This document shows positions 1 to 64,000 of a DNA stretch of 64,000 nucleotides, one piece after another. The stretch covers positions 10,647,655 through 10,711,654 of the forward strand of contig CAJINV010000004.1 of NCBI GenBank assembly GCA_905178155.1, in the 5' to 3' direction. The stretch's first letter is position 1, and the number at the start of each line of letters is the position of its first letter. Made by a program: the position numbers and the translations under genes. The notes under the pieces are model-generated. The model saw only the letters and a list, made by a program, of their open reading frames with translations, did not search any database and was not told the origin of the DNA. Source of the DNA: Amoebophrya sp. A120 (Eukaryota; Protista; Dinoflagellata).

Positions 1-3000
1 ATGCATGACAGGATTTGTCTGCCATGCAGAACATATTTCTCATGCTGTCACCGGAAGACACCTACACTAACACAGTTTTTTTTTTATTGGAGAGCGGCGC
101 GTCCGCGTCGTCGTCGTCGTCCAATGTGCGTCTGTTTGGCGGCGGCGGACTGGCGAGGCCGAACGTGAAAGAGGAAAGCAATTTGTCGGGTATGGTGGGC
201 AACAACGACGGAGACCATCGTGAGAACAACGGCAACGACGGTAGTGCTCCCGCAAATTTGCAAGACGGCAGCAAGGCCAAGTCGGAGAACAAGTTGCTAT
301 CTGGCAATTTGGACGAGAATGACATCGAAGATCAGGCAGCGAAGAAGAACGAGGAGAAAAAGCGTAAGGCACAGCGGAAAATGTATCCCAAAGGAAAGTA
401 CACCCAAACTAGAAAAAAAAAAATTGTAAGTATGTATTTTTTTGAGAAAGTGTTGGTGTACTTTTCTGGAGGATAGAATGCCCACCTTGAAGCGGTCAAA
501 GTTTCTGGATCCGAAAAACGGCATCTGGAAGATCAAAAACGAATTCGCTTCGCTCATGATCGAGCCTAGAAAGATTGACGAGGCAAAAATAAAAATTTTC
601 AACAAGTCCGCGATCGACCTGCAAGAGGCAGCCAAGAAACACAAGTGCTACTGGAAATCCCACGACGCCAAGCCACACGAAATCATCTACGACATCGGGA
701 AACGGGTATTTTTCCGTAGGGGGCCCTTTAATCCATGAAAGGAATGTAGTACAGCTGCTGCTGCACCCCCATGATCAAGAAGGTCAGACCGCAGGAGAAC
801 AAGCATGAAAGTAGAAATTGTTACTTCAATTAGATCAAATGCAAAACAACTACAGGTATCCCTGACAGCAATCCACTTTACGTTACGTGGGTGCGACAAG
901 GACAATATCAGCTACAATCCGAAGGGCGTGTCCGTCTCTTACGCACAAGAAAAAGAGCTCGCTCCCGACGCCCAGGCCTCCTGGTTGCCCGCGAAGAGAG
1001 TCTTCTGCCCGAAGGAAAATAAGGAGCTCGAGGTACTCGCATTTTGGGTTTTCTTTGGAAGTAGCAGCAAAAATATTTGAATCAGATAATCCTTTCGTGC
1101 TGGCTTATTAGAAAATTTTGCACCAACAAGACGTGTCTTTTACATCTTACATATATCTCCATCTTCCCTCTAACAACCAACACGAAAGGTTTCCTGGCGA
1201 TGCGAAGTGCCAGCGAGGTACTGATATCAAAGGGAAAAGTGCCTGTACACCAGGACCTGGATGCAATTGTCTTGCAAAAATTCTCAATGGAAACACTCCC
1301 TATTTTCTTGCAGGTGAAAAACATCAGCACAAGTTTTTCATTCAGAATAAGTAGAAAAATCTGCGAGTGCGTTGAGCAACAGTGGAGCTTGGCATGTCAA
1401 TAGGTGCTTTGCGCGCCTAGAATCTTAATCATGAAGCTGCCGAGTCCTTTGATGCAATAGAAAAAGTTAGTACCGGAGCGCCGTAATTCTTTTTTTCACC
1501 TGAGAAAAAGTTCGGAGCGCCCGAGGATGTATGACAGCGATGGCTTCGGTCCGCCTGGCTCCGCTACCTGGGTGGCGGCCTGACCGTCTGCGGAAGAAGT
1601 TCCAAAAGCAGGTTTGGCGTGGTTCGTGGCTCCTGCAATCGGATGCACAAGACAAAAAGTTTCCATTTGCAAACTGGGCATGATCTGATAAGATATGTTC
1701 CACTTCTTCTGGAGGGGATGCGGCACACCTTTTCACTATGATAACTAGCGGGTAGAATTCGAGCAGGCGTGGGACGACGCGCCGCACATGATCATCAGTG
1801 CCTGCAAGCTGATGGAGGCTAACAAGAAAGAATTCGGTAAGAAGGGCAACGAGTACGAGGATTTGTTCCAGATTTTGGATTATTTCCGAAAGTTCGCCAA
1901 ATCCTGCGACCAGAACCTGCATTTAGAGGATTTCATTCGGCACAGCGAGAACACTATCCGAAGTTGTAAAAACGTGCCCACCGCGGCCTCGCGAAAGGCA
2001 AGGGGGGATATTGTGTTGAGACCAGGTCCGGAACCTTGTTTTGGGACTCGCGCATGACAAACTTGGCGTTGGAGTGTACTAGTCGTGCGTTGCTGGTCCA
2101 GACGGGTCACACATCCCGTCTCTTATCCGGATGAGCGCATGACAGATTTTTTCCAAACACGACTAGAAAATACCTCTCATCGTTGACGAGCTGCACAAGT
2201 CTGGAGTGGGGCCGTTTTTACATAGGATAAGCATTCTGACCAAAACAACAATCGACGAATTAGAGGAGCAGATGGAATATGCAGTGCAAAAACATTATGT
2301 TTGGGTCTGGAAGACGAACCTCGCTACGGTACGTCGTCCTTCGCTCTCCCGCCTCTCTGGGTCAAAATGTAAAAGTGAAACCTGCATGAAAACAAACCTC
2401 GCAATTTTATTCCAGACCCGGACGTTTACATTTTTACACTGCATATGGAAAGCGGCGAAAACAACCGGGCAAAAAAACAGAAGCTGCCGCCGCCCAGAGC
2501 GTATCCTGCACAAAAGTTTAATTTATCGTGCTAGCCCGACTAACTGGAATTGCACTTTTGCTTATGCCTGACCGATTTTTTTTCTGACCTAACCCACCTG
2601 CACGAGAAACCTCATTCTTCCTCCTGGAATGTTGATATGAATTTGTGATGTAATAGCAAAGTCTGCGATAGTACTCCTGTAAAAATGCATAAACCATTGG
2701 CCTGGAATCTCCGGTGCGTGCACAAAAATCCGGACTTCGCACCGCCCGAGCCGGTGGTGGACGGTGGGTGGGGAAACAGTGGGGTCAAGGCGGAGGCAGG
2801 TACTCAAACAGTACTCGCTAGAGCTGAGAACTAGTTAGGGAAACTTTACTTTTCGTATTCGCCCTTATTATCGTGAGAAGTTGTGGGGTCGTTTGTTCGA
2901 TTTTGAAGCAATGTTTTATCTTCCTCACACAACAACAATTACAGGCGCAAACCAGGAGGGCAACGACGGAGACGACAACCTGAACGCGCCGGATGATCGA

Positions 3001-3733
3001 GACAACAAGAAAGCGGATGAAGACGAGATGATGAAGGACTCCGAGGAAGCGCATAGAAAAGCGGAGGAAAAGGCAAGAAAAGCGGAGGAACAGGCAGCAC
3101 GTGACAAGCTTGTGGAGGAAACCGCCAGAGAGATGGCGGCTAAGCGGGCGCTGCGGGCGCAGAAGAAGCTCGAAGAGGAGCAGAAAAAGCAGGCGGATAT
3201 CAACTACAACCATGTCTTTGAAATAAATCTGTATTGCATAAGCAGCAAGCCGCGCCTCACTCTCGTCAACGTCATGCAAATAGTCGCAGCTTGTTTTATG
3301 CGTGCTGTGTATGAGAAAGCGTGAAAAAAATTTCAATTTGTCTTCGCTTCCCTGCAGTTAGAGGCAAACTCAATCAGAACCATTCAGCATGACAAGTTTA
3401 TTGCAGACCTCCCAGACATGTTTGCAATTCATAGCAAAGGCGGCCAACGCAAAGCTGTCGGAGGAGGAGAAAAAGCGCATCGCGGAAAGACGCGCGGCAG
3501 CACTGGCGAAAAAGAAGGAGCTGATGGAGCAGAGAGCGCAAAATGGAGGACAAGCTGCTTCACAGGTGGGAGGAAATCGGGAGATGAGTGTCGCATCCGT
3601 ACAACCGGCACCACAGACCACGACGAGCTTGTCCGAGGAGCAGAAGAAGCGCATCGCGGAGAACAAGGCGAAGGCGTTGGCCATGAAAGAGCAGAAGAGA
3701 AAAGAGGCGGAGGAGAGGCAGAAATCGGCGTAA
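1..3733 (+). CDS. TIPIN: TIPIN/Csm3/Swi3-like replication fork protection protein, multi-exon, 5'-partial
   Basis: Exons encode RKMPTLKRSKFLDPKNGIWKIKNEF (~375-546) and KKGNEYEDLFQILDYFRKFAKSCDQNLHLEDFIRH (~1838-1943), resembling the Swi3 domain. The C-terminus has two copies of LSEE(E/Q)KKRIAExxxxALA, the RPA32-binding motif of TIPIN/SMARCAL1. Stop TAA at 3731-3733. Not all exon boundaries are resolved. Confidence 0.75.
384..475. mobile_element. Mini introner (92 bp)
   Basis: TATCCCAAAGGAAAGTACACC...GGTGTACTTTTCTGGAGGATA inverted ends, flanked by AAATG/GAATG. Removal gives R-K-M-P-T-L in frame. Confidence 0.8.
2278..2445. mobile_element. Introner, family A (GGGTCTGGAA TIR)
   Basis: TATGCAGTG...CACTGCATA ends; TSD TGGAA; the join reads QME|SGENN. 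Confidence 0.85.
3198..3433. mobile_element. Degenerate introner
   Basis: TATCAACTACAACCATGTCT...AGACATGTTTGCAATTCATA; flanks GCGGA/GCAAA; joins two in-frame exons. Confidence 0.6.
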
Positions 3734-4402
3734 AGGAAACTTTAGAAATGTGTTATGAGTTGTCTTCTGAAAGGTTCTTGTGGCAAGTGTCAGCAGGAGG
3801 AGCTGTGAGTTGATACAGATCGTGGATACAGCTCGTGGAGCTGTGAGTTGATACAGCTGTGAAGTCGAGAGGATTCAGAAATACCGTGATGGTCGACATG
3901 AAGAAGAAACTCCGTGCAAGTGCTGGCGCGCTTTTGTGCCTGGTGTTGCTCCTTCACCGGTTGCACTTGTGTGTACTTGTGGATGGGTTGTAGCAGCACA
4001 ATTCTTTCGTAGCGTTGAGAGATATTGCAGCTTGTCTCGTCTTTCTATCGCAAAAGCCGCCCAATATCAGAGAGAAAGTAAGTGTGAGCGTAGATGAGCA
4101 AAACAAGTTTGAGCCAAAAGCCGCTTTTCGTAGAGGTCGTTTGAGGGCATGAAAACAAAATCGCTTTTTCGTATTTGTACGTAATTCCGGCATGACAATA
4201 AATTGTATCACCACCTCGTAGTTTTATTCAGAAGTACCTACCTAGAGAGGGTGATCCAGAAAACGTTTTCATCTGTAAAAAATTACCCCTACAGTCGTTC
4301 GGACATAGTAGTTCCGTTGCTTTGCGGCAACTACAGAAGCGACCGATCCAGCCGAATCAGATAAAACGAAAGAGACAACACCAAGGGTCATTCGTCAACC
4401 TC

Positions 4403-7400
4403 ATGTCGTCCACCGGCGGCAAGCTGGATGCGTCTTCGGACGGTGCAGACTTGCACCTGACAACGACCAAAGACGTGATATCGTCGTCCGGGCGCACAAA
4501 TGATTCCTCATCCGCACGGAAAGGAACAAATAACACCGGCACCAGCAAGACGAGCACCCCCCTTATGAAATGTAAAAATGTCTGGGTCTGGATCTGGAAG
4601 AATGCAAGTTTGTCATGCTTGTCTGGCATGACTCGGAAATCTGTGATGCATAAGCACGAAAAAGCCTTCTTGCCTGTCATGCAAAAACGCAGTTTGCCAT
4701 GCGGAATACGTAAGACATGGCAGCCCAGAAATTTGTCATGCATAGCTGCGTATTGCAGTGCGTCTATCATTCATTTTTAGCATTACAAGTTTCCAGACCC
4801 AGACATTTTTACATTTGATACCCCTGAGCCTCCACGTCTCCGACTGGATCGAACTGTTTGGTTTTGGCTGGGGCCATATCAACTGCAAAAATGTCTGGGT
4901 CTGGAAGAATGCGAACTTGTGATGCGTGTTGCGGATCGTACAAAAATCAGTGTTGCATGACTTGCAAAAGGTCCCCATTTCTGGCCATGTTGAGAGGGCA
5001 TTTCTCATGCAGAATAGGCATCACCAAGGGGCTGCAGAACCTGTGATGCTAGGCCCTGCATTCCAGACCAGGCGAAGCTTGAAAAACTGCATGACAAATC
5101 TCGGAATCTTCCAGACCCAGACATATTTGCATTTGATAGGCCAGGTGAAGATTTTGAACAACGTGGGCGGGATTTGGCTCGCGGACGGCGCGGAGCTGCT
5201 CCTACTGTCCGCGTTAATCCGCGCAGTGTCTTTGGAGTGGGACTTGAACGCCGCGGAGCGGGGCGGGATCGTCTCTGTCGTGTTCATCGGTGTTCTGCTC
5301 GGAAACCTGCTTTCTGGCACGTTGGGCGACGCGATCGGTCGGCGGGTGGTGACGCTAGCCGGGTTTCTGTTTATCGTGGTCTTTTCCGTCTTGTCGGTCT
5401 TCGCCTGGTCCTTTTACAGCCTGGCTGCCTTTCGACTGGGCGTCGGAGTGGCATTTGGTATTTTTATCAGAAAAAATTGTTTGTTGCAGCATGGCTAATT
5501 GAAAATCGCACAGGTCCAACATTTTTGCTTTCCGTGAATATGTTTTGCCATCGTGTCAACGAAATAAAGCATTTTTGACGACACAAGTTAAGCAAGAGCT
5601 GCTCTTTAACAATAACAGGGATCGGGCAACCGTCCGGCGTGGCTTTGATGAACGAACTGGTCCCGGCGCACATTCGTATGGCGGTTCCTTCCCTCTGCAC
5701 GACCTACTTTGTTTGCGGCGAACTGTTCTCCATCTCCCTCATTTGTCTGAACGACCCGGACATGAAAGAGCTGAATTGGCGCGCTCTCGTCCTTTTCGGC
5801 GCCATCCCGTCCCTCATCTACGGAATTTGGGGACTTCACGTGCTGCGGGAGTCCGCGCTGTGGCTGCAAGGGAAAAACCGGACGGCGGAGGCGGTGGAAG
5901 TACTGGAGAAGATTCGGAGTGGCAACCGCGCTGCGGCGGCGAGTTCGTCCATTCTCCCGCCGATCAATTTTTTGCGTAAAATCCGTCGCGGCGAGCAGGG
6001 CAAAGCGTTGGCGCTGAAAAACGGGGTCAGCCTGGACGAAAACGTCACCGAAGCAGGAAACGAGGCGGCGAATTCCGTGTGGCGAGTCCCGCTCGTGCTG
6101 AAGGACCCCGAGGAGGACAAGGCCATGCCGTCGTCTCGTCGGGATATAATGACCGCCGGAGCATCAAATGCGGGACCAGCAGCGGCAGGCGACAATGGCT
6201 ACGCGGTTGTGGCGGTGGAAGACACGACCACGACCCGAAGTGCTGGAAATTATCATCCGCAAGTAGAACAAACGGGCGACACCGGCGGGCCGCCGGCGAT
6301 CGAAAAGTCGGAAGATGACTGGCTCCAGCGGTTCTTGTTGGTCATCTCTCCAAAATACTTCCCGACGACGTTTTTCCTCTGTTTCGCGCTGTTCACCTGC
6401 AACGTGGTCTTTTACGGTGGTTTGTACGTGTTTCCCCAAGTCCTCGCCGACATGGGTGAAACGCTACCCGTGAAACCGGCGATTTCCCTCATGATCGCCA
6501 CCTGCTTCGAGACCATCGGGGCCTGCTGTGCGTTTTTCGTCGGGTCGAATCTGCTGCGGAAACCCGCGCTGTCCGTTTGGCTCCTGTGCTCGATGTATCA
6601 AGTGTAAAAATGTCTGGGTCTGGAAGAGTGCGAACTTGTCATGCTAAATCTGAAGCATGCAAAAATCTGTGTTGCATGATAACCAAAAGCCGCCCAATTT
6701 CGACCAAGTCGGGAGGGAGTTTCTCATGCAGGATACGCATGAGAGAGATAGAGATTGCACAGAATCTGTCATGCTAGGTCCTGCATTCCAGGCTTCGTGG
6801 GTCATGGAAAAGCTGCGTGACAAATCGCGTATGCTTCCAGACCCAGACATTTTTACATTTGATACGATGTTCTGCGTCACCCTGTTCATCGCCGGCGTGC
6901 CGAAGGTTCTGCCCGGCCCGGAGACGAAAGCCGTGCCGGTTTTGGCCACGAGAACGAGCGCGTCTAGTGGTACGCCCTCCGGCGGCACAGGGTCATCTTC
7001 GTCTTTGTGGTCCGCCTCCCCGCACGAGCCGCCGATTGCGACTTCCACGGGCGTCACAGCCGCGGTGTCAGGCACTACAACTGGTGGAGAGCGGCTAGGA
7101 CCAGGAGCAGGAGCAGCGAGGCAAGAGGAAGTAGAGGACACCTCAAGTACATCTTGGGTCACTGCGCTTCTCGGGAAAAGCACGAAGAGTAAGCACAAGG
7201 ACGAGTATCTGCAGAAGGAACGCGTGGAACAAACTGCAGTGCCAGCTGCCACAACCAGTGAGAACACTGAGAGGGCTCAGCACAAGGAAAAACTCGCGTT
7301 GAAGAGCACACCGCTCGGGCCGGCGTTACTGGAGGACGAGGAAGAGACACCGCTGTCGGCGGGTGCAAGCCCCACGGCACCATCGGGCACAAATGATGCG

Positions 7401-8293
7401 GAGCGGTATGTGGTCGTGCCGAATCTGATTCAGAATTTTCTCGAGGTGGAGGAAGGAGAGAACAAAGACGCATCTACTTCTTCTTCACAAGACGCACAAC
7501 AGGAACGACAGCACAGTGGTGCATCAACTTCTTCTTCTACAGAGGGCAGCAACACAAGAAATCGCGGCCACAGAAGAGAAGTACCAGAGTCCCGTGGTTC
7601 AAATTCTTACACAGGAGCTGCCGCCCAGAAGCTCTTGCAAACACAACAGAAGAACTCGGCCTTGGCAGCGCACGAAGTTGTACAGTCTGCCCAGGAGCGA
7701 GAGGCCAAGCGGCTGGAGCTGGACGAGAAGCTGGGACACCGGACGCACGTCACGGATCTGCTCCTCCAGATTGGCCTGTGTGGACAGAAGGTCACCGTCG
7801 TCATGGGGTTTGCGCTGATCACGCTGTTCGCCATCGAATCCTACCCCACGCACTGCCGCGCCACCGGGGTCGGTGCGGGGATCGCGACCGGGCGGCTCGG
7901 CGCGATAGCGGTCCCGCTAATCTACGAGGGACTCAAAGAGTCGACGGGCACGCACGAGGCGTTTTTCGTCTTTGTGCTGGGGCTGATGTTCACGTCGTTG
8001 ATGCTGGTATACTGGCGTGGTTCAATGTTGAGTGTACGGTTTGGTTGTTTGTAAACATGATTGAAAGCGTAGTTGGAACGGCGTAAGGATTTGATCAACC
8101 CATTTTTATATGTTTCTAAAACCACAAACAGCTTCTCTTCCTGCCCCTGCGAGAGACCTCTGGCGCCTCTCTCGACGACGTGGACCAGGAAGTCGACAGC
8201 GGGAAGGAAACGCGCATGGCTTTCGATTATTTGTTCCGGACTAGTAGCAGCAAAGACGACGCGCCGCTTCTCCCCATGCCGAACACGCTGTAG
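4403..8293 (+). CDS. MFS transporter, SVOP/SV2-like (paralog 1)
   Basis: Exons ~4403-4563, 4826-4876, 5144-5457, 5619-6595, 6870-8006, 8132-8293. Motifs GFGWGQ, WLADGAE, GTLGDAIGRR, ESYPTHCRATG and LPLRET; 12 hydrophobic segments; GT-AG introns at 5458-5618 and 8007-8131. Confidence 0.9.
4564..4820. mobile_element. Introner, family A
   Basis: TATGAAATGTAAAAATGTCTGGGTCTGGA...TTCCAGACCCAGACATTTTTACATTTGATA; perfect TSD CCCCT; frame restored (TPL|SLH). Confidence 0.95.
4877..5138. mobile_element. Introner, family A
   Basis: Same TIR; TSD GGCCA; the join gives GFGWGQVKIL. Confidence 0.95.
6596..6864. mobile_element. Introner, family A
   Basis: Same TIR; TSD CGATG; the join gives LLCSM|FCVTLF. 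Confidence 0.95.
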
Positions 8294-9805
8294 ATCTTCG
8301 AGGATGACCGGCCATACTGTGTTGAGTAGCGCTGGTGCCCCCGCGGAGGACCATGCTGCGGAGGGATGACCATCGGAGCATCAACATGCTGCGAAGTGCG
8401 GAGCTCTTTCACCACACGACCCTACCAGAGAACTTTTTCAACCAGGAGAGACTCATCTTGAGTTCTTGCTGTGTTTTGTTTTTTCCATGAGATGAAGTCG
8501 TCCTTTTCTTCGCGAACTCACAGTTCACTCGGGCGTCATGGGTTTTCTTCCTCGACGAGTGCGGACATAGCGCAGATCTTCACGACCCTCGATTTGCAGT
8601 ACTAGTTCGTTCTTGGGTCGGTTGCCCTTGCCGCCGTCTGATCGTCCAGAACAAGTGGTGCTTTCCGTTCGAGCTAGTTTCGGCGTTTTTTTCTCGTCTC
8701 TGTTTCAATTTTTTTTGGTACGCAGAAATGCTTGCTAACGTTTCCATCAAGTGCTTTGTTCGCGTTAATATTTCCTCAAAAGTTTCATAATACGTGAACT
8801 TTTCTCCCTTATGCAGATGATGCAGCACACTTTAATCCACAATCCACAATTACTGACTCGAAGATTGATTGACCCAATTCAGAGCTTAGCTAAACGGCAA
8901 GGGTCACCCGCCACAAGCCCTTCGGGCCTGAAGTTGCACCAGTTGCTCCTGGTGCGAGTGGTCCATTACCATCTCGTGTACGAGACCTTTCCCACCTTGC
9001 TAAGGAAAAGAACTTTTTAAACCTCAATGCCGACGATAATGTCGTTTCCCACGCGAACTCTATTTTGCTTGTTTTGAAGACGTTAAAATAAAAACGAAAC
9101 GACGCAGCGGCTACTTGCATATAGTATCCGCGAGATGCTAACCCTGACACGCTCTTCGAGCGGTCAAGCTGTAAGTGTACCGCGAGCGTCTGGGAGCGAA
9201 GGTCGAGATAGTATTGCAAGTAAGTAGAGTTGTATTGAGGAGGACGTACGCCGGTGGCTGCACTGCTGCTACGCAAACGTTATCACAGGTGAAAAGAGGG
9301 AACAAGAACTTGGCATAAAACTTGTTCAATCTTCTAGGTGAGAGTTGCTTGCTTGCAGCGAAGGGCGAACATGACAAGCTTCCGTATTTGAGGGTGTGAT
9401 GCAGAGTGTGAGGGGAAAAATAGTGCGAATAGAAATATTTCACTTCTTGTAAAAAAAAAGATGTAGCCCGTCACGTGCGAATGCCAAAATCAACTTTCGC
9501 TGTACTAGAAAGGCCGGAAGTTGTGTTGAGAAGATTGATCAGAGGTTCTGCGATGACGCATCTGTTCATCTAGAATGAAGCGACGACCGCGTTAGTGCTC
9601 GGGTCGGTAGACTACAATGAGCAGAGCTATTCGCCAGCTGAGAAGACGTGGAAATCCCTGAAGAGCCACCCGGTTGTTCGGATGGAGCGGGGCGAAACGG
9701 CAGGTTTGTCCAGCAGACGCATAGAACTCCACCTACGGGCTCGGAGGGACTCCTGCATCAAGACTCCGTTGCTTTATTTCATCCAAACTCCTAAACCACG
9801 AAAAC

Positions 9806-12800
9806 ATGGCCGACCTGGCGGAACAACAAGTGGCCTCTTCAGCAGGTCCTCCTGCGCACCAGCAGGGCGGGACTACGTCTACGACGAAGTTTTCCACTAC
9901 TTTCGGCGCGAAAAGGATGAGCTCTTTCACTTCAGCGATAAACCCTTTTATGAGCAACAATCCGTCAACATCTGCGTACGAGGACAACAAGCTGCAATTG
10001 GAAGTCCACGAGTGGGTGGAGGTGATGGGCATGGGCAAGGCGCAGCTGGTTATTTCCAATCTCGGGTACGGCATTTGGCTGATGGACGGCGCGTATGCAT
10101 TGCAAAAATGTCTGGGTCTGGAAAAGTGGAACTTGTGTTGCATGTCTTGCATTCCTGAAAAATCTGTATTGCATACCTAGCAAGAAAGGCGCTACTTTTT
10201 CGTCCTACAAAAACGCAGTTTGTCATGCGTGCTACGCATCAGACGGCGTCAAGTATACTTGTCATGCTTGGCTGCACTTGAGAGCGCCAGTCTTATCCAA
10301 GCTTTAGCATCACAAGTTTCCAGACCCAGACATATTTGCAATCCATAGCGCGGAACTGATCCTGCTCTCGTCCCTGATCCGGGCGGTGGCGCAGTATTGA
10401 GAGGAAAAATCCCCCCTCCCCATATCGAAAAGGTATATTTGCAAAAATGTGTGTTGCGGATTTGAGGGCACAAATCACATCTGTCTTGCAAGAAGGCAAA
10501 CCCAGAGAATCCGCTGCCTTAGGGAGGCGATTTGTAATGCTGTTTCACCTACATGGCAGGCCTCTCTTATGCCAAGAGCCTGCAACAAAACACCCCTACG
10601 CAGGCTGGGGCTTTGCCTGTAGTGCCTCGCTGCAAGACAGGGCTGATTTGTGTACACAAATCCAGCAACAGAAGTTTCCGTTTCAATATGGGGAGGGGGG
10701 ATTTTTCATTTTGATACGCAGGAGTGGCAGTTCACCTCCATGGAGCGCGGCATCGTGGTGGGCATCGTGTTCTTCGGGGTGCTGGTGGGCAACGTGCTCT
10801 CCGGGTCCGTGGGCGACTCCCTCGGGCGCCGGTCCGCGGTGCTGGCTAGCTACCTGCTGGTCGGGATCTTCTCCGTCGCGAGCGTCTTTTCCTGGGACCT
10901 CTACTCCATCTGCTGTTTCCGGTTCGGCGTGGGCTTCGCGTTCGGCATCGGGCAGCCCAGCGGCATCGCGCTCGCAAACGAAACGGTGCCAACGGACTGG
11001 CGGATCTTCTTGTCCTTCGTCGGGGGAACCTACTTTGTGCTGGGGGAAATGTACTCCATCGTGCTCATCTGCTACGACGACATCCACATGCAGGATTTGA
11101 ACTGGAGGTAAGTGCTACCTGTTATCCTGCACATGGATTCATCATCGCTTTTTGTTTCTGCTGGCGATGTGATGTAGTCGCCATGGTGGAGATGTGATGT
11201 CGTGTGAGGATGATGAAATCCATCGTGTGTGGTGCATTTGTTCAGCAACAAAGACAGGAGCGATGAACTTGTTCTTTTGAAACGGGCCAATTTATTTTGC
11301 TCAATCCAAATTAATCCACCAGGTGGCTGATTTTGATGGGAGCGGTTCCCAGTCTGCTTTGGGGCGTCGCCGCGCTGCTCCGCCTCCCGGAGTCTCCGTC
11401 CTGGCTGCACTCCAAGGGGCGTTTGCGAGAGGCCGTGGAGTGTTTAGACTGGATGCGGCGGCAGAACTTCGAGTGGCGCAAGAAGGGGTCGAGTTTGCAC
11501 GCGTCCACCGAGTTGGCGCGTACCATCGAGCAGTCCAGCGGGCTCTACCCGGACGATTTTGCGCCCCGCGTCGTGGCGGACGAGACCGAGCTGGCGCCAA
11601 ATTCCATTTGGCGCGTTCCCATACACTTTCATGAGGAGGACCAGGAGGGTGCTGCGAATGGCGGAGGCAGTGCAGCGAACGGCGGCAGTCGTAGAACCTC
11701 CGCTGCACCACTACATCGCGCAACAACTATGGAGGAAGCTGCGGAGGAAACGAAGACTGGCGACGCGGTGGCCGCACCTGCTGCGGGCGAGCTCGAACAG
11801 AAAGAGGGGGACGAGACTGGAGCGAAAGAAGCAGCAGGAGAACAAGCAGCTGCAGGAGCCCCATCGATGAATGGAGCTGCATCGGGTTCTGCGGGAACAA
11901 AAAATAAGCCTCCTCCTCTTCACGAGAACCACGAATACCACCAGCAACATCCCTCTTCGAAGAAAACTTTTATGCAGCGGTTCGTGACCGTCATTTTGCC
12001 GCCGCACGTTGCGACCACGTGTTTCCTGGTTTTCTCGACCTTCACCTGCAATGTGGTGTACTACGGCGGCATGTACGTGTTTCCCCAGGTCCTTGCCGAC
12101 ATGGGCGACACGCTGTCCATCCCCGCCGCCTACAGCCTGTTCATCGCCTGTTTCTGGGAGCTCCTCGGGGCCGCCATCGCTCTGGCGGTGGGAGATCGGG
12201 TGTCGAGGAAGAAGGCCATGGTGATCTGGCTCATTTCCGGCTCGACGTTCATTTTCATGTTCATCGCGGCGCTGCCGAGTCTGAACCTGGACGCGCTATG
12301 CATTTGCAAAAGTATCGTTTTGTACAAGTATGAAGTAGTGTGAACTTCTGACTTGGAAAATAGAATTTGTATAATGCTGATTGGCCTACGCCTAGGCCTG
12401 GGATGAAGCATGAGATTTGCAACTTTGTCATGCAAGAGCACTGCAATTGCTACGACTGCGAAGATACTTTGCCTAGGATACGCGCCCAGTCACGAACACG
12501 ATAAGACCGATATGAACTTTTCCTCTTCTCACCGGTACAACGACGGCGAAGAGGAGGTCGTCATAGCCCCGGCCGGCGCCGCGGCGATGGGCCCGCCGCC
12601 GTTGATGCGGCAGGACATTTTTCCGGCCACCGAGGACGCCGTTTTGTCCTCGAAGGCTGCCCCGAAGGAACCGGCGGCAGCGCAGGAGAAGGACCCTTTT
12701 ATACTCGGCAGGCTCGGCGCAAAGCAAAGCAAGAAGATCACGGTGCAGATAACGACGAGTAGTGAAAAAGCGGGCGGGGCAGGAGCGAAGGCGAAGGGTG

Positions 12801-15391
12801 GAGGCGCCAAAAGTTCCCCGACAGAGGAATCTTCGTATCGAGAACAGAAAACTACAACTAGAAAGTCCGAGCCGTTTTCCACGACCCAAGCTGACCCCCA
12901 GTATCGTGCTGGTGAACCGACACAGCACAAAGGCTCAGCTACAAACCGAAGCCGAACGAAGGAAAACCGGAGAGAGCATCCTGGGGAGCAGAAACAGCAG
13001 AACAGAGCGGGAGCGGATGGAGAAGGGAGGGAAGGAAGAACTCCCACTGAGATGAACAAGGAAAAAGGAATCTCCGACCTGGAGTCTTCGGAAGACCGCG
13101 AGGCCGTGCAGACCGAGATCCCCATCGTCGCGCCGATAATCCCGCCCGCGCAGCTGATTGCGAGCAGCCACGAGGCGATCCTTGAGAAGGAGAACCAGCA
13201 GCCTGCGGGGACAGCGAAGTATGCAGCGGGGAGTCGTCGAGGTCGACGTGCACCTAGTACAACAACGGGAATAAAGCAGGAGGAGGGTCGTACACCAACC
13301 AGAAGCGGGACAACGCCTCCCGTGGTAGCACCACCACCGGCACAACCCAAGGAGCCAGCAAGAAAGCCGCCCCCCGAGGAACCGGCACCGCAGGCGAAAA
13401 CGGAGTTGATCGTGAAGGCCACGAGTGCCGGCCCGGTGTTTAAGGAGGCCGCGCCGTTCCGCGTTGCCTTGGACGTCCGCCACGACGCGCTCACCGGGCC
13501 ACTGTTCGGGCGAAAAGACCAGTCGCCAGCAACGCCTGTTTCGATCGGAGGGCGGGGTGGCGGGAGTAAGAGTGCTGGGGGTCTCGGAGGTGCTACGACG
13601 TCTTTATTGCAGACCCTGATCAACACTTGGATCGCGGGGGAGGGGCAGGAGAAAGAGAATGCGAAGATGACCAAGACGTCGCATGAAGAAGTTCTTGACC
13701 CTGCTTTCACTTCTACACACCGCAGCCACTCTGGTGCAGGAACCTCCGGGCGGCGGCCCGTGGCACCTGCTCGGGTGGGGCGCGCCTCCGTGGCCAAGAA
13801 GGCTGTGCAGGAGTACTTCTCTTCCAAGAAGAGAACTGCGAAAAATGGAAACAAGGCGAAGAAAACAACAAAAGAAGAAAATAAAAAATCAGAAGTAACG
13901 ATGATCAACGTGGTCCCCATCGTCCCCGATCCGCCTGTGTTTTTACAGCACCACGACGTAGGAGCAGCTGAGACACGACAAAAACAGACGTCTTCTACTA
14001 GCAGGAGGAGCGACAGCACCAGTGTTGGTCTATTGTCGCATCTGCTGCACCAGCACGACCAGAGAAATTATAAGCACCAGCATGAAGATCATCGGTTCCG
14101 AAGGGAGGAAAACACGGAGCGGACGCTGAGCGGAAGTGAATCTTATCAGGCTTTTTACAGAAGGAAAAATCATCCGCTGAAAATTTCTCAATCTGTCAGC
14201 AGTGCGGAGGCTGTACTGCAGCGCATGAAAACTACTAACCAGCGGAAGAGGAGGACGTCGGAGAAACGGAGAAAGTCTGGTGCCAGAGATTCATCGTTGT
14301 CGTCATCATCGTCTCGTCGGGGAAGGGGAAATGAAGATGAAGATGTCGTTTCAACAAGAACATCGTCACGGGGGAGCGGTGTTTCGTCTCCGCGCGGCGA
14401 GAGTGGTCAACAGCACAACCGCAAGGATAAAAAAGACACCAACGCTGCCACCCCCGGGAGGAGAAAATCAAGGTCACTTCGCGACAGCCCCGAGGAGCCC
14501 AAGACCGCGGTTGCGAAACGGTCGTACCAGACGTGGCAGGAGCTCTTGAAGAAGCAGCGGGACCGAAAGGCCAAGCAGGAACATCAAATCTTGAATGAGT
14601 ACCACAACCACGTTGCCATCGTTCGGGAGAAAACGAAGCAGACCGCCGCGGCGCAGCAGACAGAGCAGCAGAACCTGGAGAAGGAGCAGGAGCAGATCCG
14701 CCAGGAGGAGCTGCAGCAGGCGAAAAAGAAGAAAAAACTCGGGTTCGCGGAGACGCTGTTGGAAATTGGCCTGTTCGGGCAGAAGTTCGCGGTCATCATC
14801 GGATTCCAGACCTCGTACGTGATGGCCATCGAGATGTTCCCCACCAGTGTGCGCGCCACGGGCATGGCGGTGGCGCTGGCCGGGGGGCGCATCGGGGCGA
14901 TTGTCGCACCGTCGCTGTACGAAAAGATCCTGCTCGTGACGAACAGCCCCGCCGCGTTCTTTTTCTTTCTGATCGCGATGCTGGGAATCAACTTTTTCTT
15001 GCTCTTAGTCCTGCCCCTGCGGGAAACGGCAGGAAGGCCGCTGACCGAGACCGACAGCAGCAGCTCCGGGGCCAGCGAGCAGGAGGGACAGGAGGGAACG
15101 ATTGCTGGTGCCCTCGAGTCCTCCGATCCGTACGCGCCGAGGGTGATGCTGCTGGAGTTGCTGCACCCGGGCTACTACGAAAGCAAAATAAATCATGAAG
15201 ATCGACAATTTGTTCCAAGCGGTGACAAGAACGATCAAAACATCGCCGAGAAACCACGAAACGACGATTTTTATCAGAGGCAAAATGGAGGTACGACGGG
15301 GACCAGACCATCCACCCAAGACGAACCTGGTCACTCGCCTCTGCCGCCTCTCGCGCGACAGGCGGTGCCAGAGAAGAAAGGCGATGTGTGA
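9806..15391 (+). CDS. MFS transporter, SVOP/SV2-like (paralog 2)
   Basis: Exons ~9806-10093, 10353-10394, 10722-11107, 11323-12296, 12486-15391. Motifs WLMDGAE, GSVGDSLGRR, LPESPSWL, EMFPTSVRATG and LPLRET; clearly homologous to paralog 1; GT-AG intron at 11108-11322. Confidence 0.9.
10094..10347. mobile_element. Introner, family A
   Basis: TIR present; TSD GCGCG; the join gives DGA|ELILL. Confidence 0.95.
10395..10716. mobile_element. Introner, family B (AAAATCCCCCCTCCCCATAT TIR)
   Basis: TSD CGCAG; the join gives AVAQ|EWQF. Confidence 0.95.
12297..12480. mobile_element. Introner, degenerate TIR
   Basis: TATGCATTTGCAAAAGTATC...GATACTTTGCCTAGGATA; TSD CGCGC; frame restored. Confidence 0.85.
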
Positions 15392-16118
15392 GTTGTACAA
15401 CCGATGGACAAGAAGTTTCAATAGAAGAATACAGTTTTTCTGAACGATTTTTTGAGAATACACAAGACGCCTGATGATGTTTTTTCTGTACAATTAACAA
15501 GTTTCTGAGAATAAAGACGCCGTAGACCACTGTTGATCCAAGATTGGCTGAGAATAAAGACGAAAATAGTACAAAAAGGCCACTGCAGGAGCCACAGGTA
15601 GAAGAAGAACCTTCGTGGGAAAGAATCCATGATGATGGACCCTTCGTACTACGAGATTGTACATGGTTTTGAGCAGCCGGTGAATAAATCACTGCAATTT
15701 TCCTTCGGCAAAGGTACGACCAGGATCAGGTTCAGGTTTCTTCTGGCGCGAAAGGATGAAGAAAATTCTAAAACCCGATCTTCTTCAATAAATCAAGAGA
15801 TCTGCTGGTGGTGGTGATCAGCGAAAGAACAGGAACCTTAAACAAACCAGCCATGTTTTGTAATGTCCTGTTGTGCTTCTACCTCGACCACCGGTTCGGA
15901 TTCGGCGATACTCGTGAAAAACAAAAAAATTCTAGGACAACTAGTACCTGCAAAAAATGTTACGACCTTTACAACTTCCAGGCGACTTTTCTTGCTGTGT
16001 CATTTCGATGAAAAAGATTCGTGCCAACACTGCGCGAACGGGACACTATCCAGCTAGTAAATGAAAGTAGCTAAGTTACTAGACAGACACAGAAAATCAC
16101 GTACAGACCGACGACACA

Positions 16119-18239
16119 ATGGCCTACTCCAAGCGGGCGGGATCAGGCGACGCCGAAGACGACAACTTTTACTGCGAACTGGAACTGTGTCACGCGTCGA
16201 CCACCGCGCCCAACGAAGCCAGGTGCAACTCCGATGGAGATGAGGCCTCCAACGAGCCACACAGCACGAGTGAAAACGAGGCTGACCAACATGGAGGTAC
16301 ACGACCTGAAAGAACGGTGACTGAAGTTGTAGAGTCCTCTGCACGAACAGACGATGATCGTCAAGAAGACCCCTTGAAGCAGCTCCCAACCCTTTTGATC
16401 GGATACAGGAAGTCCGGGTATGCCATCCGGTTTAGTCCGAAAAGGCTAGTGATCACGAAGCGAGACCGGCGCGGGCGGTTGTTGCCAAGAATTGTCGAGT
16501 ATTGCAATGTGAACTTTTCCTCGAAAGCTGCTTTTTCCGATTGTGTCGCGGGTGGGAGTCACGAGAGAAGTTCTTGCAGCAGCAGTACTCGTCCACGGCC
16601 AACAAAGAGAAGTACAGAAGAGGAAACGCCAGCTACTGAGGGAGCCCGCGAACAAGGACCATTTCGCGGAAGTGCTTTCTGCGACTTTGAAAAGGCCTTG
16701 CTTGAGGAGAAGGTGCATGAAAAGAACTACGAAGCGGGAAATGCTGCACCTGGAGATCATGATGCGACACGGCGTCGAGACGGGTGGAACACAGTTGTAG
16801 ACGACGGCGTTCCCCCACCTCGCCCCTGGCTGTACAAACTGGTGCGCGACGGGCCGGACCCGGACAATTTCGGCCTGGATGCGGAGACCTACCCGCACGG
16901 GATCCTCGTCGCGAAACTCGACGAAGACACGGGCGAGTTTTGTCTCAAGGACAGATTGTTCATCCTCTCCGACGACAACCGAGTCGGAATTTTCGGCGAC
17001 TTTTCCCGAGAAGGGAAGTTGGAGCGCGGGAGGTATTGCACGATGGAGGGTTCATCTTGTGCTAGAGAAGATGAAGCAGAAGCTCAAGAACCTCAGGCTC
17101 CTGCTCCTCCGCTCATCGACGTTCTCACGGATTTGCGCCCGCTGTACGAGGAATTTCGCCGGTATGCTGTTCTGACGGAAGAGGAGCGTAGTCGAACTAC
17201 AACGGGGGCTGTGTCTAATTCCAAGTGTTCTTTCCTGTTTGACGCTTTCATCGCCGCGTTTCGACGGAATTTTCGAGACCGGATGGAAGCTTCGCTTTGC
17301 GGTTCGTACAAGAATTTTTATGAAAAAATGAAGGAAAGTTCTTGCCGCGGTGGTCTTCGCGACAAGAATATTAGCGGTGGAGAAATATTATTACCAGGGA
17401 ATAAAGACGGGTGTTTATTAGAATCACAATCCTTGTTCGGTGAGGACCTCACGACCGAAACGAGTCTGGGCCGGTTTCCACTCTTGCCCGACGCTTTTGA
17501 AGAACGAGCGGTTTGCGTCAAAGCGGCTGGATACAGCAAGTTTGACGATAACGATGTGGGTGGACAGCAGGAAGAAGCTAGCACTCCTTCTACGAAAGGC
17601 GAAGGTGCGGCAGATTCGGATGGCGGCAGCACAATGGTGAAAAAGAAGACTAGCCTCAAAAATTACGAAAACAATCCGGACCCTGGCGAGGGGCTATTCG
17701 CAAAGAAGCGGTTCGGCAAGGGCGAGCTGGTCGCTTTCTACAATGGGGTGCGGATCTCGCAGGCGGTGTGTGACGGCAGAGACTGGAAAGAAAACGGGAA
17801 CTGTGTAACTTTGTGGAAAGATGAGAAAGTAGATGCATCTTCATCCGACGGCGCTTCCCATGCGGCAACTTCATCTTCTACGCCAGGTGGCGGTGGCGGT
17901 GGCGTTGTGATCGATATCCCGGTGTCGCACAATCGACTGACCGACTACCGCGCCACCGTGGGGCACAAGGCGAACCACTCCCAGAAAAAGGTGAATGCGC
18001 GATATGGCCCGTACACCGCGCATCCCCGGTTCGGCGACATTGTGTGCATCCGCGCTGTGAAGGCGATTGGGGTGGGGGAGGAAGTGTTCTGCGACTACGG
18101 CTATGTGGAGAACAGCGGAGGAAAGGAAGTGACGAAGGAGAATAAAGCAGCTTCCGAAAAAGGAGAAAAGGTACCCTCACATTGCCGCGAGAAAGATGTC
18201 AACCAGACTGCACCGGACTGGTGGCACCCGGACTTGTGA
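16119..18239 (+). CDS. SET-domain lysine methyltransferase, SETD7/SET9-like
   Basis: GEGLFAKK, FYNGVR, YRATVGHKANHS, HPRFGDIVCIRAVKAI, EEVFCDYGY and terminal APDWW match the SETD7 SET/post-SET pattern. Intronless 706 aa. Confidence 0.85.
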   Translation: MAYSKRAGSGDAEDDNFYCELELCHASTTAPNEARCNSDGDEASNEPHSTSENEADQHGGTRPERTVTEVVESSARTDDDRQEDPLKQLPTLLIGYRKSGYAIRFSPKRLVITKRDRRGRLLPRIVEYCNVNFSSKAAFSDCVAGGSHERSSCSSSTRPRPTKRSTEEETPATEGAREQGPFRGSAFCDFEKALLEEKVHEKNYEAGNAAPGDHDATRRRDGWNTVVDDGVPPPRPWLYKLVRDGPDPDNFGLDAETYPHGILVAKLDEDTGEFCLKDRLFILSDDNRVGIFGDFSREGKLERGRYCTMEGSSCAREDEAEAQEPQAPAPPLIDVLTDLRPLYEEFRRYAVLTEEERSRTTTGAVSNSKCSFLFDAFIAAFRRNFRDRMEASLCGSYKNFYEKMKESSCRGGLRDKNISGGEILLPGNKDGCLLESQSLFGEDLTTETSLGRFPLLPDAFEERAVCVKAAGYSKFDDNDVGGQQEEASTPSTKGEGAADSDGGSTMVKKKTSLKNYENNPDPGEGLFAKKRFGKGELVAFYNGVRISQAVCDGRDWKENGNCVTLWKDEKVDASSSDGASHAATSSSTPGGGGGGVVIDIPVSHNRLTDYRATVGHKANHSQKKVNARYGPYTAHPRFGDIVCIRAVKAIGVGEEVFCDYGYVENSGGKEVTKENKAASEKGEKVPSHCREKDVNQTAPDWWHPDL

Positions 18240-19263
18240 CGTCGCGGGCGGGCCAGCAAGTGGGCAGGACGAGAGCTCCAGTGAAGGGAAAGCACGATGC
18301 TGAACCACAGACGTGGGTCCGGAACTACTTGTAAAGTGAGTAATGAAGAATTTGTGACGACCTCTGAAGATGTCGATGTGTCTAAATCTTCAAGCGACAA
18401 ATAAAGAAATGAACTCAACCGTCACCCGGTGGTCTTGTTTCGAAAAAACTACCCAGTGCGGTAGGAAAAATAACTTTTCACTCCTTGCTGTTCCAAACCC
18501 CAAACCGTCGTCGAAGCAAAGAGAACGTTCGTCGGATCCTTCAAATTCTGATATTGATCATGTGAACGTCCCCTGCTACTCTAGCAGCTTTCATATGTGG
18601 CGGGCACTAGCAGATTTCATATTTGCATATACGATTTTTCGCCGCGGAAATAACAATTGGCCCTTACCGATTCAAAATGAAAAATTGCGTCGATGCAAAA
18701 TTGCAAAAACCAAAAGATCAATACCCCTGCTCCCATGATCTTGTTCTTGAAAACGATATCTGGAAGGTTCGACGATGAAGATGGCAACGTGTGATCCTCT
18801 GCTGAGTAGGGGTCACGACATGGTTCATCTGAAAAAAAAAACTCCCTACTTGTTCGGCTTGTTCGATACCAAAATCTCGTCCAAGACGATTTCCCGCGCT
18901 CGGATGATCAGGAGATGAAATATCACACTCCTCAACATATTTCCGTCCAACTTGTTGCCAATGACAGCAACAGGCAGTGATAGCCGCATTTCTTCTAGTG
19001 AATGAAGAATGTAGTCAGGCGACAACGTTGTTTTCTTCAAAGTTCCAGGCATTGATATAGCCTGCTGAGCATCATTCTTCCTAGATAGAAGAGCTATATC
19101 TATCAACAACTAAGTAGCCTATTTGTTGGGCGTGCTTCGTGTGCAGAAATAGCAACGCAAAATCTTTGCGACCCCTTCCATTGTGCCTTTATCTAATATT
19201 CACAGCCCCACCTTCGACGTTTTGGTTTTCTTTCTCTGCAGTAGAACTGTAGTTCCATACAAG

Positions 19264-22200
19264 ATGAAAGCTCGCCTCTTGTGGATCACTCTGATCTGCC
19301 TATGTCTATCGTCGCAGCAGCTTGGTACGGTCTACTCGTCCAGAGCAGCGCCTAGCACCGCACCGCGCAGGAATCCTGCAAGCCTATCGAAGAGTAGTTC
19401 CAAACCGGCTGTGAAAGAAGTTTTCGGAATCGCGGCGGCGGCCTTCTGTGAGATTGTGCTCGACACCGAAAGCAATCTGCTGAACCGGGTGAAATGGGAA
19501 CTGAATGCAACTTCTGGGGTTGACCCTGACCCAAAGAAGGCCGACGCTCCGTCTGACGCTGAATTTTCTGAAAACAGCTGGTCTGCTGTGCTCTACAAGG
19601 CGGCGTTCGACCTGCGAGGGCTGAACCACGGACCCATTCGTCGGGTCATCAACAGCCTCGAAGAGGTGGTTGCCCCATCGTCGCGGCTGCGAGATGATGA
19701 GCGGAGTACAAAGTTAGAGCGGGATGCGCTTATCTACAGCCGGCTGCAGATTCTGGATGCGTTAGAGGCCTTTCAGGTGCAGCCCGACGTGGTTCATGAG
19801 CAGTTGGCCAAGCGGTGTGCGAAGGAACTGATGTTTCAACAAGTAGAGTTCCTTCCTTCAAAAATACTCGCTAACACGACCCTGTCAATGGCTTTGCAGG
19901 CCAATGGTCAACAGGAAGTGCAGCTTCGGGAGCAAGTAGATCCTCTCACAGCTCATCAACAAAGTAGCGTCATGCACCGCCAGCTACAGGAGCGCTACGA
20001 CTTCGTCTGGCTGTACATGTTTCAAGGCAACCCGGTGCGGCTGGCGATCCGCACCGAGCTGACGAAGCGCTTCGTGGATTCGTCTGACGACCGGGTCGTG
20101 CACTACGAGCTGACGGCCAGCGCGAAGCCGCATTGGGTCGGTTCTGTCTGCGAGGTGGATCAGATTTCGGACACTATCGGACGCGACTATCCGATGGGCA
20201 CCGAGAGCCAGATCGCCAGGACACTGGCAGCGGGGTTACACGAGTCTCAAGAGTTCGCCCGCAGGTCAGCACCAACAGCCGGCCTGGAGATCGGGTCTGG
20301 AAGGTTTTTCCTGCAGTCCAGCAGAGAAGCCGTGGCTTTTTTGTTCGTTCAAAATAACTTCGGATACGGATCTTTGCGCTCATCTGAGGATCATGTCGTC
20401 TCGCCGAGCCACGCTTGCGGCAGCGCCACAGGAGGTATGTCGGAATTTACACCGGAAGAGCTATCGAAGCAGTTTTCGCAGCACCAAGTTGCGCAGGCCT
20501 GTTTGGCGGTGATGCAGCAGCCCACGGAGCAATTCTGCATCGGTCCAACCCATGACCGGAAAAGTGCGGGTCTATCGTCGAAGCAAGATGTGAAAAAGCT
20601 TCCCACCCTGTGCTCCTCCTGTCCTGATTTAGAAGTCAAGGGTGGAGCTGTCAACTTCCCTGCACTGGAGCTAAGCAATGTGGAGCTCCTTCAACTCGCG
20701 ATGCGCGTTGCCGTGCGAAAGCGGAGCGATTTTGTAGCAGAAGTGCGGCGACATCGAGAGCCGAACGCGAAAAACCCGCCATCTCCGCCGTTATTTGACT
20801 TCTTCAGCAAGGCGCTGGCGGAGGTACGCGGGCCTGGCAGTTGGGCAAAGAAGTCGGCGGCGTTGTACAAGACAGATCATATTACACTAGACGATCATGC
20901 GGAGTACAACGACACACCGCCAGTCGCGTCGGAGATCCTTACGGAAATTTGTGGCCCGCTCCTACAACCCTTTGTGAACCTGACCCAAACGCCTGTGAAA
21001 TTGCTAGCAAAAATAAGTGAAAATCGCAGAGGTCTTAGCTGGAACAGCTTCGCCCGGCGCGGGTTGGTCATGCTCCAGGTGTCGCCTGGTCGCGGGGCAG
21101 GCCTAGATTCGCCCACAACTGCGGCTGCGCCGGTAGGTTATCACGAGGAAGGCCCCGAGAACCTCTTGTTCTTTCCCCTGACCGCACTCCGCCACGACGA
21201 CCCATCTTCGACGCCCTCGGCTGTTTTTACTCCTTCCGGAGCGAAATCTCGAATGGAAGTCCGGGTCGGGGGCCTGATTCCAAGCGGACCTTGGGATGAA
21301 ACTGGCACCGAAAAGGAAGAGAAGAACGCAGGCCCACCTAATTACGCAATCTTTTTCGATTTTGAGGAGGTCGAGCCGGAGGACGCAGCAGCGCAGCACG
21401 CCGCCAGGGCGGGGCCCGAAACATCTGCAGGTGCACGGGGAAACCATCAACAGGATCCAAATCGTTTTTCTCCGAGGTCAGCGAGAACGAGAGCGTCGGG
21501 GAATAAAACAACCGCCCGGGTGTATTTTTCTGCCCTTGCCTTTGAGGCCTTGGAAAACCATCACGCACGCAGGGCGAGAGAAGCTAAAGAGAGTTACTTT
21601 GCTTCGTCCGTCGCGAGGCGCAGGGATCCGAGAGACCCGCACGGCTGGGGCGCGAGCGCCCGGAAGCAGATGGGCAGGCCGGTTTCGTTTCCGGACACCA
21701 GGGACACCAAGCCGAACAATTTAGGACAGCGGAAGCTCTTCGAAGGGGCCCTGCTGCCGACGTGGGAGGAGTATGACCTGCTCACCGAAGTGATCGGCCA
21801 GGGGATTGCTTTGCAGGAAGTGATGCTGGCTGCGGGTCGGGGCCAGCTACGTGGCGGCGGGTCTAGTACTTTTGCTCTGTTGAAAAAGCACAAGGAGCTC
21901 GAGGCAGAGACTTTCTTCCTGCTCGGGAAGGATACTGCTGCCGCGTCGACCACGCCGTCAGGCGGCACTGCGGCAGGGGGAGAGGGAATATCGCCTCCTT
22001 CGAGGGTGGAGTCCCGGGACGGACCAATTCGCCGTCGCCGCCAGACGCGGAGCCCGTCCATTCCTTTCTCCCGGAATCATGCCGCCCGACGCAGAAACAG
22101 TAAAGGGCGCAAGAGGACTTCCAGGGCCCCAACTGCAGACGGGGCAACAAGAGCTCCAAGTGCAGAGAGCAGGAACAAAGAAAATGCTAGTTCTGCAAGT

Positions 22201-25200
22201 ATGATTCGACGGGAGCTCCGGGAGGAGATACAGAACGGGTTCACGGCGCTTCACCCCGGCATCGTGGAGACAATGACGCAGCATTTGCAGAGTCTGCCCC
22301 TGTTGCAGCGCTGCGGCGTGCGCATCGACCTGTTCGGGTCCGCGTTGAACGGGTTCGGCACACCGAGCAGTGACCTTGACATCTCGTTCACGCCCACGAA
22401 GCCGTGTTCTTTGAGCACACTGCTGCTCCATGACCTTTTGTCGGAGCCGAAAGACAAAGCGGCCCAAGTCCCCATTGAGTTTCGCTCCAGTCAGACCACC
22501 GTGCGAAAGGACGGGAAACTGGTTTTTGCTCCTGCCACCTCGTCCACGAGAACCAGCAACGCTCGCGGTACTACTAGCCCAACACCCACTTGTACTAGTA
22601 GTGCAGCCCCCTCGGAGCAGCCGCAGTGGTCAACAGCAACCGCACTTGGGGGCGAGGACGAGCGCACGCTTAACAGTGTCGATTTTTCTGACAGCGAGCA
22701 ACGACAGCGGTACAAAAACCGGTTCTGGTTCCTGGAAAACCTCACCCAAGGCTTGTTTCGCACCGACGCGGCGCACACGGGTAACATCCTGGTGCAAGAA
22801 GACGACGTGTTGATGAAGTGGGTGTCCGTGAAACTGAACCGCAATCCCCCAGCACCCGCGCACCAATTTGGAACAACGACTGCTCCTCCGGGCACCAGCA
22901 ACGACGGGTGGGTGCAGGCCAAGGGGACCTTCGCCGTCAAGTCCACCCTGCTGCACACCCTCCCGGAGGAGAAGAGCAAGCGGGAACGGCGGTTGACCAG
23001 TGAGGCGGTCCGAGGACGCGAAGATGTTTATTCCACCGAGGGGGTGGTGCAGGTGGTGGACAAGAACTCAGGTCGTGGTGCAGCGGTTTGGACGTACTTT
23101 ACCGTGGACCTGACCGTGAACAACTTCGCACCGGAGGCACGGCGAAAACGCGACACGCTGCGCCAGATCGCAGTGTCCGACCCGGTGCTCCGGACGGTGG
23201 GCCGCCTGTTCCTCAAGTTCGCCAAGCGCTCCGGCCTCACCGGCACGGCGCACGAATACGGCTTCGAGCGGATGCCTTCCTTCCGCTTCATGCTCATCTT
23301 TCTGCAGTGGGTGGTAAAGGAGAGGTTCTTCGAATTAAGCTTCGTCCGTAGTAAAATCATACCCTCCAGGAGCACCGTCGACGGCGACGTGTCCGTACCG
23401 CAATTCACGGCAAATTTGTCGAAAAACTCCGCTTTTCAGGCGCACTACAAGCAGCTTTCGAAGAAAGAGGGGGAAGTAGCTGAAGCCGACATGATGATCG
23501 CATTTGTGGAAACGTTGTACCGAAAGTTGATAACCTACGTGAACACCACAGTGCTCTCCGTGGTTGACCACCACGCGGGCCCGCGCGACTCGCTCCTCCG
23601 GCCCGAAGATTTCCTGTCGCGGTTCGCGCTGCTGGTGCAGAATCAGCAGATTCAGCAGCCTGTAGTATTTGCGCCGTCGATTCAACCTTTTCCCCCTATG
23701 TACCAGGGGAGAAACCCCTGGGTCGGGGCGTTCGGCGGAACAGGAGTCGTGGGGGCAGCCACGTCGCCGCTGCGCGAGCACAGGAGTGTGCGACTTGCGG
23801 AGGTCAGGCAGTCGCTGTGGTCCTGGGATCCCTGGTTGCCGCCGGACAACCGGACGAGCTTCAAGTATTACAACCCAAAATTGTTTTTCTCCGCCTTCCA
23901 CGACGAAGCCTACCGTTTGGAACAGGCGTACCAGAACGAAACATCGAGTGCAGCTGGTTGTACCGAAGTACCGTCTCCCTCGACCACTGGTGCCGAGTCA
24001 CCGTCGCGGCGGGGGCTGAACCTGTCCGCACCGGTCTTCGTCCCCGGGGCGCCATGTGAAGGAGCTCTCACTTCTGGAGCTTTCGGCCCGGGAGGTGGGT
24101 TCGTCGGTTCCGTCGCCGGAGGAACAGGGGGAGGCGCTTGCGTTGGAAACAGTGGTATCTTTTGTGGAAGTCCGCCGTTAGGTGGGGTCGTGCCCCAGCA
24201 GGGAGGGGCGTCGCCTTCCTCCTTTGCGTTGCCTTCCTCCTTACCACTGCTAGTGCATCAGAGGACTACAACAACAGCTCCCGTACCATCCTCAACCTCA
24301 ACGTCAACGCCACCCACGGGATCTTATATTTATACCGCCCCGGCGCCACATCGACAGAAATCGCGTCCAAGTAGGACGAGCAATAGTTCATTCTCGGGCC
24401 CGGGTCTATTTTTACCCTCATCGCAGCCCCCAGTATACGCCGCACCCAGTGTTGTAGATCTGCCTCCAGCACCCTACATCCCTTCACAGGAGGACAACAG
24501 ACACGGAAAAATATTTGGAACACCAGCAGACGTATTAAGCCCTTGTGATGTAGTTCAACATACTACATCAACTTTTGCTGAGCAGCTCGTGACGGCAAAG
24601 CCACATGATTCGCGACATAATTCGGAGGGCAGTTCTTGTTCTGTGACTACACCCTCAGGTGGCCATAGTCGTTCCTCGCCAGCCACCACCGCGCAAGTGG
24701 CTACGACGGGTGGTGCAGCTGCTTCCTCCTCCACGGCCGCGCCGCTTCCGCTTCCCCCTCCTCGTCGATCCGTAAACAAGCTGCAGAACAGGGCCTACAA
24801 TCCCAAAGCGGATCGACCCCGCACTTGTTCCGAAGATGCTGGAGGTGTTGATGTTGTACCTGCCCCGGAGGTCGCGCCAGCAGCAGAAGCGGAGCAAACA
24901 GAGCGAGAGGCAGGTATTGTAGGGAAGGCTGATGACGGCACGCTCCTGCAAGGCGGTGGAGGTAGTAGAAGCAGTTCTAGAACTAGCATACGGCGCAGAG
25001 CAACATCAAGGCCCGCAGCCACACGGAGGAGCAGGAGCCCGAACAATCGTCCCACCACCAGCGGGAGAACCGAAGAACTGACTCTGGTACAACAACAACA
25101 GTCTCCACCCTGGCCCGCCGCGCAAGAAGTTGTTCACCTAGATGTTGGTAGTCGTCGTCCTTCAGGTGGAACTATTTTTGGGTCTTCACAAGAAGAAGAG

Positions 25201-25434
25201 CCGGTTGTTTCGACGTCCCAGCTCAATCATGCTGCTGGTGGAACATCATCAGCCAGTCCCAGTCCTCCGTATCTGCTCTCGGGCACGACTAGAAATGTGC
25301 CGGCGCCAGAAGTACTAGAGGAGGACCACTCCCAGGAGAACACGCTGGTGAGAAGGGTGGGGAATGTTATTAACGAGTTTGTTCCATCGCTTCCATCGGC
25401 GCTGGTCAGCAACTGGTCGTGGAGCCCCCAGTAA
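19264..25434 (+). CDS. Large Cid1/TUTase/non-canonical poly(A) polymerase-family nucleotidyltransferase with N-terminal signal peptide and PAM2-like motif
   Basis: N-terminus MKARLLWITLICLCLSSQQLG; LFGSALNGFGTPSSDLDISF (~22330-22389); third Asp in VDLTVNN (~23104-23124); DPVLRTVGRLFLKFAK helix; LNLSAPVFVP (~24016-24045). Confidence 0.8.
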   Translation: MKARLLWITLICLCLSSQQLGTVYSSRAAPSTAPRRNPASLSKSSSKPAVKEVFGIAAAAFCEIVLDTESNLLNRVKWELNATSGVDPDPKKADAPSDAEFSENSWSAVLYKAAFDLRGLNHGPIRRVINSLEEVVAPSSRLRDDERSTKLERDALIYSRLQILDALEAFQVQPDVVHEQLAKRCAKELMFQQVEFLPSKILANTTLSMALQANGQQEVQLREQVDPLTAHQQSSVMHRQLQERYDFVWLYMFQGNPVRLAIRTELTKRFVDSSDDRVVHYELTASAKPHWVGSVCEVDQISDTIGRDYPMGTESQIARTLAAGLHESQEFARRSAPTAGLEIGSGRFFLQSSREAVAFLFVQNNFGYGSLRSSEDHVVSPSHACGSATGGMSEFTPEELSKQFSQHQVAQACLAVMQQPTEQFCIGPTHDRKSAGLSSKQDVKKLPTLCSSCPDLEVKGGAVNFPALELSNVELLQLAMRVAVRKRSDFVAEVRRHREPNAKNPPSPPLFDFFSKALAEVRGPGSWAKKSAALYKTDHITLDDHAEYNDTPPVASEILTEICGPLLQPFVNLTQTPVKLLAKISENRRGLSWNSFARRGLVMLQVSPGRGAGLDSPTTAAAPVGYHEEGPENLLFFPLTALRHDDPSSTPSAVFTPSGAKSRMEVRVGGLIPSGPWDETGTEKEEKNAGPPNYAIFFDFEEVEPEDAAAQHAARAGPETSAGARGNHQQDPNRFSPRSARTRASGNKTTARVYFSALAFEALENHHARRAREAKESYFASSVARRRDPRDPHGWGASARKQMGRPVSFPDTRDTKPNNLGQRKLFEGALLPTWEEYDLLTEVIGQGIALQEVMLAAGRGQLRGGGSSTFALLKKHKELEAETFFLLGKDTAAASTTPSGGTAAGGEGISPPSRVESRDGPIRRRRQTRSPSIPFSRNHAARRRNSKGRKRTSRAPTADGATRAPSAESRNKENASSASMIRRELREEIQNGFTALHPGIVETMTQHLQSLPLLQRCGVRIDLFGSALNGFGTPSSDLDISFTPTKPCSLSTLLLHDLLSEPKDKAAQVPIEFRSSQTTVRKDGKLVFAPATSSTRTSNARGTTSPTPTCTSSAAPSEQPQWSTATALGGEDERTLNSVDFSDSEQRQRYKNRFWFLENLTQGLFRTDAAHTGNILVQEDDVLMKWVSVKLNRNPPAPAHQFGTTTAPPGTSNDGWVQAKGTFAVKSTLLHTLPEEKSKRERRLTSEAVRGREDVYSTEGVVQVVDKNSGRGAAVWTYFTVDLTVNNFAPEARRKRDTLRQIAVSDPVLRTVGRLFLKFAKRSGLTGTAHEYGFERMPSFRFMLIFLQWVVKERFFELSFVRSKIIPSRSTVDGDVSVPQFTANLSKNSAFQAHYKQLSKKEGEVAEADMMIAFVETLYRKLITYVNTTVLSVVDHHAGPRDSLLRPEDFLSRFALLVQNQQIQQPVVFAPSIQPFPPMYQGRNPWVGAFGGTGVVGAATSPLREHRSVRLAEVRQSLWSWDPWLPPDNRTSFKYYNPKLFFSAFHDEAYRLEQAYQNETSSAAGCTEVPSPSTTGAESPSRRGLNLSAPVFVPGAPCEGALTSGAFGPGGGFVGSVAGGTGGGACVGNSGIFCGSPPLGGVVPQQGGASPSSFALPSSLPLLVHQRTTTTAPVPSSTSTSTPPTGSYIYTAPAPHRQKSRPSRTSNSSFSGPGLFLPSSQPPVYAAPSVVDLPPAPYIPSQEDNRHGKIFGTPADVLSPCDVVQHTTSTFAEQLVTAKPHDSRHNSEGSSCSVTTPSGGHSRSSPATTAQVATTGGAAASSSTAAPLPLPPPRRSVNKLQNRAYNPKADRPRTCSEDAGGVDVVPAPEVAPAAEAEQTEREAGIVGKADDGTLLQGGGGSRSSSRTSIRRRATSRPAATRRSRSPNNRPTTSGRTEELTLVQQQQSPPWPAAQEVVHLDVGSRRPSGGTIFGSSQEEEPVVSTSQLNHAAGGTSSASPSPPYLLSGTTRNVPAPEVLEEDHSQENTLVRRVGNVINEFVPSLPSALVSNWSWSPQ

Positions 25435-26302
25435 GGACAGGGCGGGAAGAAGAATCTGCACCTACTTCTTCAGAAGCACATCAATCTACTTTCTTATCAG
25501 CATGCGGGTCTTAGTGTTTTTTCTACTACGCTGCATAGCAGTAAACAAGGATACGATAATTTTAGGTGGTGTAGCTATGTCGTCGATGGATGCATTTTTA
25601 GAGTTGTACGATATTATAACCTGCGACAGGTGCAAGACAGAGGAGATATTTCCCCAGATCCTTTCTTTTCCACTACATCATGCAAGTAGCTGTGGCTGTT
25701 ACTCGTCTCTCTAACTATATCGCGGAAGAAAAATGTATATGATTTTCGAACGGCAATTATTTTTGATCGTCAACGACGTCGACCACCTCCAGCATCCGTC
25801 GTTTTTCTGAGCTAAAGTTGACTCAACGCTTTCGACCGCTATGCCAAATTAAAGCCCTACTTGTACATAAGAAATTGTCGTTCGCAAAGATGGGGACAAA
25901 CATTTTGTACCTGCATGAAATAAATCTGTGCATAATTAAAATCTTGCTACAAGGAAGTCATTATAGGGCAGTCTGTCGTTGTGGTCTACGACTAGTAGTA
26001 TTCTCATCGATGGTCTAAAAATTGCTTGGAGATCATAGTACAGCTATTGCATTAGAGCCGTGTACAATTAAATCATAAGTTTGTTTTGACTTTGTCTGTA
26101 TTCAAGAATTGTTCCGCATCACCCTCCTCATATTTATTTTTTTGATTGATGTCCAAGTAACTCCCTGAGGGAAACGGAACGTGCGGAAGGAGCTTCCATT
26201 TTTCTGAAATCTGTGTAGGCATCAACCGCAAGATCCATGGTGCAGTAAGTATTGGAAAAACTGGCAGTATACGAAGTGAGTCATTCTCTTCTTGCGATGT
26301 AA

Positions 26303-26435
26303 GTGGCTCTTGTCGGCGAAAGACCAGTTGCACGAAAAGCAAAAGCAAAAGCTCCTGTGTGGAGATTAAGGGGAGTTCTATTTGTGCGCCGCGATAGTAT
26401 TTGTGTTCGTAACTGCGATGAGGACAACATGTTAA
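26303..26435 (+). repeat. ~125-bp direct repeat, copy 1
   Basis: CGAAAGACCAGT..GAAAAGCAAAAG.TCCTGTGTGGAGAT..GGGGAGTTCTATTTGT also occurs at ~31990-32120. Confidence 0.8.
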
Positions 26436-26576
26436 TGCCGCAGATCGCCCAGCCGCACCCGCAGATCGAACCGTACGTACAACAAAAGAAATGGCACACG
26501 TCTTAAAGTTCCGACATGCCAAACCTGATGCTATGCTATACGTATCTCTAATCTAATTACTGGCTCGCTAAACAAG

Positions 26577-27233
26577 ATGCAGTTTACCTCGTCTGCCGCG
26601 CGGAGTGGTATCGGCCGTTGTAACATGCCGCTTTTCGTCAGCGGTCGCCTCTTGTGTGGTGCAGTGATCGGCTTCTTATTTGCTATTCGTTTTATGGCCT
26701 TCGCAGTGACAGGCACGAAAAAGGAGGAAGGAGCTGCAATCGATGATGTAGCAGCTGCAGTGAAATCCGCCGAAGCGGCGGGCCTAAGCGCGCAAGAGCG
26801 TGGGCGAAATCAAGGACGAGAGAGCGCCACACTGGATGCAGCTGAGCATGAAGACGAGGAACGAGGGTTGTACTCCGATAGCACAGACGTCGACGTGGAG
26901 GCGGACGAAGATGAAGTTCTTGAAAATTATGAACGTTCTTATCCGCGAGCAGCAGGAACCGTTAAATTTGAAATGTCGCACACGGGTTCCCACACGGCTT
27001 TCGCTGAAACGAAAGTGGTACAGACATCAGAAGCAGAACAGCCGGAGCCAGAGCGACAGCCGTACAAGAACCCCTATGATAGTACAACAAGCATTCAGTT
27101 ACAAGACGAAGATGGTGGTGGAAAGATGAAAGCAGATGAAGATGTAGGGTCGGTTTTGGAAAAGGACGCCAAGCAACAACAAGGGATCAGGCCAAATAAG
27201 CAGCTGCAGACCGTGATATGCCATTTTTCCTAA
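26577..27233 (+). CDS. Hypothetical acidic protein with N-terminal hydrophobic anchor/signal (may be an exon or a truncated gene)
   Basis: 218-aa ORF; LLCGAVIGFLFAIRFMAFAV followed by E/D-rich sequence; possible donor near 27213. Confidence 0.5.
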   Translation: MQFTSSAARSGIGRCNMPLFVSGRLLCGAVIGFLFAIRFMAFAVTGTKKEEGAAIDDVAAAVKSAEAAGLSAQERGRNQGRESATLDAAEHEDEERGLYSDSTDVDVEADEDEVLENYERSYPRAAGTVKFEMSHTGSHTAFAETKVVQTSEAEQPEPERQPYKNPYDSTTSIQLQDEDGGGKMKADEDVGSVLEKDAKQQQGIRPNKQLQTVICHFS

Positions 27234-27259
27234 ATGAAGTTGCATGGTCCTCAGAATAG

Positions 27260-29950
27260 ATAGAAAAGAGACCCGAGGTCGCTTCCGAAATGCGAAACGC
27301 GAAAAGCGAAGACGGGAGCAGGACGAACCTAATACCCGAGTGCATATATAAGATAGAGAAAAGGCCCCGAACTCGTTCCGGAAATGCGAAACGCGAAAAG
27401 CGACGCAAGAGGGAAGCAGGGCAAGAAGACTCTCCTTCTTCCCCGAAGTGCTTACATACATGAATAGAAAAAGCCCGAGGCCCTCTCCGGAAATGCGAAA
27501 CGCGAAAAGCGAAAAAGGGAGCAGGAGAAAGCCAGCGCGCCCTGAAGTCGCTCAGTATGTGTATAAGACAAAAGCCCCGGGGCGGGCCCTTCCCGAATTC
27601 CGAAAAATGGAAGACAGCCGCGGGCGGAGTCAGACGAGAATATGCCAGGCGCGCCCCGGTGTGAGCGCACTATAGAGGAGGGAACCGGCGGGCGCCCGCC
27701 CCCGAATGGCGAATGAAACGCGAAAGGCCGGCAAAGGCAGAGGGGGCAAGAAAGCAGAAGCCGGGCGCCAGGCGGGCGCAACCTACGAAGCCCGGAGAAG
27801 GCCCGAAGGGCCGCAGCGCGCAAGCAGCCGCCGGCCTGGCGGCGAGCGACAACCCGCGCCCCCTGCCCGTAAGCCACGCAAACAAAAACGCCCGCCCGCG
27901 GAATTTTGGAAAACCCCCGCAGCGGGGAGGCCAAAATATACAAGAGAGTCGCCCTCACACCACGACGGCCCGGCGGCCGACGAAATCCAAGAGGCATATT
28001 GGGGGCGCCGCGGGGGGTTCTACGGAGGCGGAACCCCGAAGGCAGGCAGGAAGCCGACAGGACCCTCCCTCGGCGTCCCCTTCTCCGGAACGGAAACAGA
28101 CCAGCCACATCGCGCCCCCCCCCCCCCCCCCCCCCCCCCCCCTGCCGAGCCCGCTGGCTTGACGGGGGGGCCCTGGCCGAAAATGCAGCAGGCCCGCCTG
28201 ATGCGTGGCGCCCCCTCGCCCATTTTTTTTGTTTGATATGGCGCCGCGCCGCCGGCCCGGTCGGGTCGGTTCGTTTGGCCGGCTGCGACGCCCCGGGGCA
28301 TAGAATACCGCCCGGAAGGGGGAGCGATGAAGGCGGGCGCAGTTGTCGGGGTGGGCCTCGAGGTTTGTCGTAGATAGTCGGCCGGCAGGCTTCACGGAAA
28401 CAAGGCGAGCCGCCTCTGCAAAAGCGCCGCGCCTACCCTTTTTCAGGGGCACAAGCGCCACGAGCTAGGCAGCGTCACTATTGGCGCCCCAGCCCTTTTT
28501 TTTTTTTGCGCAGCGGCTACACGGCCTGGGTCGGACTACTTCCCTCGGCGCGTCCTTTTGTTCCCTTCACTTCTCTGTGCTTGCTTTATTTTTGAGAAGC
28601 CCAGACGAGGCACCGGAGCAGCCTCGCCGCGCCACCTGTGAGCCAACAGAAGCACGCAGCGCACCACCAGCAAGCCCACACCGGCGTCGCCAAATTGTTT
28701 GCAAACAGCCTCCATGCTAGATTGCGCAAGAAATTGCACGAAGCCGCGCGCATTTTCTGGCATGTGGGCTGACTGTGTGGGCGCTTGGGCTTCTTCGGCT
28801 TGGCCTGCCTGCCCGCTGGCAGGCCGGTTTGCCCCGGGGCGTCAAGGCGTAGTATCCAGCGGGCCCCGGCGCGTTGGGGCGGGTGTGTCTGGAAAGTCGT
28901 GCCTCCTCCTCCCTGTGCCAATCTATCTCCCGGGTTGGCAGCTTCTTCGCGTGGGCTTCCCCATTAGTTGGCCCGAGCAACAGCGGGAGTTGCCTCTGCA
29001 GCTCAAGACTGACGGAAACCAAAGCCATAGAAGAAAGGAACACACCGGAAGGCCCACGCGTGGCGCGTGTGCGACCGCCAGCCACCCCGCCAGGCCGGGC
29101 AGCTTCAGCGCGAAAAGGCACACCATAAAAAGGCAAAACCTCGTTGCGGCTTTTCGCTTCTCGCGGCTCGCGCTTATGGGCCTGGCTCCGGCTTTTTTTC
29201 ACTACGCAATATATTGAAAAACCGGGCAGCATGCTGGTGCGGCTTTTCGCTTTTCGATCGCGATCCGCACGGGCCTGCTTGCTTTACTCTCATTTCTGAC
29301 TTTCCCAACGTATTAGATGCGGCAGCCAGTCGCGCTCTTCTTTTCGCTTTTCGCGACTCACATCCACCGACCGGACTGCTTCCGCTTTCTCTATTGGCCT
29401 TCCTCTCTTAGCGTATTTGCTAAATTCGGCAGCCGTTGCGCCTTTTTTTTCGCTTTTCGCGATTCGCATCGGCCGGACTGCTTCCGCTTCCTCTACTACT
29501 GTTGTCCGCCTTTCTTAGCATATTAAATTTGGCAGCCGTTGACATTTTTTCGCTTTTCGCTTTTCGCGACTCACATCGACCGGACTGCTTCCGCTTTCTC
29601 TACTAGTCTCCCATTCTTGGCGTCTTAAATCCTGCAGCCCTTGCTCCTGTTATTTTTTTTTCGTTTTTCGCTTTTCGCGATTCGCATCGGCCGGACTGCT
29701 TCCGCTTCCTCTACTACTGTTGTCCGCCTTTCTTACCATATTGTTTAAATTTGGCAGCCGTTGGCATTTTTCCGCTTTTCGCTTTTCGCGATTCGCATCG
29801 ATCGGACTGCTTCCGCTCCCTCTACTACTATCTTCTTTCTCTGGCGTGTTAGATTTTTCGGCGCCGGACATTGCTTTTCTTTTTTTCGCTTTTCGCTTTT
29901 CGCGATTCGCATTGATCGGACTGCTTCCGCTTTCCCCACTCTTACTATTT
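27260..29950. repeat. Foldback-like GC-rich block with inverted subterminal tandem arrays
   Basis: Left: 3+ units with TGCGAAACGCGAAAAGCGA (~27290-27515). Right: ~6-7 units with TCGCTTTTCGCGATTCGCATC..CCGGACTGCTTCCGCT (~29240-29940). Poly-C tract at ~28115-28142. Confidence 0.7.
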
Positions 29951-29992
29951 TAGGAATTACGCATCTCATGCTGTCGCTTTCGTCTATTTCCT

Positions 29993-31918
29993 GTGTCAGG
30001 GCTACAGCTATCTATTCTTCGAATCAGGATGCTGATCCAACTCCTTGCACTTGTTGCAGGCGGAAAAATGGTAGGTGTTTCGCCTTTAATTCTGCTTATT
30101 TGGCCTCATCCGAACAACAACATCAGCCACCCCCCCCCCCCCCCCCTTCGCCCAAAAATCTCGGCTCCGTCCGCAAACACTACGGATACTGCGACGCGAA
30201 TTAATACGAATATGACAATAGCATCGCGGGATGCGGAGGTACAAGATGAGATTGCTTTTGCGCAGAGGGTGATGCAGGCCCAGGACCTTTATTTTGCTCG
30301 AGTACGTGTACAGGATATGCGATCAAATATGAAGACGCAATGGCTCCAAGCACGAACGGCGCTCGAATTTGCGGAGGCGAATCTTCGCATGATTGAATTC
30401 GAATTGCAGCTAATACACGATAGGGAAGACCAGATGAAACAAAGCGACTTTCGGGAAAACGACCTGGATTACAACTTTTTCGTAAACTTCCACGTGCTCC
30501 AAGATCATTACGCTGACATCTACGGTATCGATTTGCCCGAGGCGCAGACGGACGAAGTAGATTTGCCTGTAGTCCGCGCTGCCGCTTGCTCATTTACCTG
30601 TGCCGACTGGAACGATGATTTTGTGATCGATCCAAAAGAGGAAGCTTCTACCTCTTGCTCCCTCCTGCAAATCCCCTCTACTGGCCCACGAGAACGCGAA
30701 GGGATCGACGTGATAGAGTATTTCGAGAACTGCGGCCCCGAAGGACACGAAGTGATGGATCTACAACATGGCCGCGTGAACATTAACAACAAAACAAGAA
30801 TAACATACGAGGAACTTCATCACAAAGGCAACAGCACAGCGACGGGGGGATCGCCGTCGACCACTTTGCAGCTGGATGAGCACCTGAAGCCATGGCGTGA
30901 ATATTTGCCCTCCTGGGCCCGCTCATCGTCGGAGGCCGGCTCATCGTCGGAGTCAATCTCTTCTTCAGGTTCAGGGTCATCATCAACATCAGGGTCGTCC
31001 TCATCCGGGTCGTCGTCGGCCATATCTGACGAAACAGTGATATCAGAGGCAAGCAGTGACTCACGACGGAAAGCCCGCCTAGGGCGAGCAGCCTGGGAGC
31101 AATTACGGGCCAGGTGGCGCCGTCCTCGGCAAGAGCGAGACTCGCCAAATCCGGACGAAGATTCCGCCGAATCTGATTGGGTACCGCCAAGCCCTACAGA
31201 ATTTTCGGCCGAGACCATCGCAGAGACGAGTAGAGTCGCAGGAGATCTCATGAAACAGCGAATCATACCCACACCAGGCCGTCAAATGGCTGTCGACTAC
31301 GCGCGAACCCGGGACTTGGAAAATCGCAGGAAGAAGCAAGAAGAAACTGAAACAAAAAATGATATCCTTTCCGAAGGGGGGAACGAGCCCGGACAGCTCC
31401 TGTCTACACGGAGAGATATAAACGCGAGAACATATCCAGTGGACGGGAGGTTCAGCACGTTGAGGCACACTGGCACCGCCACCGGTTTATCAACACGGTT
31501 CATGCGGGAGGCGAATGGACCGTGCTTCTGTAGTGATGAAGAAACTCGTAATCGCCGCGATCGACAAGTGAAACGTCGCGCAAAGGCTTTGCGCGAGGCG
31601 GATTATACTGTGACCATTTTGCCCACCTTAAAAATGGAGATTATGGGAAAAGAAACGATTCTTACCAAGGGAGACATGAAGAACCTCCAACTCATGACTA
31701 CAGAAAAGGGGACCAGGCAAAGACTTCTGACTGTAAAAGAAGCGAACAAGAAGTATACAAAGCGGTATATCTATGAAGAGAAAGAATTCTTTGATGAAAA
31801 TTCGGATCACGACCGTTTCAACTCGCCGAAGTCCAACGAAGGGCGAAAGTTTGTGTTGATGCCCAAAAAGCAAGACGAGAATAGTGATTCTAGAGGCTGG
31901 ACGTCTTGGCTTCGTTGA
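29993..31918 (+). CDS. Hypothetical intronless protein, possibly element-borne (start uncertain; ATG at 30211 plausible)
   Basis: 641-codon ORF with a coiled-coil-like N-terminal part and a Ser-rich linker; no recognisable domain. Confidence 0.55.
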   Translation: MSGLQLSILRIRMLIQLLALVAGGKMVGVSPLILLIWPHPNNNISHPPPPPLRPKISAPSANTTDTATRINTNMTIASRDAEVQDEIAFAQRVMQAQDLYFARVRVQDMRSNMKTQWLQARTALEFAEANLRMIEFELQLIHDREDQMKQSDFRENDLDYNFFVNFHVLQDHYADIYGIDLPEAQTDEVDLPVVRAAACSFTCADWNDDFVIDPKEEASTSCSLLQIPSTGPREREGIDVIEYFENCGPEGHEVMDLQHGRVNINNKTRITYEELHHKGNSTATGGSPSTTLQLDEHLKPWREYLPSWARSSSEAGSSSESISSSGSGSSSTSGSSSSGSSSAISDETVISEASSDSRRKARLGRAAWEQLRARWRRPRQERDSPNPDEDSAESDWVPPSPTEFSAETIAETSRVAGDLMKQRIIPTPGRQMAVDYARTRDLENRRKKQEETETKNDILSEGGNEPGQLLSTRRDINARTYPVDGRFSTLRHTGTATGLSTRFMREANGPCFCSDEETRNRRDRQVKRRAKALREADYTVTILPTLKMEIMGKETILTKGDMKNLQLMTTEKGTRQRLLTVKEANKKYTKRYIYEEKEFFDENSDHDRFNSPKSNEGRKFVLMPKKQDENSDSRGWTSWLR

Positions 31919-31989
31919 TAATCATCATAATTCTTGAACTTGATGGTTTATTAATTTGCTTGATGGACTTAGGATTAGCGCGCAATTGA

Positions 31990-32120
31990 GTGGCCACTAA
32001 CGAAAGACCAGTCGCGCGAAAAGCAAAAGTTCCTGTGTGGAGATGAACGGGGGAGTTCTATTTGTCCGCCACGGTAGTAAGTATTTATTTTTGTTCCTAA
32101 CTTCTACAACGACATGTTAT
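31990..32120 (+). repeat. ~125-bp direct repeat, copy 2
   Basis: Diverged copy of 26303-26435. Confidence 0.8.
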
Positions 32121-32876
32121 CGTTACGAGCAGGGAACACGACACGCAGTCCTTGACCTCACATGAGATAAAATCGCATCAGTTCCTTCACTGCGTTGTCC
32201 GTCGTGAGCAGTTCTTTGCGTTGGAACCTTTTACGAGAAAGTGGGTTCTTTCACGCTCAGAAGACTGCTCTAAGAATTGGATCTCAGAGATGAAATGGGA
32301 GATCTTAGAGAAATGATAGTTCTTGGAGATGGTTGCGCAAGAAAATTTCTACAGGCAACGAACGGGTATAGGGTTTAGGCTAGATGATGATGCTGATGAT
32401 TGATGACCGATGTTGACAAAAATTCACTTGTTGATCAGAAAAGCGAGATCCATAAATCCGATGGAGTCGAAGATCAGGATCGTGCAGCTATTTAATGCGC
32501 ATGGTCTACTAGTTCTAGTTGCGCAGCCGCAGGCGCACACCAAGTTGCTGCTGCTGTTGGCTGCATCTAGCCACCTGTTTTGGTATAACTTGGAAGATCT
32601 TCAAAGTAAGTATTAAATTGGATCATCTAGAAGTATTCAGTCTGTGGTGATATGAAGATAGAAAGCCGCGCATTGGAATAGAAAATGACTAGGCTATAGC
32701 ACTTCCCACACATCAGCAAGGAAATTTCATTTTGACCACCTCAGCGACCAGCAAAGATTAGTTTTAGTATCAGACCCGTATAATTTTGATTTGTGCTGAG
32801 TGGACGTTTTAATAAAGTCAAACACAACGCAAGATAAGTACTATATCGAGTACAGCTTCCTCGCTCCACTTCGAAG

Positions 32877-35863
32877 ATGTTCAAGCGAGTGTTGGCAACG
32901 CAGGGCCTGGGCGCCGCGCACGACGACTCCGACTCGGAGGACATGACGGTGCGGCAAAAAACCCGCATGTACAACAAGTTCATTCCCGGCGCCGCACGGG
33001 GTCAGTCGTGTCAAGAAGATGATGATATTGTTAAGGCTTACAGAAATTAGTTCCTACCCTTGTTCCCGAAAGCTTAGGTTTGAAAAAAATGGAAACAAAC
33101 CGCGAGGGGGGTTTAGCTTGCACACTCTCGCAGTCGCTTGGAATGGCCGAAGGCCATGAACCCTGTGGCTGGGAAGCAGCCAGCGTGCGAGCTTGGGGGA
33201 GAATGGGCAGCCGTCTTCGGCGGGGCTGCCGCATTAGTATTTGATGTGGCGAAAACCCTTGGGAACAAATTGCTGGAAGTCACCTGCGTAAGATTTGTGG
33301 TCCGATCGGCAATACCTATTGGAGCACAAACCCTACGCAGGTGAGTTACGGATATTAGCTCTCAGGATTTCCGCCGCATCACGAAATTCTTGACGCAGCG
33401 AAGATCCTGGGAAATAATTTCTGTAAGCTACCTGCGTAAGATTTGTCTTCTCACTGGTAATACCGATCTGGGCACAAATCTTATGCAGGTGACTTACAGA
33501 AATTACTTCCCAGGATTTGCGTGCTGCGTCTCCAATCGCCTCACTTGGAAACGAGGATCATCAGTGTGTCCGAGTGTGGCGACTGGAAACGCAGTACGCA
33601 AATCCCAGGAGTGCATTTCTTTGAGGCACGAAAGCCGAAGCTGTAGGCGCGCGAGTTCTGCTGTGCTCTTAGGTAAGAAAGCTCGCGCAGCAGCTTTCCC
33701 CTCCTGGCCTTCTAGAAGCGTGCGTCTGAACACATGCACAGAAAGATCTACTTTTTCTTCTAGGAAGAAAACGCAAACTCTTCTAGAAGAAGAAGCGCCT
33801 TCTTCTAGAAGCTGCGTTTTCTAGAAGAAAGCAAAGCTGTGTCTTCTACAGGAAGACCAGCCTTCTAGAAGAAGACAAAACTTCGCGTCTTCTTCTAGAA
33901 GAGGACGCAGCTTCTTCTAGAAGAAGAAGCTGCCTTTTCTTCTAGGAACTCAGTTTCTAGAAGAAAACTTCTTCTTGTCCAAATGAGATGACTGCAGAAA
34001 AAACACGGAAATCCTGGGAACTCATTTCTGTAAGTCCGTTGCGTAGGGTTTGCACTCAGGTGGGGATTACCGATCGAAATACAGATCCTACGCAACCTAC
34101 TTACAGAAATGAGTTCCCAGGATCCCACATCCGAGAATTCTCGGATGTAAGTTCACATCCGAGAAATTTTCGAACGTGGACGGACATTCGAGAATTCCTC
34201 GGATTGCAGCTCACATCCGAGAACTTAGCGGATGTGAGCCGCAAGAGAACTTTCGCGCGCAAAGTGCCGAACTTTGGCGCCCTGCTCGTGAAAGTTCGAT
34301 CCGCGTGTCCAAATGGGGTGATTGCAGAAAAAACACGGAAATCCTGGGAACTAATTTCTGTAAGTTCATTCCCGGCGCCGCACGGGGCCAGTCGTGTCAA
34401 GAAGATGATAATAATGTTCTCAGCAAGGGCGAGGGCCAACATTCTCTTGATGTGGAAGATGAGCCAGTACATGTGATGAACAAGCGTGGAAACTACAGAG
34501 GTGATGAACAATCCAGTAGCTTTTGCTCCGAGGAGGAAGAGACCGACTCCGTGGACGAGGGGGATGATGTTGAAGAGCCTACTGGTGCGGCGGCGTTAAA
34601 GATGAAAATAAAGCTGCCCTCTGAAGAAGGTGAAGCCGCACCAGACGACGGTGGCCGAAAGGTTGTACCAAAGACCTCCACTGCGCGCTGTACTACCCGG
34701 CCTTCCATCGACAGTGACGACGACAGTGATTTTGACGACACGCCCGCGTGGCCCGCGGCGTGCGAGGTGGAGCGCAGCGCGAAGCCGCTGACCAGCAAGT
34801 TCCGGTGCGAGCTCTGCCCGGATAAGATTTTGAAGTCGCAAGCGGAGCTGGACGGGCACTTGCGGTCGAAAAAGCACCGGAAAGTGGTGGAGGAACTGGA
34901 GCGGGCGGCGAAGATGGGCTTCGCCAAGTATGAACAGGAACTACTGAAGAAGCAAGCGGCGGAGCAAAATTCAAATCACCTCCAAGGTGGTCGTGGGTCT
35001 GCGACGCGAAAGAATGCGACCGGAGATGAGGACAAGTCGCTCTTATCAAATGTAAAAATGTGTGGGTCTGGAAACTTGTGATGCTGTGTGGCGTATCATG
35101 AAGAGGCCACAATTGCTGGCTCAGCATGACAAGTTTCTGAGTGTCTAGGTGTTGCCTATTCTGCATGACAAACTGCGTTTCTGCATCACAGAAAAGTAGC
35201 GCTCTTGGGTAACGTGCACGACAGATTTAAGAGTCATGCCAGACAAGCATGACAAACATGCATTCTTCCAGACCCAGACATTTTTACAGTTGATAGCTTT
35301 GGTCCGAGGCGAAAAAGAAGCGGGAGGCGAAAAAGGAGAAGTATCTGGCGAAAAAGAGAGAGCAGAAGCGGAAGGGCCGCGCCGCGGCGGCGGTTTTGAA
35401 GGGCGGAGTCAAGAAGGACGATGGTCGTGAGAAGCAAGAGAATGTTGGGAAGAAAAAAGGTAACAAGAAAGGTCCGCCTGCGGAGAAAAAGAAGGAAGAT
35501 CAAGTTGACACTACAGCCACTTCTGCGGCGTTAATACGAGGCGAAAAAGGCAGTACAAAGGTGGACAAAAAGCAACATCCAAAAGGGAAAGCAGGTTCGG
35601 GAAGCAAATCGAATGGCGACGATACCAATATCCTTGCGACATCTACGGCATCTGCCGTTGTAGTAGAAGCGGAGCAAAAGGAGAAAAAAACATCATTGTC
35701 GGTGGCAGGGCGAAAGAAAAAGCCTGCTGCGAAGGTGAAAGCAGTAGAAGACGGCTCTGCGAAAATCGAAAACGGTGCGAAGACGGTGAAGAGCCGCGGG
35801 ACCAATGTGGTCGAGAAAAAAGTCGTGAAGAAGGTCGTCGGAAAGAAAAAGAAGCAAAAGTAA
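32877..35863 (+). CDS. C2H2 (U1/matrin/JAZ-type) zinc-finger protein with Lys-rich tail
   Basis: MFKRVLATQGLG... then exon 34365-35043 with FRCELCPDKILKSQAELDGHLRSKKH, then exon 35301-35863. Interrupted by a 1.33-kb cassette array and one introner. Confidence 0.7.
33037..34364. mobile_element. Composite TIR-cassette array with ~64-bp flanking duplication
   Basis: Perfect 18-bp outer IR CTTACAGAAATTAGTTCC/GGAACTAATTTCTGTAAG; three internal 65-bp linkers; exon sequence 32979-33036 repeated at 34365-34428. Confidence 0.85.
35044..35295. mobile_element. Introner, family A
   Basis: TIR present; flanks GCTCT/GCTTT; the join gives KSL|WSEAKK; near-identical to 49115-49373. Confidence 0.9.
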
Positions 35864-36543
35864 ATAACTCGAACCTGCTGAGTTTGTCCTATGCTTTCAT
35901 CTTGCAACGCCAATCGCGAAAGAAATCGCTCACGCGATATCTTGAATCCACCTGAGGACGCTCTATGGATTGTGGAGCGAAGGCGCAGGTAGTGCTGCAT
36001 GGCGTAGCTATCCGAACGAAAAAAATATGCAACGTGGTGTCTTTCACTTTCAAGTGCTTTTTATCGCTGGAAAAAAGATAAAGAAGTAGAAGCAGCGGCG
36101 ACTGCTCCACATGGTTGTGGCAATGTCCATATGGAAATGTTCAAGGTCGTACTTTCACGAAGAGGAGGCTGAGTTCTGGTTCTCCTCTGCCTCTGTGTGT
36201 GCGTCATCCGTAAGTGAACAAGATCAGATAGCGGGTTTCCGTTTCGAAAGAGGTCATGTTTTGTTTCATCTGAAATGTTGTGGAGGTAGTTGTACTCTTG
36301 GCGATCTGATCTCCACTCGCATTCGGTGGAGGAGCAGCAGGAGATAAAAGCTAAGCCAGCAGTTTTGCTTTTGGGACGAGGTGCGCGGTTACTTAACAAA
36401 TATTTCGTGCGACTGAGAAAGGGTAGAGAATCATTTTTGACGTTTTTGCCAATTAAGATTAAGTAAGCATATGTGCTGTAGGACTGAGAAATACTTTAAA
36501 TCTTTTTTTACATGCTAGCAACTAGACTGGAACGAGAAAAAAC

Positions 36544-37326
36544 ATGCCTCAAGCTGCTTATCTAGGACATCTCTTGTCCTTGTTGGTTCACCTTTCGTCG
36601 TGTTTTTTTGGTCCCTTGTTGCTCTACTTCCCGATTGTTCCACCAGCCAACGGCTTAGATCTGCTTGCGCGGGGACCCCCTCCGCGACCGGCCGGAGCCC
36701 CCCCGACGCCCCGCGCCCATGGTCGAAGCGTGAGTCCCGGCATGAGGAGCGTAGCAACTACGGCAACCTCTTTGTCACCCTCCCGGCGCCAGCTCAGTGG
36801 TCTCCTGACAGGTACACCGCGCGCGGGTGGGCAGCCTTTGCTCCATCCCGCGATTGCGTCACCGGGTCACTTGGCAGGTCCACGCTCGTTCGTTCGGGCG
36901 CAAGATAGTAGCAGTACCCCAGGTGGCGCAACAAGTGGCTTTGGTTTAGTTGGTCCCCTCGTCGGCGGGGGCACGTCAACGCCAAGGTCCGGACTGATCG
37001 GAACGAGAAGTACCAACGGAACAATTCTGACCCCCGTCTCGCATTATGGCGGAGGTTTGTCTCGACTCGCTCAACCTTCGTTGTCAACAACGCCCCGAGC
37101 TGCTCCTGCAGGCGGCGCGACGGGGTACTACAGCGGGGACGACCAGGTCGTGCCGTACGGCTACGGGGACCCGGTGATCTGGGGCTTCACGCACTCCGGC
37201 ATCGTGGTCGGAAAGCCCGTGCTGGATCGCAACAATCGGGTGGCGCTGCACGTGCGCTACTCGGACCCCGTGATGGGGGACTCGCACTTGGGGCTCGTCC
37301 CTGTGGCGGACTTGCGGAGGGCGTGA
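36544..37326 (+). CDS. Hypothetical protein with hydrophobic N-terminus and G/S/T/P-rich body
   Basis: 260-aa intronless ORF; GC-rich, ordered-looking C-terminal segment (DPVIWGFTHSGIVVG...). Confidence 0.6.
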   Translation: MPQAAYLGHLLSLLVHLSSCFFGPLLLYFPIVPPANGLDLLARGPPPRPAGAPPTPRAHGRSVSPGMRSVATTATSLSPSRRQLSGLLTGTPRAGGQPLLHPAIASPGHLAGPRSFVRAQDSSSTPGGATSGFGLVGPLVGGGTSTPRSGLIGTRSTNGTILTPVSHYGGGLSRLAQPSLSTTPRAAPAGGATGYYSGDDQVVPYGYGDPVIWGFTHSGIVVGKPVLDRNNRVALHVRYSDPVMGDSHLGLVPVADLRRA

Positions 37327-38351
37327 CGGGGCGGGACTTCTACGAAATATACGAGGTCGTTTTTCAAAGTATTGGTAGTTCACTACAGTACGCTAAAAGT
37401 AGTATTTGAGCAGCAGTTTTTATTTTGTTGGTTTCAGTACGTAAATACGGCATGTTCCCTGGCATGAAACTCTACCGGTGTAACTCGTGCTGGCACACGA
37501 GTCTCTGTCCTCTCTTCGTGTCTAGTTTCTATTTTCACCAGCACGATCTCGACCACAGATCGCTGTTTCTGTGGTCGGTTACACTTCAAATACAAATGCA
37601 TGCAGCGTCCAGATGTTATACTAGTACTACTTTGAATTCTACTTGGAGCTCCCATTCCATTAGGCCTGCCGATGTGCTGTTGTCTGCGAAATGCAAAACA
37701 GAAGGTTATTGCTTCGTGCAAAGAGATGATTTATAGTAGAGTTGTGAACCATAAAGAAGTTCAAGTTTCAACGGCAGTAGGATTGAGTTACAGATAGAGA
37801 TGTTGCACTGAGCTCATAGCAACTGCACCACGCGAATGAGGATCAGAAATGCAAAACTTGGCAGAGTAGAAACTGTCAACAAGCCATCGCAGGAAAAGGA
37901 TCAAATAAGCAAAAAATTATGAAATCGATCCCCCGCCTCAAAAATCGATCACAGCGCGCTGAATCCAGAATGAGTTGATGCCCGGACTGTAATCCTTGGC
38001 TTTGCCAAAAGAGAGAAAGCGCGTTCCAGAATTAAGTATTGCAGCAGTTGTAACTACGAGCAGGCGTGATCTGCCATCATGCTCTTTTTCCTCACCAGTC
38101 TTGAAAAGCCTCATTAAAATCCTCAGGACAGAAAAGGCAAGCTCAACATTTTCCGGAGTTGCAGACAGATGAGTGGCGTTCTGTAGTGGCGTAACTAATA
38201 AGACATAAGTACTAGAGGACCGGAACCTGCTAGTAAGTTAGTACTTACGTACCGACTGACGTAAGTTGTATTAAGCTGTAATTTGCTTGAATCGCGACCT
38301 AGACTTAGATACGTTTTCGGCATACCTGTCTCACAGGAAAAAAAAGCGAAA

Positions 38352-38849
38352 ATGATCATTCCAATCCGGTGTTACACCTGCGGCAAGGTGACGGGAAACC
38401 TGTGGGAGAAGTACCTGCAGCACCTGCAAGAGGGTCTTTCAGAGAAAGATGCCCTGGACGCCTGCGGATGCAACCGCTACTGCTGCAGACGTACTTTACC
38501 GAATTATGTTGAAAAACGCATTTAATGTTGCTATTTCCCTGCATGTAGAAATCGGTGGGCACGACCACAGTTGGGCTTCATGTTGAATATCAATATGCCT
38601 TTATTTCCAAGGAGATGAACGACTGGAGTGGTTAAACAAAATCAACGACCATGATAATTTGCAATGCACAGCACTATGTTTATATAGTTTTGGATATCTT
38701 CGCCATGATGGTGATGTTTTCATTGGACCAAAAAAAATGCACACACAACAACAGGTATCCTGCTGACGCACGTAGATCTGATCGAAAAGCTGCTGAACTA
38801 CAACATTCACGAGGTGCGCGGCGAGCAGCAACAAATTCCCAATCAGTGA
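38352..38849 (+). CDS. RPB10: RNA polymerase I/II/III shared subunit RPB10 (RPABC5)
   Basis: [13 protein letters not shown]...[22 protein letters not shown]; GT-AG intron at 38491-38754. Confidence 0.97.
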
Positions 38850-41744
38850 AGACAAAACGCCTCTGGAGCAGGCGTCCAAGAGAAACACTGGCAGGAGCGC
38901 CGAGGGGACACGACCAGGTCGTGCAAAATATTTGTGGAGATCCTCCCGACCACGCAGAAGCACGACCTGTACTGTCTGGTCGGGGGCATGGTCGTTGGAA
39001 CTACGTAACAAGAAGATGTTCTGTAGTAATCCAGATCCATGACCAGGACGAGCACAAATGCCTCGCCGACTGTATCAGAGCTGCCAAGTTGTAGAAAAAA
39101 AACAACCTCCACACACTATGCACATTTAACGACACGCGCACGACGGGGAACATCGAATAAAAACGCGGAATTTTTTCTTTCCGTGCACGACGACCGGATT
39201 TTTTGAAAGAGACGGAGCTCTTGGTCAAGAAACAGCACATGAGGGATAGTTTTCCTGAGACTCTGACGTTTTACTTGGCGCTTCCATGATGTTGGAAAGT
39301 GCTTTGATTTCCACTGCGCCGCAGCACATAAAAACATGAAGTGATGAAAAAAACAAAAGCATGGTGGTTCTCAGACGGTAGCAGCTTGCCAGTGTTGAGG
39401 CAAGATGGGAACAAAAAGGGAGGAATTTATTAATCCTATGTGGTGTTCCGCTTTTTTCTAAACGTGAACTACTGTAGTTGCAGTAGAATCCACCCGGCTT
39501 GTGTCGTGACTGCTGGTAAAGGTAAAACAAAGAAAAGATCGTAGCTGTTGCGTCTTGATGTGAATTTTGTGACCGCTGTGCGCCTGGTGACACGTATCAA
39601 TCACAATCTCTTTTGACATTTCTACGCGAGGAACTTCGTGTGCAAAAAGTAGAAAAAACGGACCGTAGTAAACGCAAAGACTCACAAGGATCCAATGCTG
39701 TTAATTTTGAACTATGTTTGATTGTAGTGTAGGACGAGGACTACGAAAAATGCCGACGACAGTGGTGCAGTCAGGGCATCAATGAATCTGTTGGCGTATT
39801 TATGAAAGAAACCGAACTGAAGAAATAAACTCAGGCTCAGCTGGCTGTAAACCTGTTTCGATTTGCATTTTCGTTTTCTAGCTCGATAATCTCACACTCA
39901 CTGCATCACGAACAACTCTCCGCGTGCGCTATTCCGTGCTAGCATCACGGCCAGACATGCACATGCTGCGGGGAAAAGATCGAAATGCTTTGAGGAAAAA
40001 CGAAACCAGGCACGATATGCTCTCAATCTGAACGACACTCTGATGACAGCTCTGCCACTCTGTTCTTTTCTTTGCGTGTATTCACTACGTTTGCTGCATA
40101 TACACTCTTGATAACGGAAGATTAGGAGAAAACGGAATAAACCGGATGTGTCGAGTACCGTAGTCCGCGCTGTAACGTAGTGGTCTTGGTGACAGCACCT
40201 CCGTGATTATTACCTATGTAAAAAAGGTTGAGGTTCTGATATCTTCTTCACGCCAAAAATAATGTCATTGTCACTACGTCACGGACAGGGAGTCGGCGCC
40301 GCGTCTCGCACATCTTCCCCAGGGCATCGGCGTTGCCACGCGAGCTTACCGCAGCGCAGCCCTAGCGCCAGCTCTGGTCAGGTGCTGGCAGTAACATGTT
40401 GAACCATGTTTCTTTCCGGTGATCCGCGTCTACTTGAGAAGTCGGTCCAGAGACGAGGACGCCGCGGAGGCGCTGGCTAGCCCAGAAGGTTCGTCTTGTT
40501 GTCCTCTGCTAGCGGCAAGAACTGAGCAGTACCTCGGCCAGATCATCAGCAAGGCAGGGTCACCGAAAGTACAGAAGCAAAAACCACGGCCATGTACAAC
40601 AATTTCACTGCGTTTGCGCACGACAATTTGTTCGTGGTCGGACAGGACAAGAAGGACAAGAAACACAATATCGCTCGTCCTGGTGTTACAATCTCAACTG
40701 TTACAATTTCATTTTTTCAACTGTTACAATCTCAACTGTTACAATTTCATTGTGGAAAATCTGCTTTTAACCGCCCATTCTGCAGCAAGACAAAACGAAG
40801 ATTTTCATTGTAACAGTCGGGGTGTACTAGCACCTGAGCGCACTATACACAAGACCATCTGTTTATCGAGGAAAAAAATCATGTGAGTGTAACTTTTTTG
40901 GGCTGATGGCATGACTTGACAGATCTCTTCTACATGACAGAGAAAACCAGTAATGCGTGGCTAGTACGTGACAACGTATGACGTGAATAGAGGCTCTTTT
41001 CGAGGGTGTTTGGCATGGTAAGCGATAGTTGTTTTAAGTACATAGTTCTGCATCACAGACCTACACCCACACAGCTTTTTTCTTGCATACGGCTGCTGGA
41101 ACGTGCCGGAGAAACCGTTCCGCGAGTACCTCACCAAGAAAAGCGAGTTATCCATCTGAAAAACCTACTCACCCCACGTTTGTCATGCACTTTTGCATTC
41201 CATTTCCAGGCGGATGTCTCATGCGGCATTGTTTTTGTCGTGCGGAGGCCGCAAAGGTTCTGGATTTGTCTACCAGATTCCCAACCTATACTTAACATGG
41301 GGTGACGAGTACTACGTTTTTCCTGAGGATGCGAGTACGGGGGCGGCAGCAACATTTACTGCAAGGGGTTCTGCGTGACCGGCCCGAAATGGTTCCCCTT
41401 CCTGCGAACCTTCTCCCTGTCCGCGCTCCCGCTCGCCTTCTACCTCTACTTTCTTGTCCCCAGTTACCTGCTCGCAGATGACCGTTACCTTCCCGATGAG
41501 GGTCCCACTTCCCCGGTCTACGTAGCAAAGTGAAAAATAATGTTGATGATGTTGTTCTCCCCACAGTAGTGTGGAAGTGCGTGTCGTTGCAGGATTAGTT
41601 TTTTCGCATGAGTTGGCTTGTTCTGATAACGTTGTATCAATGTGAATTTGAGGACGTTGACATCGGAATGCAGACAAGAAGGCTGACAAGCGAACAATAC
41701 TGCAACGCGTTCTTCTTCTACGTCAATCGGTTTGTTCACTTTGA

Positions 41745-44700
41745 TACCCCGGGGTGGGACCCCTCAGTCCCTGGTACGCCTGCTGCGGCGTCGACGCCCA
41801 GCTCTGGAGTGAAGGGCCCCCCGCGGGGCGGCCGCCGGGTCACCCCGAGAGTACCGTCGGGAGCAACATTGGGGCTGCAGAAGGCGCAGAACCACCCCGG
41901 GCGGCGGAAGTCATAAATCTCCTGGCGAGCAGTGGAGGACGACCTGGGCCGACTGCGACGGAAGGACCTACTTTTGTCGCAGCTCCTGCCGCAGGAGTAC
42001 CAGCATCGTCTTCGTCCGCCGGGGCCTCGGTGGACCAGAGTGTTTTTAGCCCCGGCAGCAGCACGAGAACATCTTCACGCAGCGCACGGATAGCAGAAGG
42101 GCCCGTTCTATCCTCAGGAAAAACGTCCCCACACCAGAGTCAAGATGGGAAATCTGCTAGACAAATCAGCCAGCTTTCGCTGTTTCGCATGACAGGTTTA
42201 CTCTCATAGTGTAGTCCTGTCTCGCTAGTTCAGCAGCGTCACAGATCTAGCATATCATGCTGATTCTAGCATCACAAACTCCAAAACACAAATAGAAAAT
42301 GCTTCTCTCATGGGGCGCCGCATGGGAAACTTTTTTGGCATGCAGATTTGCATGACAACTCTGGGAGGGGGACGTTTTTCCGCAGGATGCGTTCGTGTTG
42401 AAGATCGCGTCGAGAATGGAGGTGATGACCCATTGCCTATCAAATGTAAAAATATCTGGGTCTGGAAAAATGCAACCTGTCATGCTAAATCTGAAGCGTG
42501 CAAAAATCTGTGTTGCATGATTACCAAAAGTCGTCCAGTTTTGACCAAGTCGGGAGGGAGTTTCTCATGCAGGATAGGCATGAGAGAGAGCGCACAGAAT
42601 CTGTCATGCCGGGTCCTGCATGCCAGGCCTCATGGGTCATGGAAAACCTGCATCACAAATGTTGCATTCTTCCAGACCCAGACACTTTTGCATTTGATAT
42701 TGCCAGCACGGCCAGAACAGGAGTACACCGCGCTATCTATCCCCGAGAAAAAAGCAGACAGGGCATACTTGCAATGCAATGAGAAATTATGATTAACAGC
42801 AAAATGAAAATCTGTCATGGGCGACCCCGTCACTCCCCATAGCATCGTGTTTAAGACATGCCATACAGATTTTTTCGTCTATTCATTTTTGCATATTATA
42901 CAAATATGCCCTGCCGGTCTTTTTCTGTGGGATACTATCATCTGCTGGAATTGCGGGTGAGGAATCTACTTCGGTTGGCACGACCTCGACGAAGTCGTCC
43001 GATTCGCGAAAGCTGGAGCCGAACGATGAAAACGAAAAACAAGACACGGCTGCTCAAGACGGTGATCGTCAAGATTCGTCAAGAGATGAACGGCAAAGCC
43101 GCAGGAGAGACGAGCAGGACATAGAAATCGCTCAGGTGTTGCAATGTCGACCGTAGTTGTACTCCGTAGTTTTCAGAGACTACATCAAGGTCATGATCTC
43201 GACTGTAGAAGTAACCCCACAGGTAATGTTAAGATACGCATGACAAGTTCATCTTTTGAGATTCTTAAACTGGACATGGATCTTCAAGGGAAACTTGTGT
43301 TAAGTTTGTGAAAGCGGCAGGGGGGGAGATTTGGATATTCCTCATACTTTTCACGCAAAACAAAAGACTCCGGCCCTCATAATTGCAGCATGCTATTGCA
43401 GCACCTGAGCGGGCTATATGACGCATCTTTTTCAAGCCAGAGGTCCGCCTTTTCGTCATCGGGGGCGGAATTGCAAGACGTAGAACGACAGCGGGTTGTG
43501 ACGCCGCAGTCAGAGCAAGCACTGGAACCGCTGCCGCAGCCGAATCATATGCCAGGAAAAATATGTAGTTTCAGTCTCAACGAATAACCTTTGCAGAGGA
43601 CTCAGCAACACAAATACGGTCAGCACGGAACACAGAATCTGTCATGCGTGAGACACAAGGGACGGATAGGGAAAGCATGTAATATGTAGTGAGGTCACCG
43701 AACGGTTCTAACCGGGGAGTTTTTTTGACAGCTCCCGTGAAAAACGACCGGCAGTTTTCAAGCGGCCGGAAGGCTTTTTTGACATAAAAAATTTTCAATT
43801 ATCAAGCGGCCGGGGCTTTGTTGTCAAACAAGCCCGGTCGAAAGCTATCGATTCGCACTGGATAAAACGACGCAGGGGAGCCGGCAAAAGGGGCGCCCTT
43901 CTGAGGCGCCCGCCGCCTTAGTTTCTGGCGATTTGGGGCGCCCAAAAAGGGGCGCGCAAAAAACGCGCCCAAAATCAGAACAGCGAAACAGCATGGCACG
44001 GCCGCGATTTCGGAGCATTTTGGGCGGCCGCGAAAGCGGCCGCCTTTTCGCCGTTTTCAGAGCCTGGGAAGCTTTGCAAAACGCGCTGGCGAGAAATATA
44101 AAAACGAAAAAAAGAAAAAGCGCGCCAGACGCGCAAAGCCAATCCGCATGCTATGGGCCCGATTTTTCGTCGCTTTTTGGGCGCCCCCCGTGGCGCCCGG
44201 ATCGGCCTCATAGCATGGGGGCTGGCTTTCGGAAAGGAATTTCGGAAATTTGCCAAAATTTGCGACGCTTATCAGGCGGCCGCCATACCGTGGGGCCTAA
44301 CGTTACTCACGGCGGTACGGCGGGCCCAGAAAAATCAAAGCCGCGACCAAGGCGGCGACCGGCAAGAAAACGCCCACGACCTCACTACCTCCGCCCCGGC
44401 GGCTATATTTGGTACAGAAGGCGCGTCCTCTCTCACCCGGCGAGCATGGCAGTATCGTGTTGAGACTGCGTACACAGTTTTTTTTTGCGACACATGAAGC
44501 ACCGTTTTCCACATCTGCAGTGGGAGAGACAAGGGCGTATCCAGTGTTATAAAAACTGTGTTGGTGTAGGTCTCTTGGGCTACTGAACACCATCAGTCAC
44601 AAATTCGCTCTGCATAAAAAGAAAAAAGACGCGTCATGCACAGGTAGTACAGCGGATTTAATTTTCCGTGAGAAGACGCTATCAAGGTTGTAGTATTCCC

Positions 44701-45850
44701 TCCACCGTAGCTGTACAAGTACATATTTTCTGCATCTCAGACTTGATGCACCAATGTAGGTGTTATTTTCTTCTTCGATAGGGGGCTAAGCAGGCTAACA
44801 GACAGGGCAGAGAGGACCGCGGCGCCCGCAGAGGTTGAGCACACCCTGCCACGCACCACAGCTGTAGTAGCCGCCTCGGGTGCAGCCCAGCAGCGACCAC
44901 CTGCGCAATTTACAGTGGGAGGAGCCGACCGAGCCACAGACGATGCTGTTGGACCGGAGATGACAAGAACGTTAACGACGGCCAGTCCGACAGTCCAGTC
45001 CGACAGTCGGAGAGCATCTCGTGTGACAGATGTTGTCCTTCCAAGCGGAGCTGAATTACGAACTGAGACCGACGTATGCGAGTGCACAGCTCCTCTCTTC
45101 GTTCTCATTTACTCCCATCATGCAAGAAATCATAAACACCGATGCGATTGCTCCACCCCTTGCATGATTTTGCCAGTCTTGTTTCACGCATGAAAATTTC
45201 ATCTCGGATCCCAAGCAGCACCACAATCTCACTCTGCGTGCAGACGTGTCGTGCGAGGGAAGCTCGTGCTGTCCTTTTGCTGGTGTTGCTGTAGAAGATC
45301 ATGCCACGCAAATGGGGGGGAGGGGGGGCTGTGCACTCTCAAACAACATCAAGAGCGGCAGCCAGAGCAGTTGGCTGCTGTATCTGCTTATGGATTGCAA
45401 TTTAGTGTCTGGGACTGAGTCTAAAAGGTTGCGACTTGTGGTGCTGCATTTGAATTCGATACAGATCATCTGTATTGCAACCTCACGGGTCATCCAAAAT
45501 ATGCTTGTGAATGATAGGCAAACGTTGCATTATTTTTCCAGACCAAGACATATTTTCATTCGCACTGGATACCGCTCGACAGCCTGTTGAAAACGGCGTT
45601 TGACGACGAGAAGCACCAGCAGACGTCCTTGCAAAGTCGAAAAATGGGCGAGAAAGTAACATCTTCAGGTGTAAGGATAGAAGGCTCAGCGCTCCTCGCT
45701 ACAACGGGGTCGACCTCCAAGACAGGTCGTGGCAGAACATCGACGTCTTCCGGAACGACCATAGCCGAAGATTCTGATTCCTCGTCGGAGTCGCTGCTAG
45801 CCGAGATATCATGGTGGACAACCCCCCCCTCTCCCCCTCGTCTCCCTCAT
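41745..45850 (+). CDS. Low-complexity coding exons, probably the long N-terminal region of the DHHC gene (true start may lie near 39750-40600)
   Basis: One frame runs from ~41750 to ~43135 after removing three introners; further exons at ~43440-43545, ~44790-45073 and ~45220-45790. Confidence 0.5.
42109..42389. mobile_element. Introner, family C (TATCCT.AG.AAAAACGT.CCCACACCAGAGT TIR)
   Basis: TSD CGTTC; frame restored; interior similar to 51388-51667. Confidence 0.9.
42438..42699. mobile_element. Introner, family A
   Basis: TSD TTGCC; near-identical to 6596-6864. Confidence 0.95.
42738..42934. mobile_element. Introner, family D
   Basis: TATCCCCGAGAAAAAAGCAGACAGGGCATA...TATGCCCTGCCGGTCTTTTTCTGTGGGATA; TSD CTATC; frame restored. 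Confidence 0.9.
43683..44414 (+). mobile_element. Non-autonomous Helentron/Helitron2-like repeat, copy 1, nested in an older introner (~43548-44736)
   Basis: 5' GTAGTGAGGTC pairs with subterminal GACCTCACTAC (44378-44388), followed by hairpin CCGCCCCGGCGG; homologous to 51722-52536. Confidence 0.65.
45389..45571. mobile_element. Degenerate introner
   Basis: Family-A-like ends; flanks CTGCT/CCGCT. Confidence 0.6.
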
Positions 45851-46134
45851 TTATTTATAATAGGGCATGATGTCTACGTCTAGCAACACAAACAAGCTAC
45901 TAACACAAACAACCGGCAAAGTGCATTTTTTGCATGGCAAAGTCACCTCCGCGCGCGAACTATAGAGAGTGCAGTTTGCGATTGCGCTTCCAGAACTTCT
46001 CATGCAAATTAATTGAGCAAACTTATTACATACATGCACTTAGACAGACTCAGACAGGAAGATTCGGCATGTTGCAGAGCAAGAAACATGTGGGGGAGTG
46101 GGAGTTGTGCCCTTGCACACAAGAAGCCGCCCTC

Positions 46135-49100
46135 AGAACTTGAGGTGGACGACCCCGTTGATGTGGCGGAGTCGCGATTCTACTTGAAGTTCATGTGCAC
46201 GCTCGGAGCTTTCGTGCTCGTCATGGAGATCCTGACCGCGTTCAGCAACCCGGGAATCGTTATGCCTCGCAACTGCTCGTGTCTGGGTCTGGAACTACAC
46301 TGCAAGAATAAACTTCTCGACATTCATAATTATTCCAAGATTCGACCTGATCGACATTGTTCTAGACCCGGACATTATCCAAGAAAAAAACATTGTAGGT
46401 GTATACTTCTTTGGAGGAACAGCATTACAAATTTGTTTGGCATGACAGCAAAAACCTGTCATGCGCAGATAGTACGTGAAAACGCCCTTTAACAGACCCT
46501 ACGATGCATGCCAAGCATGACAGACGCAATCACTTTGCATGTTGCGCATCACAAACTTACAGTAACAGCGTTTTTTTCTTGGATAGACATCACATTTGCA
46601 GAGGATAACCCTGCCGCGCGCACCAAGGTCCGAGCGCCGCGGGCGACAGCTCTATCACCTGAAAAATTTTCGCTAAAGCGATGCCATATCTTATGTTTAT
46701 GGTCATGCATGAGCAAGTGGACTAGCCTGAGACATAAAGTTGTTCCACCAGCGCCAAGGGTCGGAGATGAAACACTTTTATCTTGGGTCAGGGTACTATA
46801 CCTAAGAATGACAAAAAATTTGGCTACTTATCGCATGCAAGATGACGAGACAAAAGTTTTCCTGGTTGATACACTGCCGCCAAGGCTGATGCTAGTCCGG
46901 GGGTGCGTGGTGAAGCAGAAATGGTGTCCGACTTGCGACATTTTCCGCCCGCCGCGGTCCAAGCACTTATGAGAATGCACAAGTTCGTCTTCCCCACCTC
47001 CTGTCATGTTGGAAGGCTGACAGCAGGGCTTCCCTAAGGAAATTAATCCTCCTCATGTGTCATGCAAAAGCCCACATCCTCCAGATCCAATGCTGTGCTC
47101 GCCTCTTGGCACTTTTTTTACACACGAAACCTTTCGCAAGTCCAAAGTCAAACAGGACTACATTTGAAGCGTAGAGCTGTTTTCATAAAAAGAGTGAATT
47201 ATCATGATTGCTGTTGCTTGTGATTGTGGATGTCATTTTGATGCTTGATATGGTGCTGATGACGGCAAATGACGGGGAGCGGAAGTTGTTCACTCTCATA
47301 GCAGTGTGCGTACTGCGACAACTGCGTCCTGCGCTTCGACCACCACTGTAAGTCTATCTATGGATGACGATATGTCTATGCTGGTGTTTCCGTTTATCTA
47401 TAGAAAAGAACAGAATTTTTTTGTCGCAGACGATAGCTACACCTGCCAGGCTGAATGTGAGTCGTAGGCTAGTTTCATAAGTGGTTTCACTTCATATCTG
47501 CGCATGACAAGTTTTTTGCTGTCATACCAATCTGATTTGTAAGGCTTTTCTTCCAAAAAAAGGATGATGTTTGTGATTCGCGTTTTGTGGCGAGATTTCT
47601 TCTCTGCTGCGAAACTTGCTTTGCAACTCGCAATACCTATGACCCAGAAAGTCGCAAAAAGGATTCAACAATTTGTCATGCTTTTTTGCCCTACCCCTAT
47701 AGAAACATCTCACGCGACACTCAGCAACAAGGCAAAAAATCAACTACATGCTACTTTCAGACCCAGACTTATTTGCAGTGGTGGATCTATAGACCCGTTG
47801 ATGTGCGTTTGTAGCAATTTGATTCACGTGTTCGTTGTATGTTGCGCTGTCATGAGAGAGCAGAAGTAATATGATTTATCTCCTGCTTCCACCTCAGGTA
47901 CTTGGCTCGGGAACTGCATTGGGCTCTTCAACTATCGCTTCTATCTTATCGCACGAAAAAACTTTACTTCCACTGTAAGAACGACTTGGCAGCGTTTGCA
48001 TCATAATTTTACCCTACATGCCGAATAAAGAATTACCCTGCGCTTTTGCTGAGGGAAAACACACCGACGAATCGATCCACTGTTTTGGACCAGAGGGTCC
48101 CAAGAAAACTAGACGTGACTGGTGAGTTCATGCTCACGTCCGGCCGGACGGGCGACACGCGACCACGGGTGGCGGCCGGCTTGCTGAAAAAGTAGATGAG
48201 GCGCGTCTGTAGCTCCTGCACGCTCTGCAGCGAAAGATGCGCCCGTCGCCCGCGTAGCCGGCCTCCCCGTTGACATACACCGCCCCCGGGCGGGAATGAG
48301 GCTACTTACAACATGCTGCTTCAATGAGCGTTTACACCACGACGCGCCGCTTGCGTTAGCATGCGTAGCTGCGGTGGTCCGTGCCCGGCGCCCGACGCCC
48401 GCACCGGACTAAGAAGAAAAAATAGGTCCCAACAAGCTCCTGACCATGCACTCAGGTCCTGCGTTCGGCCACAACTTTTTGAAACAAAGCTCGGAAACAA
48501 GGCTGCGACCTGCCCCCGGGCACCTGCCGTCCGTGACCTTCCCGGTCACGTCTAGGCCCTTTGTTATATTGCCAGGCATGTCGAGCAACAGAGCAGACAC
48601 TGCGTTGCACAAGTTTACTGTTTACTTATAGTACATGACAATAGTGAAGACGTTCAAGAAGTAGTTTTTGTTTGCGATAGATCTGGTGTTGATTTATTCC
48701 ACCACGTTGCTGCTCTCCCTGGTGCTCGTATCCGCGGTATCAAAAGGAAAAATCCCCCCACCCCATATCAAAAAGGAGTTTCTGATGCTGGATTTCAGTA
48801 CACAAACCAGATTTGTCTTGCAGTAGAGTACTGCAGGCCCATATCATGCCAATGTAGCGAGGTTTTGGCCTAGGCACTTAGCATGCGGAACGTCTCCGCT
48901 GTAGGCCCAACAGCATTACAAACCGCCTGCATAATGGGGCGGAGCCTCTGCCGTTGCTTTCTTGCAAGACAGACAATATCTGTGGTCACAAATCAGCATC
49001 ACAAATTCTCTGAGGCGTTCCTTTTCGATATGGGGAGGGGGGACTTTTCCCTTGAATACGCGGCCCACGTGATCACGCAGTCTGCACGGACAAAAAGCTT

Positions 49101-49540
49101 CCTCGAGTGTGTGATACCAATTGTAAAAATGTCTGGGTCCTCTGGAAATTTGTGATGCTGGGTGGCGTCTCATGATGAGGCTACAGATGCTGGCTCAGCA
49201 TGACAAGTTTCTGAGCTCCTAGGTGTTGCCTATTCTGCATGACGAACTGCGCTTCTGCATCACAGAAAAGCGGAGCTCTTGGGTAACGTGCATGACAGAT
49301 TTAAGGGTCATGCCAGACAAGGAAGCATGACAAACATGAATTCTTCCAGACCCAGACATTTTTACATTTGATATGTGACCAATCTAGACAACTTGACGCT
49401 CTACCTGTTCTACCTGTTTTGTCTCGTGGCGTGGTGCGGAGTTGCCCTCTTGGCCTTGTACCACAGCGGCATCACGTTGTACAACCTCACGACCAGCGAG
49501 CACGTCAAAAATGTGGACAAAGTGAATCCGTTCGACATGG
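46135..49540 (+). CDS. DHHC palmitoyl acyltransferase, core exons (gene probably extends upstream and to ~54478)
   Basis: TAFSNPGIVPR; KWCPTCDIFRPPRSKH|CAYCDNCVLRFDHHC|TWLGNCIGLFNYRFY; NLTTSEHVK; NPFDMG. Confidence 0.92.
46261..46607. mobile_element. Degenerate introner
   Basis: TATGCCTCGCAA...TTGCAGAGGATA; flanks ATCGT/ACCCT; the join gives NPGIVPR. Confidence 0.7.
46968..47300. mobile_element. Introner splitting the His-Cys of the DHHC cysteine-rich domain
   Basis: TATGAGAATGCACAAGTTC...GAAGTTGTTCACTCTCATA; flanks GCACT/GCAGT. Confidence 0.85.
47947..48679. mobile_element. Introner containing a nested MITE
   Basis: TATCGCACGAAAAAACT...AGTTTTTGTTTGCGATA; flanks TATCT/GATCT; the join gives NYRFYLVLI. 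Confidence 0.8.
48109..48555. mobile_element. GC-rich MITE with ~24-bp TIR
   Basis: CTAGACGTGACTGGTGAGTTCA...TGACCTTCCCGGTCACGTCTAG; the terminal CTAG or TA could be the TSD. Confidence 0.7.
48738..49058. mobile_element. Introner, family B (opposite orientation to 10395-10716)
   Basis: TSD CGCGG; frame restored. Confidence 0.95.
49115..49373. mobile_element. Introner, family A
   Basis: TSD TGTGA; the join gives ECV|TNLDN. Confidence 0.95.
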
Positions 49541-51043
49541 GTACAACTACTCAATAATCTTTTGCAAAATGAGTTATGACCATGGTCTCGGTCGTCCGTG
49601 AGAAAAAGAAATCCAGCCGGGCACTAACCGCTTCTTGATTTTGTCATGCGGATTTTCATTTTGAGATTGAGTTTCGATTGTATAATTTCCATTCACAGCA
49701 TTGGCATTGCTCTTGTTGATTGCCAAGAAGTAAGTACAACTTTGTACTACCTTGAAGGCACGTGATAAAAACAGGATGGGAGCGCAACGCGAAACACGTG
49801 TGGTGCAGTATCACACAGCACAAAAATTATCGCAAGAAAAAACTGTTTCACTGTGAACTTGTGATGCAGAAAATGGACTGCAGAAGTGTGTGTCATGCTA
49901 CACATGCAAGACAATGGATTTCTAGCTGTGTTTTCCCTTAGGAACCCCGAATGACAGATTTTTAGTGTCATGCGTAAAACAAACTTGTGATGCAGATTTT
50001 GCAGAATCACCACAGTGAAACAGTTTTTTCGTGGGATAAAAATGCATCACATTGTAGTACGGCGCTTTTGTAAGTGCAATAAAAATGATGATTAGGGCAC
50101 CAAGCAGCCAAATAGGTAGAGGAAACCACTACACATGTGAAGAACAGTGTCTCTCTCATTGGAGGGCCGGTAGATGCATACTGCTTCCTTGAGCAGAGCA
50201 AGTGCCTGAGCAGGACAAACCTTTCTAGTGCATTTAATTAGTAGTTTATAGGTGTTGCAGATCAGCAACGAAATCTATGCCTGCGCACCACCAGTCTGTT
50301 CGTGTGCTGGCTGGTTTGTTATGTGTGATATGCACACCGGAAACGCTAATCTCCGAAGGTGAGCACGTGGATCTCGTCTACGAGGGCATACAGGATGAGG
50401 AGCACGAAACTGTCAGTCTGGACTGACATCGCGTCGCAGTGGAACAAAACGCAGCATTGGGTGCAGTAACCCTGCTTATGATGCGGTGTGTGAAGCCGAA
50501 ACATGAAGTCATTGTGTATCAAGATCATGATCAACATCATCAGTGCAAACGATGAACACGGAGAATGAATAAATCCCGCACAGAGAGTGGATATTTTTGA
50601 TCTTAGAAAAATTGCTTTCAGTGGCACATTATCCACTGCAGATTATATATACGCCTGGGTCCTCTGGCGGCTTGTCATGCTGGAAACTTGTAGATTCTGA
50701 AACGCTTTGAATTTGTGAGGTCAAGCATCAGTCAGAAACTGTTGGAATTCCTTAGCATAAAAATTGCGTAGCCTGCATGAGAAACTGCGTTTTATTTGCG
50801 TGACAAGTAACAAGGATCTTCTTGTGCATTTGTTGGTCCTCTTGCGAATACAGATTTTAGTATAAGAAAGGGAATTTTTATGTTAAACGAAAAAGCGTTT
50901 AGCGACCCAGATCGATAGAATTTGCAATGCATAAACAGCCCCAGCAGATGATACCAGCAGAAGTTAGTAGCAGCGGACGGAGTCGCGCCACAGTTCTTTC
51001 AGTGATGACATGGTATGTAATACGCAGAACAAGTTTATTCGGT

Positions 51044-51322
51044 TATCCTGAGTAAAAACGTACCCACACCAGAGTCAGGAAGAGGATTTTGCAACACAAG
51101 CCTAGGAGTTTTGTGAGTCACGCATGACAAGTTGCGCTATGCAGTGTAGTGCAGGTTAGCAAGTGCAGCCGCATCACAGATTCATCTGCTCATCCTGTTC
51201 ACAGCATCACAAATTCCAAAACACGATTGGAAATGGCTCTCATGGGGATGCGCATTACAAGTTTTCCTGTCTTTGCAAATCTGCATTACAACTCTGGCGT
51301 GGGTACGTTTTTACTCAGGATA
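51044..51322. mobile_element. Introner-type element, family C
   Basis: ~32-bp near-perfect TIR TATCCTGAGTAAAAACGTACCCAC; TSD TCGGT. Confidence 0.9.
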
Positions 51323-51387
51323 TCGGTGTGCAGCTGCGGTGTGCGTGTGGATCCGTCGAGCCGAAGCTGCTGTGTTGGATAAATCCC

Positions 51388-51667
51388 TATCCTGAGTAAA
51401 AACGTACCCACACCAGAGTCAGGATGGGGAATCTGCTAGACAAATCAGCCAGCTTTGGTTGTTTGGCATGACAAGTTTGTCCGCGTAGTGTAGTGCTGTT
51501 TGAGCTAGTTTAGCAGCATTACAGATCTAGTATCTCGTGCTGATTGGAGCATGACAAATTTCAAAACCGCATTAGAAAACGCTTCTCATGGGGCTCTGCA
51601 TGAGAAACATTTTAAGCATACAGAGTTGCATGACAACTATGGTGTGGGTACGTTTTTACTCAGGATA
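51388..51667. mobile_element. Introner-type element, family C
   Basis: Same TIR; flanked by AATCCC on both sides (6 bp). Confidence 0.9.
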
Positions 51668-51721
51668 AATCCCATGCAAGTGTTCAATCAAATAACGCTG
51701 CTCCCTTGGTGGTTACTGTGG

Positions 51722-52536
51722 TATGTAGTGAGCAGGTCATCGAGCGGCTGTAACCGGGGAGTTTTTTTGACATCCATCTCGCAAAACGACCGGCAGTTTT
51801 GAAGTGGCCGGAAGCGTTTTTGGACATAAAAAGTTTTCAATTATCAAGCGGCTTTGGCTGTGTCGGCACCAAATCGCCAGCGGGTTCTATCGGTCGCCGC
51901 TTGAAAAAACGACGCAGGGGAGCCAGCGAAAGCGGCGCCCGTCTGAGGCGCCCACCGCCTCGGTTTCTGGCGGTTTGGGGTGCCCGAAAAGGGGTGCCAA
52001 AAAAATGCCAAGACGAGATAAAGCACGGATCCGCATGGTGTGGGCCCCATTTTTGCCCACTTTTTGAGGTCGCAAAGCCGGCCACCAAAATCATGCACTT
52101 GTAACGCGGTGAGCAGGGCAAAAAGTGCGACTTTTCAGCAAAAAAAAAATAAAAAAATGCGAACGCCGCCAAAATCTGAGGGCTAACCCACATGCTATGC
52201 GCCCGGTTTGGGGCGCCCAAGGGGCCGGCCCTGGCGGAGGCCCTTCGGGGGACATAGCATGTGGGCAAGCGTTTCGATTCTGGGGGCGGCAGGGGCGCGG
52301 CTTTTCAACAAAAAAAACCAAAGGGCGCGAATTTCGCCAAAAGCAGCAAGCTAGCCCGCATGATATAGGCCCGATTTGGGGGCCCATAGGGCCGACCCTG
52401 GCGGAGGCCCTTGCGGGGCCATAGCGTGCGGGAAAAAGTTTCGTCTCTGAAAAGAGAAAAAACCCCGGCGCCGTCCAGTCAAAAAATCCCGGCGCGACCT
52501 CACTATCTACCTCCGCGGACGCGGCTATTCTTGGTA
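51722..52536 (+). mobile_element. Non-autonomous Helentron/Helitron2-like repeat, copy 2
   Basis: Begins TATGTAGTGAG; ends GACCTCACTA..CCGCGGACGCGG..TTGGTA; the first ~300 bp are clearly homologous to copy 1. Confidence 0.65.
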
Positions 52537-53246
52537 AAAAGAATTTATACCTCGATGCCCATATTCCGTCTTCCTGCGTTATTCGCTCCGTCCTTCTAGC
52601 AAACACAAGTATGTGTTGTGGAACATGGAACGTTCGTTAGAAATGAATTCCATTGCGGTTTTCTGTCATTCATCTTGTTTGTCATTTTGAACTGGTGGGT
52701 TATTGTGTCGGAACAAAAAGCGGGAACGAGGGAGAAGCTTTCGCAAATACTTAAAATGTTCTCGGCCTCACGGAGAAAAGGTGCTGTCGCTCGTGTTCTT
52801 CTCTTAGGTTTCTTGCACACGGCAAGTAACCTGCCGTACGCATGCCACGCTGTCATCTTCAACGCGAGCCAGTTTCTCCGGAGACACTGCGGCCCCGGCC
52901 CTCGGCGAGCGGAGCCTTGGGTTGTGGTGGACAACGACGACACGCGGCAGACAAACCGTATCGCCCGCTCAGGTTTCGCAATCTCTGCCATCTTCACAAT
53001 GAACGCGCAAGACTCCACCTCCTCCTGTGAAAATCGTGGACCAACAAAATCAAAAAGTAACGTAAGGCATGACATGTCTTTAGTTTATCTTTTGCAGTGT
53101 CTGGGAGGGACGATCGAGTGCGAATTTTCCCTTTCCAAATCGGGTCATGCGCATTCCTGTAAACAAAAGTGGACATAGTACGAGTGGTATGCATGACTTA
53201 ATACCTTTCCGATTCCGAATGAAAATTTCATACATTATATTGGAAC

Positions 53247-54478
53247 AGTTGAAGAGACAGACGACAGAGTCGTTGTAACACCTGAGCGGGCGATTAGCCG
53301 AAGAGTCGTCTATTCCCGTCTTGATCCGCAGTACTACCCCGCATCAGACCTGCAGTTTAACCCGGGCTGCGTTCCAGGTAAGGTGGAGGTTCCTCACAGT
53401 AGGAGAGTGCACAACCCCTCCATAATTCTCTCCTTTGTCATGCAACTATGCCAATTGCACAACTGCCAGCTCTGCTCTGCTCGTTTTCTTTTGACATGGT
53501 GCGTGTGAGAAGCTCCTGCGGAGCAATCATAGTGAACCAGTTGTAGTACTGTAATCATCCTGCTCTGATGGAACTCTACTGATGTCGTACTGACGCTACA
53601 ACATTATCCAGAGTGAGTGACTCTCCTGTCACTCCGCACACAGCAGTACTGGGTGCCCGTCCACTCATTAGAATGAGAAAAGATAATGTTTATCCCGGAC
53701 ACGCACAAATATGATGATGATGATGATGTTTTGTTGTGGTGTTCTTGTCCTTCAAAGAAATGAGGGAGATAAGGGGCTGTGCAATTTGGATAGACTGTGG
53801 CGGCTTAACCTTCCCAGACCAAATTCCGGCGAAGGAAGCTCGGGTGGCAGAGCAGCTGCGAGAGGTAGCAACCGCTGCCGCATGGAACAAACGGGACCGG
53901 CGTGCAGCGGGATCCAGCATCTGGGATCCTTGCAACTCCTGCAGCTCCTCCTGCGCTAGCTTCGTCACGGCGCGGTCGTGCGCGAGTCACGAAGAGTGCT
54001 CCCCCTCGGTGAATATGGCATTTGCAAATACGTTTGGGTCTGGAAGAGATCCAACTTCCTTGTGATGCATTGTGTAGATCACACGTACGAATTGGTCTTG
54101 CGCGGGGAGCAGCAGATACCCATTTTTCGCCATGCTGATGCGGAATAGGCATTGTAAGGGCCTTACAATAAACCATGTGATGCTAATATTTATTCTCTCC
54201 CGTTTCTTTTTCCAAACCTCATGGGGGACGCAAAATCTGGCGCATGACAAACTCCCAGGCTGATCCAGCCCCAGACATTTTTGCATTTGATAGTGCTGAA
54301 AGTCGAGCAAGGCCACCAGCGACCTTGCTTTATCGAGGAGGTGCAAATCCAGCCGCAGACGCAGCGTAGCGGCGGTTTTCTTTCCTGTATGAGCTGCTTC
54401 CCTGCCTCTATCGGTACCAGCTGGCCCTCGTCCGGTGGTAGCGCGACGGAGATCTCAACACCTGCTCGCCTTGTGTAA
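53247..54478 (+). CDS. Coding exons, possibly the C-terminal tail of the DHHC gene
   Basis: Exons ~53247-53377 (GTAAG donor), ~53818-54010 and ~54293-54478 join in frame. Confidence 0.45.
54014..54292. mobile_element. Introner, family A
   Basis: TIR present; flanks GTGAA/GTGCT. Confidence 0.75.
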
Positions 54479-54886
54479 TTGGTGACGGTGGTGCTGCCCT
54501 TCAATATTACTTATATCTAACTAAAAAATGAAAGAGAGTTGCTCATGCTGCCATGCGCTTTTGCCGTGCTAAGTAATCCTGACTCTTGGTCTTGACAGAC
54601 AGAAATACACACCCACTCGCACTTTCATCTTGCGAAAATTTGTTTGCACGCCCGCACGGTCTACTTATTTGGTGACACTTTTATAGAACTACTCTACGGG
54701 TTGTCGATGTCGTCGTGTTAGCCACAGATTTTGCAATTGGTCTGCCGAAACGAAAAAAACAGGTTCTTTGAAAATATAGTATGTTTTATTTTATTACAGC
54801 AGAATCGGCACAACTTCCACTTACCAAATTCGATATCAATGAACACAGGAAACGTCGCTCTGAAGATGAACTACAAGTGCGATTAT

Positions 54887-55665
54887 CTGGTAACCAAATG
54901 CGTGCGCGCGCGATATTGCTTAGCAAACGCAGCGCGAAGGCAGTTGCCGTTACCATATAGGGCAACCGCCGGGAGGCGTGAAGGTCAGGGAAATGGCCAG
55001 AAATGAAGCGGGAGAAGGGAAAAAAAGCGGACCAGATGGGAAAATGGCCAGGACGTCAAAAATGTTGCCAAAACGGCAGAAGCCAAGCGGGAGAAGGTGA
55101 AAAAAGAGCATTTTTGCGGTTTGGCCCACTTGATATCGGAAAAAGAGACGGACTATTTTTTGCTCCGCCCGCTGGCCAGCTGCGTTGGAGAAGCAGGCCC
55201 GCGACCTGTTCGGAAGCCTTGGGCCGCTTCGTAACTGGAAAAAGTTGGGAAAAAATGGCAAAAAGTCGCGGCATAACGTGGGTGGGAGCAATCGTCGGAT
55301 TTTGTCCAGATCACCCGGGCCGCTTGGAAAATGGGAAAAGAGGAAAAATCTTGCAAAAGCGCAATCCTTCCGCAGGCTTCAAAACTGCCAGTCAGCTGAG
55401 GGCGGTGAAAATGTGCAGAGCCCTTCGGCCGACTAAAAACCTGAAAAAAGAGCGAAAATTAAAAAAAATCGAGAACCCTCGGCAGGCTGACAAACTGGCC
55501 GCCGAGGGCGGTCCGGCGGGCGCGTGGTCGCGCCATACCGTCGGGATTGTGAAAAAAAAAACCGCACTAGAGGCGGGCGGAGGGATGTCACAAAATCCCC
55601 ATTTGCCCTGGATTGTGGGCACAAATCCGGCACCTCCGCCGCATCTGAAATGGCCGATTTTGATG
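54887..55665. mobile_element. GC-rich insertion flanked by a ~49-bp duplication
   Basis: CGCTCTGAAGATGAACTACAAGTGCGATTAT on both sides; hairpins near both ends. Confidence 0.65.
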
Positions 55666-55739
55666 GTTAGCCACAGAAAACGCCGCTCTGAAGATGAACT
55701 ACAAGTGCGATTATACGACAGAAATGAAGCTATTTTATC

Positions 55740-56611
55740 GACACATCTACCCTGGTAGATTCTTTTCGTGGAGTGACTGGAAGGAGTTCCTCCGGTCTAG
55801 TTTGTTCATGGGCTGGCAGATCCCTAGAAGCTAATGCCTGGAGGTACTGGACTCCCTTGCCCTGCGAGAGGGGCGGGAGGGTGCCTCCCGTTCGCGGTGT
55901 TTGGAGTGCGTTTTGAGCTGTGAGACGCAGCTATTTTTGTCTCTACACGCAGGTTTACATGTTCCGCTAGAGTGCAGAGCATTGCCTAGAGGGCAGTCCC
56001 AGCGGGGACAGTTTGCGTTTGCCGATGCTTCGCTAGAGTGCGGAGCATTGCCTAGAGGGCAGCCCCAGCGGGGGCAGTTTGCGTTTGCCGATGCTTCGCT
56101 AGAGTGCGGAGCATTGCCTAGAGGGCAGTCCCAGTGGGGACAGTTATTTGCGTTCGCCGAAGCTTCGCTAGAGTGCGAGACATCTGTCTTGAGGGCAGTC
56201 CCAGAGTGACAGGTTTGCGCATGCTCGCCATGAGGCCGGCCCCAACGGAGGCGGTGTCGCGGTGTTTTGCTACAAGGCCAGTTTCCGCGGGGAGTAGTTT
56301 TGCGGGCATTTGTTTTGGGGAAAGATGACATCTTGATCTTGTGGCCGGGGTCGCCACTGTCCGGCGGCGTCGTTTGGCGCATTATTTCCGTTCTCTTTGG
56401 ACGATATCGATATGCCTTCTGTCCTCGATCTCGCCTTGCTTTGGGAACAGGGGTCGTTTGCCACTGGCGGTACCCATACCCAATCCGTTACCCTTGCGAA
56501 CTTGTTCCCATGCTTTGGCTGGGGTTCTTGGTGTCCAATTTGTTCGCCCTCTGTTCCCTTAGCAGGGCGGGGTCGAGGATCCTCCTCGTCAATTACGAAG
56601 TGCAATCAGCT
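55740..56611. mobile_element. Insertion flanked by a ~60-bp duplication, containing a 66-bp tandem repeat (~55965-56210)
   Basis: 55680-55739 is repeated at 56612-56671; unit CGCTAGAGTGCGGAGCATTGCCTAGAGGGCAG... occurs about 3.5 times. Confidence 0.7.
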
Positions 56612-56828
56612 ACGTCGCTCTGAAGATGAACTACAAGTGCGATTATACGACAGAAATGAAGCTATTTTATCAAGTGCAATAGATCTGTCTGGGTCCTCTG
56701 GAAAAATGCAGTTGGCTGTCATGCGGAATCTGCGTGACGCTGACCGCCCAGAAGCTGCTCTAGCATGCAGGCAATGGCACCACAGGTCCTCGCTTCGAGG
56801 AGGTTCCTCAGTGCCTATCCGGCACGAG

Positions 56829-57102
56829 TATCAAATGCAAAAATGTCTGGGTCTGGAAGAATGCGCGATTTGTCATGCAGCTTTGATTCCATGACCATGA
56901 CCCATGAGGTCTGGAATGCAGCACCTAGCATGACAGATTCTGTGCGATCTCTCTCATGCCTATCCTGCGTGACAAACTCCCTCCCGACTTGTGCAAAACT
57001 GGACGACCTTTGGTAATCCTGCAACACAGATTTTTGCATGCTTGAGATTTAGCATGACAAGTTGCATTCTTCCAGACCACCCAGACATTTTTACAATCCA
57101 TA
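56829..57102. mobile_element. Introner, family A, nested inside another family-A-like element (56668-57261)
   Basis: TSD ACGAG; interior is the reverse complement of 6596-6864. Confidence 0.9.
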
Positions 57103-58778
57103 ACGAGAAATTCAAATTCTTGATCATTTTGAAGGCAAGAACTGGGCTGCGTTTTACTTCGCTGTCCATGGTGGATTGGAGATTTTTTTGTGGTCTGAAA
57201 AAATGCGCCTCACAAGTAAGTTTCCATCGTTCCAGAAGACCAGACATGTTTGCAATTGGTAGAGATGGATGGAAGACGATATCTTGCCACAACAATGACG
57301 AGCATGGAAAAATTATTCTCCAAGAAAAAAACTGCGTTTAGTCGAGTGACTCGGTTTTTTATGTGAACGCCATCACGATAAATCTGCATCTGCTTTACAC
57401 TACATTTATATAATATACAGACAAAGGTTACTACTGTCCTGCGCCGCGAGTAAGGAAGAGCTAAGTTAGTATGACGCATGACATAAACCAAAACCAAGTC
57501 TGATGGATATCGTGGCGGCGCATCAATACCAGTGTTATACTTCTTGTGCATTTTGCATCACAGACACTAATGCACTTCCGCAGTTTTTTCTTTCATAATT
57601 GTTCAAAACTCGGGTACGGGTATGACCTCGTGGACCGTACACGGTTCGCAATCTGCAACATCAAGTGCAAATGTGTCTGGCGTGTCTTCGGAAAGTAAAC
57701 TTGGGCTCGTTCTTTGTCATGCAGCTCGAAAGATGAACTCAGAGTCAGAACCAGAGCCAGATTTCGTCCTTCATGATTAGTAGATAAAAGTAGTAAAAGG
57801 CGTCGGTCGAGGTTCTTCTGCGATGATTGTAATGCGCGCCTTATCCCCGCCTTGGCATTACGAATAAGCCGCGTTCATCGCCGCGCAGGCTCGTACAGGA
57901 ATATGTACTGTCGTTTTGGTGATCAAAAAAAGCAGTAACGACCCAGACACACTAGCAGTTGATATGCAACTTCGTACTCACGCGGATACGCTACGAGATC
58001 AAGATGATCAAACAAATTCAAATCTTTCTCTTTGCTCAAGTTCACGAACCACTCGAGTCAAATTCTGGCGAATCATGAAAATAACGCACCTATGGATCAG
58101 CAGACGACCAGGCATGAGCAGGTAACAAATCATGTATGTGATGAAAAAATTGCGGAGGTTGAGAACAGGATCTCTCTGCTTTTTCTGAAGATCCACCCGA
58201 AAATGCAAATGCTTTGTTTTGTAAGTACCGCCGGAAGACTCGAATAAAGCAACATGCAGGACCAGAATTCCTCGCACTGTATAAAAAGGTGCGACTATGA
58301 AGATCTTGGCTCTTCAAAAATGTGAATAGAACTCGTTGCAAAATCAGATGGGCGTGAAAATGTAAATGAAAATGGGTCTGATCCGAAGTGCAACGAATTT
58401 TTTGGCAGAGATGCAATATTAAATCTTGTACTTGTCATCTGTTTCGCGGAAACATTGCAATGAAAAATACTCTGACCAGGCAAGAGCACGACAAGTTGTA
58501 CAACCAAGAAAGTTCTTCTTCGAGTAGAAATAATCGGAATGCAACAATCTCAATCGAAAACCTCTTCTTACACTAGACTAGAAGAGAACGCGATTTATTG
58601 ATGCATACAAATAAGAACTCGTACTCGACAACCTGAACGTCAGTACTTTTATTCAGATGAGCGTCGTGATGTGCATGTCAACATAAGACTTTCATTTATT
58701 TTCCTGATCTCCTGCAGCGCGAAGGCGAAACCTATTTCACGACTCCTCCAGTGTGTCCTCGAAGCTGCCGAAGCGGTT

Positions 58779-61700
58779 ATGGCGAAAACCAAGGGGATGA
58801 TGAAGAAGAAGGCCACGGCCAAGGGAGCCAGAGGTGGCTCGGCGCGGCGCCATACGAAGGGGAGTAAAGCTTCCTGTGCAGCGGTGACCCAGAAGCGGAC
58901 GACTGCACAGCTGTCTGATGATGAGGATAGCATCGATGAGGAGGACGGCGTATTCGACGCACAAGACGAGAGGCAGTACGGGGAAACGATCGACACCATC
59001 TTCGAGCGCCAAGGACCGCAGAAGAAGAGAAAAACGAAAACCAGGGGGCAACGCAAGGCGAGCACGGGGCGGGACGATGACAGCGACAGCGACAGCGACC
59101 GCGCATTCGACGACGACGATGTATTCGCCAGCGCGGCAGCCGGCGGCGGGGATCTCATGTCGCTCATGAACGCAATGCAGGCAAAGGCAAAGGGAGCTGC
59201 GACGACCAGCACGTCAGCTGAGGCGAAAAACAAGAAGGGGCGAGTGGCAAAAAAATCTTCGTTGCCCCAGTTTGCTCCTGATGCGGGGGCAAGCGACGAG
59301 GAGGGCAGTTTTTCTGACGATGACGGTAGTGCGGAACACGAAACTGCGGCTCAACTCGAGCACGACGAACTACTGCAGGACGTGGCGGCGCAACTCGGGA
59401 CGTCGCCCGACGAGAATGACGGACACGGCAAGGCTACTGGTGGACCGCGTCGCAACCGGCTCGCGCACGTGTCGGAGTCGATGGCGCACCTGCTCGGGGG
59501 GGAGGACGTAGACGAGGCGGATGCGGTGAACCTACAGGAGCTTCTGCAGCCACTGGCCCAGAAGCAGGCGCTGGGCAACGTGCAGCGGCAGCTGTTGAAG
59601 CTGGAGGAGAGTGCGCAGAAGCTGGAACACGAGGAGGTACTGGGCGACGTCAAGCAGGCACGCAAAGATCGGGCGGTAAACTACGAAGCGTCCAAGCGGG
59701 ACGCCCGCAAGTGGGACCAGCAAGTGCGGGCGAACCGAAACTCGAGTCAGCTGCTCTTTGGCGATTACGAGGACCTGCTGGAGAACCGGTCGACGAAAAG
59801 CCTCGCTGCGAGCTTCCAGTTTAAAACAGGTATAGGTGGAATCATAATATCTGCATTACTCTGCTGGGCGTCCAAGTCCATGCAACTTGTAGACGTGCAT
59901 CGTAAATTGGTACTGGCCCCCTCCATGCATCAAATACTGGGGTGTGAATCTGTACGGCAGCTGCAAACAAGTCAGACATTAGAACAGCGTTGTTGTCGTG
60001 TAGTATATCTGAATCTTCAATCTGGCCAGCGAGTGCTTGTAAACACTTGTTTGCGATTGCGCAAGGAAATTCGGCAGGATTGGGATAAAAATATTTGAAT
60101 AAGTGATTGCATTGTACTACGCTCGTGGGTCAGACAACATATGGCCCTGGTTCCACCGTGTCAACAACATCTATATGTTGCTAAAAAGGTCGTTCTCACC
60201 TTAGATCACGAAACGAAATGAACGCTACAACAGCCGCGAATTCGATAGCCAAGCAGGGGAGCGAGCAGACGGACTCGTTTGAGGCCGACCTCGCGCTCGC
60301 ACTTGCAGAGACGAAAGAGCTGGAAATGGCAGCACGGGGTATCGTCAGCAAAAATTCCCCTACGTACCGCCCACACTCAAAAGGATAAGGATATATCATT
60401 TCCCTGCTGGGTATGCGTATAATTACTTACAGTTTCAGTTGTCATCAACCTGTGTTGCAGCGGGGGACTTGTAACGCGTTGTGATGAGAGAAGATAATTT
60501 TTGTCATGCTAATAGTCTGGCTCTGGGTGGACAGTGTGTGAGGCTTTGCCTTGTCGTACTGAACAGGCAAGAAAGCAAGTTTGGCTGCTATCCACGACGG
60601 CAGTTCAGATTTCGTTCCGTCTGACACGAAAGGTGTATTTATTTAAGTAATACATAGGAAATACAAGAAATAAACGTGCTATGCCACGAGTTTCGAGTTC
60701 GTAAAGCTTTGTGCATGGGGTCGACGTGGTGGGAGCTTTTTTGCTTTTGATACGACACGAGCAACGACTGGATGGCACCGGCACGGGCGGTCTTCTGGCC
60801 GATGGCGACGGCCAGACGACGGGAGCGAACCCGGCCATCCGCGAAGCCAAGCGGACGCAGCAGATGGCGCACCTGCGGGCGTTGCAGCTGCGCGAGCTCA
60901 CGCGGGCGAAGAGATTGAAAAAAATCAAGTCAAAGTCCTTCCACCGGGTTAAGAAACGCATGGACAACAAGGAACGCGAAAAAGTACTTTTGGATCGCAT
61001 ATTCTTGTTCTGCTTACTGCTACAAAACTGCGTATATAGAATGTTGACCACACCGGACGACTGGACACTCTCGTGTGAGTGTGCAACACTTTTTACGGAT
61101 TTAATGCAAACTGCCTGTCTTGCATGACAAATTGCAAAATTTCTGATTTTAGGGAATATTTTTATGTTGAGGTGAATTATGTCAAGAGCTGAGTATTAGT
61201 TTTACTTTTACGTAGTGCCTACGATGTATGAAATAGGTGCTGTCCCGACTGGAGCAGGAGGATCCAGAGCTGGCGGCGCAAATCAAGCGTGAGATGTATC
61301 GAATCGAAAAGTGCCCCGCACCCGGAGGACATTTTGCAAAATTGTATTTGAATTGTGAAGGTCACACCTCGAAAAATGAAAGGAGGCATGCGACTTCTTT
61401 TTACTCTGGATCTGGAATGTATTAATGCGGTCAGCACTTGACAGGTCCAGGTGACTAGTACAGGTGTCGCCTATGGTACTGGGCACCCCTCCACAAAGAA
61501 AGATTTTCCTTTTTGCCGATCTGCACGGAAAATTCTTGATTGGTCATGGATATGCATTTTACCACTTACATCATCCGAAAATAAAACAACGCGTCAAATA
61601 TAAACTTTATTGTCCCGCATAGAACGATTGTGAAGCGCCATGCTTCAGAGGTGCGTAACCTACTTCGTTCGGGCTATGAATGAAAATCTATTCTTGAACG

Positions 61701-64000
61701 GTGACAACATCGGTACAGCCATTTTAGCATCAGAAACATCAGCTTTTCCTGGGGGCAGGGCACTGTATTTCAGGTTGATAAAAGGGAGCAGAAGCTGGCA
61801 GAGGTGCGGTCGCGGCGGGGAGCAGACGCGCGCAAGAAGTGGGCCCGGGCGGCGCAACGCTTCGGGGGCAAGGAGATGCGGTCAGTGATCTCCACGCAGG
61901 CCCAGAAAGCCGAAGATGACAAGCGAGCATTGCAGCGCGCTCTGAAGGCGAAGGAGCAGAACAACGACTCAGACGACGAGGACCTAGATTTGTCGGACGA
62001 AGATTTGGATCCCCTGGAGAAAGCAGAGCAGCTGGCCAAGCGAGAGCTGGAGGAGAGTTTCAAGCTGCACGAGACCCCGGGCGACGACACCATGAAGAAG
62101 GGCCTGTTCGGCCTGAAGTTTATGCAGGACGCCATGGCTATGGAAGTGTCAGAATCGAAATCAACAAAATCGAAATAATTTGTGATGCACAAAATCGATA
62201 CCACTTGGAGCCTCAATTTCCAAGTGGCGCATGACAAATTTCGGGAGCGCCAAAATCCAGGCTGTCATGCTGTTTTGGCAAAGAAGACTGCTCCTGGCGT
62301 GCTGCTCCGGCAGCACATCGCCTTCCCCTAATCAGGCTTGCAATCGGTCTCATTTGCCTACTCCCCAACACAGGCCTTCCTTGCCGTACATTTTACGCAT
62401 TACAAATTTTTCGATTTTGTCGATTTCGATCCTGACACATCCATAATGGCCAAAAAGCGCGAGGAGTCGCAGAAGCAGGCCGCCGCGCTGCTGGGGGAGC
62501 TCGGGAGGTGGCGGGAGGAAGCCGCGCCGACGAAAAAGGACCAGGACGAGGAGGTGGATCAGCGCAGTGACCACGACGACACGAGCTCCTGTGACGAGGA
62601 AGGCGAAGACGAGGCGTTTTCGCACAAGGAACTCGCTGAGGCGGAAAAGGCGCTCGGCGCGCCGGGGAGCGGCGAAGAAGGTGCCGTGATACTGTCGTCG
62701 ACATCTCCACCGTGTACTACAGGAGCGACGAGGACCTCTTCTGGCTCTAGTACAGGGAGGACCACGTCTTCGTGCAACACCTTGTTCATCGCGCCGGGGG
62801 CCAGCACGACGGGGGCGAACAGGAGAAGCGGTGAAGCCACGGGAGTAGTCACGGTGAAGCGAGAAAAAGCAGGTAGCGTTGTACCTCCAGCACACGACCA
62901 AAAAGGACGAACGGCACAAGAACTGCAGCAGACACACCCGGAAGGTGGTGAAAACTCGTCTGGCCAGCCGCCTGCAAGAGGGACCAGCGAGCGATCTGCA
63001 CCAGCGAAGTTCACGAGCGAGCCTCACGAGGATCGTGGAAGCGAGGGTGATAATAGCAGCGACAGCGAGGATTCCGAGGGCGATTTGCAGCAGGTGAAAA
63101 ATTATCCGGGGCAAATATGAAAGTTTTGGGTCCAGGATATAAGTCCTGCTTACTTTATTTTTATACTCTTGTTGATATTGTCTGAGTCTGTGTCACGCCT
63201 AAACTCTAATTCTAAGCGATGGCGCAATGAATTTTTAGATGAGCAGCACTAGGCTAGGCTACATTTTTGGCATGATTGTTACCCAGCGGTGGCTATTAAG
63301 CATGACAAATTGTCGCACGACGCCGTCGTGTCGTGCATATTGCATGAGCAACAGCAATTGTATTTCCAAACCACAATCAAGCACCGGCTTTGCTGCAAAA
63401 ATCACAGGCATCACAGAATGCACAGTCATTTTGCAAGAACAACAGCGGCATCATTCAACTGTGTCAGACCGCCCAGAGAAATCATGATTTGCCATGCATA
63501 AGAACCCCTTTGCTCAAGTGGACCGCGCGGACGCCGACAACGCACAGCTGATTCGCTCCGCGTTTGCCACGTTTGTATCAAAATGAAAAAACGGCATCCC
63601 CCCATACTCAAACAAATTTCCCGTTTCTTTGTATCAGCACGTTTTGTGAAGATGAGGATGACATAGCAGTTTGGCATATGTGAAGGGTACTACTGCAGAC
63701 GTGGCCTCTACCCATTTTGTCTGGCATGGAAAAGCAAAAGCGTTGCGTGTTCCGCATGACAGAAAACCATTGAAGTGCCTGAGTAGCGCCGCAATTAGTT
63801 GCCTGCAACCCAGGTCGCAATTTTATGTCTGTTTGCCTCCTAGCAAGAATGCAACAAGTCGACTTGTTTTACTGCTGTTTTTAACAAATTCATCACCAGA
63901 AATCTCCTTTCCTAGAAAAACAAATCCGTGCCGTTTGAATATGGGGATGGGGGATGATGTTTCCCCGCAATAATTTGGGGAAGACAACCAGACGGACTTT
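58779..64000 (+). CDS. UTP14: U3 snoRNA-associated protein 14, multi-exon, 3'-partial
   Basis: ARKWDQQVRANRNSSQLLF; MAHLRALQLRELTRAKRLKKIKSKSFHRVKKR; KKWAR; GLFGLKFMQDAM. Confidence 0.9.
60340..60752. mobile_element. Degenerate introner in UTP14
   Basis: TATCGTCAGCAAAAATTCCC...GGGAGCTTTTTGCTTTTGATA; TSD decayed. Confidence 0.6.
61297..61780. mobile_element. Introner in UTP14 with usable GT-AG boundaries
   Basis: TATCGAATCGAAAAGTGCCC...GGGCACTGTATTTCAGGTTGATA; GT at 61296 and AG at 61783-61784 give EM|EQK. Confidence 0.75.
62139..62445. mobile_element. Introner, family E
   Basis: ~50-bp TIR TATGGAAGTGTCAGAATCGAAATC...GATTTCGATCCTGACACATCCATA; TSD ATGGC; the join gives DAMA|KKRE. Confidence 0.95.

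Follow-up and report, generated by a model that had tools for sequence, protein, structure and literature searches.

Within a 64-kb window of the Amoebophrya sp. A120 genome, the whole stretch of DNA on which all evidence below is based, + strand genes are interrupted by related elements that point in both directions, and the question raised by this locus is how coding sequence can be freed of such an element whichever way it is inserted. The elements, their TAT-N7-AAA ends, the 5-bp repeats and a hairpin model are already published (Farhat et al., 2021); what is added here is the use of both orientations and a fixed register of cutting. The preferred reading, to which a probability of about 0.7 is given, is that these are MITE-like introner elements that are present in DNA, absent from RNA to the base, and likely cut by way of their own mirror-image ends, with the interior ignored.

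Element families and their host genes

Four annotated proteins of Amoebophrya sp. A120 match exons of the window with 100% identity, and all are encoded on the + strand. These are an MFS/sugar transporter (P0002, 933 aa, 4403..8290; five introns, three of them elements and two GT-AG), a second MFS transporter (P0003, 1531 aa, 9806..15388; four introns, three elements and one GT-AG), a zinc-finger-like protein (P0004, 461 aa, 32877..35860; two introns) and a DHHC palmitoyltransferase (P0001, 804 aa, 40592..50423; 22 introns, 20 element-type and two GT-AG). The entries for P0001, P0002 and P0003 read "unnamed protein product [Amoebophrya sp. A120]", and record 19 of RNA contig X6 covers the P0001 gene from 40132-50625.

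Six elements in these genes are MITE-like: their inverted ends read TAT..ATA, and a target duplication of 5 bp flanks them. With element orientation expressed relative to the copy at 4564, defined as +, family A1 is found at 4564..4820 (+, duplication CCCCT) in P0002, at 10094..10347 (+, GCGCG) in P0003, at 35044..35295 (-, GCTCT/GCTTT) in P0004, and at 49115..49373 (-, TGTGA) in the DHHC domain at aa 709 of P0001. Family B is found in P0003 at 10395..10716 (+, CGCAG), where it follows the A1 copy at a distance of 42 nt, and in P0001 at 48738..49058 (-, CGCGG), within the DHHC domain (aa 692). The direct repeat is exact at five of the six, and at 35044 four of five positions agree, the mismatch being synonymous. 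Family A2 copies occur in P0002 at 4877..5138 (+, GGCCA; 267 nt removed) and 6596..6864 (+, CGATG; 274 nt removed), in P0001 at 42438..42699 (+, TTGCC), and at 56829..57102 (-, ACGAG). An exon of 51 nt, 4821-4871, separates the A1 copy at 4564 from the downstream A2 copy at 4877. In total, self-BLAST and interior comparison assign eight copies in the window to family A, two to B and three to C, and 14,547 contigs of the DNA run match 20 kb, mostly at elements.

The sequence-only reading had described 4564-4820 and 10094-10347 as inverted relative to 35044-35295 and 49115-49373, and family B as inverted between its two copies, and both descriptions hold. In a self-BLAST of the 64-kb window, the source of all pairwise matches, minus-strand matches join 4586-4820 to 35279-35044 (244 nt, 77.9%, E 5e-32), 4564-4741 to 49373-49198 (76.2%, E 2e-16), 10104-10228 to 35285-35163 (74.8%, E 5e-7) and, for family B, 10390-10723 to 49062-48731 (338 nt, 73.7%, E 4e-28). 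Plus-strand matches join 35044-35295 to 49115-49373 (88.8%, E 8e-85) and 4586-4810 to 10110-10337 (72.5%), and the plus-orientation similarity of the inverted pairs is confined to their ends of roughly 30-44 nt. When 30 nt are trimmed off both ends of every element, the interiors still match in minus orientation, with 112 bits for 4564/35044, 92 bits for 4564/49115, 57 bits for 10094/35044, and 110 bits versus 34 bits in plus for 10395/48738. A direct interior match is absent from the trimmed pair 10094/49115, whose inversion follows via the other pairs only. Counted by interiors within the window, the orientations divide 5:3 in family A and 1:1 in family B, both orientations being present in each.

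The annotated proteins map to the + strand only if the element plus 5 nt is taken out at each site, which removes 262 (257+5), 259, 327, 257, 326 and 264 nt at the six elements in order of position, and which upholds the proposal that they lie within + strand coding sequence and restore the frame on removal. At 10094, the removal fits both the length of the RNA contig and an open frame of 1558 codons, and both junctions in P0003 (10094, 10395) align gap-free to an uninterrupted exon of its paralogue P0002. The Pfam DHHC match, 627-754 of P0001, is unbroken across both inverted elements. Opposite-orientation copies of A1 and B are thus removed from + strand coding sequence, and removal is independent of orientation, as had been proposed. 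Family A2 behaves alike, though the host transcript strand of its one inverted copy, at 56829, is only inferred: the interior matches 6596 (220 bits) and 42438 (248 bits) in minus orientation, an RNA joint, 56823>57103, skips 279 nt (274+5) in three of four runs, and once the element is taken out, an open frame of 241 codons results on the + strand against 150 on the - strand.

Borders and cut register

Joints in RNA-like contigs of runs X3, X4 and X6 are precise across the elements at 6596, 42438, 56829, 42109, 42738 and 54014. At 6596, X3 record 10 joins 6590 to 6865; at 42438, the joint 42431>42699 skips 267 nt in three of four runs (X3, X4, X6), and the mapping of P0001 agrees. In the same contigs one ordinary GT-AG intron is spliced out and a poly(A) end is present; the runs are labelled "RNA?", which is a guess, and their assembled contigs are blind to retained or rare forms.

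Ordinary GT-AG introns are present at 5458-5618, 8007-8131, 11108-11322, 38491-38754, 47348-47897 and 49541-49774. At the six elements, a direct repeat allows several placements of the border, and neither GT-AG (0/6) nor GC-AG (0/6) was found at any repeat-allowed offset by reading the sequence and by an offset scan. The scan took in 29 introns mapped from three proteins and five RNA joints; the element at 35044 lay outside it, and offsets beyond its window at 4564 and 42738 were completed by eye. The element at 4877 is the sole element-type intron that can be read as GC-AG (offset 1). The sequence-only reading had described the elements as mostly without GT-AG ends; the exact junctions of the six show no such ends and no use of cryptic GT-AG sites.

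All informative imperfect duplications fit a single register (offset 4): each copy of the duplication is cut after its fourth base, which places the 5′ cut 1 nt ahead of TAT and the 3′ cut 4 nt past ATA. This offset is allowed by all 25 element-type introns in annotated proteins and by all six further ones known from RNA joints. It is capped at 4 by four introns (43122, 45075, 49809, 54014) and floored at 4 by seven (40864, 43548, 44538, 46261, 46968, 53400, 54014). In the decayed A-like element 54014..54292 (GTGAA/GTGCT), the joint 54012>54297 has no shared letters, and the offset is therefore exactly 4, with 1 nt, TAT..ATA and 4 nt removed. At 49809..50330 (TGCAG/TGCAC), the downstream copy's fifth base is kept in the mRNA, and thus the offset is at most 4; a piece of the X6 RNA contig begins at 50331. 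At 46968..47300 (GCACT/GCAGT), protein mapping shows that a His is kept (the upstream copy's fourth base), and thus the offset is 4 or 5. An RNA joint with three shared letters (43117>43420) together with protein mapping limits the offset to 1-4 at 43122..43418 (GGACA/TGACG), and a joint with two shared letters (45071>45346) limits it to 2-4 at 45075..45343 (CGACG/CAACA). None of these five copies has an assigned orientation. The young A1, A2 and B copies hold no informative duplication, five of the six described above being perfect and the mismatch at 35044 synonymous; the register is read on older copies of no assignable orientation, and is therefore extended to both orientations by symmetry only. 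At offset 4 the ends of the six are TT..CC, GT..GC, GT..CA, TT..TT, GT..CG and AT..TG, and no consensus is seen at the first or last intron base of the elements.

The 5-nt repeat is exact in 16 of the 33 elements listed. Copies with decayed repeats, namely 54014 and the element at 46653 (AGCTC/CACTG), are still removed, and because they are cut at the usual register the repeat is dispensable; it has the look of a duplication made at the target site on insertion, not of a signal. The sequence-only reading had made removal depend on the symmetric terminal stem together with the repeat: the first half is partly supported, the symmetric ends, which fold into a stem, being the sole feature common to both orientations, and the second half is not supported.

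Recognition and removal of the elements

In copies of families A, B and C, the terminal arms measure 25-41 nt with 85-97% complementarity. Over 33 elements the arm consensus is T1 A2 T3 C/G4 ... A11-15, which is the A120 end motif of Farhat et al. (2021), TAT followed by about seven variable nucleotides and at least three A. T1 and A2 occur in 33/33, an invariance that is partly circular because TA ends helped to choose element boundaries, with T3 in 29/33, A12 in 29/33 and A14 in 28/33; the other arm is alike. In minimum-energy folds the terminal stem is predicted in both orientations, and ten A1, A2 and B copies have fold z scores of -6 to -13 in either orientation. Among element-type introns, 30 of 32 have 12 or more of their initial 25 nt paired with their final 25 nt, compared with only 0-6 nt in the six GT-AG introns. 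The predicted stems span about 15-35 paired positions, from intron position +2 to -5, and the cuts fall in the unpaired flanks of this long stem. Two elements contain a nested second element, such as the one at 49828-50038 (AAAAT) within 49809..50330, and both are still removed via the outer ends.

Since each arm is the reverse complement of the other, an element keeps its stem and end sequences when flipped. The two arms may pair in the pre-mRNA and so draw the cut sites together, and the asymmetry of 1 versus 4 nt would stem from the polarity of the RNA rather than from the element. In the introns at 44538 and 53400, terminal pairing is absent from the minimum-energy fold and the register is unchanged, which favours recognition of the end sequence over recognition of the stem.

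As catalyst, a divergent spliceosome without U1 is favoured, at a little under even odds within the confidence given to the overall reading, because the intron start N↓UAU(C/G) (the arrow marks the border) agrees at +2 and +3 with the G↓UA at which GT-AG introns begin. The two starts are in register within the same genes. For the spliceosome to read UAU, the long stem would have to open. We know of no precedent for a spliceosome indifferent to which base stands first and last in the intron.

The chief alternative, possible but less likely than not, is RNA-level, end-guided removal by a dedicated non-spliceosomal endonuclease and an RNA ligase, which would measure from the hairpin base, a mode of action already put forward for euglenid nonconventional introns, and release the intron as a circle. 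Such a pair would suit cuts at fixed distances from the stem in arbitrary sequence, the lack of consensus at the first and last intron base, and a terminal stem present in 30/32 element-type introns versus 0/6 GT-AG introns; euglenid nonconventional introns are alike and leave as circles, no lariat being formed (PMC11282704). However, the 5′ cut falls where a canonical G↓UA start would place it, the two introns for which no terminal stem is predicted keep the usual register, the failure to detect U1 snRNA in either strain would stay unexplained, and 15% of A120 GT-AG introns share the layout of inverted and direct repeats (Farhat et al., 2021).

Far less probable is excision at the DNA level, with RNA copied off element-free templates. 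Ciliate IESs are TA-bounded, transposon-derived and precisely removed from genes, and the A120 elements likewise start and end with TA and resemble DNA transposons with a target duplication. However, contigs of the DNA-like run X1 pass from exons into the elements that RNA-like runs skip, and one of them crosses a whole low-copy element, 12297-12480. Depth in X1 is 41-45 at elements, equal to that of 16 kb of single-copy flanking DNA, and excision of the IES kind, which the sequence-only reading had offered as an option, is therefore unsupported. No precise excision is found among the 15 X1 joints listed (359 further joints lie beyond these), in assembled contigs from which rare excised molecules could escape. 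Moreover, ciliate IESs are removed from somatic DNA and leave one TA, whereas the A120 elements stay in DNA, are missing from RNA only, and leave one 5-nt repeat; the cut falls inside the duplication, whereas a transposase would cut at the element end.

Equally improbable is that the junctions arise from reverse-transcriptase template switching or assembly and that the mRNAs keep the elements. The RNA data are assembled contigs, and direct repeats beside a strong hairpin are a classic setting for template switching. Against this, no letters are shared at the joint 54012>54297, joints across decayed repeats keep one register rather than falling at random spots within shared letters, and an ordinary intron is skipped in the same contigs. 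In addition, the elements have stop codons in every frame, and retained copies could therefore not yield conserved DHHC and MFS proteins. Least likely of all is ordinary splicing at cryptic GT-AG or GC-AG sites within the elements or close by, which ordinary introns in the same genes and the reading of 4877 might recommend, but for the six elements it is refuted by exact junctions, in which the removed length equals element plus 5 nt (6/6) and GT-AG is absent at every allowed offset (6/6).

Relation to known introns

Introner elements were reported as part of the non-canonical intron set of Amoebophrya sp. A120, with inverted repeats (8-20 nt or longer) at intron ends, 1-5 nt from the splice sites, and direct repeats of 3-5 nt across exon/intron borders (5-bp in the legend of Fig. 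S19), along with a comparison to MITEs and strain-specific families (Farhat et al., 2021; BMC Biol 19:1, PMC7789003). The elements of the window are the same ones, as judged by organism, RNA-supported non-canonical borders, end repeats, motif and families. The main and searchable supplementary text of that paper uses "orientation" for genes only and does not discuss that of elements relative to their hosts, nor does it contain the word "lariat", although its figures may show more. It gives no single register, whereas here every informative case agrees with one, and the repeat proves dispensable.

Spliceosomal Introners of Micromonas, Aureococcus, Polarella and others are also intron-creating transposon copies with terminal inverted repeats and target-site duplications (Huff et al., 2016; Gozashti et al., 2022, PMC9860276; Gozashti et al., 2025, PMC12130899). 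They differ in that they supply or recruit GT/GC-AG sites, of which the six elements have none at allowed offsets. Insertion in the opposite orientation is acknowledged in the methods of Gozashti et al. (2022), and the pipeline of Gozashti et al. (2025) required 5′-to-5′ alignment of family members, so that flipped copies would be split or missed.

Closer in several respects are the nonconventional introns of euglenids, which share non-canonical borders, staggered end pairing, TSD-like repeats, a likely MITE origin and coexistence with spliceosomal introns (Milanowski, Guminska et al.; PMC11282704). In Euglena, release as circles and late removal have been shown (PMC11282704). However, euglenids are an unrelated lineage, their stem is short (+4..+6 with -8..-6; PMC11282704), and the register also differs, here lying outside the stem at 1 nt 5′ and 4 nt 3′. 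It is conceivable, though doubtful, that in Amoebophrya most introns leave by a second, non-spliceosomal route, in which an RNA endonuclease-ligase would take the base of a transposon-derived hairpin as its reference point and cut 1 nt 5′ and 4 nt 3′ in any sequence and in either orientation, having arisen independently of the euglenid one. If this were true, a gene could take up any DNA transposon bearing these ends without harm.

Element design and orientation of copies

The window has a G+C content of 51%, with long open frames almost all on the + strand, and a search for inverted termini bordered by direct repeats places the six elements under study (4564, 10094, 10395, 35044, 48738, and 49115, each named by its start coordinate) among more than 30 of one design. 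Elements end in TAT(C/G)...(C/G)ATA, with arms of 25-41 nt and a 5-nt direct repeat directly outside them; this repeat is exact in 16 of the 33 elements listed and in five of the six, the remaining one (35044) reading GCTCT/GCTTT. Families with unrelated arm sequences have an arm outline in common, namely T1 A2 T3 C/G4, about six variable bases, and A11-A15, and this TAT-type outline matches that in the available text of Farhat et al. (2021; PMC7789003). The elements of the window are these published A120 introner elements, with which they agree in every defining feature tested.

Copies of one family were claimed in the sequence-only reading to occur inverted relative to each other, and self-BLAST of the window confirms these pairs. 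Minus-strand matches join 4586-4820 to 35279-35044 (244 nt, 77.9%, E 5e-32), 4564-4741 to 49373-49198 (76.2%), 10104-10228 to 35285-35163 (74.8%), and, in family B, 10390-10723 to 49062-48731 (338 nt, 73.7%, E 4e-28). Same-orientation matches join 35044-35295 to 49115-49373 (88.8% identity) and 4586-4810 to 10110-10337 (72.5%). Because inverted ends match both ways, interiors were compared again after trimming 30 nt from each end, and the inversion persists: the A-type copies 4564, 10094, 4877, 6596, and 42438 have one orientation and 35044, 49115, and 56829 the opposite, and the two B copies, 10395 and 48738, point in opposite directions (110 bits on the minus strand vs 34 on the plus). The pair 10094 and 49115 gave no direct interior match after trimming, its relative orientation following only via other copies, and all orientation counts refer to the 64-kb window.

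Mini-exons of 33-51 nt often part paired elements (4821-4871, 10348-10389, 42390-42431, 42699-42731, and 49059-49109), an arrangement that may come from a preference for inserting nearby or from one target being hit more than once. Further TAT..ATA elements or repeats lie beyond the mapped coding sequence at 51044-51322, 51388-51667, 51722-52004, 62139-62445, 2278-2445, and 384-475. Tandem repeats of about 110 nt (29314-29934) and about 66 nt (55959-56219) occur on the + strand in or beside open frames.

Host genes and removal at the RNA level

Single-exon queries retrieved annotated Amoebophrya sp. A120 proteins at 100% identity, all encoded on the + strand: P0001 (804 aa, DHHC palmitoyltransferase by Pfam), P0002 (933 aa, MFS/sugar transporter by Pfam, 4403-8290), P0003 (1531 aa, MFS transporter by Pfam, 9806-15388), and P0004 (461 aa, described as "unnamed library, zinc-finger-like"). 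Many neighbouring elements lie within 50 nt of each other, and for this reason one-by-one removal with 150-nt flanks failed for many of them; the four proteins were instead placed on the window by a small protein-to-genome routine. Each of the six is skipped as precisely the element plus 5 nt, which upholds the proposal that they sit in + strand coding sequence whose frame is restored on removal: 262 nt at 4564 (P0002), 259 nt at 10094 and 327 nt at 10395 (P0003), 257 nt at 35044 (P0004), and 326 nt at 48738 and 264 nt at 49115 (P0001).

In P0001, the sites of the two inverted copies correspond to residues 692 and 709, within an unbroken Pfam DHHC match (627-754). The P0003 junctions (residues 94 and 108) align without gaps to P0002, the paralogue next to it, in which this exon is uninterrupted, indicating that 10094 and 10395 were inserted after the gene duplication and that their removal restores conserved sequence. 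The two tandem paralogues, 41% identical over 518 aa, have no introner position in common, so that insertion again postdates duplication.

The DHHC gene contains 22 introns, 20 of the element type and 2 GT-AG. One of the latter (47348-47897) includes 73 nt (47485-47557) with 84% similarity to the inside of element 46376-46585, but inverted. Between the introner elements 40669-40847 and 40864-41089 lies a 10-nt micro-exon (40853-40862), and its ten letters are present between 40668 and 41094 in RNA contigs of three runs. Downstream of the stop are family C copies and a repeat also found at 43683-43963. The 1344-nt intron 33029-34372 of P0004 is non-canonical (TG..CC at the leftmost placement), has ends that are not TAT-type (CTTACAGAAATT ... 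AATTTCTGTAAG), and has an interior packed with long repeats, both inverted and direct (pairs I1-I10); it is possibly another element class.

Two nested cases were found in which an element, 49828-50038 (exact repeat AAAAT) or 46376-46585 (exact repeat GACAT), lies inside an older one, 49809-50330 or 46261-46607, respectively. Protein mapping shows that both composites are cut out via their outer ends, and the interior of an element therefore seems irrelevant to its removal.

Sequencing runs were available as assembled contigs, X1 and X2 being DNA-like and X3-X6 initially taken for RNA by guess. The latter behave as RNA, with an ordinary GT-AG intron spliced (contigs pass directly from 38490 to 38755) and poly(A) at one contig end. 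Exact RNA-contig joints remove element 6596-6864 (6590 to 6865), 42109-42389 (286 nt skipped), 42438-42699 (267 nt), 42738-42934 (202 nt), 54014-54292 (284 nt), and 56829-57102 (279 nt). Since 56829 is inverted relative to 6596 and 42438, removal of family A2 in RNA is seen directly for both orientations, with the host strand at 56829 taken from the longer + frame. An RNA contig of 5100 nt over 9514-15603 fits removal of 10094 and 10395 both in its length and in its open frame of 1558 codons. RNA depth is zero in the bin 51875-52541.

Excision from DNA, in the manner of ciliate IESs, had been offered as an alternative. Contigs of the DNA-like run pass from exons into elements, a 16.5-kb DNA contig crosses the low-copy element 12297-12480 where an RNA contig skips 12291-12479, and element-bearing DNA contigs have the depth of single-copy flanks (41-45). 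Removal therefore takes place at the RNA level, and DNA excision is unlikely, although contigs would miss rare element-free DNA. The X1 joints listed (15, with 359 more) are dominated by repeat-to-repeat joints. Raw-read RNA runs under the same species label yielded five reads, all on repeat ends (X9), or none (X10).

A single cut register

An exact repeat leaves six equivalent placements for each junction, and at none of them does any of the six elements present GT-AG or GC-AG, in keeping with the earlier claim of removal mostly without GT-AG ends; offsets were read directly from the sequence, a supplementary scan covering the six except 35044, with partial offsets at 4564. Only the neighbouring copy 4877 is readable as GC-AG, at one offset, and use of cryptic GT-AG sites is unlikely.

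At positions where the repeat copies disagree, the base present in the mRNA reveals the copy from which it came, and the number of upstream repeat bases retained (k) can be bounded. The four proteins contain 25 element-type introns, and all of them allow a value of 4, as do all 6 additional ones known from RNA joints. Upper bounds of 4 come from 43122 (GGACA/TGACG), 45075 (CGACG/CAACA), 49809 (TGCAG/TGCAC), and 54014, and lower bounds of 4 from seven introns (40864, 43548, 44538, 46261, 46968, 53400, and 54014). The joint from 54012 to 54297 shares zero letters, giving k = 4 exactly. RNA-joint ranges equal the protein ranges at 43117>43420, 45071>45346, 44536>44785, 43546>44497, and 41520>41750, where both kinds of evidence exist. 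A reverse-transcription artefact is unlikely.

The sole common solution is an intron made of the last repeat base, TAT...ATA, and the first four repeat bases, and this single register is new here. The copies informative for it are old and of unassignable orientation, the young A and B copies having perfect repeats. The mismatch at 35044 was set aside as register evidence, both readings encoding Leu. A Euglena-like pyrimidine|purine preference at the cut was too weak, base 4 being C in 15/33 and base 5 G in 11/33.

Copies in which only 2-3 of the 5 repeat positions match are still cut in register, so the repeat is not a signal, contrary to the role first given to it. It also follows from the common register that introns start N|UAU(C/G), in the same register as the GT-AG introns of the host genes, which start G|UAU, G|UAA, or G|UAC.

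Terminal stems, candidate catalysts, and implications

When folded as + sense RNA, all ten A1, A2, and B copies have their ends joined in a long stem, whichever way the element lies (z -6 to -13). Pairing between the first and the last 25 nt was counted in minimum-energy folds: it involves 12 or more of the first 25 nt in 30 of 32 element-type introns, and 0-6 of them in six GT-AG introns. Two introns, 44538-44780 and 53400-53792, have TAT/TAG..ATA ends, lack such terminal pairing in these folds, and are still cut in the common register, which makes them useful natural tests of stem vs sequence.

Removal takes place in RNA, is indifferent to element orientation, proceeds without GT-AG, and follows a single register tied to the ends; of the original interpretation, end-guided and orientation-blind removal is supported, while a role for the repeat and a DNA-level route are not. 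Pairing of the arms could draw both cut sites together, a flip of the symmetric element would alter neither stem nor end sequences, and the 1-versus-4 asymmetry could stem from RNA polarity. The favoured catalyst, with a probability of roughly 45%, is a divergent spliceosome lacking U1, because the 5′ register is canonical and, in the available text of Farhat et al. (PMC7789003), U1 was detected in neither Amoebophrya strain and 15% of A120 GT-AG introns have the same layout of inverted and direct repeats. The main rival, somewhat less likely, is a dedicated endonuclease-ligase measuring from the hairpin; a route of this kind has already been suggested for the nonconventional introns of euglenids, which, in the portion of that account available, leave circles and no lariat (PMC11282704). 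An Rfam scan of the window returned zero matches, and the window therefore offers no snRNA gene to compare with the element ends.

The searchable main and supplementary text of Farhat et al. (PMC7789003) does not address element orientation, a single cut register, or lariats, and the searchable literature does not state element orientation or mechanism for A120 introns. For spliceosomal Introners, opposite-orientation insertion is recognized in the methods text of Gozashti (2022; PMC9860276), while the 2025 introner survey, in its accessible text, demanded same-orientation alignment (Gozashti, 2025; PMC12130899); surveys of that kind will undercount such families.

More than 60% of Amoebophrya introns lack GT-AG, and their removal has been a question since 2021. 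Models must now accommodate three constraints, namely that interior and orientation are immaterial (flipped and nested-bearing copies being removed), that the flanking repeat is no signal, and that there is one cut register relative to TAT..ATA, its 5′ side in the canonical splice-site register. For gene finding in the A120 genome, this gives the rule that an intron is 1 nt + TAT..ATA + 4 nt. The elements themselves were already known and the added constraints are modest, yet they make the mechanism more testable.

What the first reader, a model, noticed from the sequence alone, without database searches (positions are those of the whole stretch)
19264..25434. Putatively secreted TUTase/poly(A) polymerase carrying a PABP-binding PAM2 motif: candidate RNA-tailing effector
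Seen: a hydrophobic signal-like N-terminus, an intact GS-x10-DLD...D catalytic triad, and LNLSAPVFVP after the catalytic region, in an intronless 6.2-kb ORF. Known: Cid1/TUT/Trf4 enzymes are normally nuclear, cytosolic or mitochondrial, and PAM2 (LNxxAxEFxP) binds the MLLE domain of cytosolic PABP. Inference: a signal peptide plus a cytosolic docking motif would fit export into the host cell to tail host mRNAs. An alternative is organellar targeting.
Basis: partly seen in the sequence, partly recalled or inferred. Interest (0 to 1): 0.78.

Follow-up and report, generated by a model that had tools for sequence, protein, structure and literature searches.

The report
Signal-peptide-bearing divergent RNA-tailing enzyme, parasite gene
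A gene of what is probably a dinoflagellate-infecting parasite (Amoebophrya-like) encodes a very divergent RNA-tailing enzyme that begins with a signal-peptide-like segment, so it is predicted to be secreted and might act on host RNA; neither secretion nor the PABP-docking motif is shown, and that motif is absent from the four known relatives.

Summary
Window 19264-25434 (+) is one open frame of 2,056 codons. It starts with MKARLLWITLICLCLSS. It carries FGS-x10-DLD (G1025/S1026, D1037, D1039), a third Asp (D1282) and LNLSAPVFVP (aa 1585-1594).

ATG 19264 is the first ATG after an in-frame stop, and no ATG lies in the 183 nt before it. The enzyme assignment to the Cid1/TUT type rests on four points:
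- the motif;
- a sub-threshold Pfam hit;
- a fold search whose upper ranks are mostly TUTases (Z 6.4-8.4, on a poor model);
- 5-of-5 conservation of the catalytic residues.

A search of 1.8 billion proteins found only four relatives, all from Amoebophrya sp. AT5.2. The window is therefore probably from an Amoebophrya-like syndinian parasite of dinoflagellates. One relative has its own signal-peptide-like start at the aligned place. None of the four has the PAM2 core, though the core is rare by chance (39 of 20,000 shuffles).

Published work says the genus has lost its plastid and, in AT5, likely its mitochondrial genome. That weakens the organellar alternative. Export to the host and PABP docking remain untested.

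Verdict: a new, lineage-specific variant of a known enzyme kind, and a candidate secreted enzyme rather than a demonstrated one. Public protein models cover only fragments of it.

The parts
19220..19241 (+). Pyrimidine-rich tract ending in CAG, 22 nt before the ATG. It is a candidate spliced-leader (DinoSL) or cis acceptor.
   Evidence: Read from the sequence (CAG at 19239-19241). No contig bridges it. Its function is inferred only.
19264..25434 (+). Complete coding frame, 2,056 aa plus the TAA stop.
   Evidence: The in-frame stop TAG lies at 19150-19152. No ATG lies in 19081-19263.
19264..19314 (+). Signal-peptide-like N-terminus MKARLLWITLICLCLSS (aa 1-17).
   Evidence: Heuristics: n-region charge +3, apolar run aa 5-17, CLS|SQQ and LSS|QQL fit the -3/-1 rule. 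It aligns with the hydrophobic start of P0006.
19315..22200 (+). N-terminal region of about 960 aa with no known domain. It is sparsely conserved with P0006, P0007 and P0004.
   Evidence: No Pfam family. No atlas hit. AlphaFold pLDDT 31.7. Conserved islets appear in alignment A1.
22066..22125 (+). Basic cluster FSRNHAARRRNSKGRKRTSR (aa 935-954). It looks like a nuclear-localisation or RNA-binding patch.
   Evidence: it is the only 20-aa window with at least 9 K/R. The functional reading is inference.
22237..23943 (+). Nucleotidyltransferase module (aa ~992-1560): palm domain plus helical central domain.
   Evidence: Pfam PF22600 E 6e-5, 23.6 bits against a cut-off of 27. PDB sequence matches to TUT7 and MEAT1. 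VIA-align matches to MEAT1 Z 8.4, GLD-2 8.3, URT1 7.5 and TUT7 7.5 over model residues ~12-490. Atlas features 0.94 to PF22600 clusters.
22333..22389 (+). Active-site strand and turn FGSALNGFGTPSSDLDISF (G1025, S1026, D1037, D1039).
   Evidence: FGSA..GF.T..SD.D.SF is conserved in 5 of 5 family members.
22381..23106 (+). 242-aa T/S-rich insertion between the second and third catalytic Asp.
   Evidence: In Cid1 the spacing is 57 residues (D103 to D160; PMC13702519, passages). The length varies among homologues.
23095..23124 (+). Third-Asp strand YFTVDLTVNN (D1282, N1286, N1287).
   Evidence: The Asp is invariant in 5 of 5. The model predicts a beta-strand here, residues 296-306. The Asn pair at D+4/D+5 matches the numbering of Cid1 D160/N164/N165.
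24016..24045 (+). PAM2-like peptide LNLSAPVFVP (aa 1585-1594) in a low-complexity linker.
   Evidence: It matches the L, N, A, F and P of the consensus LNxxAxEFxP quoted in PMC7356810 (passages). It is absent from 4 of 4 homologues.
24046..25431 (+). 462-aa S/P/G/A/T-rich C-terminal tail.
   Evidence: Composition. GC3 falls to 0.43-0.44 in aa 1601-2000. No Pfam family in aa 1566-2056.
25357..25386 (+). Weak second PAM2-like string VGNVINEFVP (aa 2032-2041), judged unlikely to be functional.
   Evidence: It matches only the relaxed pattern. It has Ile where the consensus Ala sits, and a bulkier side chain there is described as sterically highly unfavourable (PMC7356810).
25435..26340 (+). Flank downstream of the stop, carried on the same contig as the 3' third of the ORF. 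It is a possible 3' UTR.
   Evidence: A contig of run X1 spans 23680-26340 without differences. The run type is a guess.

Best explanation
The 6,171-nt frame encodes a 2,056-aa protein whose C-terminal half carries the Cid1/TUT-type nucleotidyltransferase signature with all three catalytic aspartates, and whose first 16-17 residues look like a cleavable signal peptide. It is therefore predicted to enter the secretory pathway. It would likely be released by the parasite toward its host, where it would add untemplated nucleotides to RNA 3' ends.

Shown directly:
- the frame, the motifs and the first-AUG position;
- conservation of the catalytic residues in all five family members;
- a signal-peptide-like start in one relative.

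Inferred:
- The organism is an Amoebophrya-like syndinian, because the only relatives are from Amoebophrya sp. AT5.2.
- The hydrophobic start works as a signal peptide. Charge balance in both proteins predicts the rest of the chain on the lumenal or outer side.
- The enzyme is active and uses RNA.
- The released enzyme reaches host RNA. This would be easiest at the stage when the trophont lives in the host nucleus.

The PAM2-like peptide could then dock the enzyme on poly(A)-binding protein of poly(A)+ RNA. I rate that step as the weakest. The nucleotide added (U or A) cannot be told from the sequence.
For: Enzyme:
- GS-x10-DLD plus D1282.
- PF22600 E 6e-5 in this protein and E 3e-4 to 9.5e-4 in 4 of 4 homologues.
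- The profile of the family matches MEAT1 TUTase at E 2.6e-4.
- A fold search without Foldseek puts TUTases and non-canonical PAPs at most of its upper ranks: MEAT1 Z 8.4 with 222 aligned, GLD-2 8.3 and 8.0, URT1 7.5, TUT7 7.5, TbTUT4 7.3, then Tailor, Trf4, TUT1, Cid1 and PAPD1. The matches span both domains.
- Language-model features score 0.94 to PF22600 clusters.

Start and signal:
- An in-frame stop lies at 19150-19152 and there is no ATG in 19081-19263.
- n/h/c regions and -3/-1 sites are present. N-flank charge is +3 against +1 for the C-flank.
- P0006 has MARQQ + AAYCASLLLLALLGL + VAA|VPV at the aligned place, just before the shared AEAFC motif. P0007 has a hydrophobic stretch in the same columns.
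- This protein and P0006 have the two highest N-terminal hydrophobic peaks (2.76 and 2.81) among the 14 N-termini scored. The nine other window ORFs reach at most 2.60.
- There is no other membrane-span-like segment.

Family pattern:
- Only 6 hits among 1.84 billion representatives: 2 are fragments of this gene and 4 are from Amoebophrya AT5.2. Two of those four bear consecutive gene-model numbers (g2247, g2248) and so are probably neighbours.

Biology:
- The trophont develops inside the host nucleus. A parasitophorous vacuole is described for the early cytoplasmic stage. A steady decline of host transcripts has been described (PMC9478091, passages).

PAM2:
- 5 of 6 specified consensus positions match, with chance 39 of 20,000 shuffles.
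Against: - No trained signal-peptide or localisation predictor was available; the call rests on heuristics.
- The closest homologues by catalytic-domain identity (P0004 49%, P0005 44%) have models that lack the N-terminal ~200 aa. Conservation of the signal in the likely orthologue is therefore untested.
- P0007's model puts about 40 residues before its hydrophobic stretch.
- An acceptor-like CAG lies 22 nt before the ATG, so an upstream coding exon cannot be excluded.
- All Pfam scores are below the curated cut-off. The structural model is poor (pLDDT 43.6). Foldseek found nothing at E <= 0.001. The tool states that Z of about 8 is common for unmatched models.
- The PAM2 core is in 0 of 4 homologues.
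- RNA-tailing enzymes of this family are known as nuclear, cytosolic or mitochondrial proteins (general knowledge). A basic cluster and a PAM2-like peptide are features of nucleo-cytoplasmic proteins.
- Nothing shows expression during infection, secretion or activity.
Confidence: 0.4

Rival explanations
1. It is the parasite's own cytosolic or nuclear non-canonical poly(A)/poly(U) polymerase. The hydrophobic start would not act as a secretion signal, or the real N-terminus would differ. The PAM2-like peptide would dock it on the parasite's own poly(A)-binding protein, and the basic cluster would be its nuclear or RNA-binding patch.
For: - This is the usual location of the family (general knowledge).
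- There is a PAM2-like peptide in a disordered linker and a basic cluster at aa 935-954.
- An acceptor-like CAG 22 nt before the ATG allows an upstream exon.
- P0007's model carries 40 residues before its hydrophobic stretch.
- Public protein models of this locus are fragments, so gene structure here is uncertain.
Against: - The ATG is the first in at least 183 nt and follows an in-frame stop.
- The hydrophobic start has full n/h/c anatomy and recurs in P0006 at the aligned position.
- The PAM2 core is not conserved (0 of 4).
Confidence: 0.3
2. It is a secretory-pathway or extracellular protein with a nucleotidyltransferase fold that does not tail RNA. It could nucleotidylylate a protein or a small molecule, or be an inactive scaffold. 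The PAM2-like string would be a chance match.
For: - The family is extremely divergent: below Pfam cut-offs and with no PAP_assoc hit.
- There is a 242-aa insertion inside the palm.
- The residues at the places of Cid1 N171/T172 are not Asn/Thr. This comes from my inspection against the numbering.
- P0006 and P0007 have lost the Asn pair after the third Asp.
- The PAM2 core is not conserved.
Against: - The active-site strand is closest to bona fide RNA TUTases (MEAT1, TUT7).
- The best structural matches are RNA-tailing enzymes covering both domains.
- All three catalytic acids are kept in 5 of 5 members.
Confidence: 0.12
3. It is an organellar RNA-tailing enzyme, either mitochondrial or in a relic plastid reached through the secretory route.
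For: - After the hydrophobic start comes a stretch rich in S/T/A/P/R/K with no acidic residue until about aa 50, which recalls a transit peptide.
- The best Pfam model is named after mitochondrial poly(A) polymerase.
Against: - The genus is reported to have lost its plastid and reduced its mitochondrion (PMC7789003, passages), and AT5 likely lacks a mitochondrial genome (PMC6482013, listing abstract). There would be little or no organellar RNA to tail. This holds only if the organism assignment is right.
- The basic, acid-free stretch is not shared by P0006.
- A 13-residue apolar run is not typical of mitochondrial presequences (general knowledge).
Confidence: 0.06

Closest known systems
Cid1-family terminal ribonucleotidyltransferases (S. 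pombe Cid1, human TUT4/TUT7, GLD-2/TENT2, Arabidopsis URT1, trypanosome MEAT1 and TUT4)
   Same: - The hG-S...D-x-D strand and turn, with the third Asp on a later strand.
- An Asn pair at D+4/D+5, as in Cid1 D160/N164/N165.
- A two-domain architecture, by the VIA-align matches.
   Different: - It scores below every Pfam cut-off and has no PAP_assoc hit.
- It has a 242-aa insertion inside the palm.
- It has about 980 aa of unknown N-terminal sequence that starts with a signal-peptide-like segment.
- It has no zinc knuckles or RRM by Pfam.
- Relatives are found only in Amoebophrya.
PAM2-bearing partners of the PABP MLLE domain (Paip1/2, ataxin-2, eRF3, LARP4, GW182)
   Same: A peptide that matches L, N, A, F and P of LNxxAxEFxP and lies in a low-complexity linker of an RNA 3'-end enzyme.
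   Different: - It has Val instead of Glu before the Phe.
- It is not conserved in the four relatives, and binding is untested.
- In my search for PAM2 together with TUTase names, none of the 12 papers listed held the word PAM2.
Exported dense-granule effectors of Toxoplasma (GRA16, GRA24, TgIST). Recalled, not fetched here.
   Same: The layout: signal peptide, long disordered regions, and a basic nuclear-type cluster in a protein of an intracellular alveolate parasite.
   Different: - Those effectors are not enzymes of this kind.
- No export motif was found near the N-terminus here: the first R.L.[EQD] is at aa 239 and the only RRL is at aa 1242.
- Such motifs are not known to apply to syndinians.
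TENT5/FAM46 cytoplasmic poly(A) polymerases
   Same: A non-canonical poly(A) polymerase family linked to the secretory system. It acts on mRNAs that encode signal-peptide proteins (PMC9668313, listing abstract).
   Different: By that abstract TENT5 is a cytoplasmic enzyme. Here the enzyme itself carries the signal-like start.

Membership tests
Cid1/TUT-type non-canonical ribonucleotidyltransferase (Pol beta-like NTase) | hG[GS]-x9-13-D-h-[DE]-h active-site motif | tested here: met
   FGSALNGFGTPSSDLDISF, with G1025, S1026, D1037 and D1039. It aligns to the same motif of TUT7 and MEAT1.
Cid1/TUT-type non-canonical ribonucleotidyltransferase (Pol beta-like NTase) | Third catalytic carboxylate on a later beta-strand (Cid1 D160) | tested here: met
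   D1282 in FTVDLTV is invariant in 5 of 5 members. The model predicts a strand at residues 296-306. The Cid1 triad is quoted from PMC13702519.
Cid1/TUT-type non-canonical ribonucleotidyltransferase (Pol beta-like NTase) | Match to the curated Pfam models (PF22600, PF01909, PF03828/PF26180) at their gathering scores | tested here: not met
   PF22600 scores 23.6 bits against 27. PF01909 scores 13.2 against 21. There is no PAP_assoc or PAP-OAS1 hit. The four homologues score 19.7-21.3 bits.
Cid1/TUT-type non-canonical ribonucleotidyltransferase (Pol beta-like NTase) | Two-domain fold: palm inserted in a helical PAP/OAS1 substrate-binding domain | tested here: inconclusive
   VIA-align Z is 8.4-6.4 to MEAT1, GLD-2, URT1, TUT7, TbTUT4, Tailor, Trf4, Cid1 and PAPD1 over 180-231 residues. 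The model has pLDDT 43.6, and Foldseek's best E-value is 0.11.
Cid1/TUT-type non-canonical ribonucleotidyltransferase (Pol beta-like NTase) | Template-independent NMP addition to RNA 3' ends, and nucleotide choice (His of the recognition motif for UTP) | not testable with these tools
   This needs an enzyme assay. The recognition-motif residue could not be mapped on the low-confidence model.
PAM2 motif (ligand of the PABP MLLE domain) | Consensus LNxxAxEFxP with Phe at position 10 and a small residue at the Ala position | tested here: met
   LNLSAPVFVP keeps L, N, A, F and P, with Glu replaced by Val. The consensus is quoted from PMC7356810.
PAM2 motif (ligand of the PABP MLLE domain) | Conservation of the motif in homologues | tested here: not met
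   0 of 4 Amoebophrya AT5.2 homologues hold the strict core. Their C-termini are short or of doubtful modelling.
PAM2 motif (ligand of the PABP MLLE domain) | Physical binding to an MLLE domain | not testable with these tools
   No MLLE sequence of host or parasite was at hand, so no complex prediction was run.
Cleavable Sec-type signal peptide | Positive n-region, 7-15-residue apolar h-region, and a c-region with small residues at -3/-1, at the true N-terminus | tested here: met
   Heuristic script. It is the first AUG after an in-frame stop, and there is no upstream ATG in 183 nt.
Cleavable Sec-type signal peptide | Positive call by a trained predictor (SignalP, TargetP, DeepLoc) | not testable with these tools
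   No such predictor is among the tools.
Cleavable Sec-type signal peptide | Conservation in relatives | tested here: inconclusive
   P0006 is a clear case. P0007 has a hydrophobic stretch in the same columns but 40 residues into its model. The P0004 and P0005 models lack the region.

The most novel reading that the evidence does not exclude
A syndinian parasite secretes an RNA-tailing enzyme into the nucleus or cytoplasm of its dinoflagellate host. There the enzyme, docked on poly(A)-binding protein through its PAM2-like peptide, marks host transcripts by untemplated tailing and so contributes to the decline of host transcripts during 'zombification'. This would be the first RNA 3'-tailing effector of a eukaryotic parasite, and Amoebophrya would hold a small, fast-evolving family of them.
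Probability: 0.17. Interest if true: 0.85.

Novelty: new variant of a known kind. Interest (0 to 1): 0.52.

Why it matters
Syndinian parasites (marine alveolate group II) kill bloom-forming dinoflagellates, yet none of the Amoebophrya papers I read names a molecular effector. A signal-peptide-bearing member of the RNA-tailing enzyme family would give a concrete, testable candidate for how the parasite acts on host RNA while the host cell keeps working.

Even on the conservative reading, three things follow:
- The locus shows that the public protein set holds only fragments of this gene (58, 117 and 720 aa), and all of them miss the active site.
- The family is so divergent that curated profiles do not call it.
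- Relatives are known only from Amoebophrya.

Tried and rejected
- **Own genome.** None is held, so paralogues and a PABP/MLLE gene could not be sought.
- **Word-indexed homologue searches.**
  - The whole protein gave nothing.
  - The family profile gave only this gene's own 720-aa fragment.
  - The N-terminal 979 aa against shorter proteins gave only its own 58-aa fragment.
- **Collection scans with the family profile.** Metagenome contigs gave 442 pattern matches and 0 confirmed. Viral contigs gave 88 and 0.
- **N-terminal region.** No Pfam family and no atlas hit. The AlphaFold model has pLDDT 31.7 and pTM 0.20, so it is unusable and was not searched.
- **Foldseek against PDB.** No match at E <= 0.001.
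- **RNA evidence.**
  - No RNA holder is listed.
  - Three RNA runs with the same species label laid 0 reads, which is no test.
  - In the four contig runs the stretch 18454-19065 has no cover. I do not use this as evidence.
  - No contig bridges 19232-19249, so the acceptor-like CAG stays untested.
- **Spliced-leader relics.** Short DinoSL 3'-end patterns gave no hit in the window.
- **Export motifs.** There is no R.L.[EQD] before aa 239 and the only RRL is at aa 1242. These are apicomplexan rules and may not apply.
- **Second PAM2-like string.** VGNVINEFVP at the C-terminus was rejected because Ile sits at the Ala position.
- **Plastid-type bipartite leader.** I considered it because of the acid-free S/T/R-rich stretch after the signal. 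I rejected it because the stretch is not shared by P0006 and plastid loss is reported for the genus.
- **Other features of 17-27.5 kb.** Rfam gave no family. Tandem repeats gave only one 35-nt array inside the tail.
- **Earlier findings of the scan.** Nothing by place, sequence or words.
- **Literature.** Three searches listed no secreted TUTase effector and no PAM2-bearing TUTase among the papers shown: 10 shown; 12 shown; 10 shown. This is not proof of absence in print.

Full report
**What is there**

Between 19153 and 25434 on the + strand the frame is open from stop to stop. The first ATG is at 19264 and the stop TAA at 25432-25434, giving 2,056 aa. It is by far the longest ORF in the window, and 10 of the 11 ATG-ORFs of at least 250 aa lie on the + strand.

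Neighbouring ORFs hit sugar-transporter/MFS, SET and Utp14 families. The transporter matches are spread over three separate ORFs, so this is an intron-bearing eukaryote.

GC at third codon positions is 0.58-0.78 through aa 1-1600 and 0.43-0.44 in the S/P/G/A/T-rich tail. The flanks have 0.42-0.45 GC overall.

**The start**

An in-frame TAG lies at 19150-19152, and there is no ATG in any frame between 19081 and 19263. ATG 19264 is therefore the first AUG of any transcript that starts in that stretch.

A pyrimidine-rich tract ending in CAG (19220-19241) lies 22 nt before the ATG. It could be a spliced-leader acceptor. Dinoflagellates, Amoebophrya included, trans-splice a leader (PMC7789003, passages). 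In that case the ATG is still the first AUG. It could also be a cis acceptor for an upstream exon, which I cannot exclude.

Contigs of four runs of one sample are colinear with the genome at 19081-19231 and 19250-19464, and with 5,373 of the 6,171 ORF bases in all. One contig runs from 23680 to 26340. No joint was reported. The library type of these runs is only guessed to be RNA, so this is weak support for an unspliced gene. It is no proof of expression.

**The N-terminus**

The sequence MKARLLWITLICLCLSS has three signal-peptide traits:
- a positive n-region;
- a 13-residue apolar run, with peak hydrophobicity 2.76 over 10 aa;
- small residues at -3/-1 for cleavage after aa 16 or 17.

The charge balance is N-flank +3 against C-flank +1. 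That predicts the N-terminus stays cytosolic and the rest is translocated. No other segment looks like a membrane span.

Of the nine other long ORFs of the window, none has a higher N-terminal peak (at most 2.60). No trained predictor was available.

**The enzyme**

The active-site features are these:
- FGS-ALNGFGTPSS-DLD (G1025, S1026, D1037, D1039) is the Pol-beta-type nucleotidyltransferase motif.
- D1282 in FTVDLTVNN is the third acid.
- Cid1's triad is D101/D103/D160, with N164/N165 four and five residues after the third Asp (PMC13702519, passages). Here N1286/N1287 sit at the same offsets.

The evidence for the family assignment is as follows:
- Pfam gives only PF22600 (MTPAP-like palm) at E 6e-5, 23.6 bits against a cut-off of 27.
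- PDB sequence search gives TUT7 at E 0.07.
- With the family profile, PDB search gives MEAT1 at E 2.6e-4, over the motif only.
- The AlphaFold model of aa 980-1565 is poor (pLDDT 43.6, pTM 0.42, five sequences), and Foldseek found nothing at E <= 0.001.
- The Foldseek-independent search placed RNA-tailing enzymes at most of its upper ranks: MEAT1 Z 8.4 (222 aligned), GLD-2 8.3 and 8.0, URT1 7.5, TUT7 7.5, TbTUT4 7.3, then Tailor, Trf4, TUT1, Cid1 6.5 and PAPD1 6.4. The matches span model residues ~12-490, which covers both domains.
- Other Pol-beta-fold proteins sit among those ranks at similar Z: the nucleolar factor Utp22 (6rxv_UV, Z 8.1, rank 3; 4m5d_A, 6.6), OAS2 (7.2), TdT (7.2) and DNA polymerase beta (6.8).
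- The tool warns that Z near 8 is common. I take the agreement of motif, profile, fold ranking and language-model features (0.94 to PF22600 clusters) as good, but not curated-grade, evidence.
- A 242-aa T/S-rich insertion separates the second and third Asp. In Cid1 the spacing is 57 residues.

**Relatives**

HMMER against 1.84 billion representatives found six proteins.
- Two are 100%-identical fragments of this gene (720 aa from M1337, and 117 aa). A third fragment of 58 aa turned up later. All three lie on one 11.76-Mb contig of the public record.
- None of the three fragments contains the signal or the GS...DLD motif. The full-length reading is therefore not in the public protein set that I could see.
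- The other four are EukProt models of Amoebophrya sp. AT5.2 (907, 413, 1,271 and 1,205 aa). Two of them bear consecutive gene-model numbers (g2247, g2248), so they are probably neighbours.

All five family members share:
- HP.V;
- FGSA..GF.T..SD.D.SF;
- V.M.W.S;
- the third-Asp strand;
- an invariant AK;
- MPSFRF.

P0006 and P0007 also align with the N-terminal region (AEAFC, VFRAAF, LDALQ, VY.FLY). The arrangement of N-region plus enzyme in one protein is thus conserved.

P0006 begins MARQQ-AAYCASLLLLALLGL-DVAA|VP. That is a signal-peptide-like start in the columns that hold ours. P0007 has PLLLALLRYLAPAAAV in those columns, but 40 residues into its model. The P0004 and P0005 models lack the region.

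From these relatives I infer that the window comes from an Amoebophrya-like syndinian. I did not try to identify the record.

**The PAM2-like peptide**

LNLSAPVFVP matches L, N, A, F and P of the consensus LNxxAxEFxP (PMC7356810, passages). It lies in a low-complexity linker about 300 aa after the third Asp.

It is the only such string in six frames of the window, and it arises in 39 of 20,000 shuffles of the protein.

None of the four relatives has it. They are only 25-30% identical overall and end soon after the enzyme module, so this counts against the motif but is not decisive.

A second string, VGNVINEFVP, has Ile at the Ala position. The same paper describes a bulkier residue there as sterically highly unfavourable, so I reject it.

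**Mechanism**

The most likely reading is a divergent, probably active RNA 3'-tailing enzyme that enters the secretory pathway.

- Organellar targeting is disfavoured, if the organism assignment holds. The genus is reported to have lost its plastid and reduced its mitochondrion, and AT5 likely lacks a mitochondrial genome (PMC6482013, listing abstract).
- The trophont grows inside the host nucleus. A parasitophorous vacuole is described for the early cytoplasmic stage. Host transcripts have been described as declining steadily (PMC9478091, passages).
- A secreted tailing enzyme could therefore meet host RNA. That step, the enzyme's activity, its nucleotide choice and PABP docking are all inferred.

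The main rival is an ordinary parasite-internal enzyme whose hydrophobic start is not a secretion signal, or is not the true N-terminus.

**Verdict**

This is a lineage-specific new variant of a known enzyme kind, and a reasonable but unproven effector candidate. Literature searches listed no secreted TUTase effector and no PAM2-bearing TUTase among the papers shown.

Noticed in passing
window 19264-25434: The public protein set that I could reach holds only three fragments of this ORF: 58 aa, 117 aa and 720 aa from M1337. None includes the signal-like start or the GS...DLD active site, so the deposited annotation appears to split or truncate the gene.
   Followed up: partly
window 5648-15391 (+): Sugar-transporter/MFS matches are spread over three ORFs (5648-6607, 11336-12343, 12410-15391) that cover different parts of the profile. 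This is either one or two transporter genes with introns and a long insert, or tandem copies.
   Followed up: no
window 16119-18424 (+): A SET-domain ORF (706 aa) lies directly upstream. Contigs of the four runs continue 117-185 nt past its stop, to 18356-18424.
   Followed up: no
window 1-64000: 10 of the 11 ATG-ORFs of at least 250 aa are on the + strand. This is a co-oriented gene block, as described for dinoflagellate and Amoebophrya genomes.
   Followed up: no
window 30029-31918 (+): A 629-aa ORF with no Pfam family also starts with hydrophobic stretches (MLIQLLALVAGGKMVGVSPLILLIW). It is possibly another secretory or membrane protein.
   Followed up: no
window 58779-60098 (+): An ORF with a Utp14 (small-subunit processome) match, E 1.8e-9.
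   Followed up: no
P0006 and P0007 (Amoebophrya sp. AT5.2): The two paralogues with consecutive gene-model numbers have Ala-Arg where the other three family members have the Asn pair after the third catalytic Asp. They may differ in substrate handling or activity.
   Followed up: no

Follow-up and report, generated by a model that had tools for sequence, protein, structure and literature searches.

Transposons usually duplicate 2-11 bp of their target on insertion. The closest described relatives of the locus analyzed here are the introners of Amoebophrya, for which direct repeats of 3-5 nt, and of up to 8-9 nt in one family, have been published (PMC7789003, PMC12130899); in the A120 introner table of the latter paper, 50 of the 58 rows were covered, whose automated duplication lengths lie between 2 and 6 bp, values of 5 and 8-9 bp having been noted by hand, and family 38 is recorded with TA/TA ends and a 5-bp duplication. 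Polarella introners carry 3-8-nt duplications (10.1101/2020.10.14.339549). With reference to other transposons, IS3EU/GingerRoot elements have TA..TA ends and usually a 6-bp duplication, the duplications of IS481EU measure about 4, 15 or 25 bp and those of IS1202 up to 29 bp (PMC10045372), and the prokaryotic IS1549/IS1634 make long, variable duplications of 8-514 bp (PMC2266710). It can also be observed that the minicircle junction of IS2 has a 1-bp spacer (PMC3299598), that members of the IS2 subgroup generate repeats of 5 bp (PMC3299598, PMC10045372), and that IS30 is described with dimers and copy-out-paste-in junctions (PMC9333248).

In this study, an array within the window, that is, the whole 64-kb stretch of Amoebophrya sp. 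A120 DNA that was analyzed, was compared with these systems. Like the introners of the same organism (PMC7789003, PMC12130899), it is repeated, non-coding, bounded by inverted repeats, located in an exon, and removed at sites other than GT-AG near a hairpin. We regard it as a genuine composite introner that is spliced out, unusual in its fixed junctions and flanked by a long duplication. The array measures 1.3 kb and consists of four cassettes bounded by terminal inverted repeats (TIRs; 243, 83, 542 and 265 bp for cassettes 1-4) and three linkers, flanked by a duplicated segment of the exon; sequence and motif search place the four cassettes where the initial annotation had placed them (Table 1). 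The overall picture drawn there, of cassettes, linkers and a duplication, was retained, and two of its details, a duplication length of 64 bp and a GC-AG intron, were not.

Table 1. Features of the array, its host gene and the neighboring element (positions in the window)
Feature	Position	Strand	Remarks
Upstream host coding exon	32877..33029	+	C2H2 zinc-finger protein, 461 aa; spliced translation = P0001
Left copy of exon segment	32979..33032	+	51/54 identical to 34365-34418; no differences in X1 contig
Non-canonical intron	33030..34373	+	in-frame, 1344 nt; 33031-34374 fits as well, with TT..CG at the ends in place of GT..CC
TTAAGG	33031..33036	+	probably outer tip of the composite's left end; present at other loci
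Cassette 1	33037..33279	.	chimera or internal deletion, break 33232/33234; right end degenerate
Linker 1	33280..33344	.	32+1+32 palindrome, centre 33312; orientation opposite to that of linkers 2 and 3
Cassette 2	33345..33427	.	83 bp, itself palindromic; 147 bp including both linker halves
Linker 2	33428..33492	.	centre 33460 (GGTA-A-TACC); identical contig at depth 164
Cassette 3	33493..34034	.	internal TTCTAGAA palindromic repeats
Linker 3	34035..34099	.	centre 34067; five mirror-symmetric private changes across centre
Cassette 4	34100..34364	.	right end vs cassette 3 right end: 93% identity over 60 bp
Right, intact copy of exon segment	34365..34418	+	to 34428 in gapped alignment; first 9 nt go with intron
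Host coding exon downstream of array	34374..35042	+	X3 contig
Unrelated TA..TA miniature element	35044..35295	.	252 bp, 5-bp duplication, same gene, 257-nt intron
Last host coding exon	35300..35863	+	spliced-frame translation, X3 contig

An 18-bp end motif was found with 0-1 mismatch at six of the eight cassette ends and with three mismatches at one, and the eighth end (cassette 2, left) carries a more degenerate version of it; these counts agree with the earlier description of related cassette ends that degenerate at the boundary of cassettes 1 and 2. The outermost ends, 33037-33054 and 34347-34364, are complementary at 18/18 positions, and elsewhere in the 64-kb window the motif gave two weak single matches. 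The cassette bodies differ, the longest direct stretch common to them being 60-65 bp. Of 12 sequencing runs listed, six were compared with the locus. Contig depths within the array in sequencing run X1 were 86, 155 and 164 vs about 28 for the unique flanks, which suggests that its parts are present as about 3-6 near-identical genomic copies, depth being a rough guide to copy number, and array ends also appeared at other loci in contigs of the sequencing runs. The reading as a mobile-element array is borne out by this multiplicity. The two halves of cassette 1 each continue into other sequence elsewhere, at loose contig ends.

None of the four array ORFs had a Pfam match, and no transposase or recombinase was detected by Pfam in the 41 ORFs scanned of the 218 listed for the window, where genes are split by introns. 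Rfam returned 34 hairpin matches, all weak and below gathering scores. In metagenomes, a 24-letter end pattern had no hits, and a junction pattern had, among the 118 loci listed, one with a 65-bp gap, treated as chance or unrelated; pattern scans of viral contigs gave 27, 48 and 0 hits, treated as chance or unrelated repeats, and none of the 193 metagenome and viral loci fetched matched the array by BLAST (E 1e-3).

Each linker is exactly 65 bp long, arranged as 32+1+32, and the three are mutually homologous and self-complementary, as had been noted initially and as coordinates, folding and gapless alignment confirmed. Folded as DNA against shuffles, they reached z of -8.8, -6.0 and -2.5, compared with +0.4 for the right flank copy, and the 113-bp palindromes centred on them reached -6.4, -11.7 and -11.8. 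These three palindromes align without gaps, with 68 of 113 columns invariant, which argues that the equal linker length reflects common descent and not three independent events. The linkers differ from one another at 16-29 of 65 positions, and their length is kept gaplessly in two diverged relatives, one with 8 differences and the other with 36 differences over 189 nt (19%). When the six halves are read outward from the centre, the consensus is TACC-N8-CACAAATCTTACGCAGGTGA followed by the inner motif; four halves begin TACC at the centre and two begin TG or TC, and CTTAC recurs within the halves, 13 bp outward of its inner occurrence. A half with CCGATC lies left of the centre in linker 1 and right of it in linkers 2 and 3. 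Private changes common to both arms number five at junction 3, zero at the cassette 2 ends and one at the cassette 3 ends; the probability of the junction-3 mirror changes under random placement, kinship ignored, is about 0.003 after 15 pairs.

The duplicated exon segments at 32979-33032 and 34365-34418 align without gaps and differ at 3 of 54 positions. Single-copy X1 contigs (depth 28.9 and 27.7) span 32000-33057 and 34336-35071 without differences and contain both junctions and both copies, which argues against an assembly artefact; X1 is a separate short-read assembly, possibly from the window's own sample, and does not count as a second strain. The duplication announced in the initial annotation is real, but its length of about 64 bp is doubtful, as it depends on a 6-bp gap and a closing 4-nt AAGG match; in its favour, AAGG stands at the required offset for only 1.8% of window positions. 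A 4069-nt X5 contig agrees fully with 33031-33060 but has a different flank. The same foreign flank precedes a perfect match to 33031-33071 in a 164-nt contig of X9, a run from another study that covers only 41 nt of the stretch and showed no empty site, and a further X3 contig begins matching at 33028 behind yet another flank. For unrelated loci, the chance of agreement over six bases is roughly 1 in 4096 each. Since the same bases are found at other loci behind different flanks, TTAAGG probably belongs to the element end and travels with the element, in which case the duplication would be 52-57 bp and the intron can be taken to begin with these six bases. The joint is ambiguous: TT (33031-33032) fits both sides on the left and AAG (32976-32978) on the right, and the T that follows AAG is also the base with which linkers 1 and 3 open. 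Because this ambiguity lets almost any length fit, the idea that the lengths 43, 54 and 60 form a helical-turn ladder was dropped. The array has TTAA on its left and CATT on its right, no short duplication surrounds it or the 113-bp units in the sequence, and the flank of the other locus behind the shared TTAAGG is absent from the 64-kb window. Simple re-targeting of one duplicated site is not supported, as the linkers match the flank duplication at only 16-19 of 65 positions, which is chance level.

The host gene encodes a zinc-finger protein, with Pfam zf-met and zf-C2H2_jaz in the exon that follows 32877..33029, and its spliced frame equals the public Amoebophrya sp. A120 protein P0001 exactly over 461 aa, an annotation that may share the same data. 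In what are likely transcript assemblies, the array is removed in frame as an intron: the joint 33029-34374 is present in one X3 contig at depth 46 and also as a loose end in X5, X3 and X5 being one sample whose RNA nature is a guess. Among raw RNA runs, X10 and X11 hold no reads on the gene, the 91 reads of X10 lying on the 35044 element only, so that these runs say nothing about the joint. The earlier proposal that the array acts as an intron was right as to removal in frame, but not as to the splice sites; a GC33036..AG34364 intron would be in frame, but its joint is absent from the likely transcript contigs. The predicted RNA stem between the intron ends starts 5 nt inside the 5' end and ends 7 nt inside the 3' end, so that the cut falls 5 and 7 nt outside this terminal stem and disregards the duplication boundaries. 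We infer that the stem may guide the cut, in line with the hairpin model of PMC7789003. The mRNA retains 42 nt twice, giving a 14-residue protein repeat with 12 identities, which is derived, since three homologues, one of them from Amoebophrya sp. AT5.2, carry the motif NKF(I/V)(P/A)GA..G once each.

The same gene holds an internal control for the usual pattern, as the element at 35044..35295 is removed with exactly one 5-bp duplication (joint 35042-35300, X3 contig). The window is rich in TA..TA miniature elements; a perfect 5-bp duplication was seen in 7 of the 10 checked, and the other three showed a 5-bp repeat with a corrected right end, a 4/5 match and a 6-bp repeat. Their ends fit the description of A120 introners as TAT, seven bases and a run of A (PMC7789003). 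At a second site, 54844-56671, three copies of an exon-like segment surround two mutually unrelated inserts, with repeats of 43 bp and 56-60 bp, and insert 2 ends in a repeat of 9 host nt taken from just past the insertion point. The public protein over this site, P0002, begins inside an insert and is therefore uninformative on splicing there. The array and the second site together amount to long, variable duplications three times in 64 kb.

The four repeated, non-coding modules bounded by inverted repeats probably represent DNA transposons of the non-autonomous kind, joined at their ends. Our preferred account of the whole, in which TA-ended elements were abutted, moved as a composite introner, acquired a duplication made by repair and are spliced non-canonically, has in our judgment about an even chance of being correct. 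According to this account, the linkers would not be target sites. Each would consist of a pair of 32-bp outer tips belonging to terminal repeats of at least 56 bp; the tips would start with TA, like the 5-bp-duplicating TA..TA elements of this genome, and would abut over one base, the arrangement found where IS2 or IS30 form circles or dimers. Recombination among related bodies would then have shuffled the cassettes, as contigs that join cassettes 3 and 4 in new combinations suggest, one fusing the left part of cassette 4 (to 34312) with the right part of cassette 3 (from 33788) and another fusing cassette 3 (33688) with cassette 4 (34237); since near-identical modules recur in the genome, it is likely that the chain moved as one composite unit. 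Its insertion into the exon may have been non-concerted and finished by repair at homologies of 2-4 nt (TT on the left, AAG/AAGT on the right), which would have duplicated about 54 bp, the length being incidental. In the RNA, the outermost repeats would pair as a stem and non-canonical splicing would cut a few bases outside it, with the duplication buffering the lost host bases and the protein keeping its 14-residue repeat.

Several observations support this account. The five private changes common to both arms of junction 3 suggest that its tips came from one element, and the TACC start of four of the six halves with their second CTTAC repeat, the recombined contigs, the 5-bp duplications of 7/10 TA..TA elements taken with the 1-bp spacer of IS2, the TTAAGG at other loci, and the different lengths at the second site point the same way, as do, for the splicing step, the in-frame joint in X3 and X5, the identity with P0001, the predicted stem between the intron ends and the single motif in the homologues. 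The main weakness is that the 32-bp tip is missing from both outer ends: on the right the array terminates precisely at the inner motif and on the left 6 bp beyond it, so that cutting at the inner motif fits better than cutting at the linker centre, and no free-standing TACC..GGTA copy is found in the 64-kb window. Also against it are the two halves that begin TG or TC, a covariation control that was not significant (five two-sided changes, as high in 42 of 500 shuffles, with only three sequences), the fact that hairpin-driven homogenisation gives the same mirror changes, the 1.8% chance of the AAGG match behind the 64-bp figure, the 0/41 ORFs with a transposase, the dependence of splicing on one sample guessed to be RNA and on P0001, which possibly rests on the same data, and the lack of coverage of the gene by raw RNA reads of X10 and X11.

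Because the outer ends lack the 32-bp tip, two other readings keep some weight. The one we consider the strongest alternative, though an unlikely one, takes up the long-stagger transposon idea of the initial annotation. In it, the true ends would be CTTACAG/CTGTAAG, which a transposase would join to target DNA at points some 64-65 bp from each other, and the palindrome of 65 bp would be a dedicated junction or target site, re-used to build arrays. This agrees with outer ends that coincide with the inner motif or lie no more than 6 bp from it, with the gapped alignment of 64 bp, equal to the linker minus one (match chance 1.8%), with the gapless linker length in the two diverged relatives, and with related DDE elements whose duplications are stepwise longer or long and variable (PMC10045372, PMC2266710). 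However, TTAAGG occurs at other loci, so that 64 bp would require a 6-bp deletion and a target preference; the linkers, unrelated to the flank duplication and so different from each other, cannot have been freshly copied from a single site; duplication lengths at the second site are others, albeit around unrelated inserts; and a duplication above 9 bp is recorded in none of the 50 families covered of 58 A120 introner families (PMC12130899), where the automated scan may miss long ones. A fixed stagger of about 65 bp is thereby weakened, and it is doubtful that there exists a eukaryotic transposon family with a 55-65-bp stagger, whose modules are chained by a dedicated 65-bp palindromic junction and whose chains are spliced out, leaving a peptide repeat per insertion.

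The next in probability, likewise unlikely, is that the mobile or unstable unit is the linker-centred palindrome of at least 113 bp, with hairpin-driven inverted and tandem duplications within an older element; no special junction chemistry would then be needed. The very strong folding of these palindromes, the single 253-bp inverted repeat formed by linker 1, cassette 2 and linker 2, local rearrangements in contigs (a duplication from 33546 back to 33472 in one, a deletion from 33971 to 34058 reaching linker 3 in another), and A120 palindromic introner families of 105-160 bp, compared by size only (PMC12130899), are in keeping with this, but the units have no flanking short duplication, and the fixed central TA and the constant 65 bp in relatives diverged by 19% are left unexplained. 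It is improbable that the exon segment was duplicated alone, by slippage or repair, and that an ordinary composite then inserted, or decayed, at the joint. The repeat of 9 host nt at the end of second-site insert 2 fits a duplication spanning that site, and the two copies here already differ at 3/54 positions; against this, insertion exactly at the joint would be needed, the array has no flanking short duplication, and the three homologues have a single copy only, with no intermediate seen. Most remote is the integron-like reading of the initial annotation, with attC-like hairpins and a tyrosine recombinase. Different cassettes separated by imperfect hairpins recall it, and integron attC core sites are RYYYAAC and GTTRRRY, but neither core was matched on either strand in the three linkers with 24 nt per side. 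In addition, linker 1 is opposite to linkers 2 and 3, integron sites having one orientation, and the cassettes have inverted ends of their own and no Pfam match in the four array ORFs. To our knowledge, site-specific recombination makes no flank duplication.

Amoebophrya introners are already known, and this locus offers leads on how they are mobilised and spliced. If the fixed head-to-tail junctions of our preferred account are fossil circle or dimer intermediates, they would point to copy-out-paste-in by a eukaryotic IS3-like enzyme. Flank duplications of 40-60 bp, three in 64 kb, would escape scans for short duplications, and a splice that follows the terminal stem and leaves a 14-residue repeat is a possible contributor to the lineage's reported fast protein evolution. 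Should the long stagger be true, it would be more than double the roughly 25 bp that is the greatest length found in the literature for a eukaryotic DDE duplication, and each insertion would write a peptide repeat into a protein through the partly kept duplication.

Among the known systems, casposons and CRISPR-type integration build tandem arrays by re-insertion into a duplicated site, casposon units being spaced by the duplicated target, which measures 14 bp in M. mazei (PMC10359463); the linkers here, at 16-19/65, are no copies of the target duplication. KolobokP (PMC9587614) resembles the array as a eukaryotic composite-like DNA transposon with multimers and with TTAA plus two purines at the left end, but the array has CATT on the right in place of a second TTAA, shares at most the 60-65-bp stretch instead of identical direct repeats at the termini (about 450 or 660 bp long), and shows no transposase or nuclease. 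Duplications well above 2-11 bp are common to the array, IS481EU, IS1202 and IS1634/IS1549, none of which is described in the accessible texts with palindromic linkers or as an intron; IS481EU ends in TGT..ACA and reaches about 25 bp (PMC10045372), and the array shows neither TG..CA ends nor duplications near 4-6, 15 or 25 bp. The accessible part of PMC11282704 adds nothing further on long duplications. The likeness to IS3EU/GingerRoot and to A120 family 38 lies in the TA in the middle of the linkers, provided that the true ends are there, and in the neighboring TA..TA elements of the window with their 5-bp duplications; TA stands at the centre of four of six halves, and the left outer end could start with TA at 33032, the right one having none. 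In contrast to these elements, no transposase was found, no duplication of 5-6 bp surrounds the array, a 1-bp spacer separates the units, and the outer tips are missing; no report of end-to-end junctions of IS3EU/GingerRoot was found in the literature. With IS2 and IS30 the array has in common inverted repeats abutted over a 1-bp spacer, tandem dimers and insertion beside own ends (PMC3299598, PMC9333248), these being bacterial, autonomous and biochemically demonstrated, whereas the geometry here is deduced from sequence.

No description of this array type was found, and subscription papers or figure-only supplements (PMC7789003 Figs S19-S25) could hold one; neither of two end motifs occurs in 13 of the 14 supplements of PMC12130899, which apparently hold no family sequences. 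The introners themselves are the nearest match: removal takes place at non-canonical GT..CC sites (in runs guessed to be RNA), the intron ends are paired by an inverted repeat (18/18, stem predicted) within the 8-20 nt typical of introners, and the parts are repeated in the genome (depth 86-164 vs about 28). In place of the 3-5-nt boundary direct repeat there is a duplication of 52-57 bp (or 64 bp), and the 1344-nt intron exceeds the 40-1000-bp size range analyzed in PMC7789003. The array is thus set apart from the introners described so far by a long duplication partly kept in the mRNA and by its four chained modules, whose junctions have a fixed length of 65 bp.

A 4069-nt contig at a depth of 21.6, obtained from a sequencing run that is probably RNA (X5), terminates in the left end of the array (33031-33060), which is preceded there by a different flank, and the same left end with that flank was also found in a metatranscriptome from another study (X9). 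This contig could represent an expressed long or autonomous relative.

Among the metagenome contigs listed as matches to the junction pattern (L028-L145; for example L031, L044, L028 and L106), short palindromic repeats of several unrelated families were noted. These repeats have the 10-bp arms of the pattern in common and showed no similarity to the array.

Many TA..TA miniature elements of 250-310 bp were observed in the window, with duplications of 5 bp (6 bp in one). The element at 35044, in the host gene of the array, is excised together with one duplication copy, with TT..TT ends. A further element of 1.15 kb (46407-47560) has inverted ends of ~75 bp (83%), displays no obvious short duplication, and harbors two overlapping ORFs with no Pfam match.

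Poly-C tracts occur around 28116 and 30131, and an 85-bp stretch is present in two copies of 82% identity (26317-26399 and 32001-32079), 5.7 kb apart, the second of which terminates at a GT donor-like site.

Tabulated features of the window
Feature	Position	Detail
TA..TA miniature element	4564-4820	
TA..TA miniature element	4877-5138	
TA..TA miniature element	6596-6864	
TA..TA miniature element	10094-10347	
TA..TA miniature element	35044-35295	
TA..TA miniature element	42438-42699	
TA..TA miniature element	51044-51322	
TA..TA miniature element	51388-51667	
TA..TA miniature element	56829-57102	
TA..TA miniature element	62139-62445	
Tandem repeat	27260-27526	period ~95-100 bp
Tandem repeat	29243-29951	period ~111 bp
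Tandem repeat	52127-52449	period ~170 bp
Tandem repeat	55959-56204	period ~66 bp
Sugar-transporter (MFS) paralogues, pieces	5582-15388	Pfam
SET-domain protein, pieces	16086-18236	Pfam
Utp14, pieces	58605-60095	Pfam

Long direct repeats were noticed at a second site (54844-56671), where an exon-like segment, whose open frame reads ...RRSEDELQVRL..., is present in three copies separated by two unrelated inserts of 785 and ~872 bp, both without clear inverted ends. The direct repeats around these inserts measure 43 and 56-60 bp, and the terminal 9 nt of insert 2 are identical to the host sequence just past the insertion point.

Follow-up and report, generated by a model that had tools for sequence, protein, structure and literature searches.

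A short exon segment occurs three times in the 64,000-nt stretch of the Amoebophrya sp. A120 genome analysed here (hereafter the window), at 54844–54886, 55672–55739, and 56612–56671, and the copies are separated by two unrelated blocks of DNA. The reading that we favour, to which we give a probability of about one half, is that the 5′ end of the coding region of a small orphan gene has taken up two foreign, partly multi-copy blocks, in a nested arrangement, by way of filled-in, long-staggered breaks, their removal as non-canonical introns being predicted. The pattern itself was likely made by the fill-in of long staggered break ends together with the capture of foreign DNA. It is a long-duplication form of the known insertion-derived introns, the recurrence of which is supported only within the window and the mechanism of which we infer.

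Three copies of an exon segment

All features described below lie on the forward (+) strand. The triplication is real, and the three copies reported by the sequence-only reading were recovered at its sites both by BLASTN and by a core search of the window. Copy 1 (54844–54886) and copy 2 (55672–55714) are identical at 41 of 43 positions (E 1.8e-13), copy 2 (55680–55739) and copy 3 (56612–56671) at 59 of 60 (E 8.6e-24), and copies 1 and 3 over the whole of the 35 nt that they share (54852–54886 and 56612–56646, E 7.6e-12). When both strands of the 64-kb window were searched with this 35-nt core, allowing up to 12 substitutions, no site was found beyond the three copies, and there is no sign within the window that the segment is itself a dispersed repeat. 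Its exon-like character, also proposed from the letters, agrees with the public models, in which the duplicated segments are exonic.

Copy 1 consists of the 43 nt common to copy 2, the last 35 of which (segment A) correspond to copy 3. Copy 2 carries these 43 nt plus 25 nt more (segment B) that are common to copy 3, and has a single private change, a C at 55683, while copy 3, of 60 nt, runs on into the downstream exons, as RNA and the public protein P0001 both show. The CACAGG of copy 1 is CACAGA in copy 2. Upstream of copy 1, a piece that we call U (54781–54843) opens with an ATG (54781) that shares the frame of copy 1 and is possibly the ancestral gene start; its frame is open from 54772, with only 27 codons before the repeat, so that openness alone is not significant. 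Downstream of copy 3 (D in the layout given next) come the rest of its exon (56672–56823), the next exon of the gene (57103–57315), and the last exon with the stop codon (57602–57780).

The layout is nested and can be written U-A / insert 1 / A-B / insert 2 / A-B-D. B is missing from copy 1, and the upstream 8 nt from copy 3, which is just what two overlapping target duplications would leave. Both inserts abut the repeat copies on both sides, with no spacer, and the target is unique elsewhere in the window, i.e., each insert is directly flanked by a direct repeat of a unique target, as in a target-site duplication of the transposon type. The 12-mer GTTAGCCACAGA has two exact copies, one at 54717–54728 and the other at the 3′ junction of insert 1 (55666–55677), with about 0.14 exact 12-mers expected by chance in the 2.2-kb region by our own estimate, and it is this patch that is reflected in the start at 54717 previously given to the feature. 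Among the pieces examined, the only junction fully bridged by an independent contig is that of insert 2, copy 3, and the downstream exon (X6 record 20). X4 record 10 (RNA, from a separate study) crosses the border of copy 1 and insert 1, with just 30 letters on the repeat side, and neither junction of copy 2 has, among these pieces, a bridging contig that is independent of the assembly.

Composition of the inserts

The two blocks had been described as unrelated, non-coding, and of about 780 and 870 bp. They are indeed unrelated, with lengths of 785 and 872 nt, but they are non-coding only in part, since P0001 starts at 56412 inside insert 2. At E ≤ 1e-3, neither is similar to the other or to the rest of the window, save for a 66-nt tandem array (3.8 copies, 55965–56219) within insert 2. 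Insert 1 (54887–55671; 785 nt) is purine-rich and multi-copy, probably a member of a repeated family: the X1 DNA contig at 54963–55209 has a depth of 785, which as a summed contig depth is not a copy number, vs. 24.1–30.6 for five unique contigs, so that this insert is not single-copy. Insert 2 (55740–56611, 872 nt) is a mosaic with repeated ends and a single-copy middle, along which the summed X1 depth runs 229, 12.8, 136, 39.6, 435, and 296. Its single-copy contig (56150–56359) has a DNA depth of 30.6, equal to that of the flanks, and hence that DNA gives no sign of an allele free of the insert. Insert 1 also contains a 12-mer of segment B, and insert 2 ends in 14 nt (AAGTGCAATCAGCT) that are similar to the 11 nt after copy 3 (AAGTGCAATAG).

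Two features of an introner element are missing from the inserts, both being devoid of an 8–20-nt inverted-repeat hairpin and flanked by direct repeats of 43 and 60 nt and not of 3–5. Alignment of their ends, in a search for terminal inverted repeats, gave p = 0.17–0.40 over four boundary choices, while the positive controls (the elements at 54013, 56829, and 57316 and the intron 53399–53796) gave p = 0.000–0.014. The MFE structures contain 6 and 4 end-to-end pairs for inserts 1 and 2, respectively, both within the null, vs. 40 for the element at 56829, and there is no exact inverted repeat of at least 8 nt between the boundary zones of either insert. The tail and the reverse-transcriptase or endonuclease domain of a non-LTR retrotransposon or SINE are missing as well: we found no poly(A) or simple-repeat tail at the ends of either insert, in both orientations, and neither type of domain in the five insert ORFs (Pfam).

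Reading frame and public gene models

The translation ALKMNYKCDY offered by the sequence-only reading belongs to a neighbouring frame; the coding frame of the segment is RRSEDELQVRLYDRNEAILS, as in the public proteins P0001 and P0002. P0001 (CAD7948090.1, 267 aa, Amoebophrya sp. A120) begins at the ATG at 56412 and continues into copy 3, with the last 200 nt of insert 2 providing the start codon and the first 67 codons, and its exon borders coincide with two RNA joints (56823>57103 and 57315>57602). P0002 (CAD7948088.1, partial) reads copy 2 and then the sequence following copy 3, which implies a 932-nt repeat-precise intron. The two public models disagree on the exonic copy. P0002 may be an assembly path and not a real transcript, because the stretch of 56 identical nt in copies 2 and 3 is longer than the k = 51 with which the public transcripts were assembled.

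The only relative found for the gene was itself (two matches among 1.84 billion representatives, both of them at this locus; one among 1540 candidates), and Pfam returned no family for the five insert ORFs, P0001, and two upstream ORFs. If copy 1 is joined to what lies past the shared part of copy 3 and the two downstream introner elements are dropped, a 227-codon open frame results, but with only 27 of these codons upstream of the repeat it carries little weight. Codon-usage log-odds, derived from 1155 codons of window genes, did not separate the frames even in known exons, and the search for a spliced-leader-like motif (a 16-mer, with ≤3 mismatches) gave 0 matches vs. 0.97 expected.

Transcript evidence

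We predict that at least some transcripts lose the inserts as non-canonical introns. In RNA, it is copy 3 that is joined to the downstream exons (X6 record 20, X4 record 13, and X3 record 5), and an RNA contig that includes the upstream gene (X3 record 1) ends in copy 1. Neither insert is skipped by any contig or read, although contigs are unable to reveal a joined U-A-B-D, which contains no 31-mer absent from the genome. X6 record 20 spans 56481–56823 and 57103–57315, that is, the last 131 nt of insert 2 are kept and the next introner element is gone. This retained end, together with its coding role in P0001, counts against intron removal. Insert 2 is skipped only in the partial public model P0002. 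The proposal that a complete exon end is restored by the duplication for use in splicing was not supported: excision that is precise to the repeat finds a canonical pair (GT-AG, GC-AG, or AT-AC) at 0 of 44, 0 of 61, and 0 of 36 offsets (0 of 141 in total), and the intron at the second locus ignores the repeat borders (see below).

The upstream contig of X4 (record 9) diverges from the window sequence at 54820, with 48 letters unplaced. A 4-nt repeat, TTAC (54821 and 56593), was considered as an alternative intron border and dropped, the 48 letters being unplaced in the stretch. These letters and the unbridged junctions of copy 2 count against the reading that we favour. Contig depths were rejected as proof that most RNA joins copy 1 to B, given that there is one mean per contig and that the runs disagree. 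Contig cover is lacking at 54882–55067 in X3, 55263–55715 in X4, 54760–54909 in X6, and 55535–55683 in X3, X4, and X6 alike; the raw-read RNA runs X9–X11 yielded 3, 0, and 0 reads, all 3 on the repeated element only and hence uninformative.

Introner elements neighbour the locus. The one at 56829–57102, with terminal inverted repeats of ~30 nt and a 5-bp duplication (ACGAG), is present in DNA contigs and missing from RNA contigs, the joint 56823>57103 being found in X3, X4, and X6. A second element, of another family (57316–57601; inverted-repeat test p = 0.004), is also skipped in RNA, by the joint 57315>57602 (X3 only). Two more joints lie upstream, namely 53398>53797 in X4 and X6 (in X3 just as a loose end of record 1, placed at 53369–53398) and 54012>54297 in X3 and X4, and neither is found in any contig of the DNA-like runs X1 and X7. 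The X1 contigs (records 3, 4, and 8) are continuous across the element borders. The X3 contigs show no differing letters over 1966 and ~800 nt, which indicates that this RNA comes from the same strain and that the skips reflect processing and not empty alleles. Many X1 “joints” from 54292–54296 to 56825–56836 were examined as deletions and rejected, being cross-matches between copies of the introner element.

A second locus at 33 kb

The third case that had been placed at ~33 kb is also present in the window. A 57-nt exon segment of a zinc-finger gene (KFIPGAARGQSCQEDD...) is found at 32976–33032 and again at 34362–34418 (54 of 57 identical), around an insert of 1329 nt (33033–34361) that is full of hairpin elements and has a perfect 18-nt inverted repeat at its ends. 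The orthologue P0003 has a single copy of the segment, and the N-terminal exon is conserved (56% over 52 aa, E 1e-15). The public intron (33030–34373, from the mapping of P0004) is non-canonical and removes the insert, leaving 14 duplicated codons in the protein; the conserved gene demonstrably tolerates this insertion. The annotated intron takes no account of the repeat borders and is set by the hairpin, not by the repeat, and therefore long repeats are unnecessary for splicing at 33 kb. A fourth long duplication (33976–34035 and 34306–34365, 60 nt) was rejected, since it turned out to be the arm of a hairpin, of a family that occurs three times in the insert.

Overall, a target-duplication layout of the form P-X-insert-X-Q is found three times at two loci in 64 kb, with duplications of 43, 57, and 60 nt. 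The sequence-only reading had regarded long duplications as a recurrent mechanism that could make insertions harmless and create introns. Recurrence stands within the window only, the mechanism being one that the layout suggests. At 33 kb, such an insert does sit in a conserved CDS and is spliced out in the public model; at the present locus, an RNA contig keeps the end of insert 2.

Origin of the inserts

In the favoured reading, two nicks 40–60 nt apart would have opened the target, both overhangs would have been filled in, and DNA would have been captured between them. One insertion would have duplicated A+B (60 nt) and the other CACAG.AA+A (43 nt), and either order of the two would yield the present layout. 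Deletion of an insert with one repeat copy would restore the old frame from the ATG at 54781, and an organism with mostly non-GT-AG, insertion-derived introns would manage such a deletion at the RNA level; in an alternative outcome, the gene today may use the new start inside insert 2, as in P0001.

It is possible, if doubtful, that the inserts are transposable elements of a kind that makes 40–60-bp target duplications and recurrently creates introns, both being spliced precisely at the repeats to give an mRNA of the form U-A-B-D. Insert 1 is multi-copy, the 64 kb contain three long duplications, at two loci, of like length (43, 57, and 60 nt), repeat-precise removal restores the 227-codon frame, and the partial model P0002 skips insert 2 in just that manner. 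Among the A120 introners described in PMC12130899 are some derived from non-LTR and LTR retroelements and from TIR transposons. However, the mosaic of insert 2, with its single-copy core, is unlike one element, and no conserved termini, tail, or coding domain were found in the inserts. The joined form is seen in no RNA contig, which contigs are in any case unable to show, and the end of insert 2 is still present in one of them; of the 227 restored codons, just 27 come before the repeat, and the splice at 33 kb does not use the repeat.

An explanation that we also hold only tentatively is a single compound event, in which one break was repaired by error-prone, microhomology-mediated templated synthesis with several template switches, so that the segment was re-copied twice together with repeat-rich DNA from elsewhere. 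By our own rough estimate, two independent hits within 68 nt have a probability of ~0.01 by chance for such a window. This figure makes one compound event of templated repair more likely than two simple staggered breaks, and so do the shared part, in which the three copies differ by no more than 1 nt, and the 12-nt patch, which comes from 127 nt upstream. The near-identity of the copies (0 of 35, 1 of 60, and 2 of 43 differences) and the overlap of the duplications on the same 35 nt agree with it, as does the match of GTTAGCCACAGA at the 3′ junction of insert 1 to 54717–54728, which would also explain the CACAGA of copy 2 vs. the CACAGG of copy 1. So do the likeness between the end of insert 2 (AAGTGCAATCAGCT) and the sequence after copy 3 (AAGTGCAATAG), the 12-mer of B within insert 1, and the mosaic nature of insert 2. 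Against this, the 33-kb locus is a simple single insertion in the same duplication size class, and so a simple type of event exists; the short patches are few and may be due to chance (14 of 100 shuffles give at least 2 matches of the 11-mer, with ≤1 mismatch, in the window); and no donor copy is evident for the single-copy part of insert 2 (depth 30.6).

In ciliates, internal eliminated sequences are removed at the DNA level. A second, hairpin-independent route of intron gain in Amoebophrya, in which capture at 40–60-nt staggered breaks leaves repeats that act as pointers for repeat-precise, non-GT-AG removal and so restore the mRNA, either at the RNA level or by a ciliate-like elimination of DNA in the transcribing stage, is a speculative extension that we consider rather improbable.

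Target-primed reverse transcription is an unlikely source. Insert 1, and perhaps insert 2, would then be non-autonomous retroelements mobilised by non-LTR machinery, with a variable second-strand nick giving rise to long, variable duplications. PMC7789003 and PMC12130899 describe non-LTR retrotransposons, and introners of non-LTR origin, in A120; the duplication lengths do vary (43, 57, and 60 nt), and insert 1 is multi-copy and has no inverted termini. Yet a poly(A) or simple-repeat tail is missing at either end in either orientation, 0 of the 5 insert ORFs contain a reverse-transcriptase or endonuclease domain, and the insert at 33 kb consists of hairpin DNA elements.

Exons are commonly duplicated in tandem, and an assembly artefact would suit the copy 2 junctions, which have no independent bridging contigs, but it is very improbable that the segment was first duplicated in tandem, with foreign DNA entering the spacers later, or that the triplication is artefactual: no spacer separates the copies from the inserts, the absence of B from copy 1 and of the upstream 8 nt from copy 3 agrees with two overlapping target duplications, none of the three repeats has the AGGT that the duplication model of intron gain needs, and X6 record 20 and X4 record 10, RNA contigs of a separate study, connect insert 2 with copy 3 and copy 1 with insert 1, respectively, the latter with only 30 letters on the repeat side.

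Relation to known insertion-derived introns

Non-LTR retrotransposons make target-site duplications of variable length, up to tens of bases, and have no inverted termini. The inserts described here are like them in both respects and unlike them in having no 3′ tail or reverse-transcriptase remnant. In the Rogers model, an intron is reportedly gained by tandem duplication of an exonic AGGT segment, with no foreign DNA between the copies. Here too, two exon-segment copies bracket the putative intron, but there is no AGGT and 785–1329 nt of foreign DNA lie between the copies.

In Amoebophrya, more than 60% of the introns are non-canonical, their origin and recognition being left open in the account of PMC7789003, and the class described there is a hairpin element with a 3–5-bp duplication (Farhat et al., 2021). 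Our inserts share with the A120 introner elements of that article the genome, the insertion of DNA into genes between direct target repeats, for insert 1 the multi-copy sequence, and putative intron borders that are non-GT-AG and ambiguous within the repeat. They differ from them, as characterised in PMC7789003, in the length of their repeats (43 and 60 nt vs. 3–5, with just 3–8 nt scanned in its figures), in lacking an 8–20-nt terminal inverted repeat or hairpin, in being three times longer, in that removal from RNA is only predicted, and in that insert 2 is a mosaic and not a family member.

For A120, Gozashti et al. (2025; PMC12130899) list 58 introner families of several classes. As with the introners presented in Gozashti et al. 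(2022, 2025; PMC9860276, PMC12130899), insertion of mobile DNA into an exon would make the intron and the duplication would supply sequence at one intron border. In 13 of the 58 A120 rows of one dataset of PMC12130899, the automated duplication lengths are 2–5 nt or the duplication was not found, whereas the duplications seen here are ~10 times longer and are unable to supply canonical splice sites. Daphnia, as reported in PMC4202315, offers a case of staggered-break intron gain with 4–12-bp repeats and nested “staggered then staggered” events. The likeness lies in unrelated DNA within an exon and a direct repeat of the adjacent exon at its far end, the source of the insert being mostly unknown there; the difference lies in the ordinary spliceosome and the 4–12 bp of Daphnia vs. 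43–60 nt and no canonical splicing at the repeat here.

The insertions at this locus are thus without the hairpin and the 3–5-bp duplication of the described Amoebophrya class, and have ~10 times longer duplications, in coding sequence. If such a class were common genome-wide (three in 64 kb), it would represent a distinct insertion pathway, through long-staggered breaks or templated repair, and would provide natural test cases of whether the unusual splicing needs the hairpin, the direct repeat, or neither. It would matter for annotation too, as the scans shown in PMC7789003 are for 3–8-nt repeats only and the public models conflict on the exonic copy. The elements beside the locus do fit the description in PMC7789003, with an inverted repeat of TAT, 7 nt, and an A run, a length of ~240–280 nt, and short direct repeats. 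In the local introner family, 5-bp duplications flank 8 of 8 copies, and 6 of these duplications are exact.

Organization of the triplicated segment at 55 kb

The exon-like segment that the sequence-only reading had placed three times around two inserts is indeed present at 54844–54886 (copy 1), 55672–55739 (copy 2), and 56612–56671 (copy 3). Copies 1 and 2 are identical at 41 of 43 nt (E 1.8e-13), copies 2 and 3 at 59 of 60 nt (E 8.6e-24), and copies 1 and 3 at 35 of 35 nt (E 7.6e-12); with up to 12 substitutions allowed, the 35-nt core was found at these three sites and no others on both strands of the whole window. Labeling as U the sequence upstream of copy 1, as A the common 35 nt, as B the following 25 nt, and as D the sequence after copy 3, the order is U-A, insert 1 (785 nt), 8 nt resembling the end of U followed by A-B, insert 2 (872 nt), and A-B-D. 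The frame proposed in that reading (ALKMNYKCDY) is adjacent to the coding one, both public proteins of the locus, P0001 (CAD7948090.1) and P0002 (CAD7948088.1, partial), using RRSEDELQVRLYDRNEAILS. A 12-mer of segment B, CAGAAATGAAGC (55719–55730 and 56651–56662), also appears inside insert 1 at 54998–55009, which may be microhomology or chance.

Introner elements and the nature of the inserts

The window is rich in elements of ~250–280 nt with ~30-nt terminal inverted repeats starting with TAT, which fit the A120 introner elements as published (Farhat et al., 2021; PMC7789003). One family comprises eight copies (4564–4820, 4877–5138, 6596–6864, 10094–10347, 35044–35295, 42438–42699, 54013–54296, and 56829–57102) of 252–284 nt, with TAT-starting inverted repeats ending in an A run and a 5-bp target duplication in all eight (six exact, one with one mismatch and one with two).

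Contigs of sequencing runs X3, X4, and X6, from one sample, omit introner elements exactly, with joints at 54012>54297 (X3, X4), 56823>57103 (X3, X4, X6), and 57315>57602 (X3). A further joint, 53398>53797 (X4 and X6; only a loose end at 53369–53398 in X3), marks another non-canonical intron. Neither this joint nor 54012>54297 was seen in contigs of the other sample (X1, X7), and X1 contigs cross the element borders uninterrupted at an even depth of 24–31. The element-skipping contigs match the window without a single difference over 1966 and about 800 nt, and one of them ends just before a GT. On these grounds we take X3/X4/X6 to be RNA and X1/X7 to be DNA from one strain, and we interpret the skips as splicing. 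The contig that ends before the GT, 4181 nt long and starting at 57864, reaches into a downstream Utp14 homolog (58782–62178, Pfam PF04615 in three exon ORFs), where its match breaks off exactly at 59829/59830.

The intron at 53399–53796 (398 nt) has GT..CT borders (2 nt ambiguous) and an inverted repeat at its ends (p = 0.014); the upstream gene frame is open over this joint and the 54013–54296 element, with a stop at 54476. The X4 contig carrying this gene diverges from the window after 54820, with 48 further unplaced letters, and the same contig in X3 matches on to 54881. Three RNA runs under the same species label (X9–X11) gave 3, 0, and 0 reads over a 6.7-kb stretch; the label seems to cover organisms unlike this strain, or the runs contain little of it.

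Inserts 1 and 2 are not like the neighboring introner elements. No inverted repeat was detected at their ends (p = 0.17–0.40 over the boundary choices tested), against p = 0.000–0.014 for four neighboring introns as control, nor any exact inverted repeat of at least 8 nt between the boundary zones, and in minimum free energy folds their ends pair over 6 and 4 bp vs. 40 in the element at 56829. Neither matches the rest of the window at E ≤ 1e-3. In the DNA run, an insert 1 contig (54963–55209, five differences) has a depth of 785 vs. 24–31 for unique contigs, which makes insert 1 multi-copy and probably a member of a repeat family; summed contig depth is not copy number and serves solely to tell multi-copy from not. 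Insert 2, which contains a 66-nt tandem array, is a mosaic with summed depths along its length of 229, 12.8, 136, 39.6, 435, and 296, and a single-copy core (56150–56359) whose depth of 30.6 equals that of the flanks, so that this DNA gives no sign of an allele lacking the insert.

An insertion-derived intron at 33 kb

A 57-nt repeat (54 of 57 identical; 32976–33032 and 34362–34418) flanks an insert of 1329 nt composed of hairpin elements. It codes KFIPGAARGQSCQEDD in the zinc-finger protein P0004 (461 aa; Pfam zf-met and zf-C2H2_jaz), which keeps 14 duplicated codons, with GAARGQSCQEDD twice; the relative P0003, which comes from a different organism, carries the motif once, and its N-terminal exon is conserved (56% over 52 residues, E 1e-15). 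Because a stop closes the frame 15 nt past the start of the insert, the insert must leave the mRNA, and the public model has a GT..CC intron at 33030–34373 that keeps most of both repeat copies, adding 14 codons. Since the longest identical run between the copies is 26 nt, an assembly at k = 51 could not have invented this junction. The insert ends carry a perfect 18-nt inverted repeat, and the intron borders fall 7 and 9 nt beyond it. Thus, a long-duplication insertion became a non-canonical intron here, its splicing set by the hairpin rather than by the repeat.

Gene models and removal of the 55-kb inserts

A 70-residue translation over copy 3 had two matches among 1.84 billion representative proteins, both from this locus and recorded as Amoebophrya sp. 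A120; two protein searches returned no relatives beyond the locus, and no Pfam domain was found in the gene. The start codon of P0001 (267 aa) is the ATG at 56412 within insert 2, and the model runs through copy 3 into exons 57103–57315 and 57602–57777, whose borders are those of the sequences skipped in RNA contigs. P0002 (61 aa) begins in the end of insert 1, reads copy 2 and continues with residues found after copy 3, so its intron equals insert 2 plus one repeat copy.

Removal of both inserts from at least some transcripts is predicted, which makes them candidate introns. When copy 1 is fused directly to what follows the shared part of copy 3, an open frame of 227 codons is restored, beginning at 54772 (ATG at 54781), with only 27 codons upstream of the repeat; the omission of insert 2 in P0002 also favors removal. 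P0002 may be an assembly path, since the transcripts behind the public models were assembled at k = 51 and copies 2 and 3 have an identical run of 56 nt. Two observations speak against removal, or else for an alternative to it: an X6 contig (record 20) extends from position 56481, inside insert 2, over copy 3 and into the next exon with the introner element gone, and P0001 takes its start from that part of insert 2. No contig joins across insert 1 or insert 2; repeat-precise removal yields no 31-mer new to the genome, so contigs could not reveal it. Such removal would be non-canonical, as a GT-AG, GC-AG, or AT-AC pair occurs at 0 of 44, 0 of 61, and 0 of 36 offsets. Use of the canonical GT and AG sites that closely flank the repeats (54890, 55678, 55755, 56609) would, by our own reading, lead to a frame that stops.

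Origin of the duplications

The P-X-insert-X-Q layout at all three places is the one expected when the long staggered ends of a break are filled in. The three duplications are of similar length (43, 57, and 60 nt), ten times that in the local introner family, and the 55-kb nesting would follow from two staggered-break events in either order. In Daphnia (PMC4202315), staggered-break intron gain leaves repeats of 4–12 bp, far shorter than those here, and includes a second staggered event in a fresh one.

It is possible, if rather unlikely, that one compound templated repair made the triplication instead. Several observations favor it: the copies are near-identical throughout and both duplications overlap on one 35-nt stretch; an exact 12-mer where insert 1 ends at its 3′ side, GTTAGCCACAGA, is found again 127 nt upstream of the target and accounts for the lone mismatch in the opening bases of copy 2, and insert 2 ends in 14 nt that resemble the 11 nt after copy 3. 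Target-primed reverse transcription would give variable long duplications, but neither insert has a tail, no enzyme remnant was found and none of five insert ORFs tested contained a Pfam family.

We class the finding as an intron derived from an insertion, or the scar of one, that has a long target duplication but no hairpin, whereas A120 introner elements combine a hairpin with 3–5 nt repeats. Direct repeats in the A120 paper are 3–5 nt, its supplementary figures spanning 3–8 nt, and automated duplications are 2–5 nt or absent in the 13 rows examined, of 58 for A120, in the 2025 introner dataset (Gozashti et al., 2025; PMC12130899). Full-text literature searches, not exhaustive, returned no report of long duplications around Amoebophrya introns.

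Elsewhere in the window, arrays at 27260–27526 and 29340–29946 lie on opposite strands with periods of ~100–111 nt and are rich in GCGAAAAGCGAA / TTCGCTTTTCGC, and C runs of 17–30 occur at ~28114–28142 and ~30128–30145.
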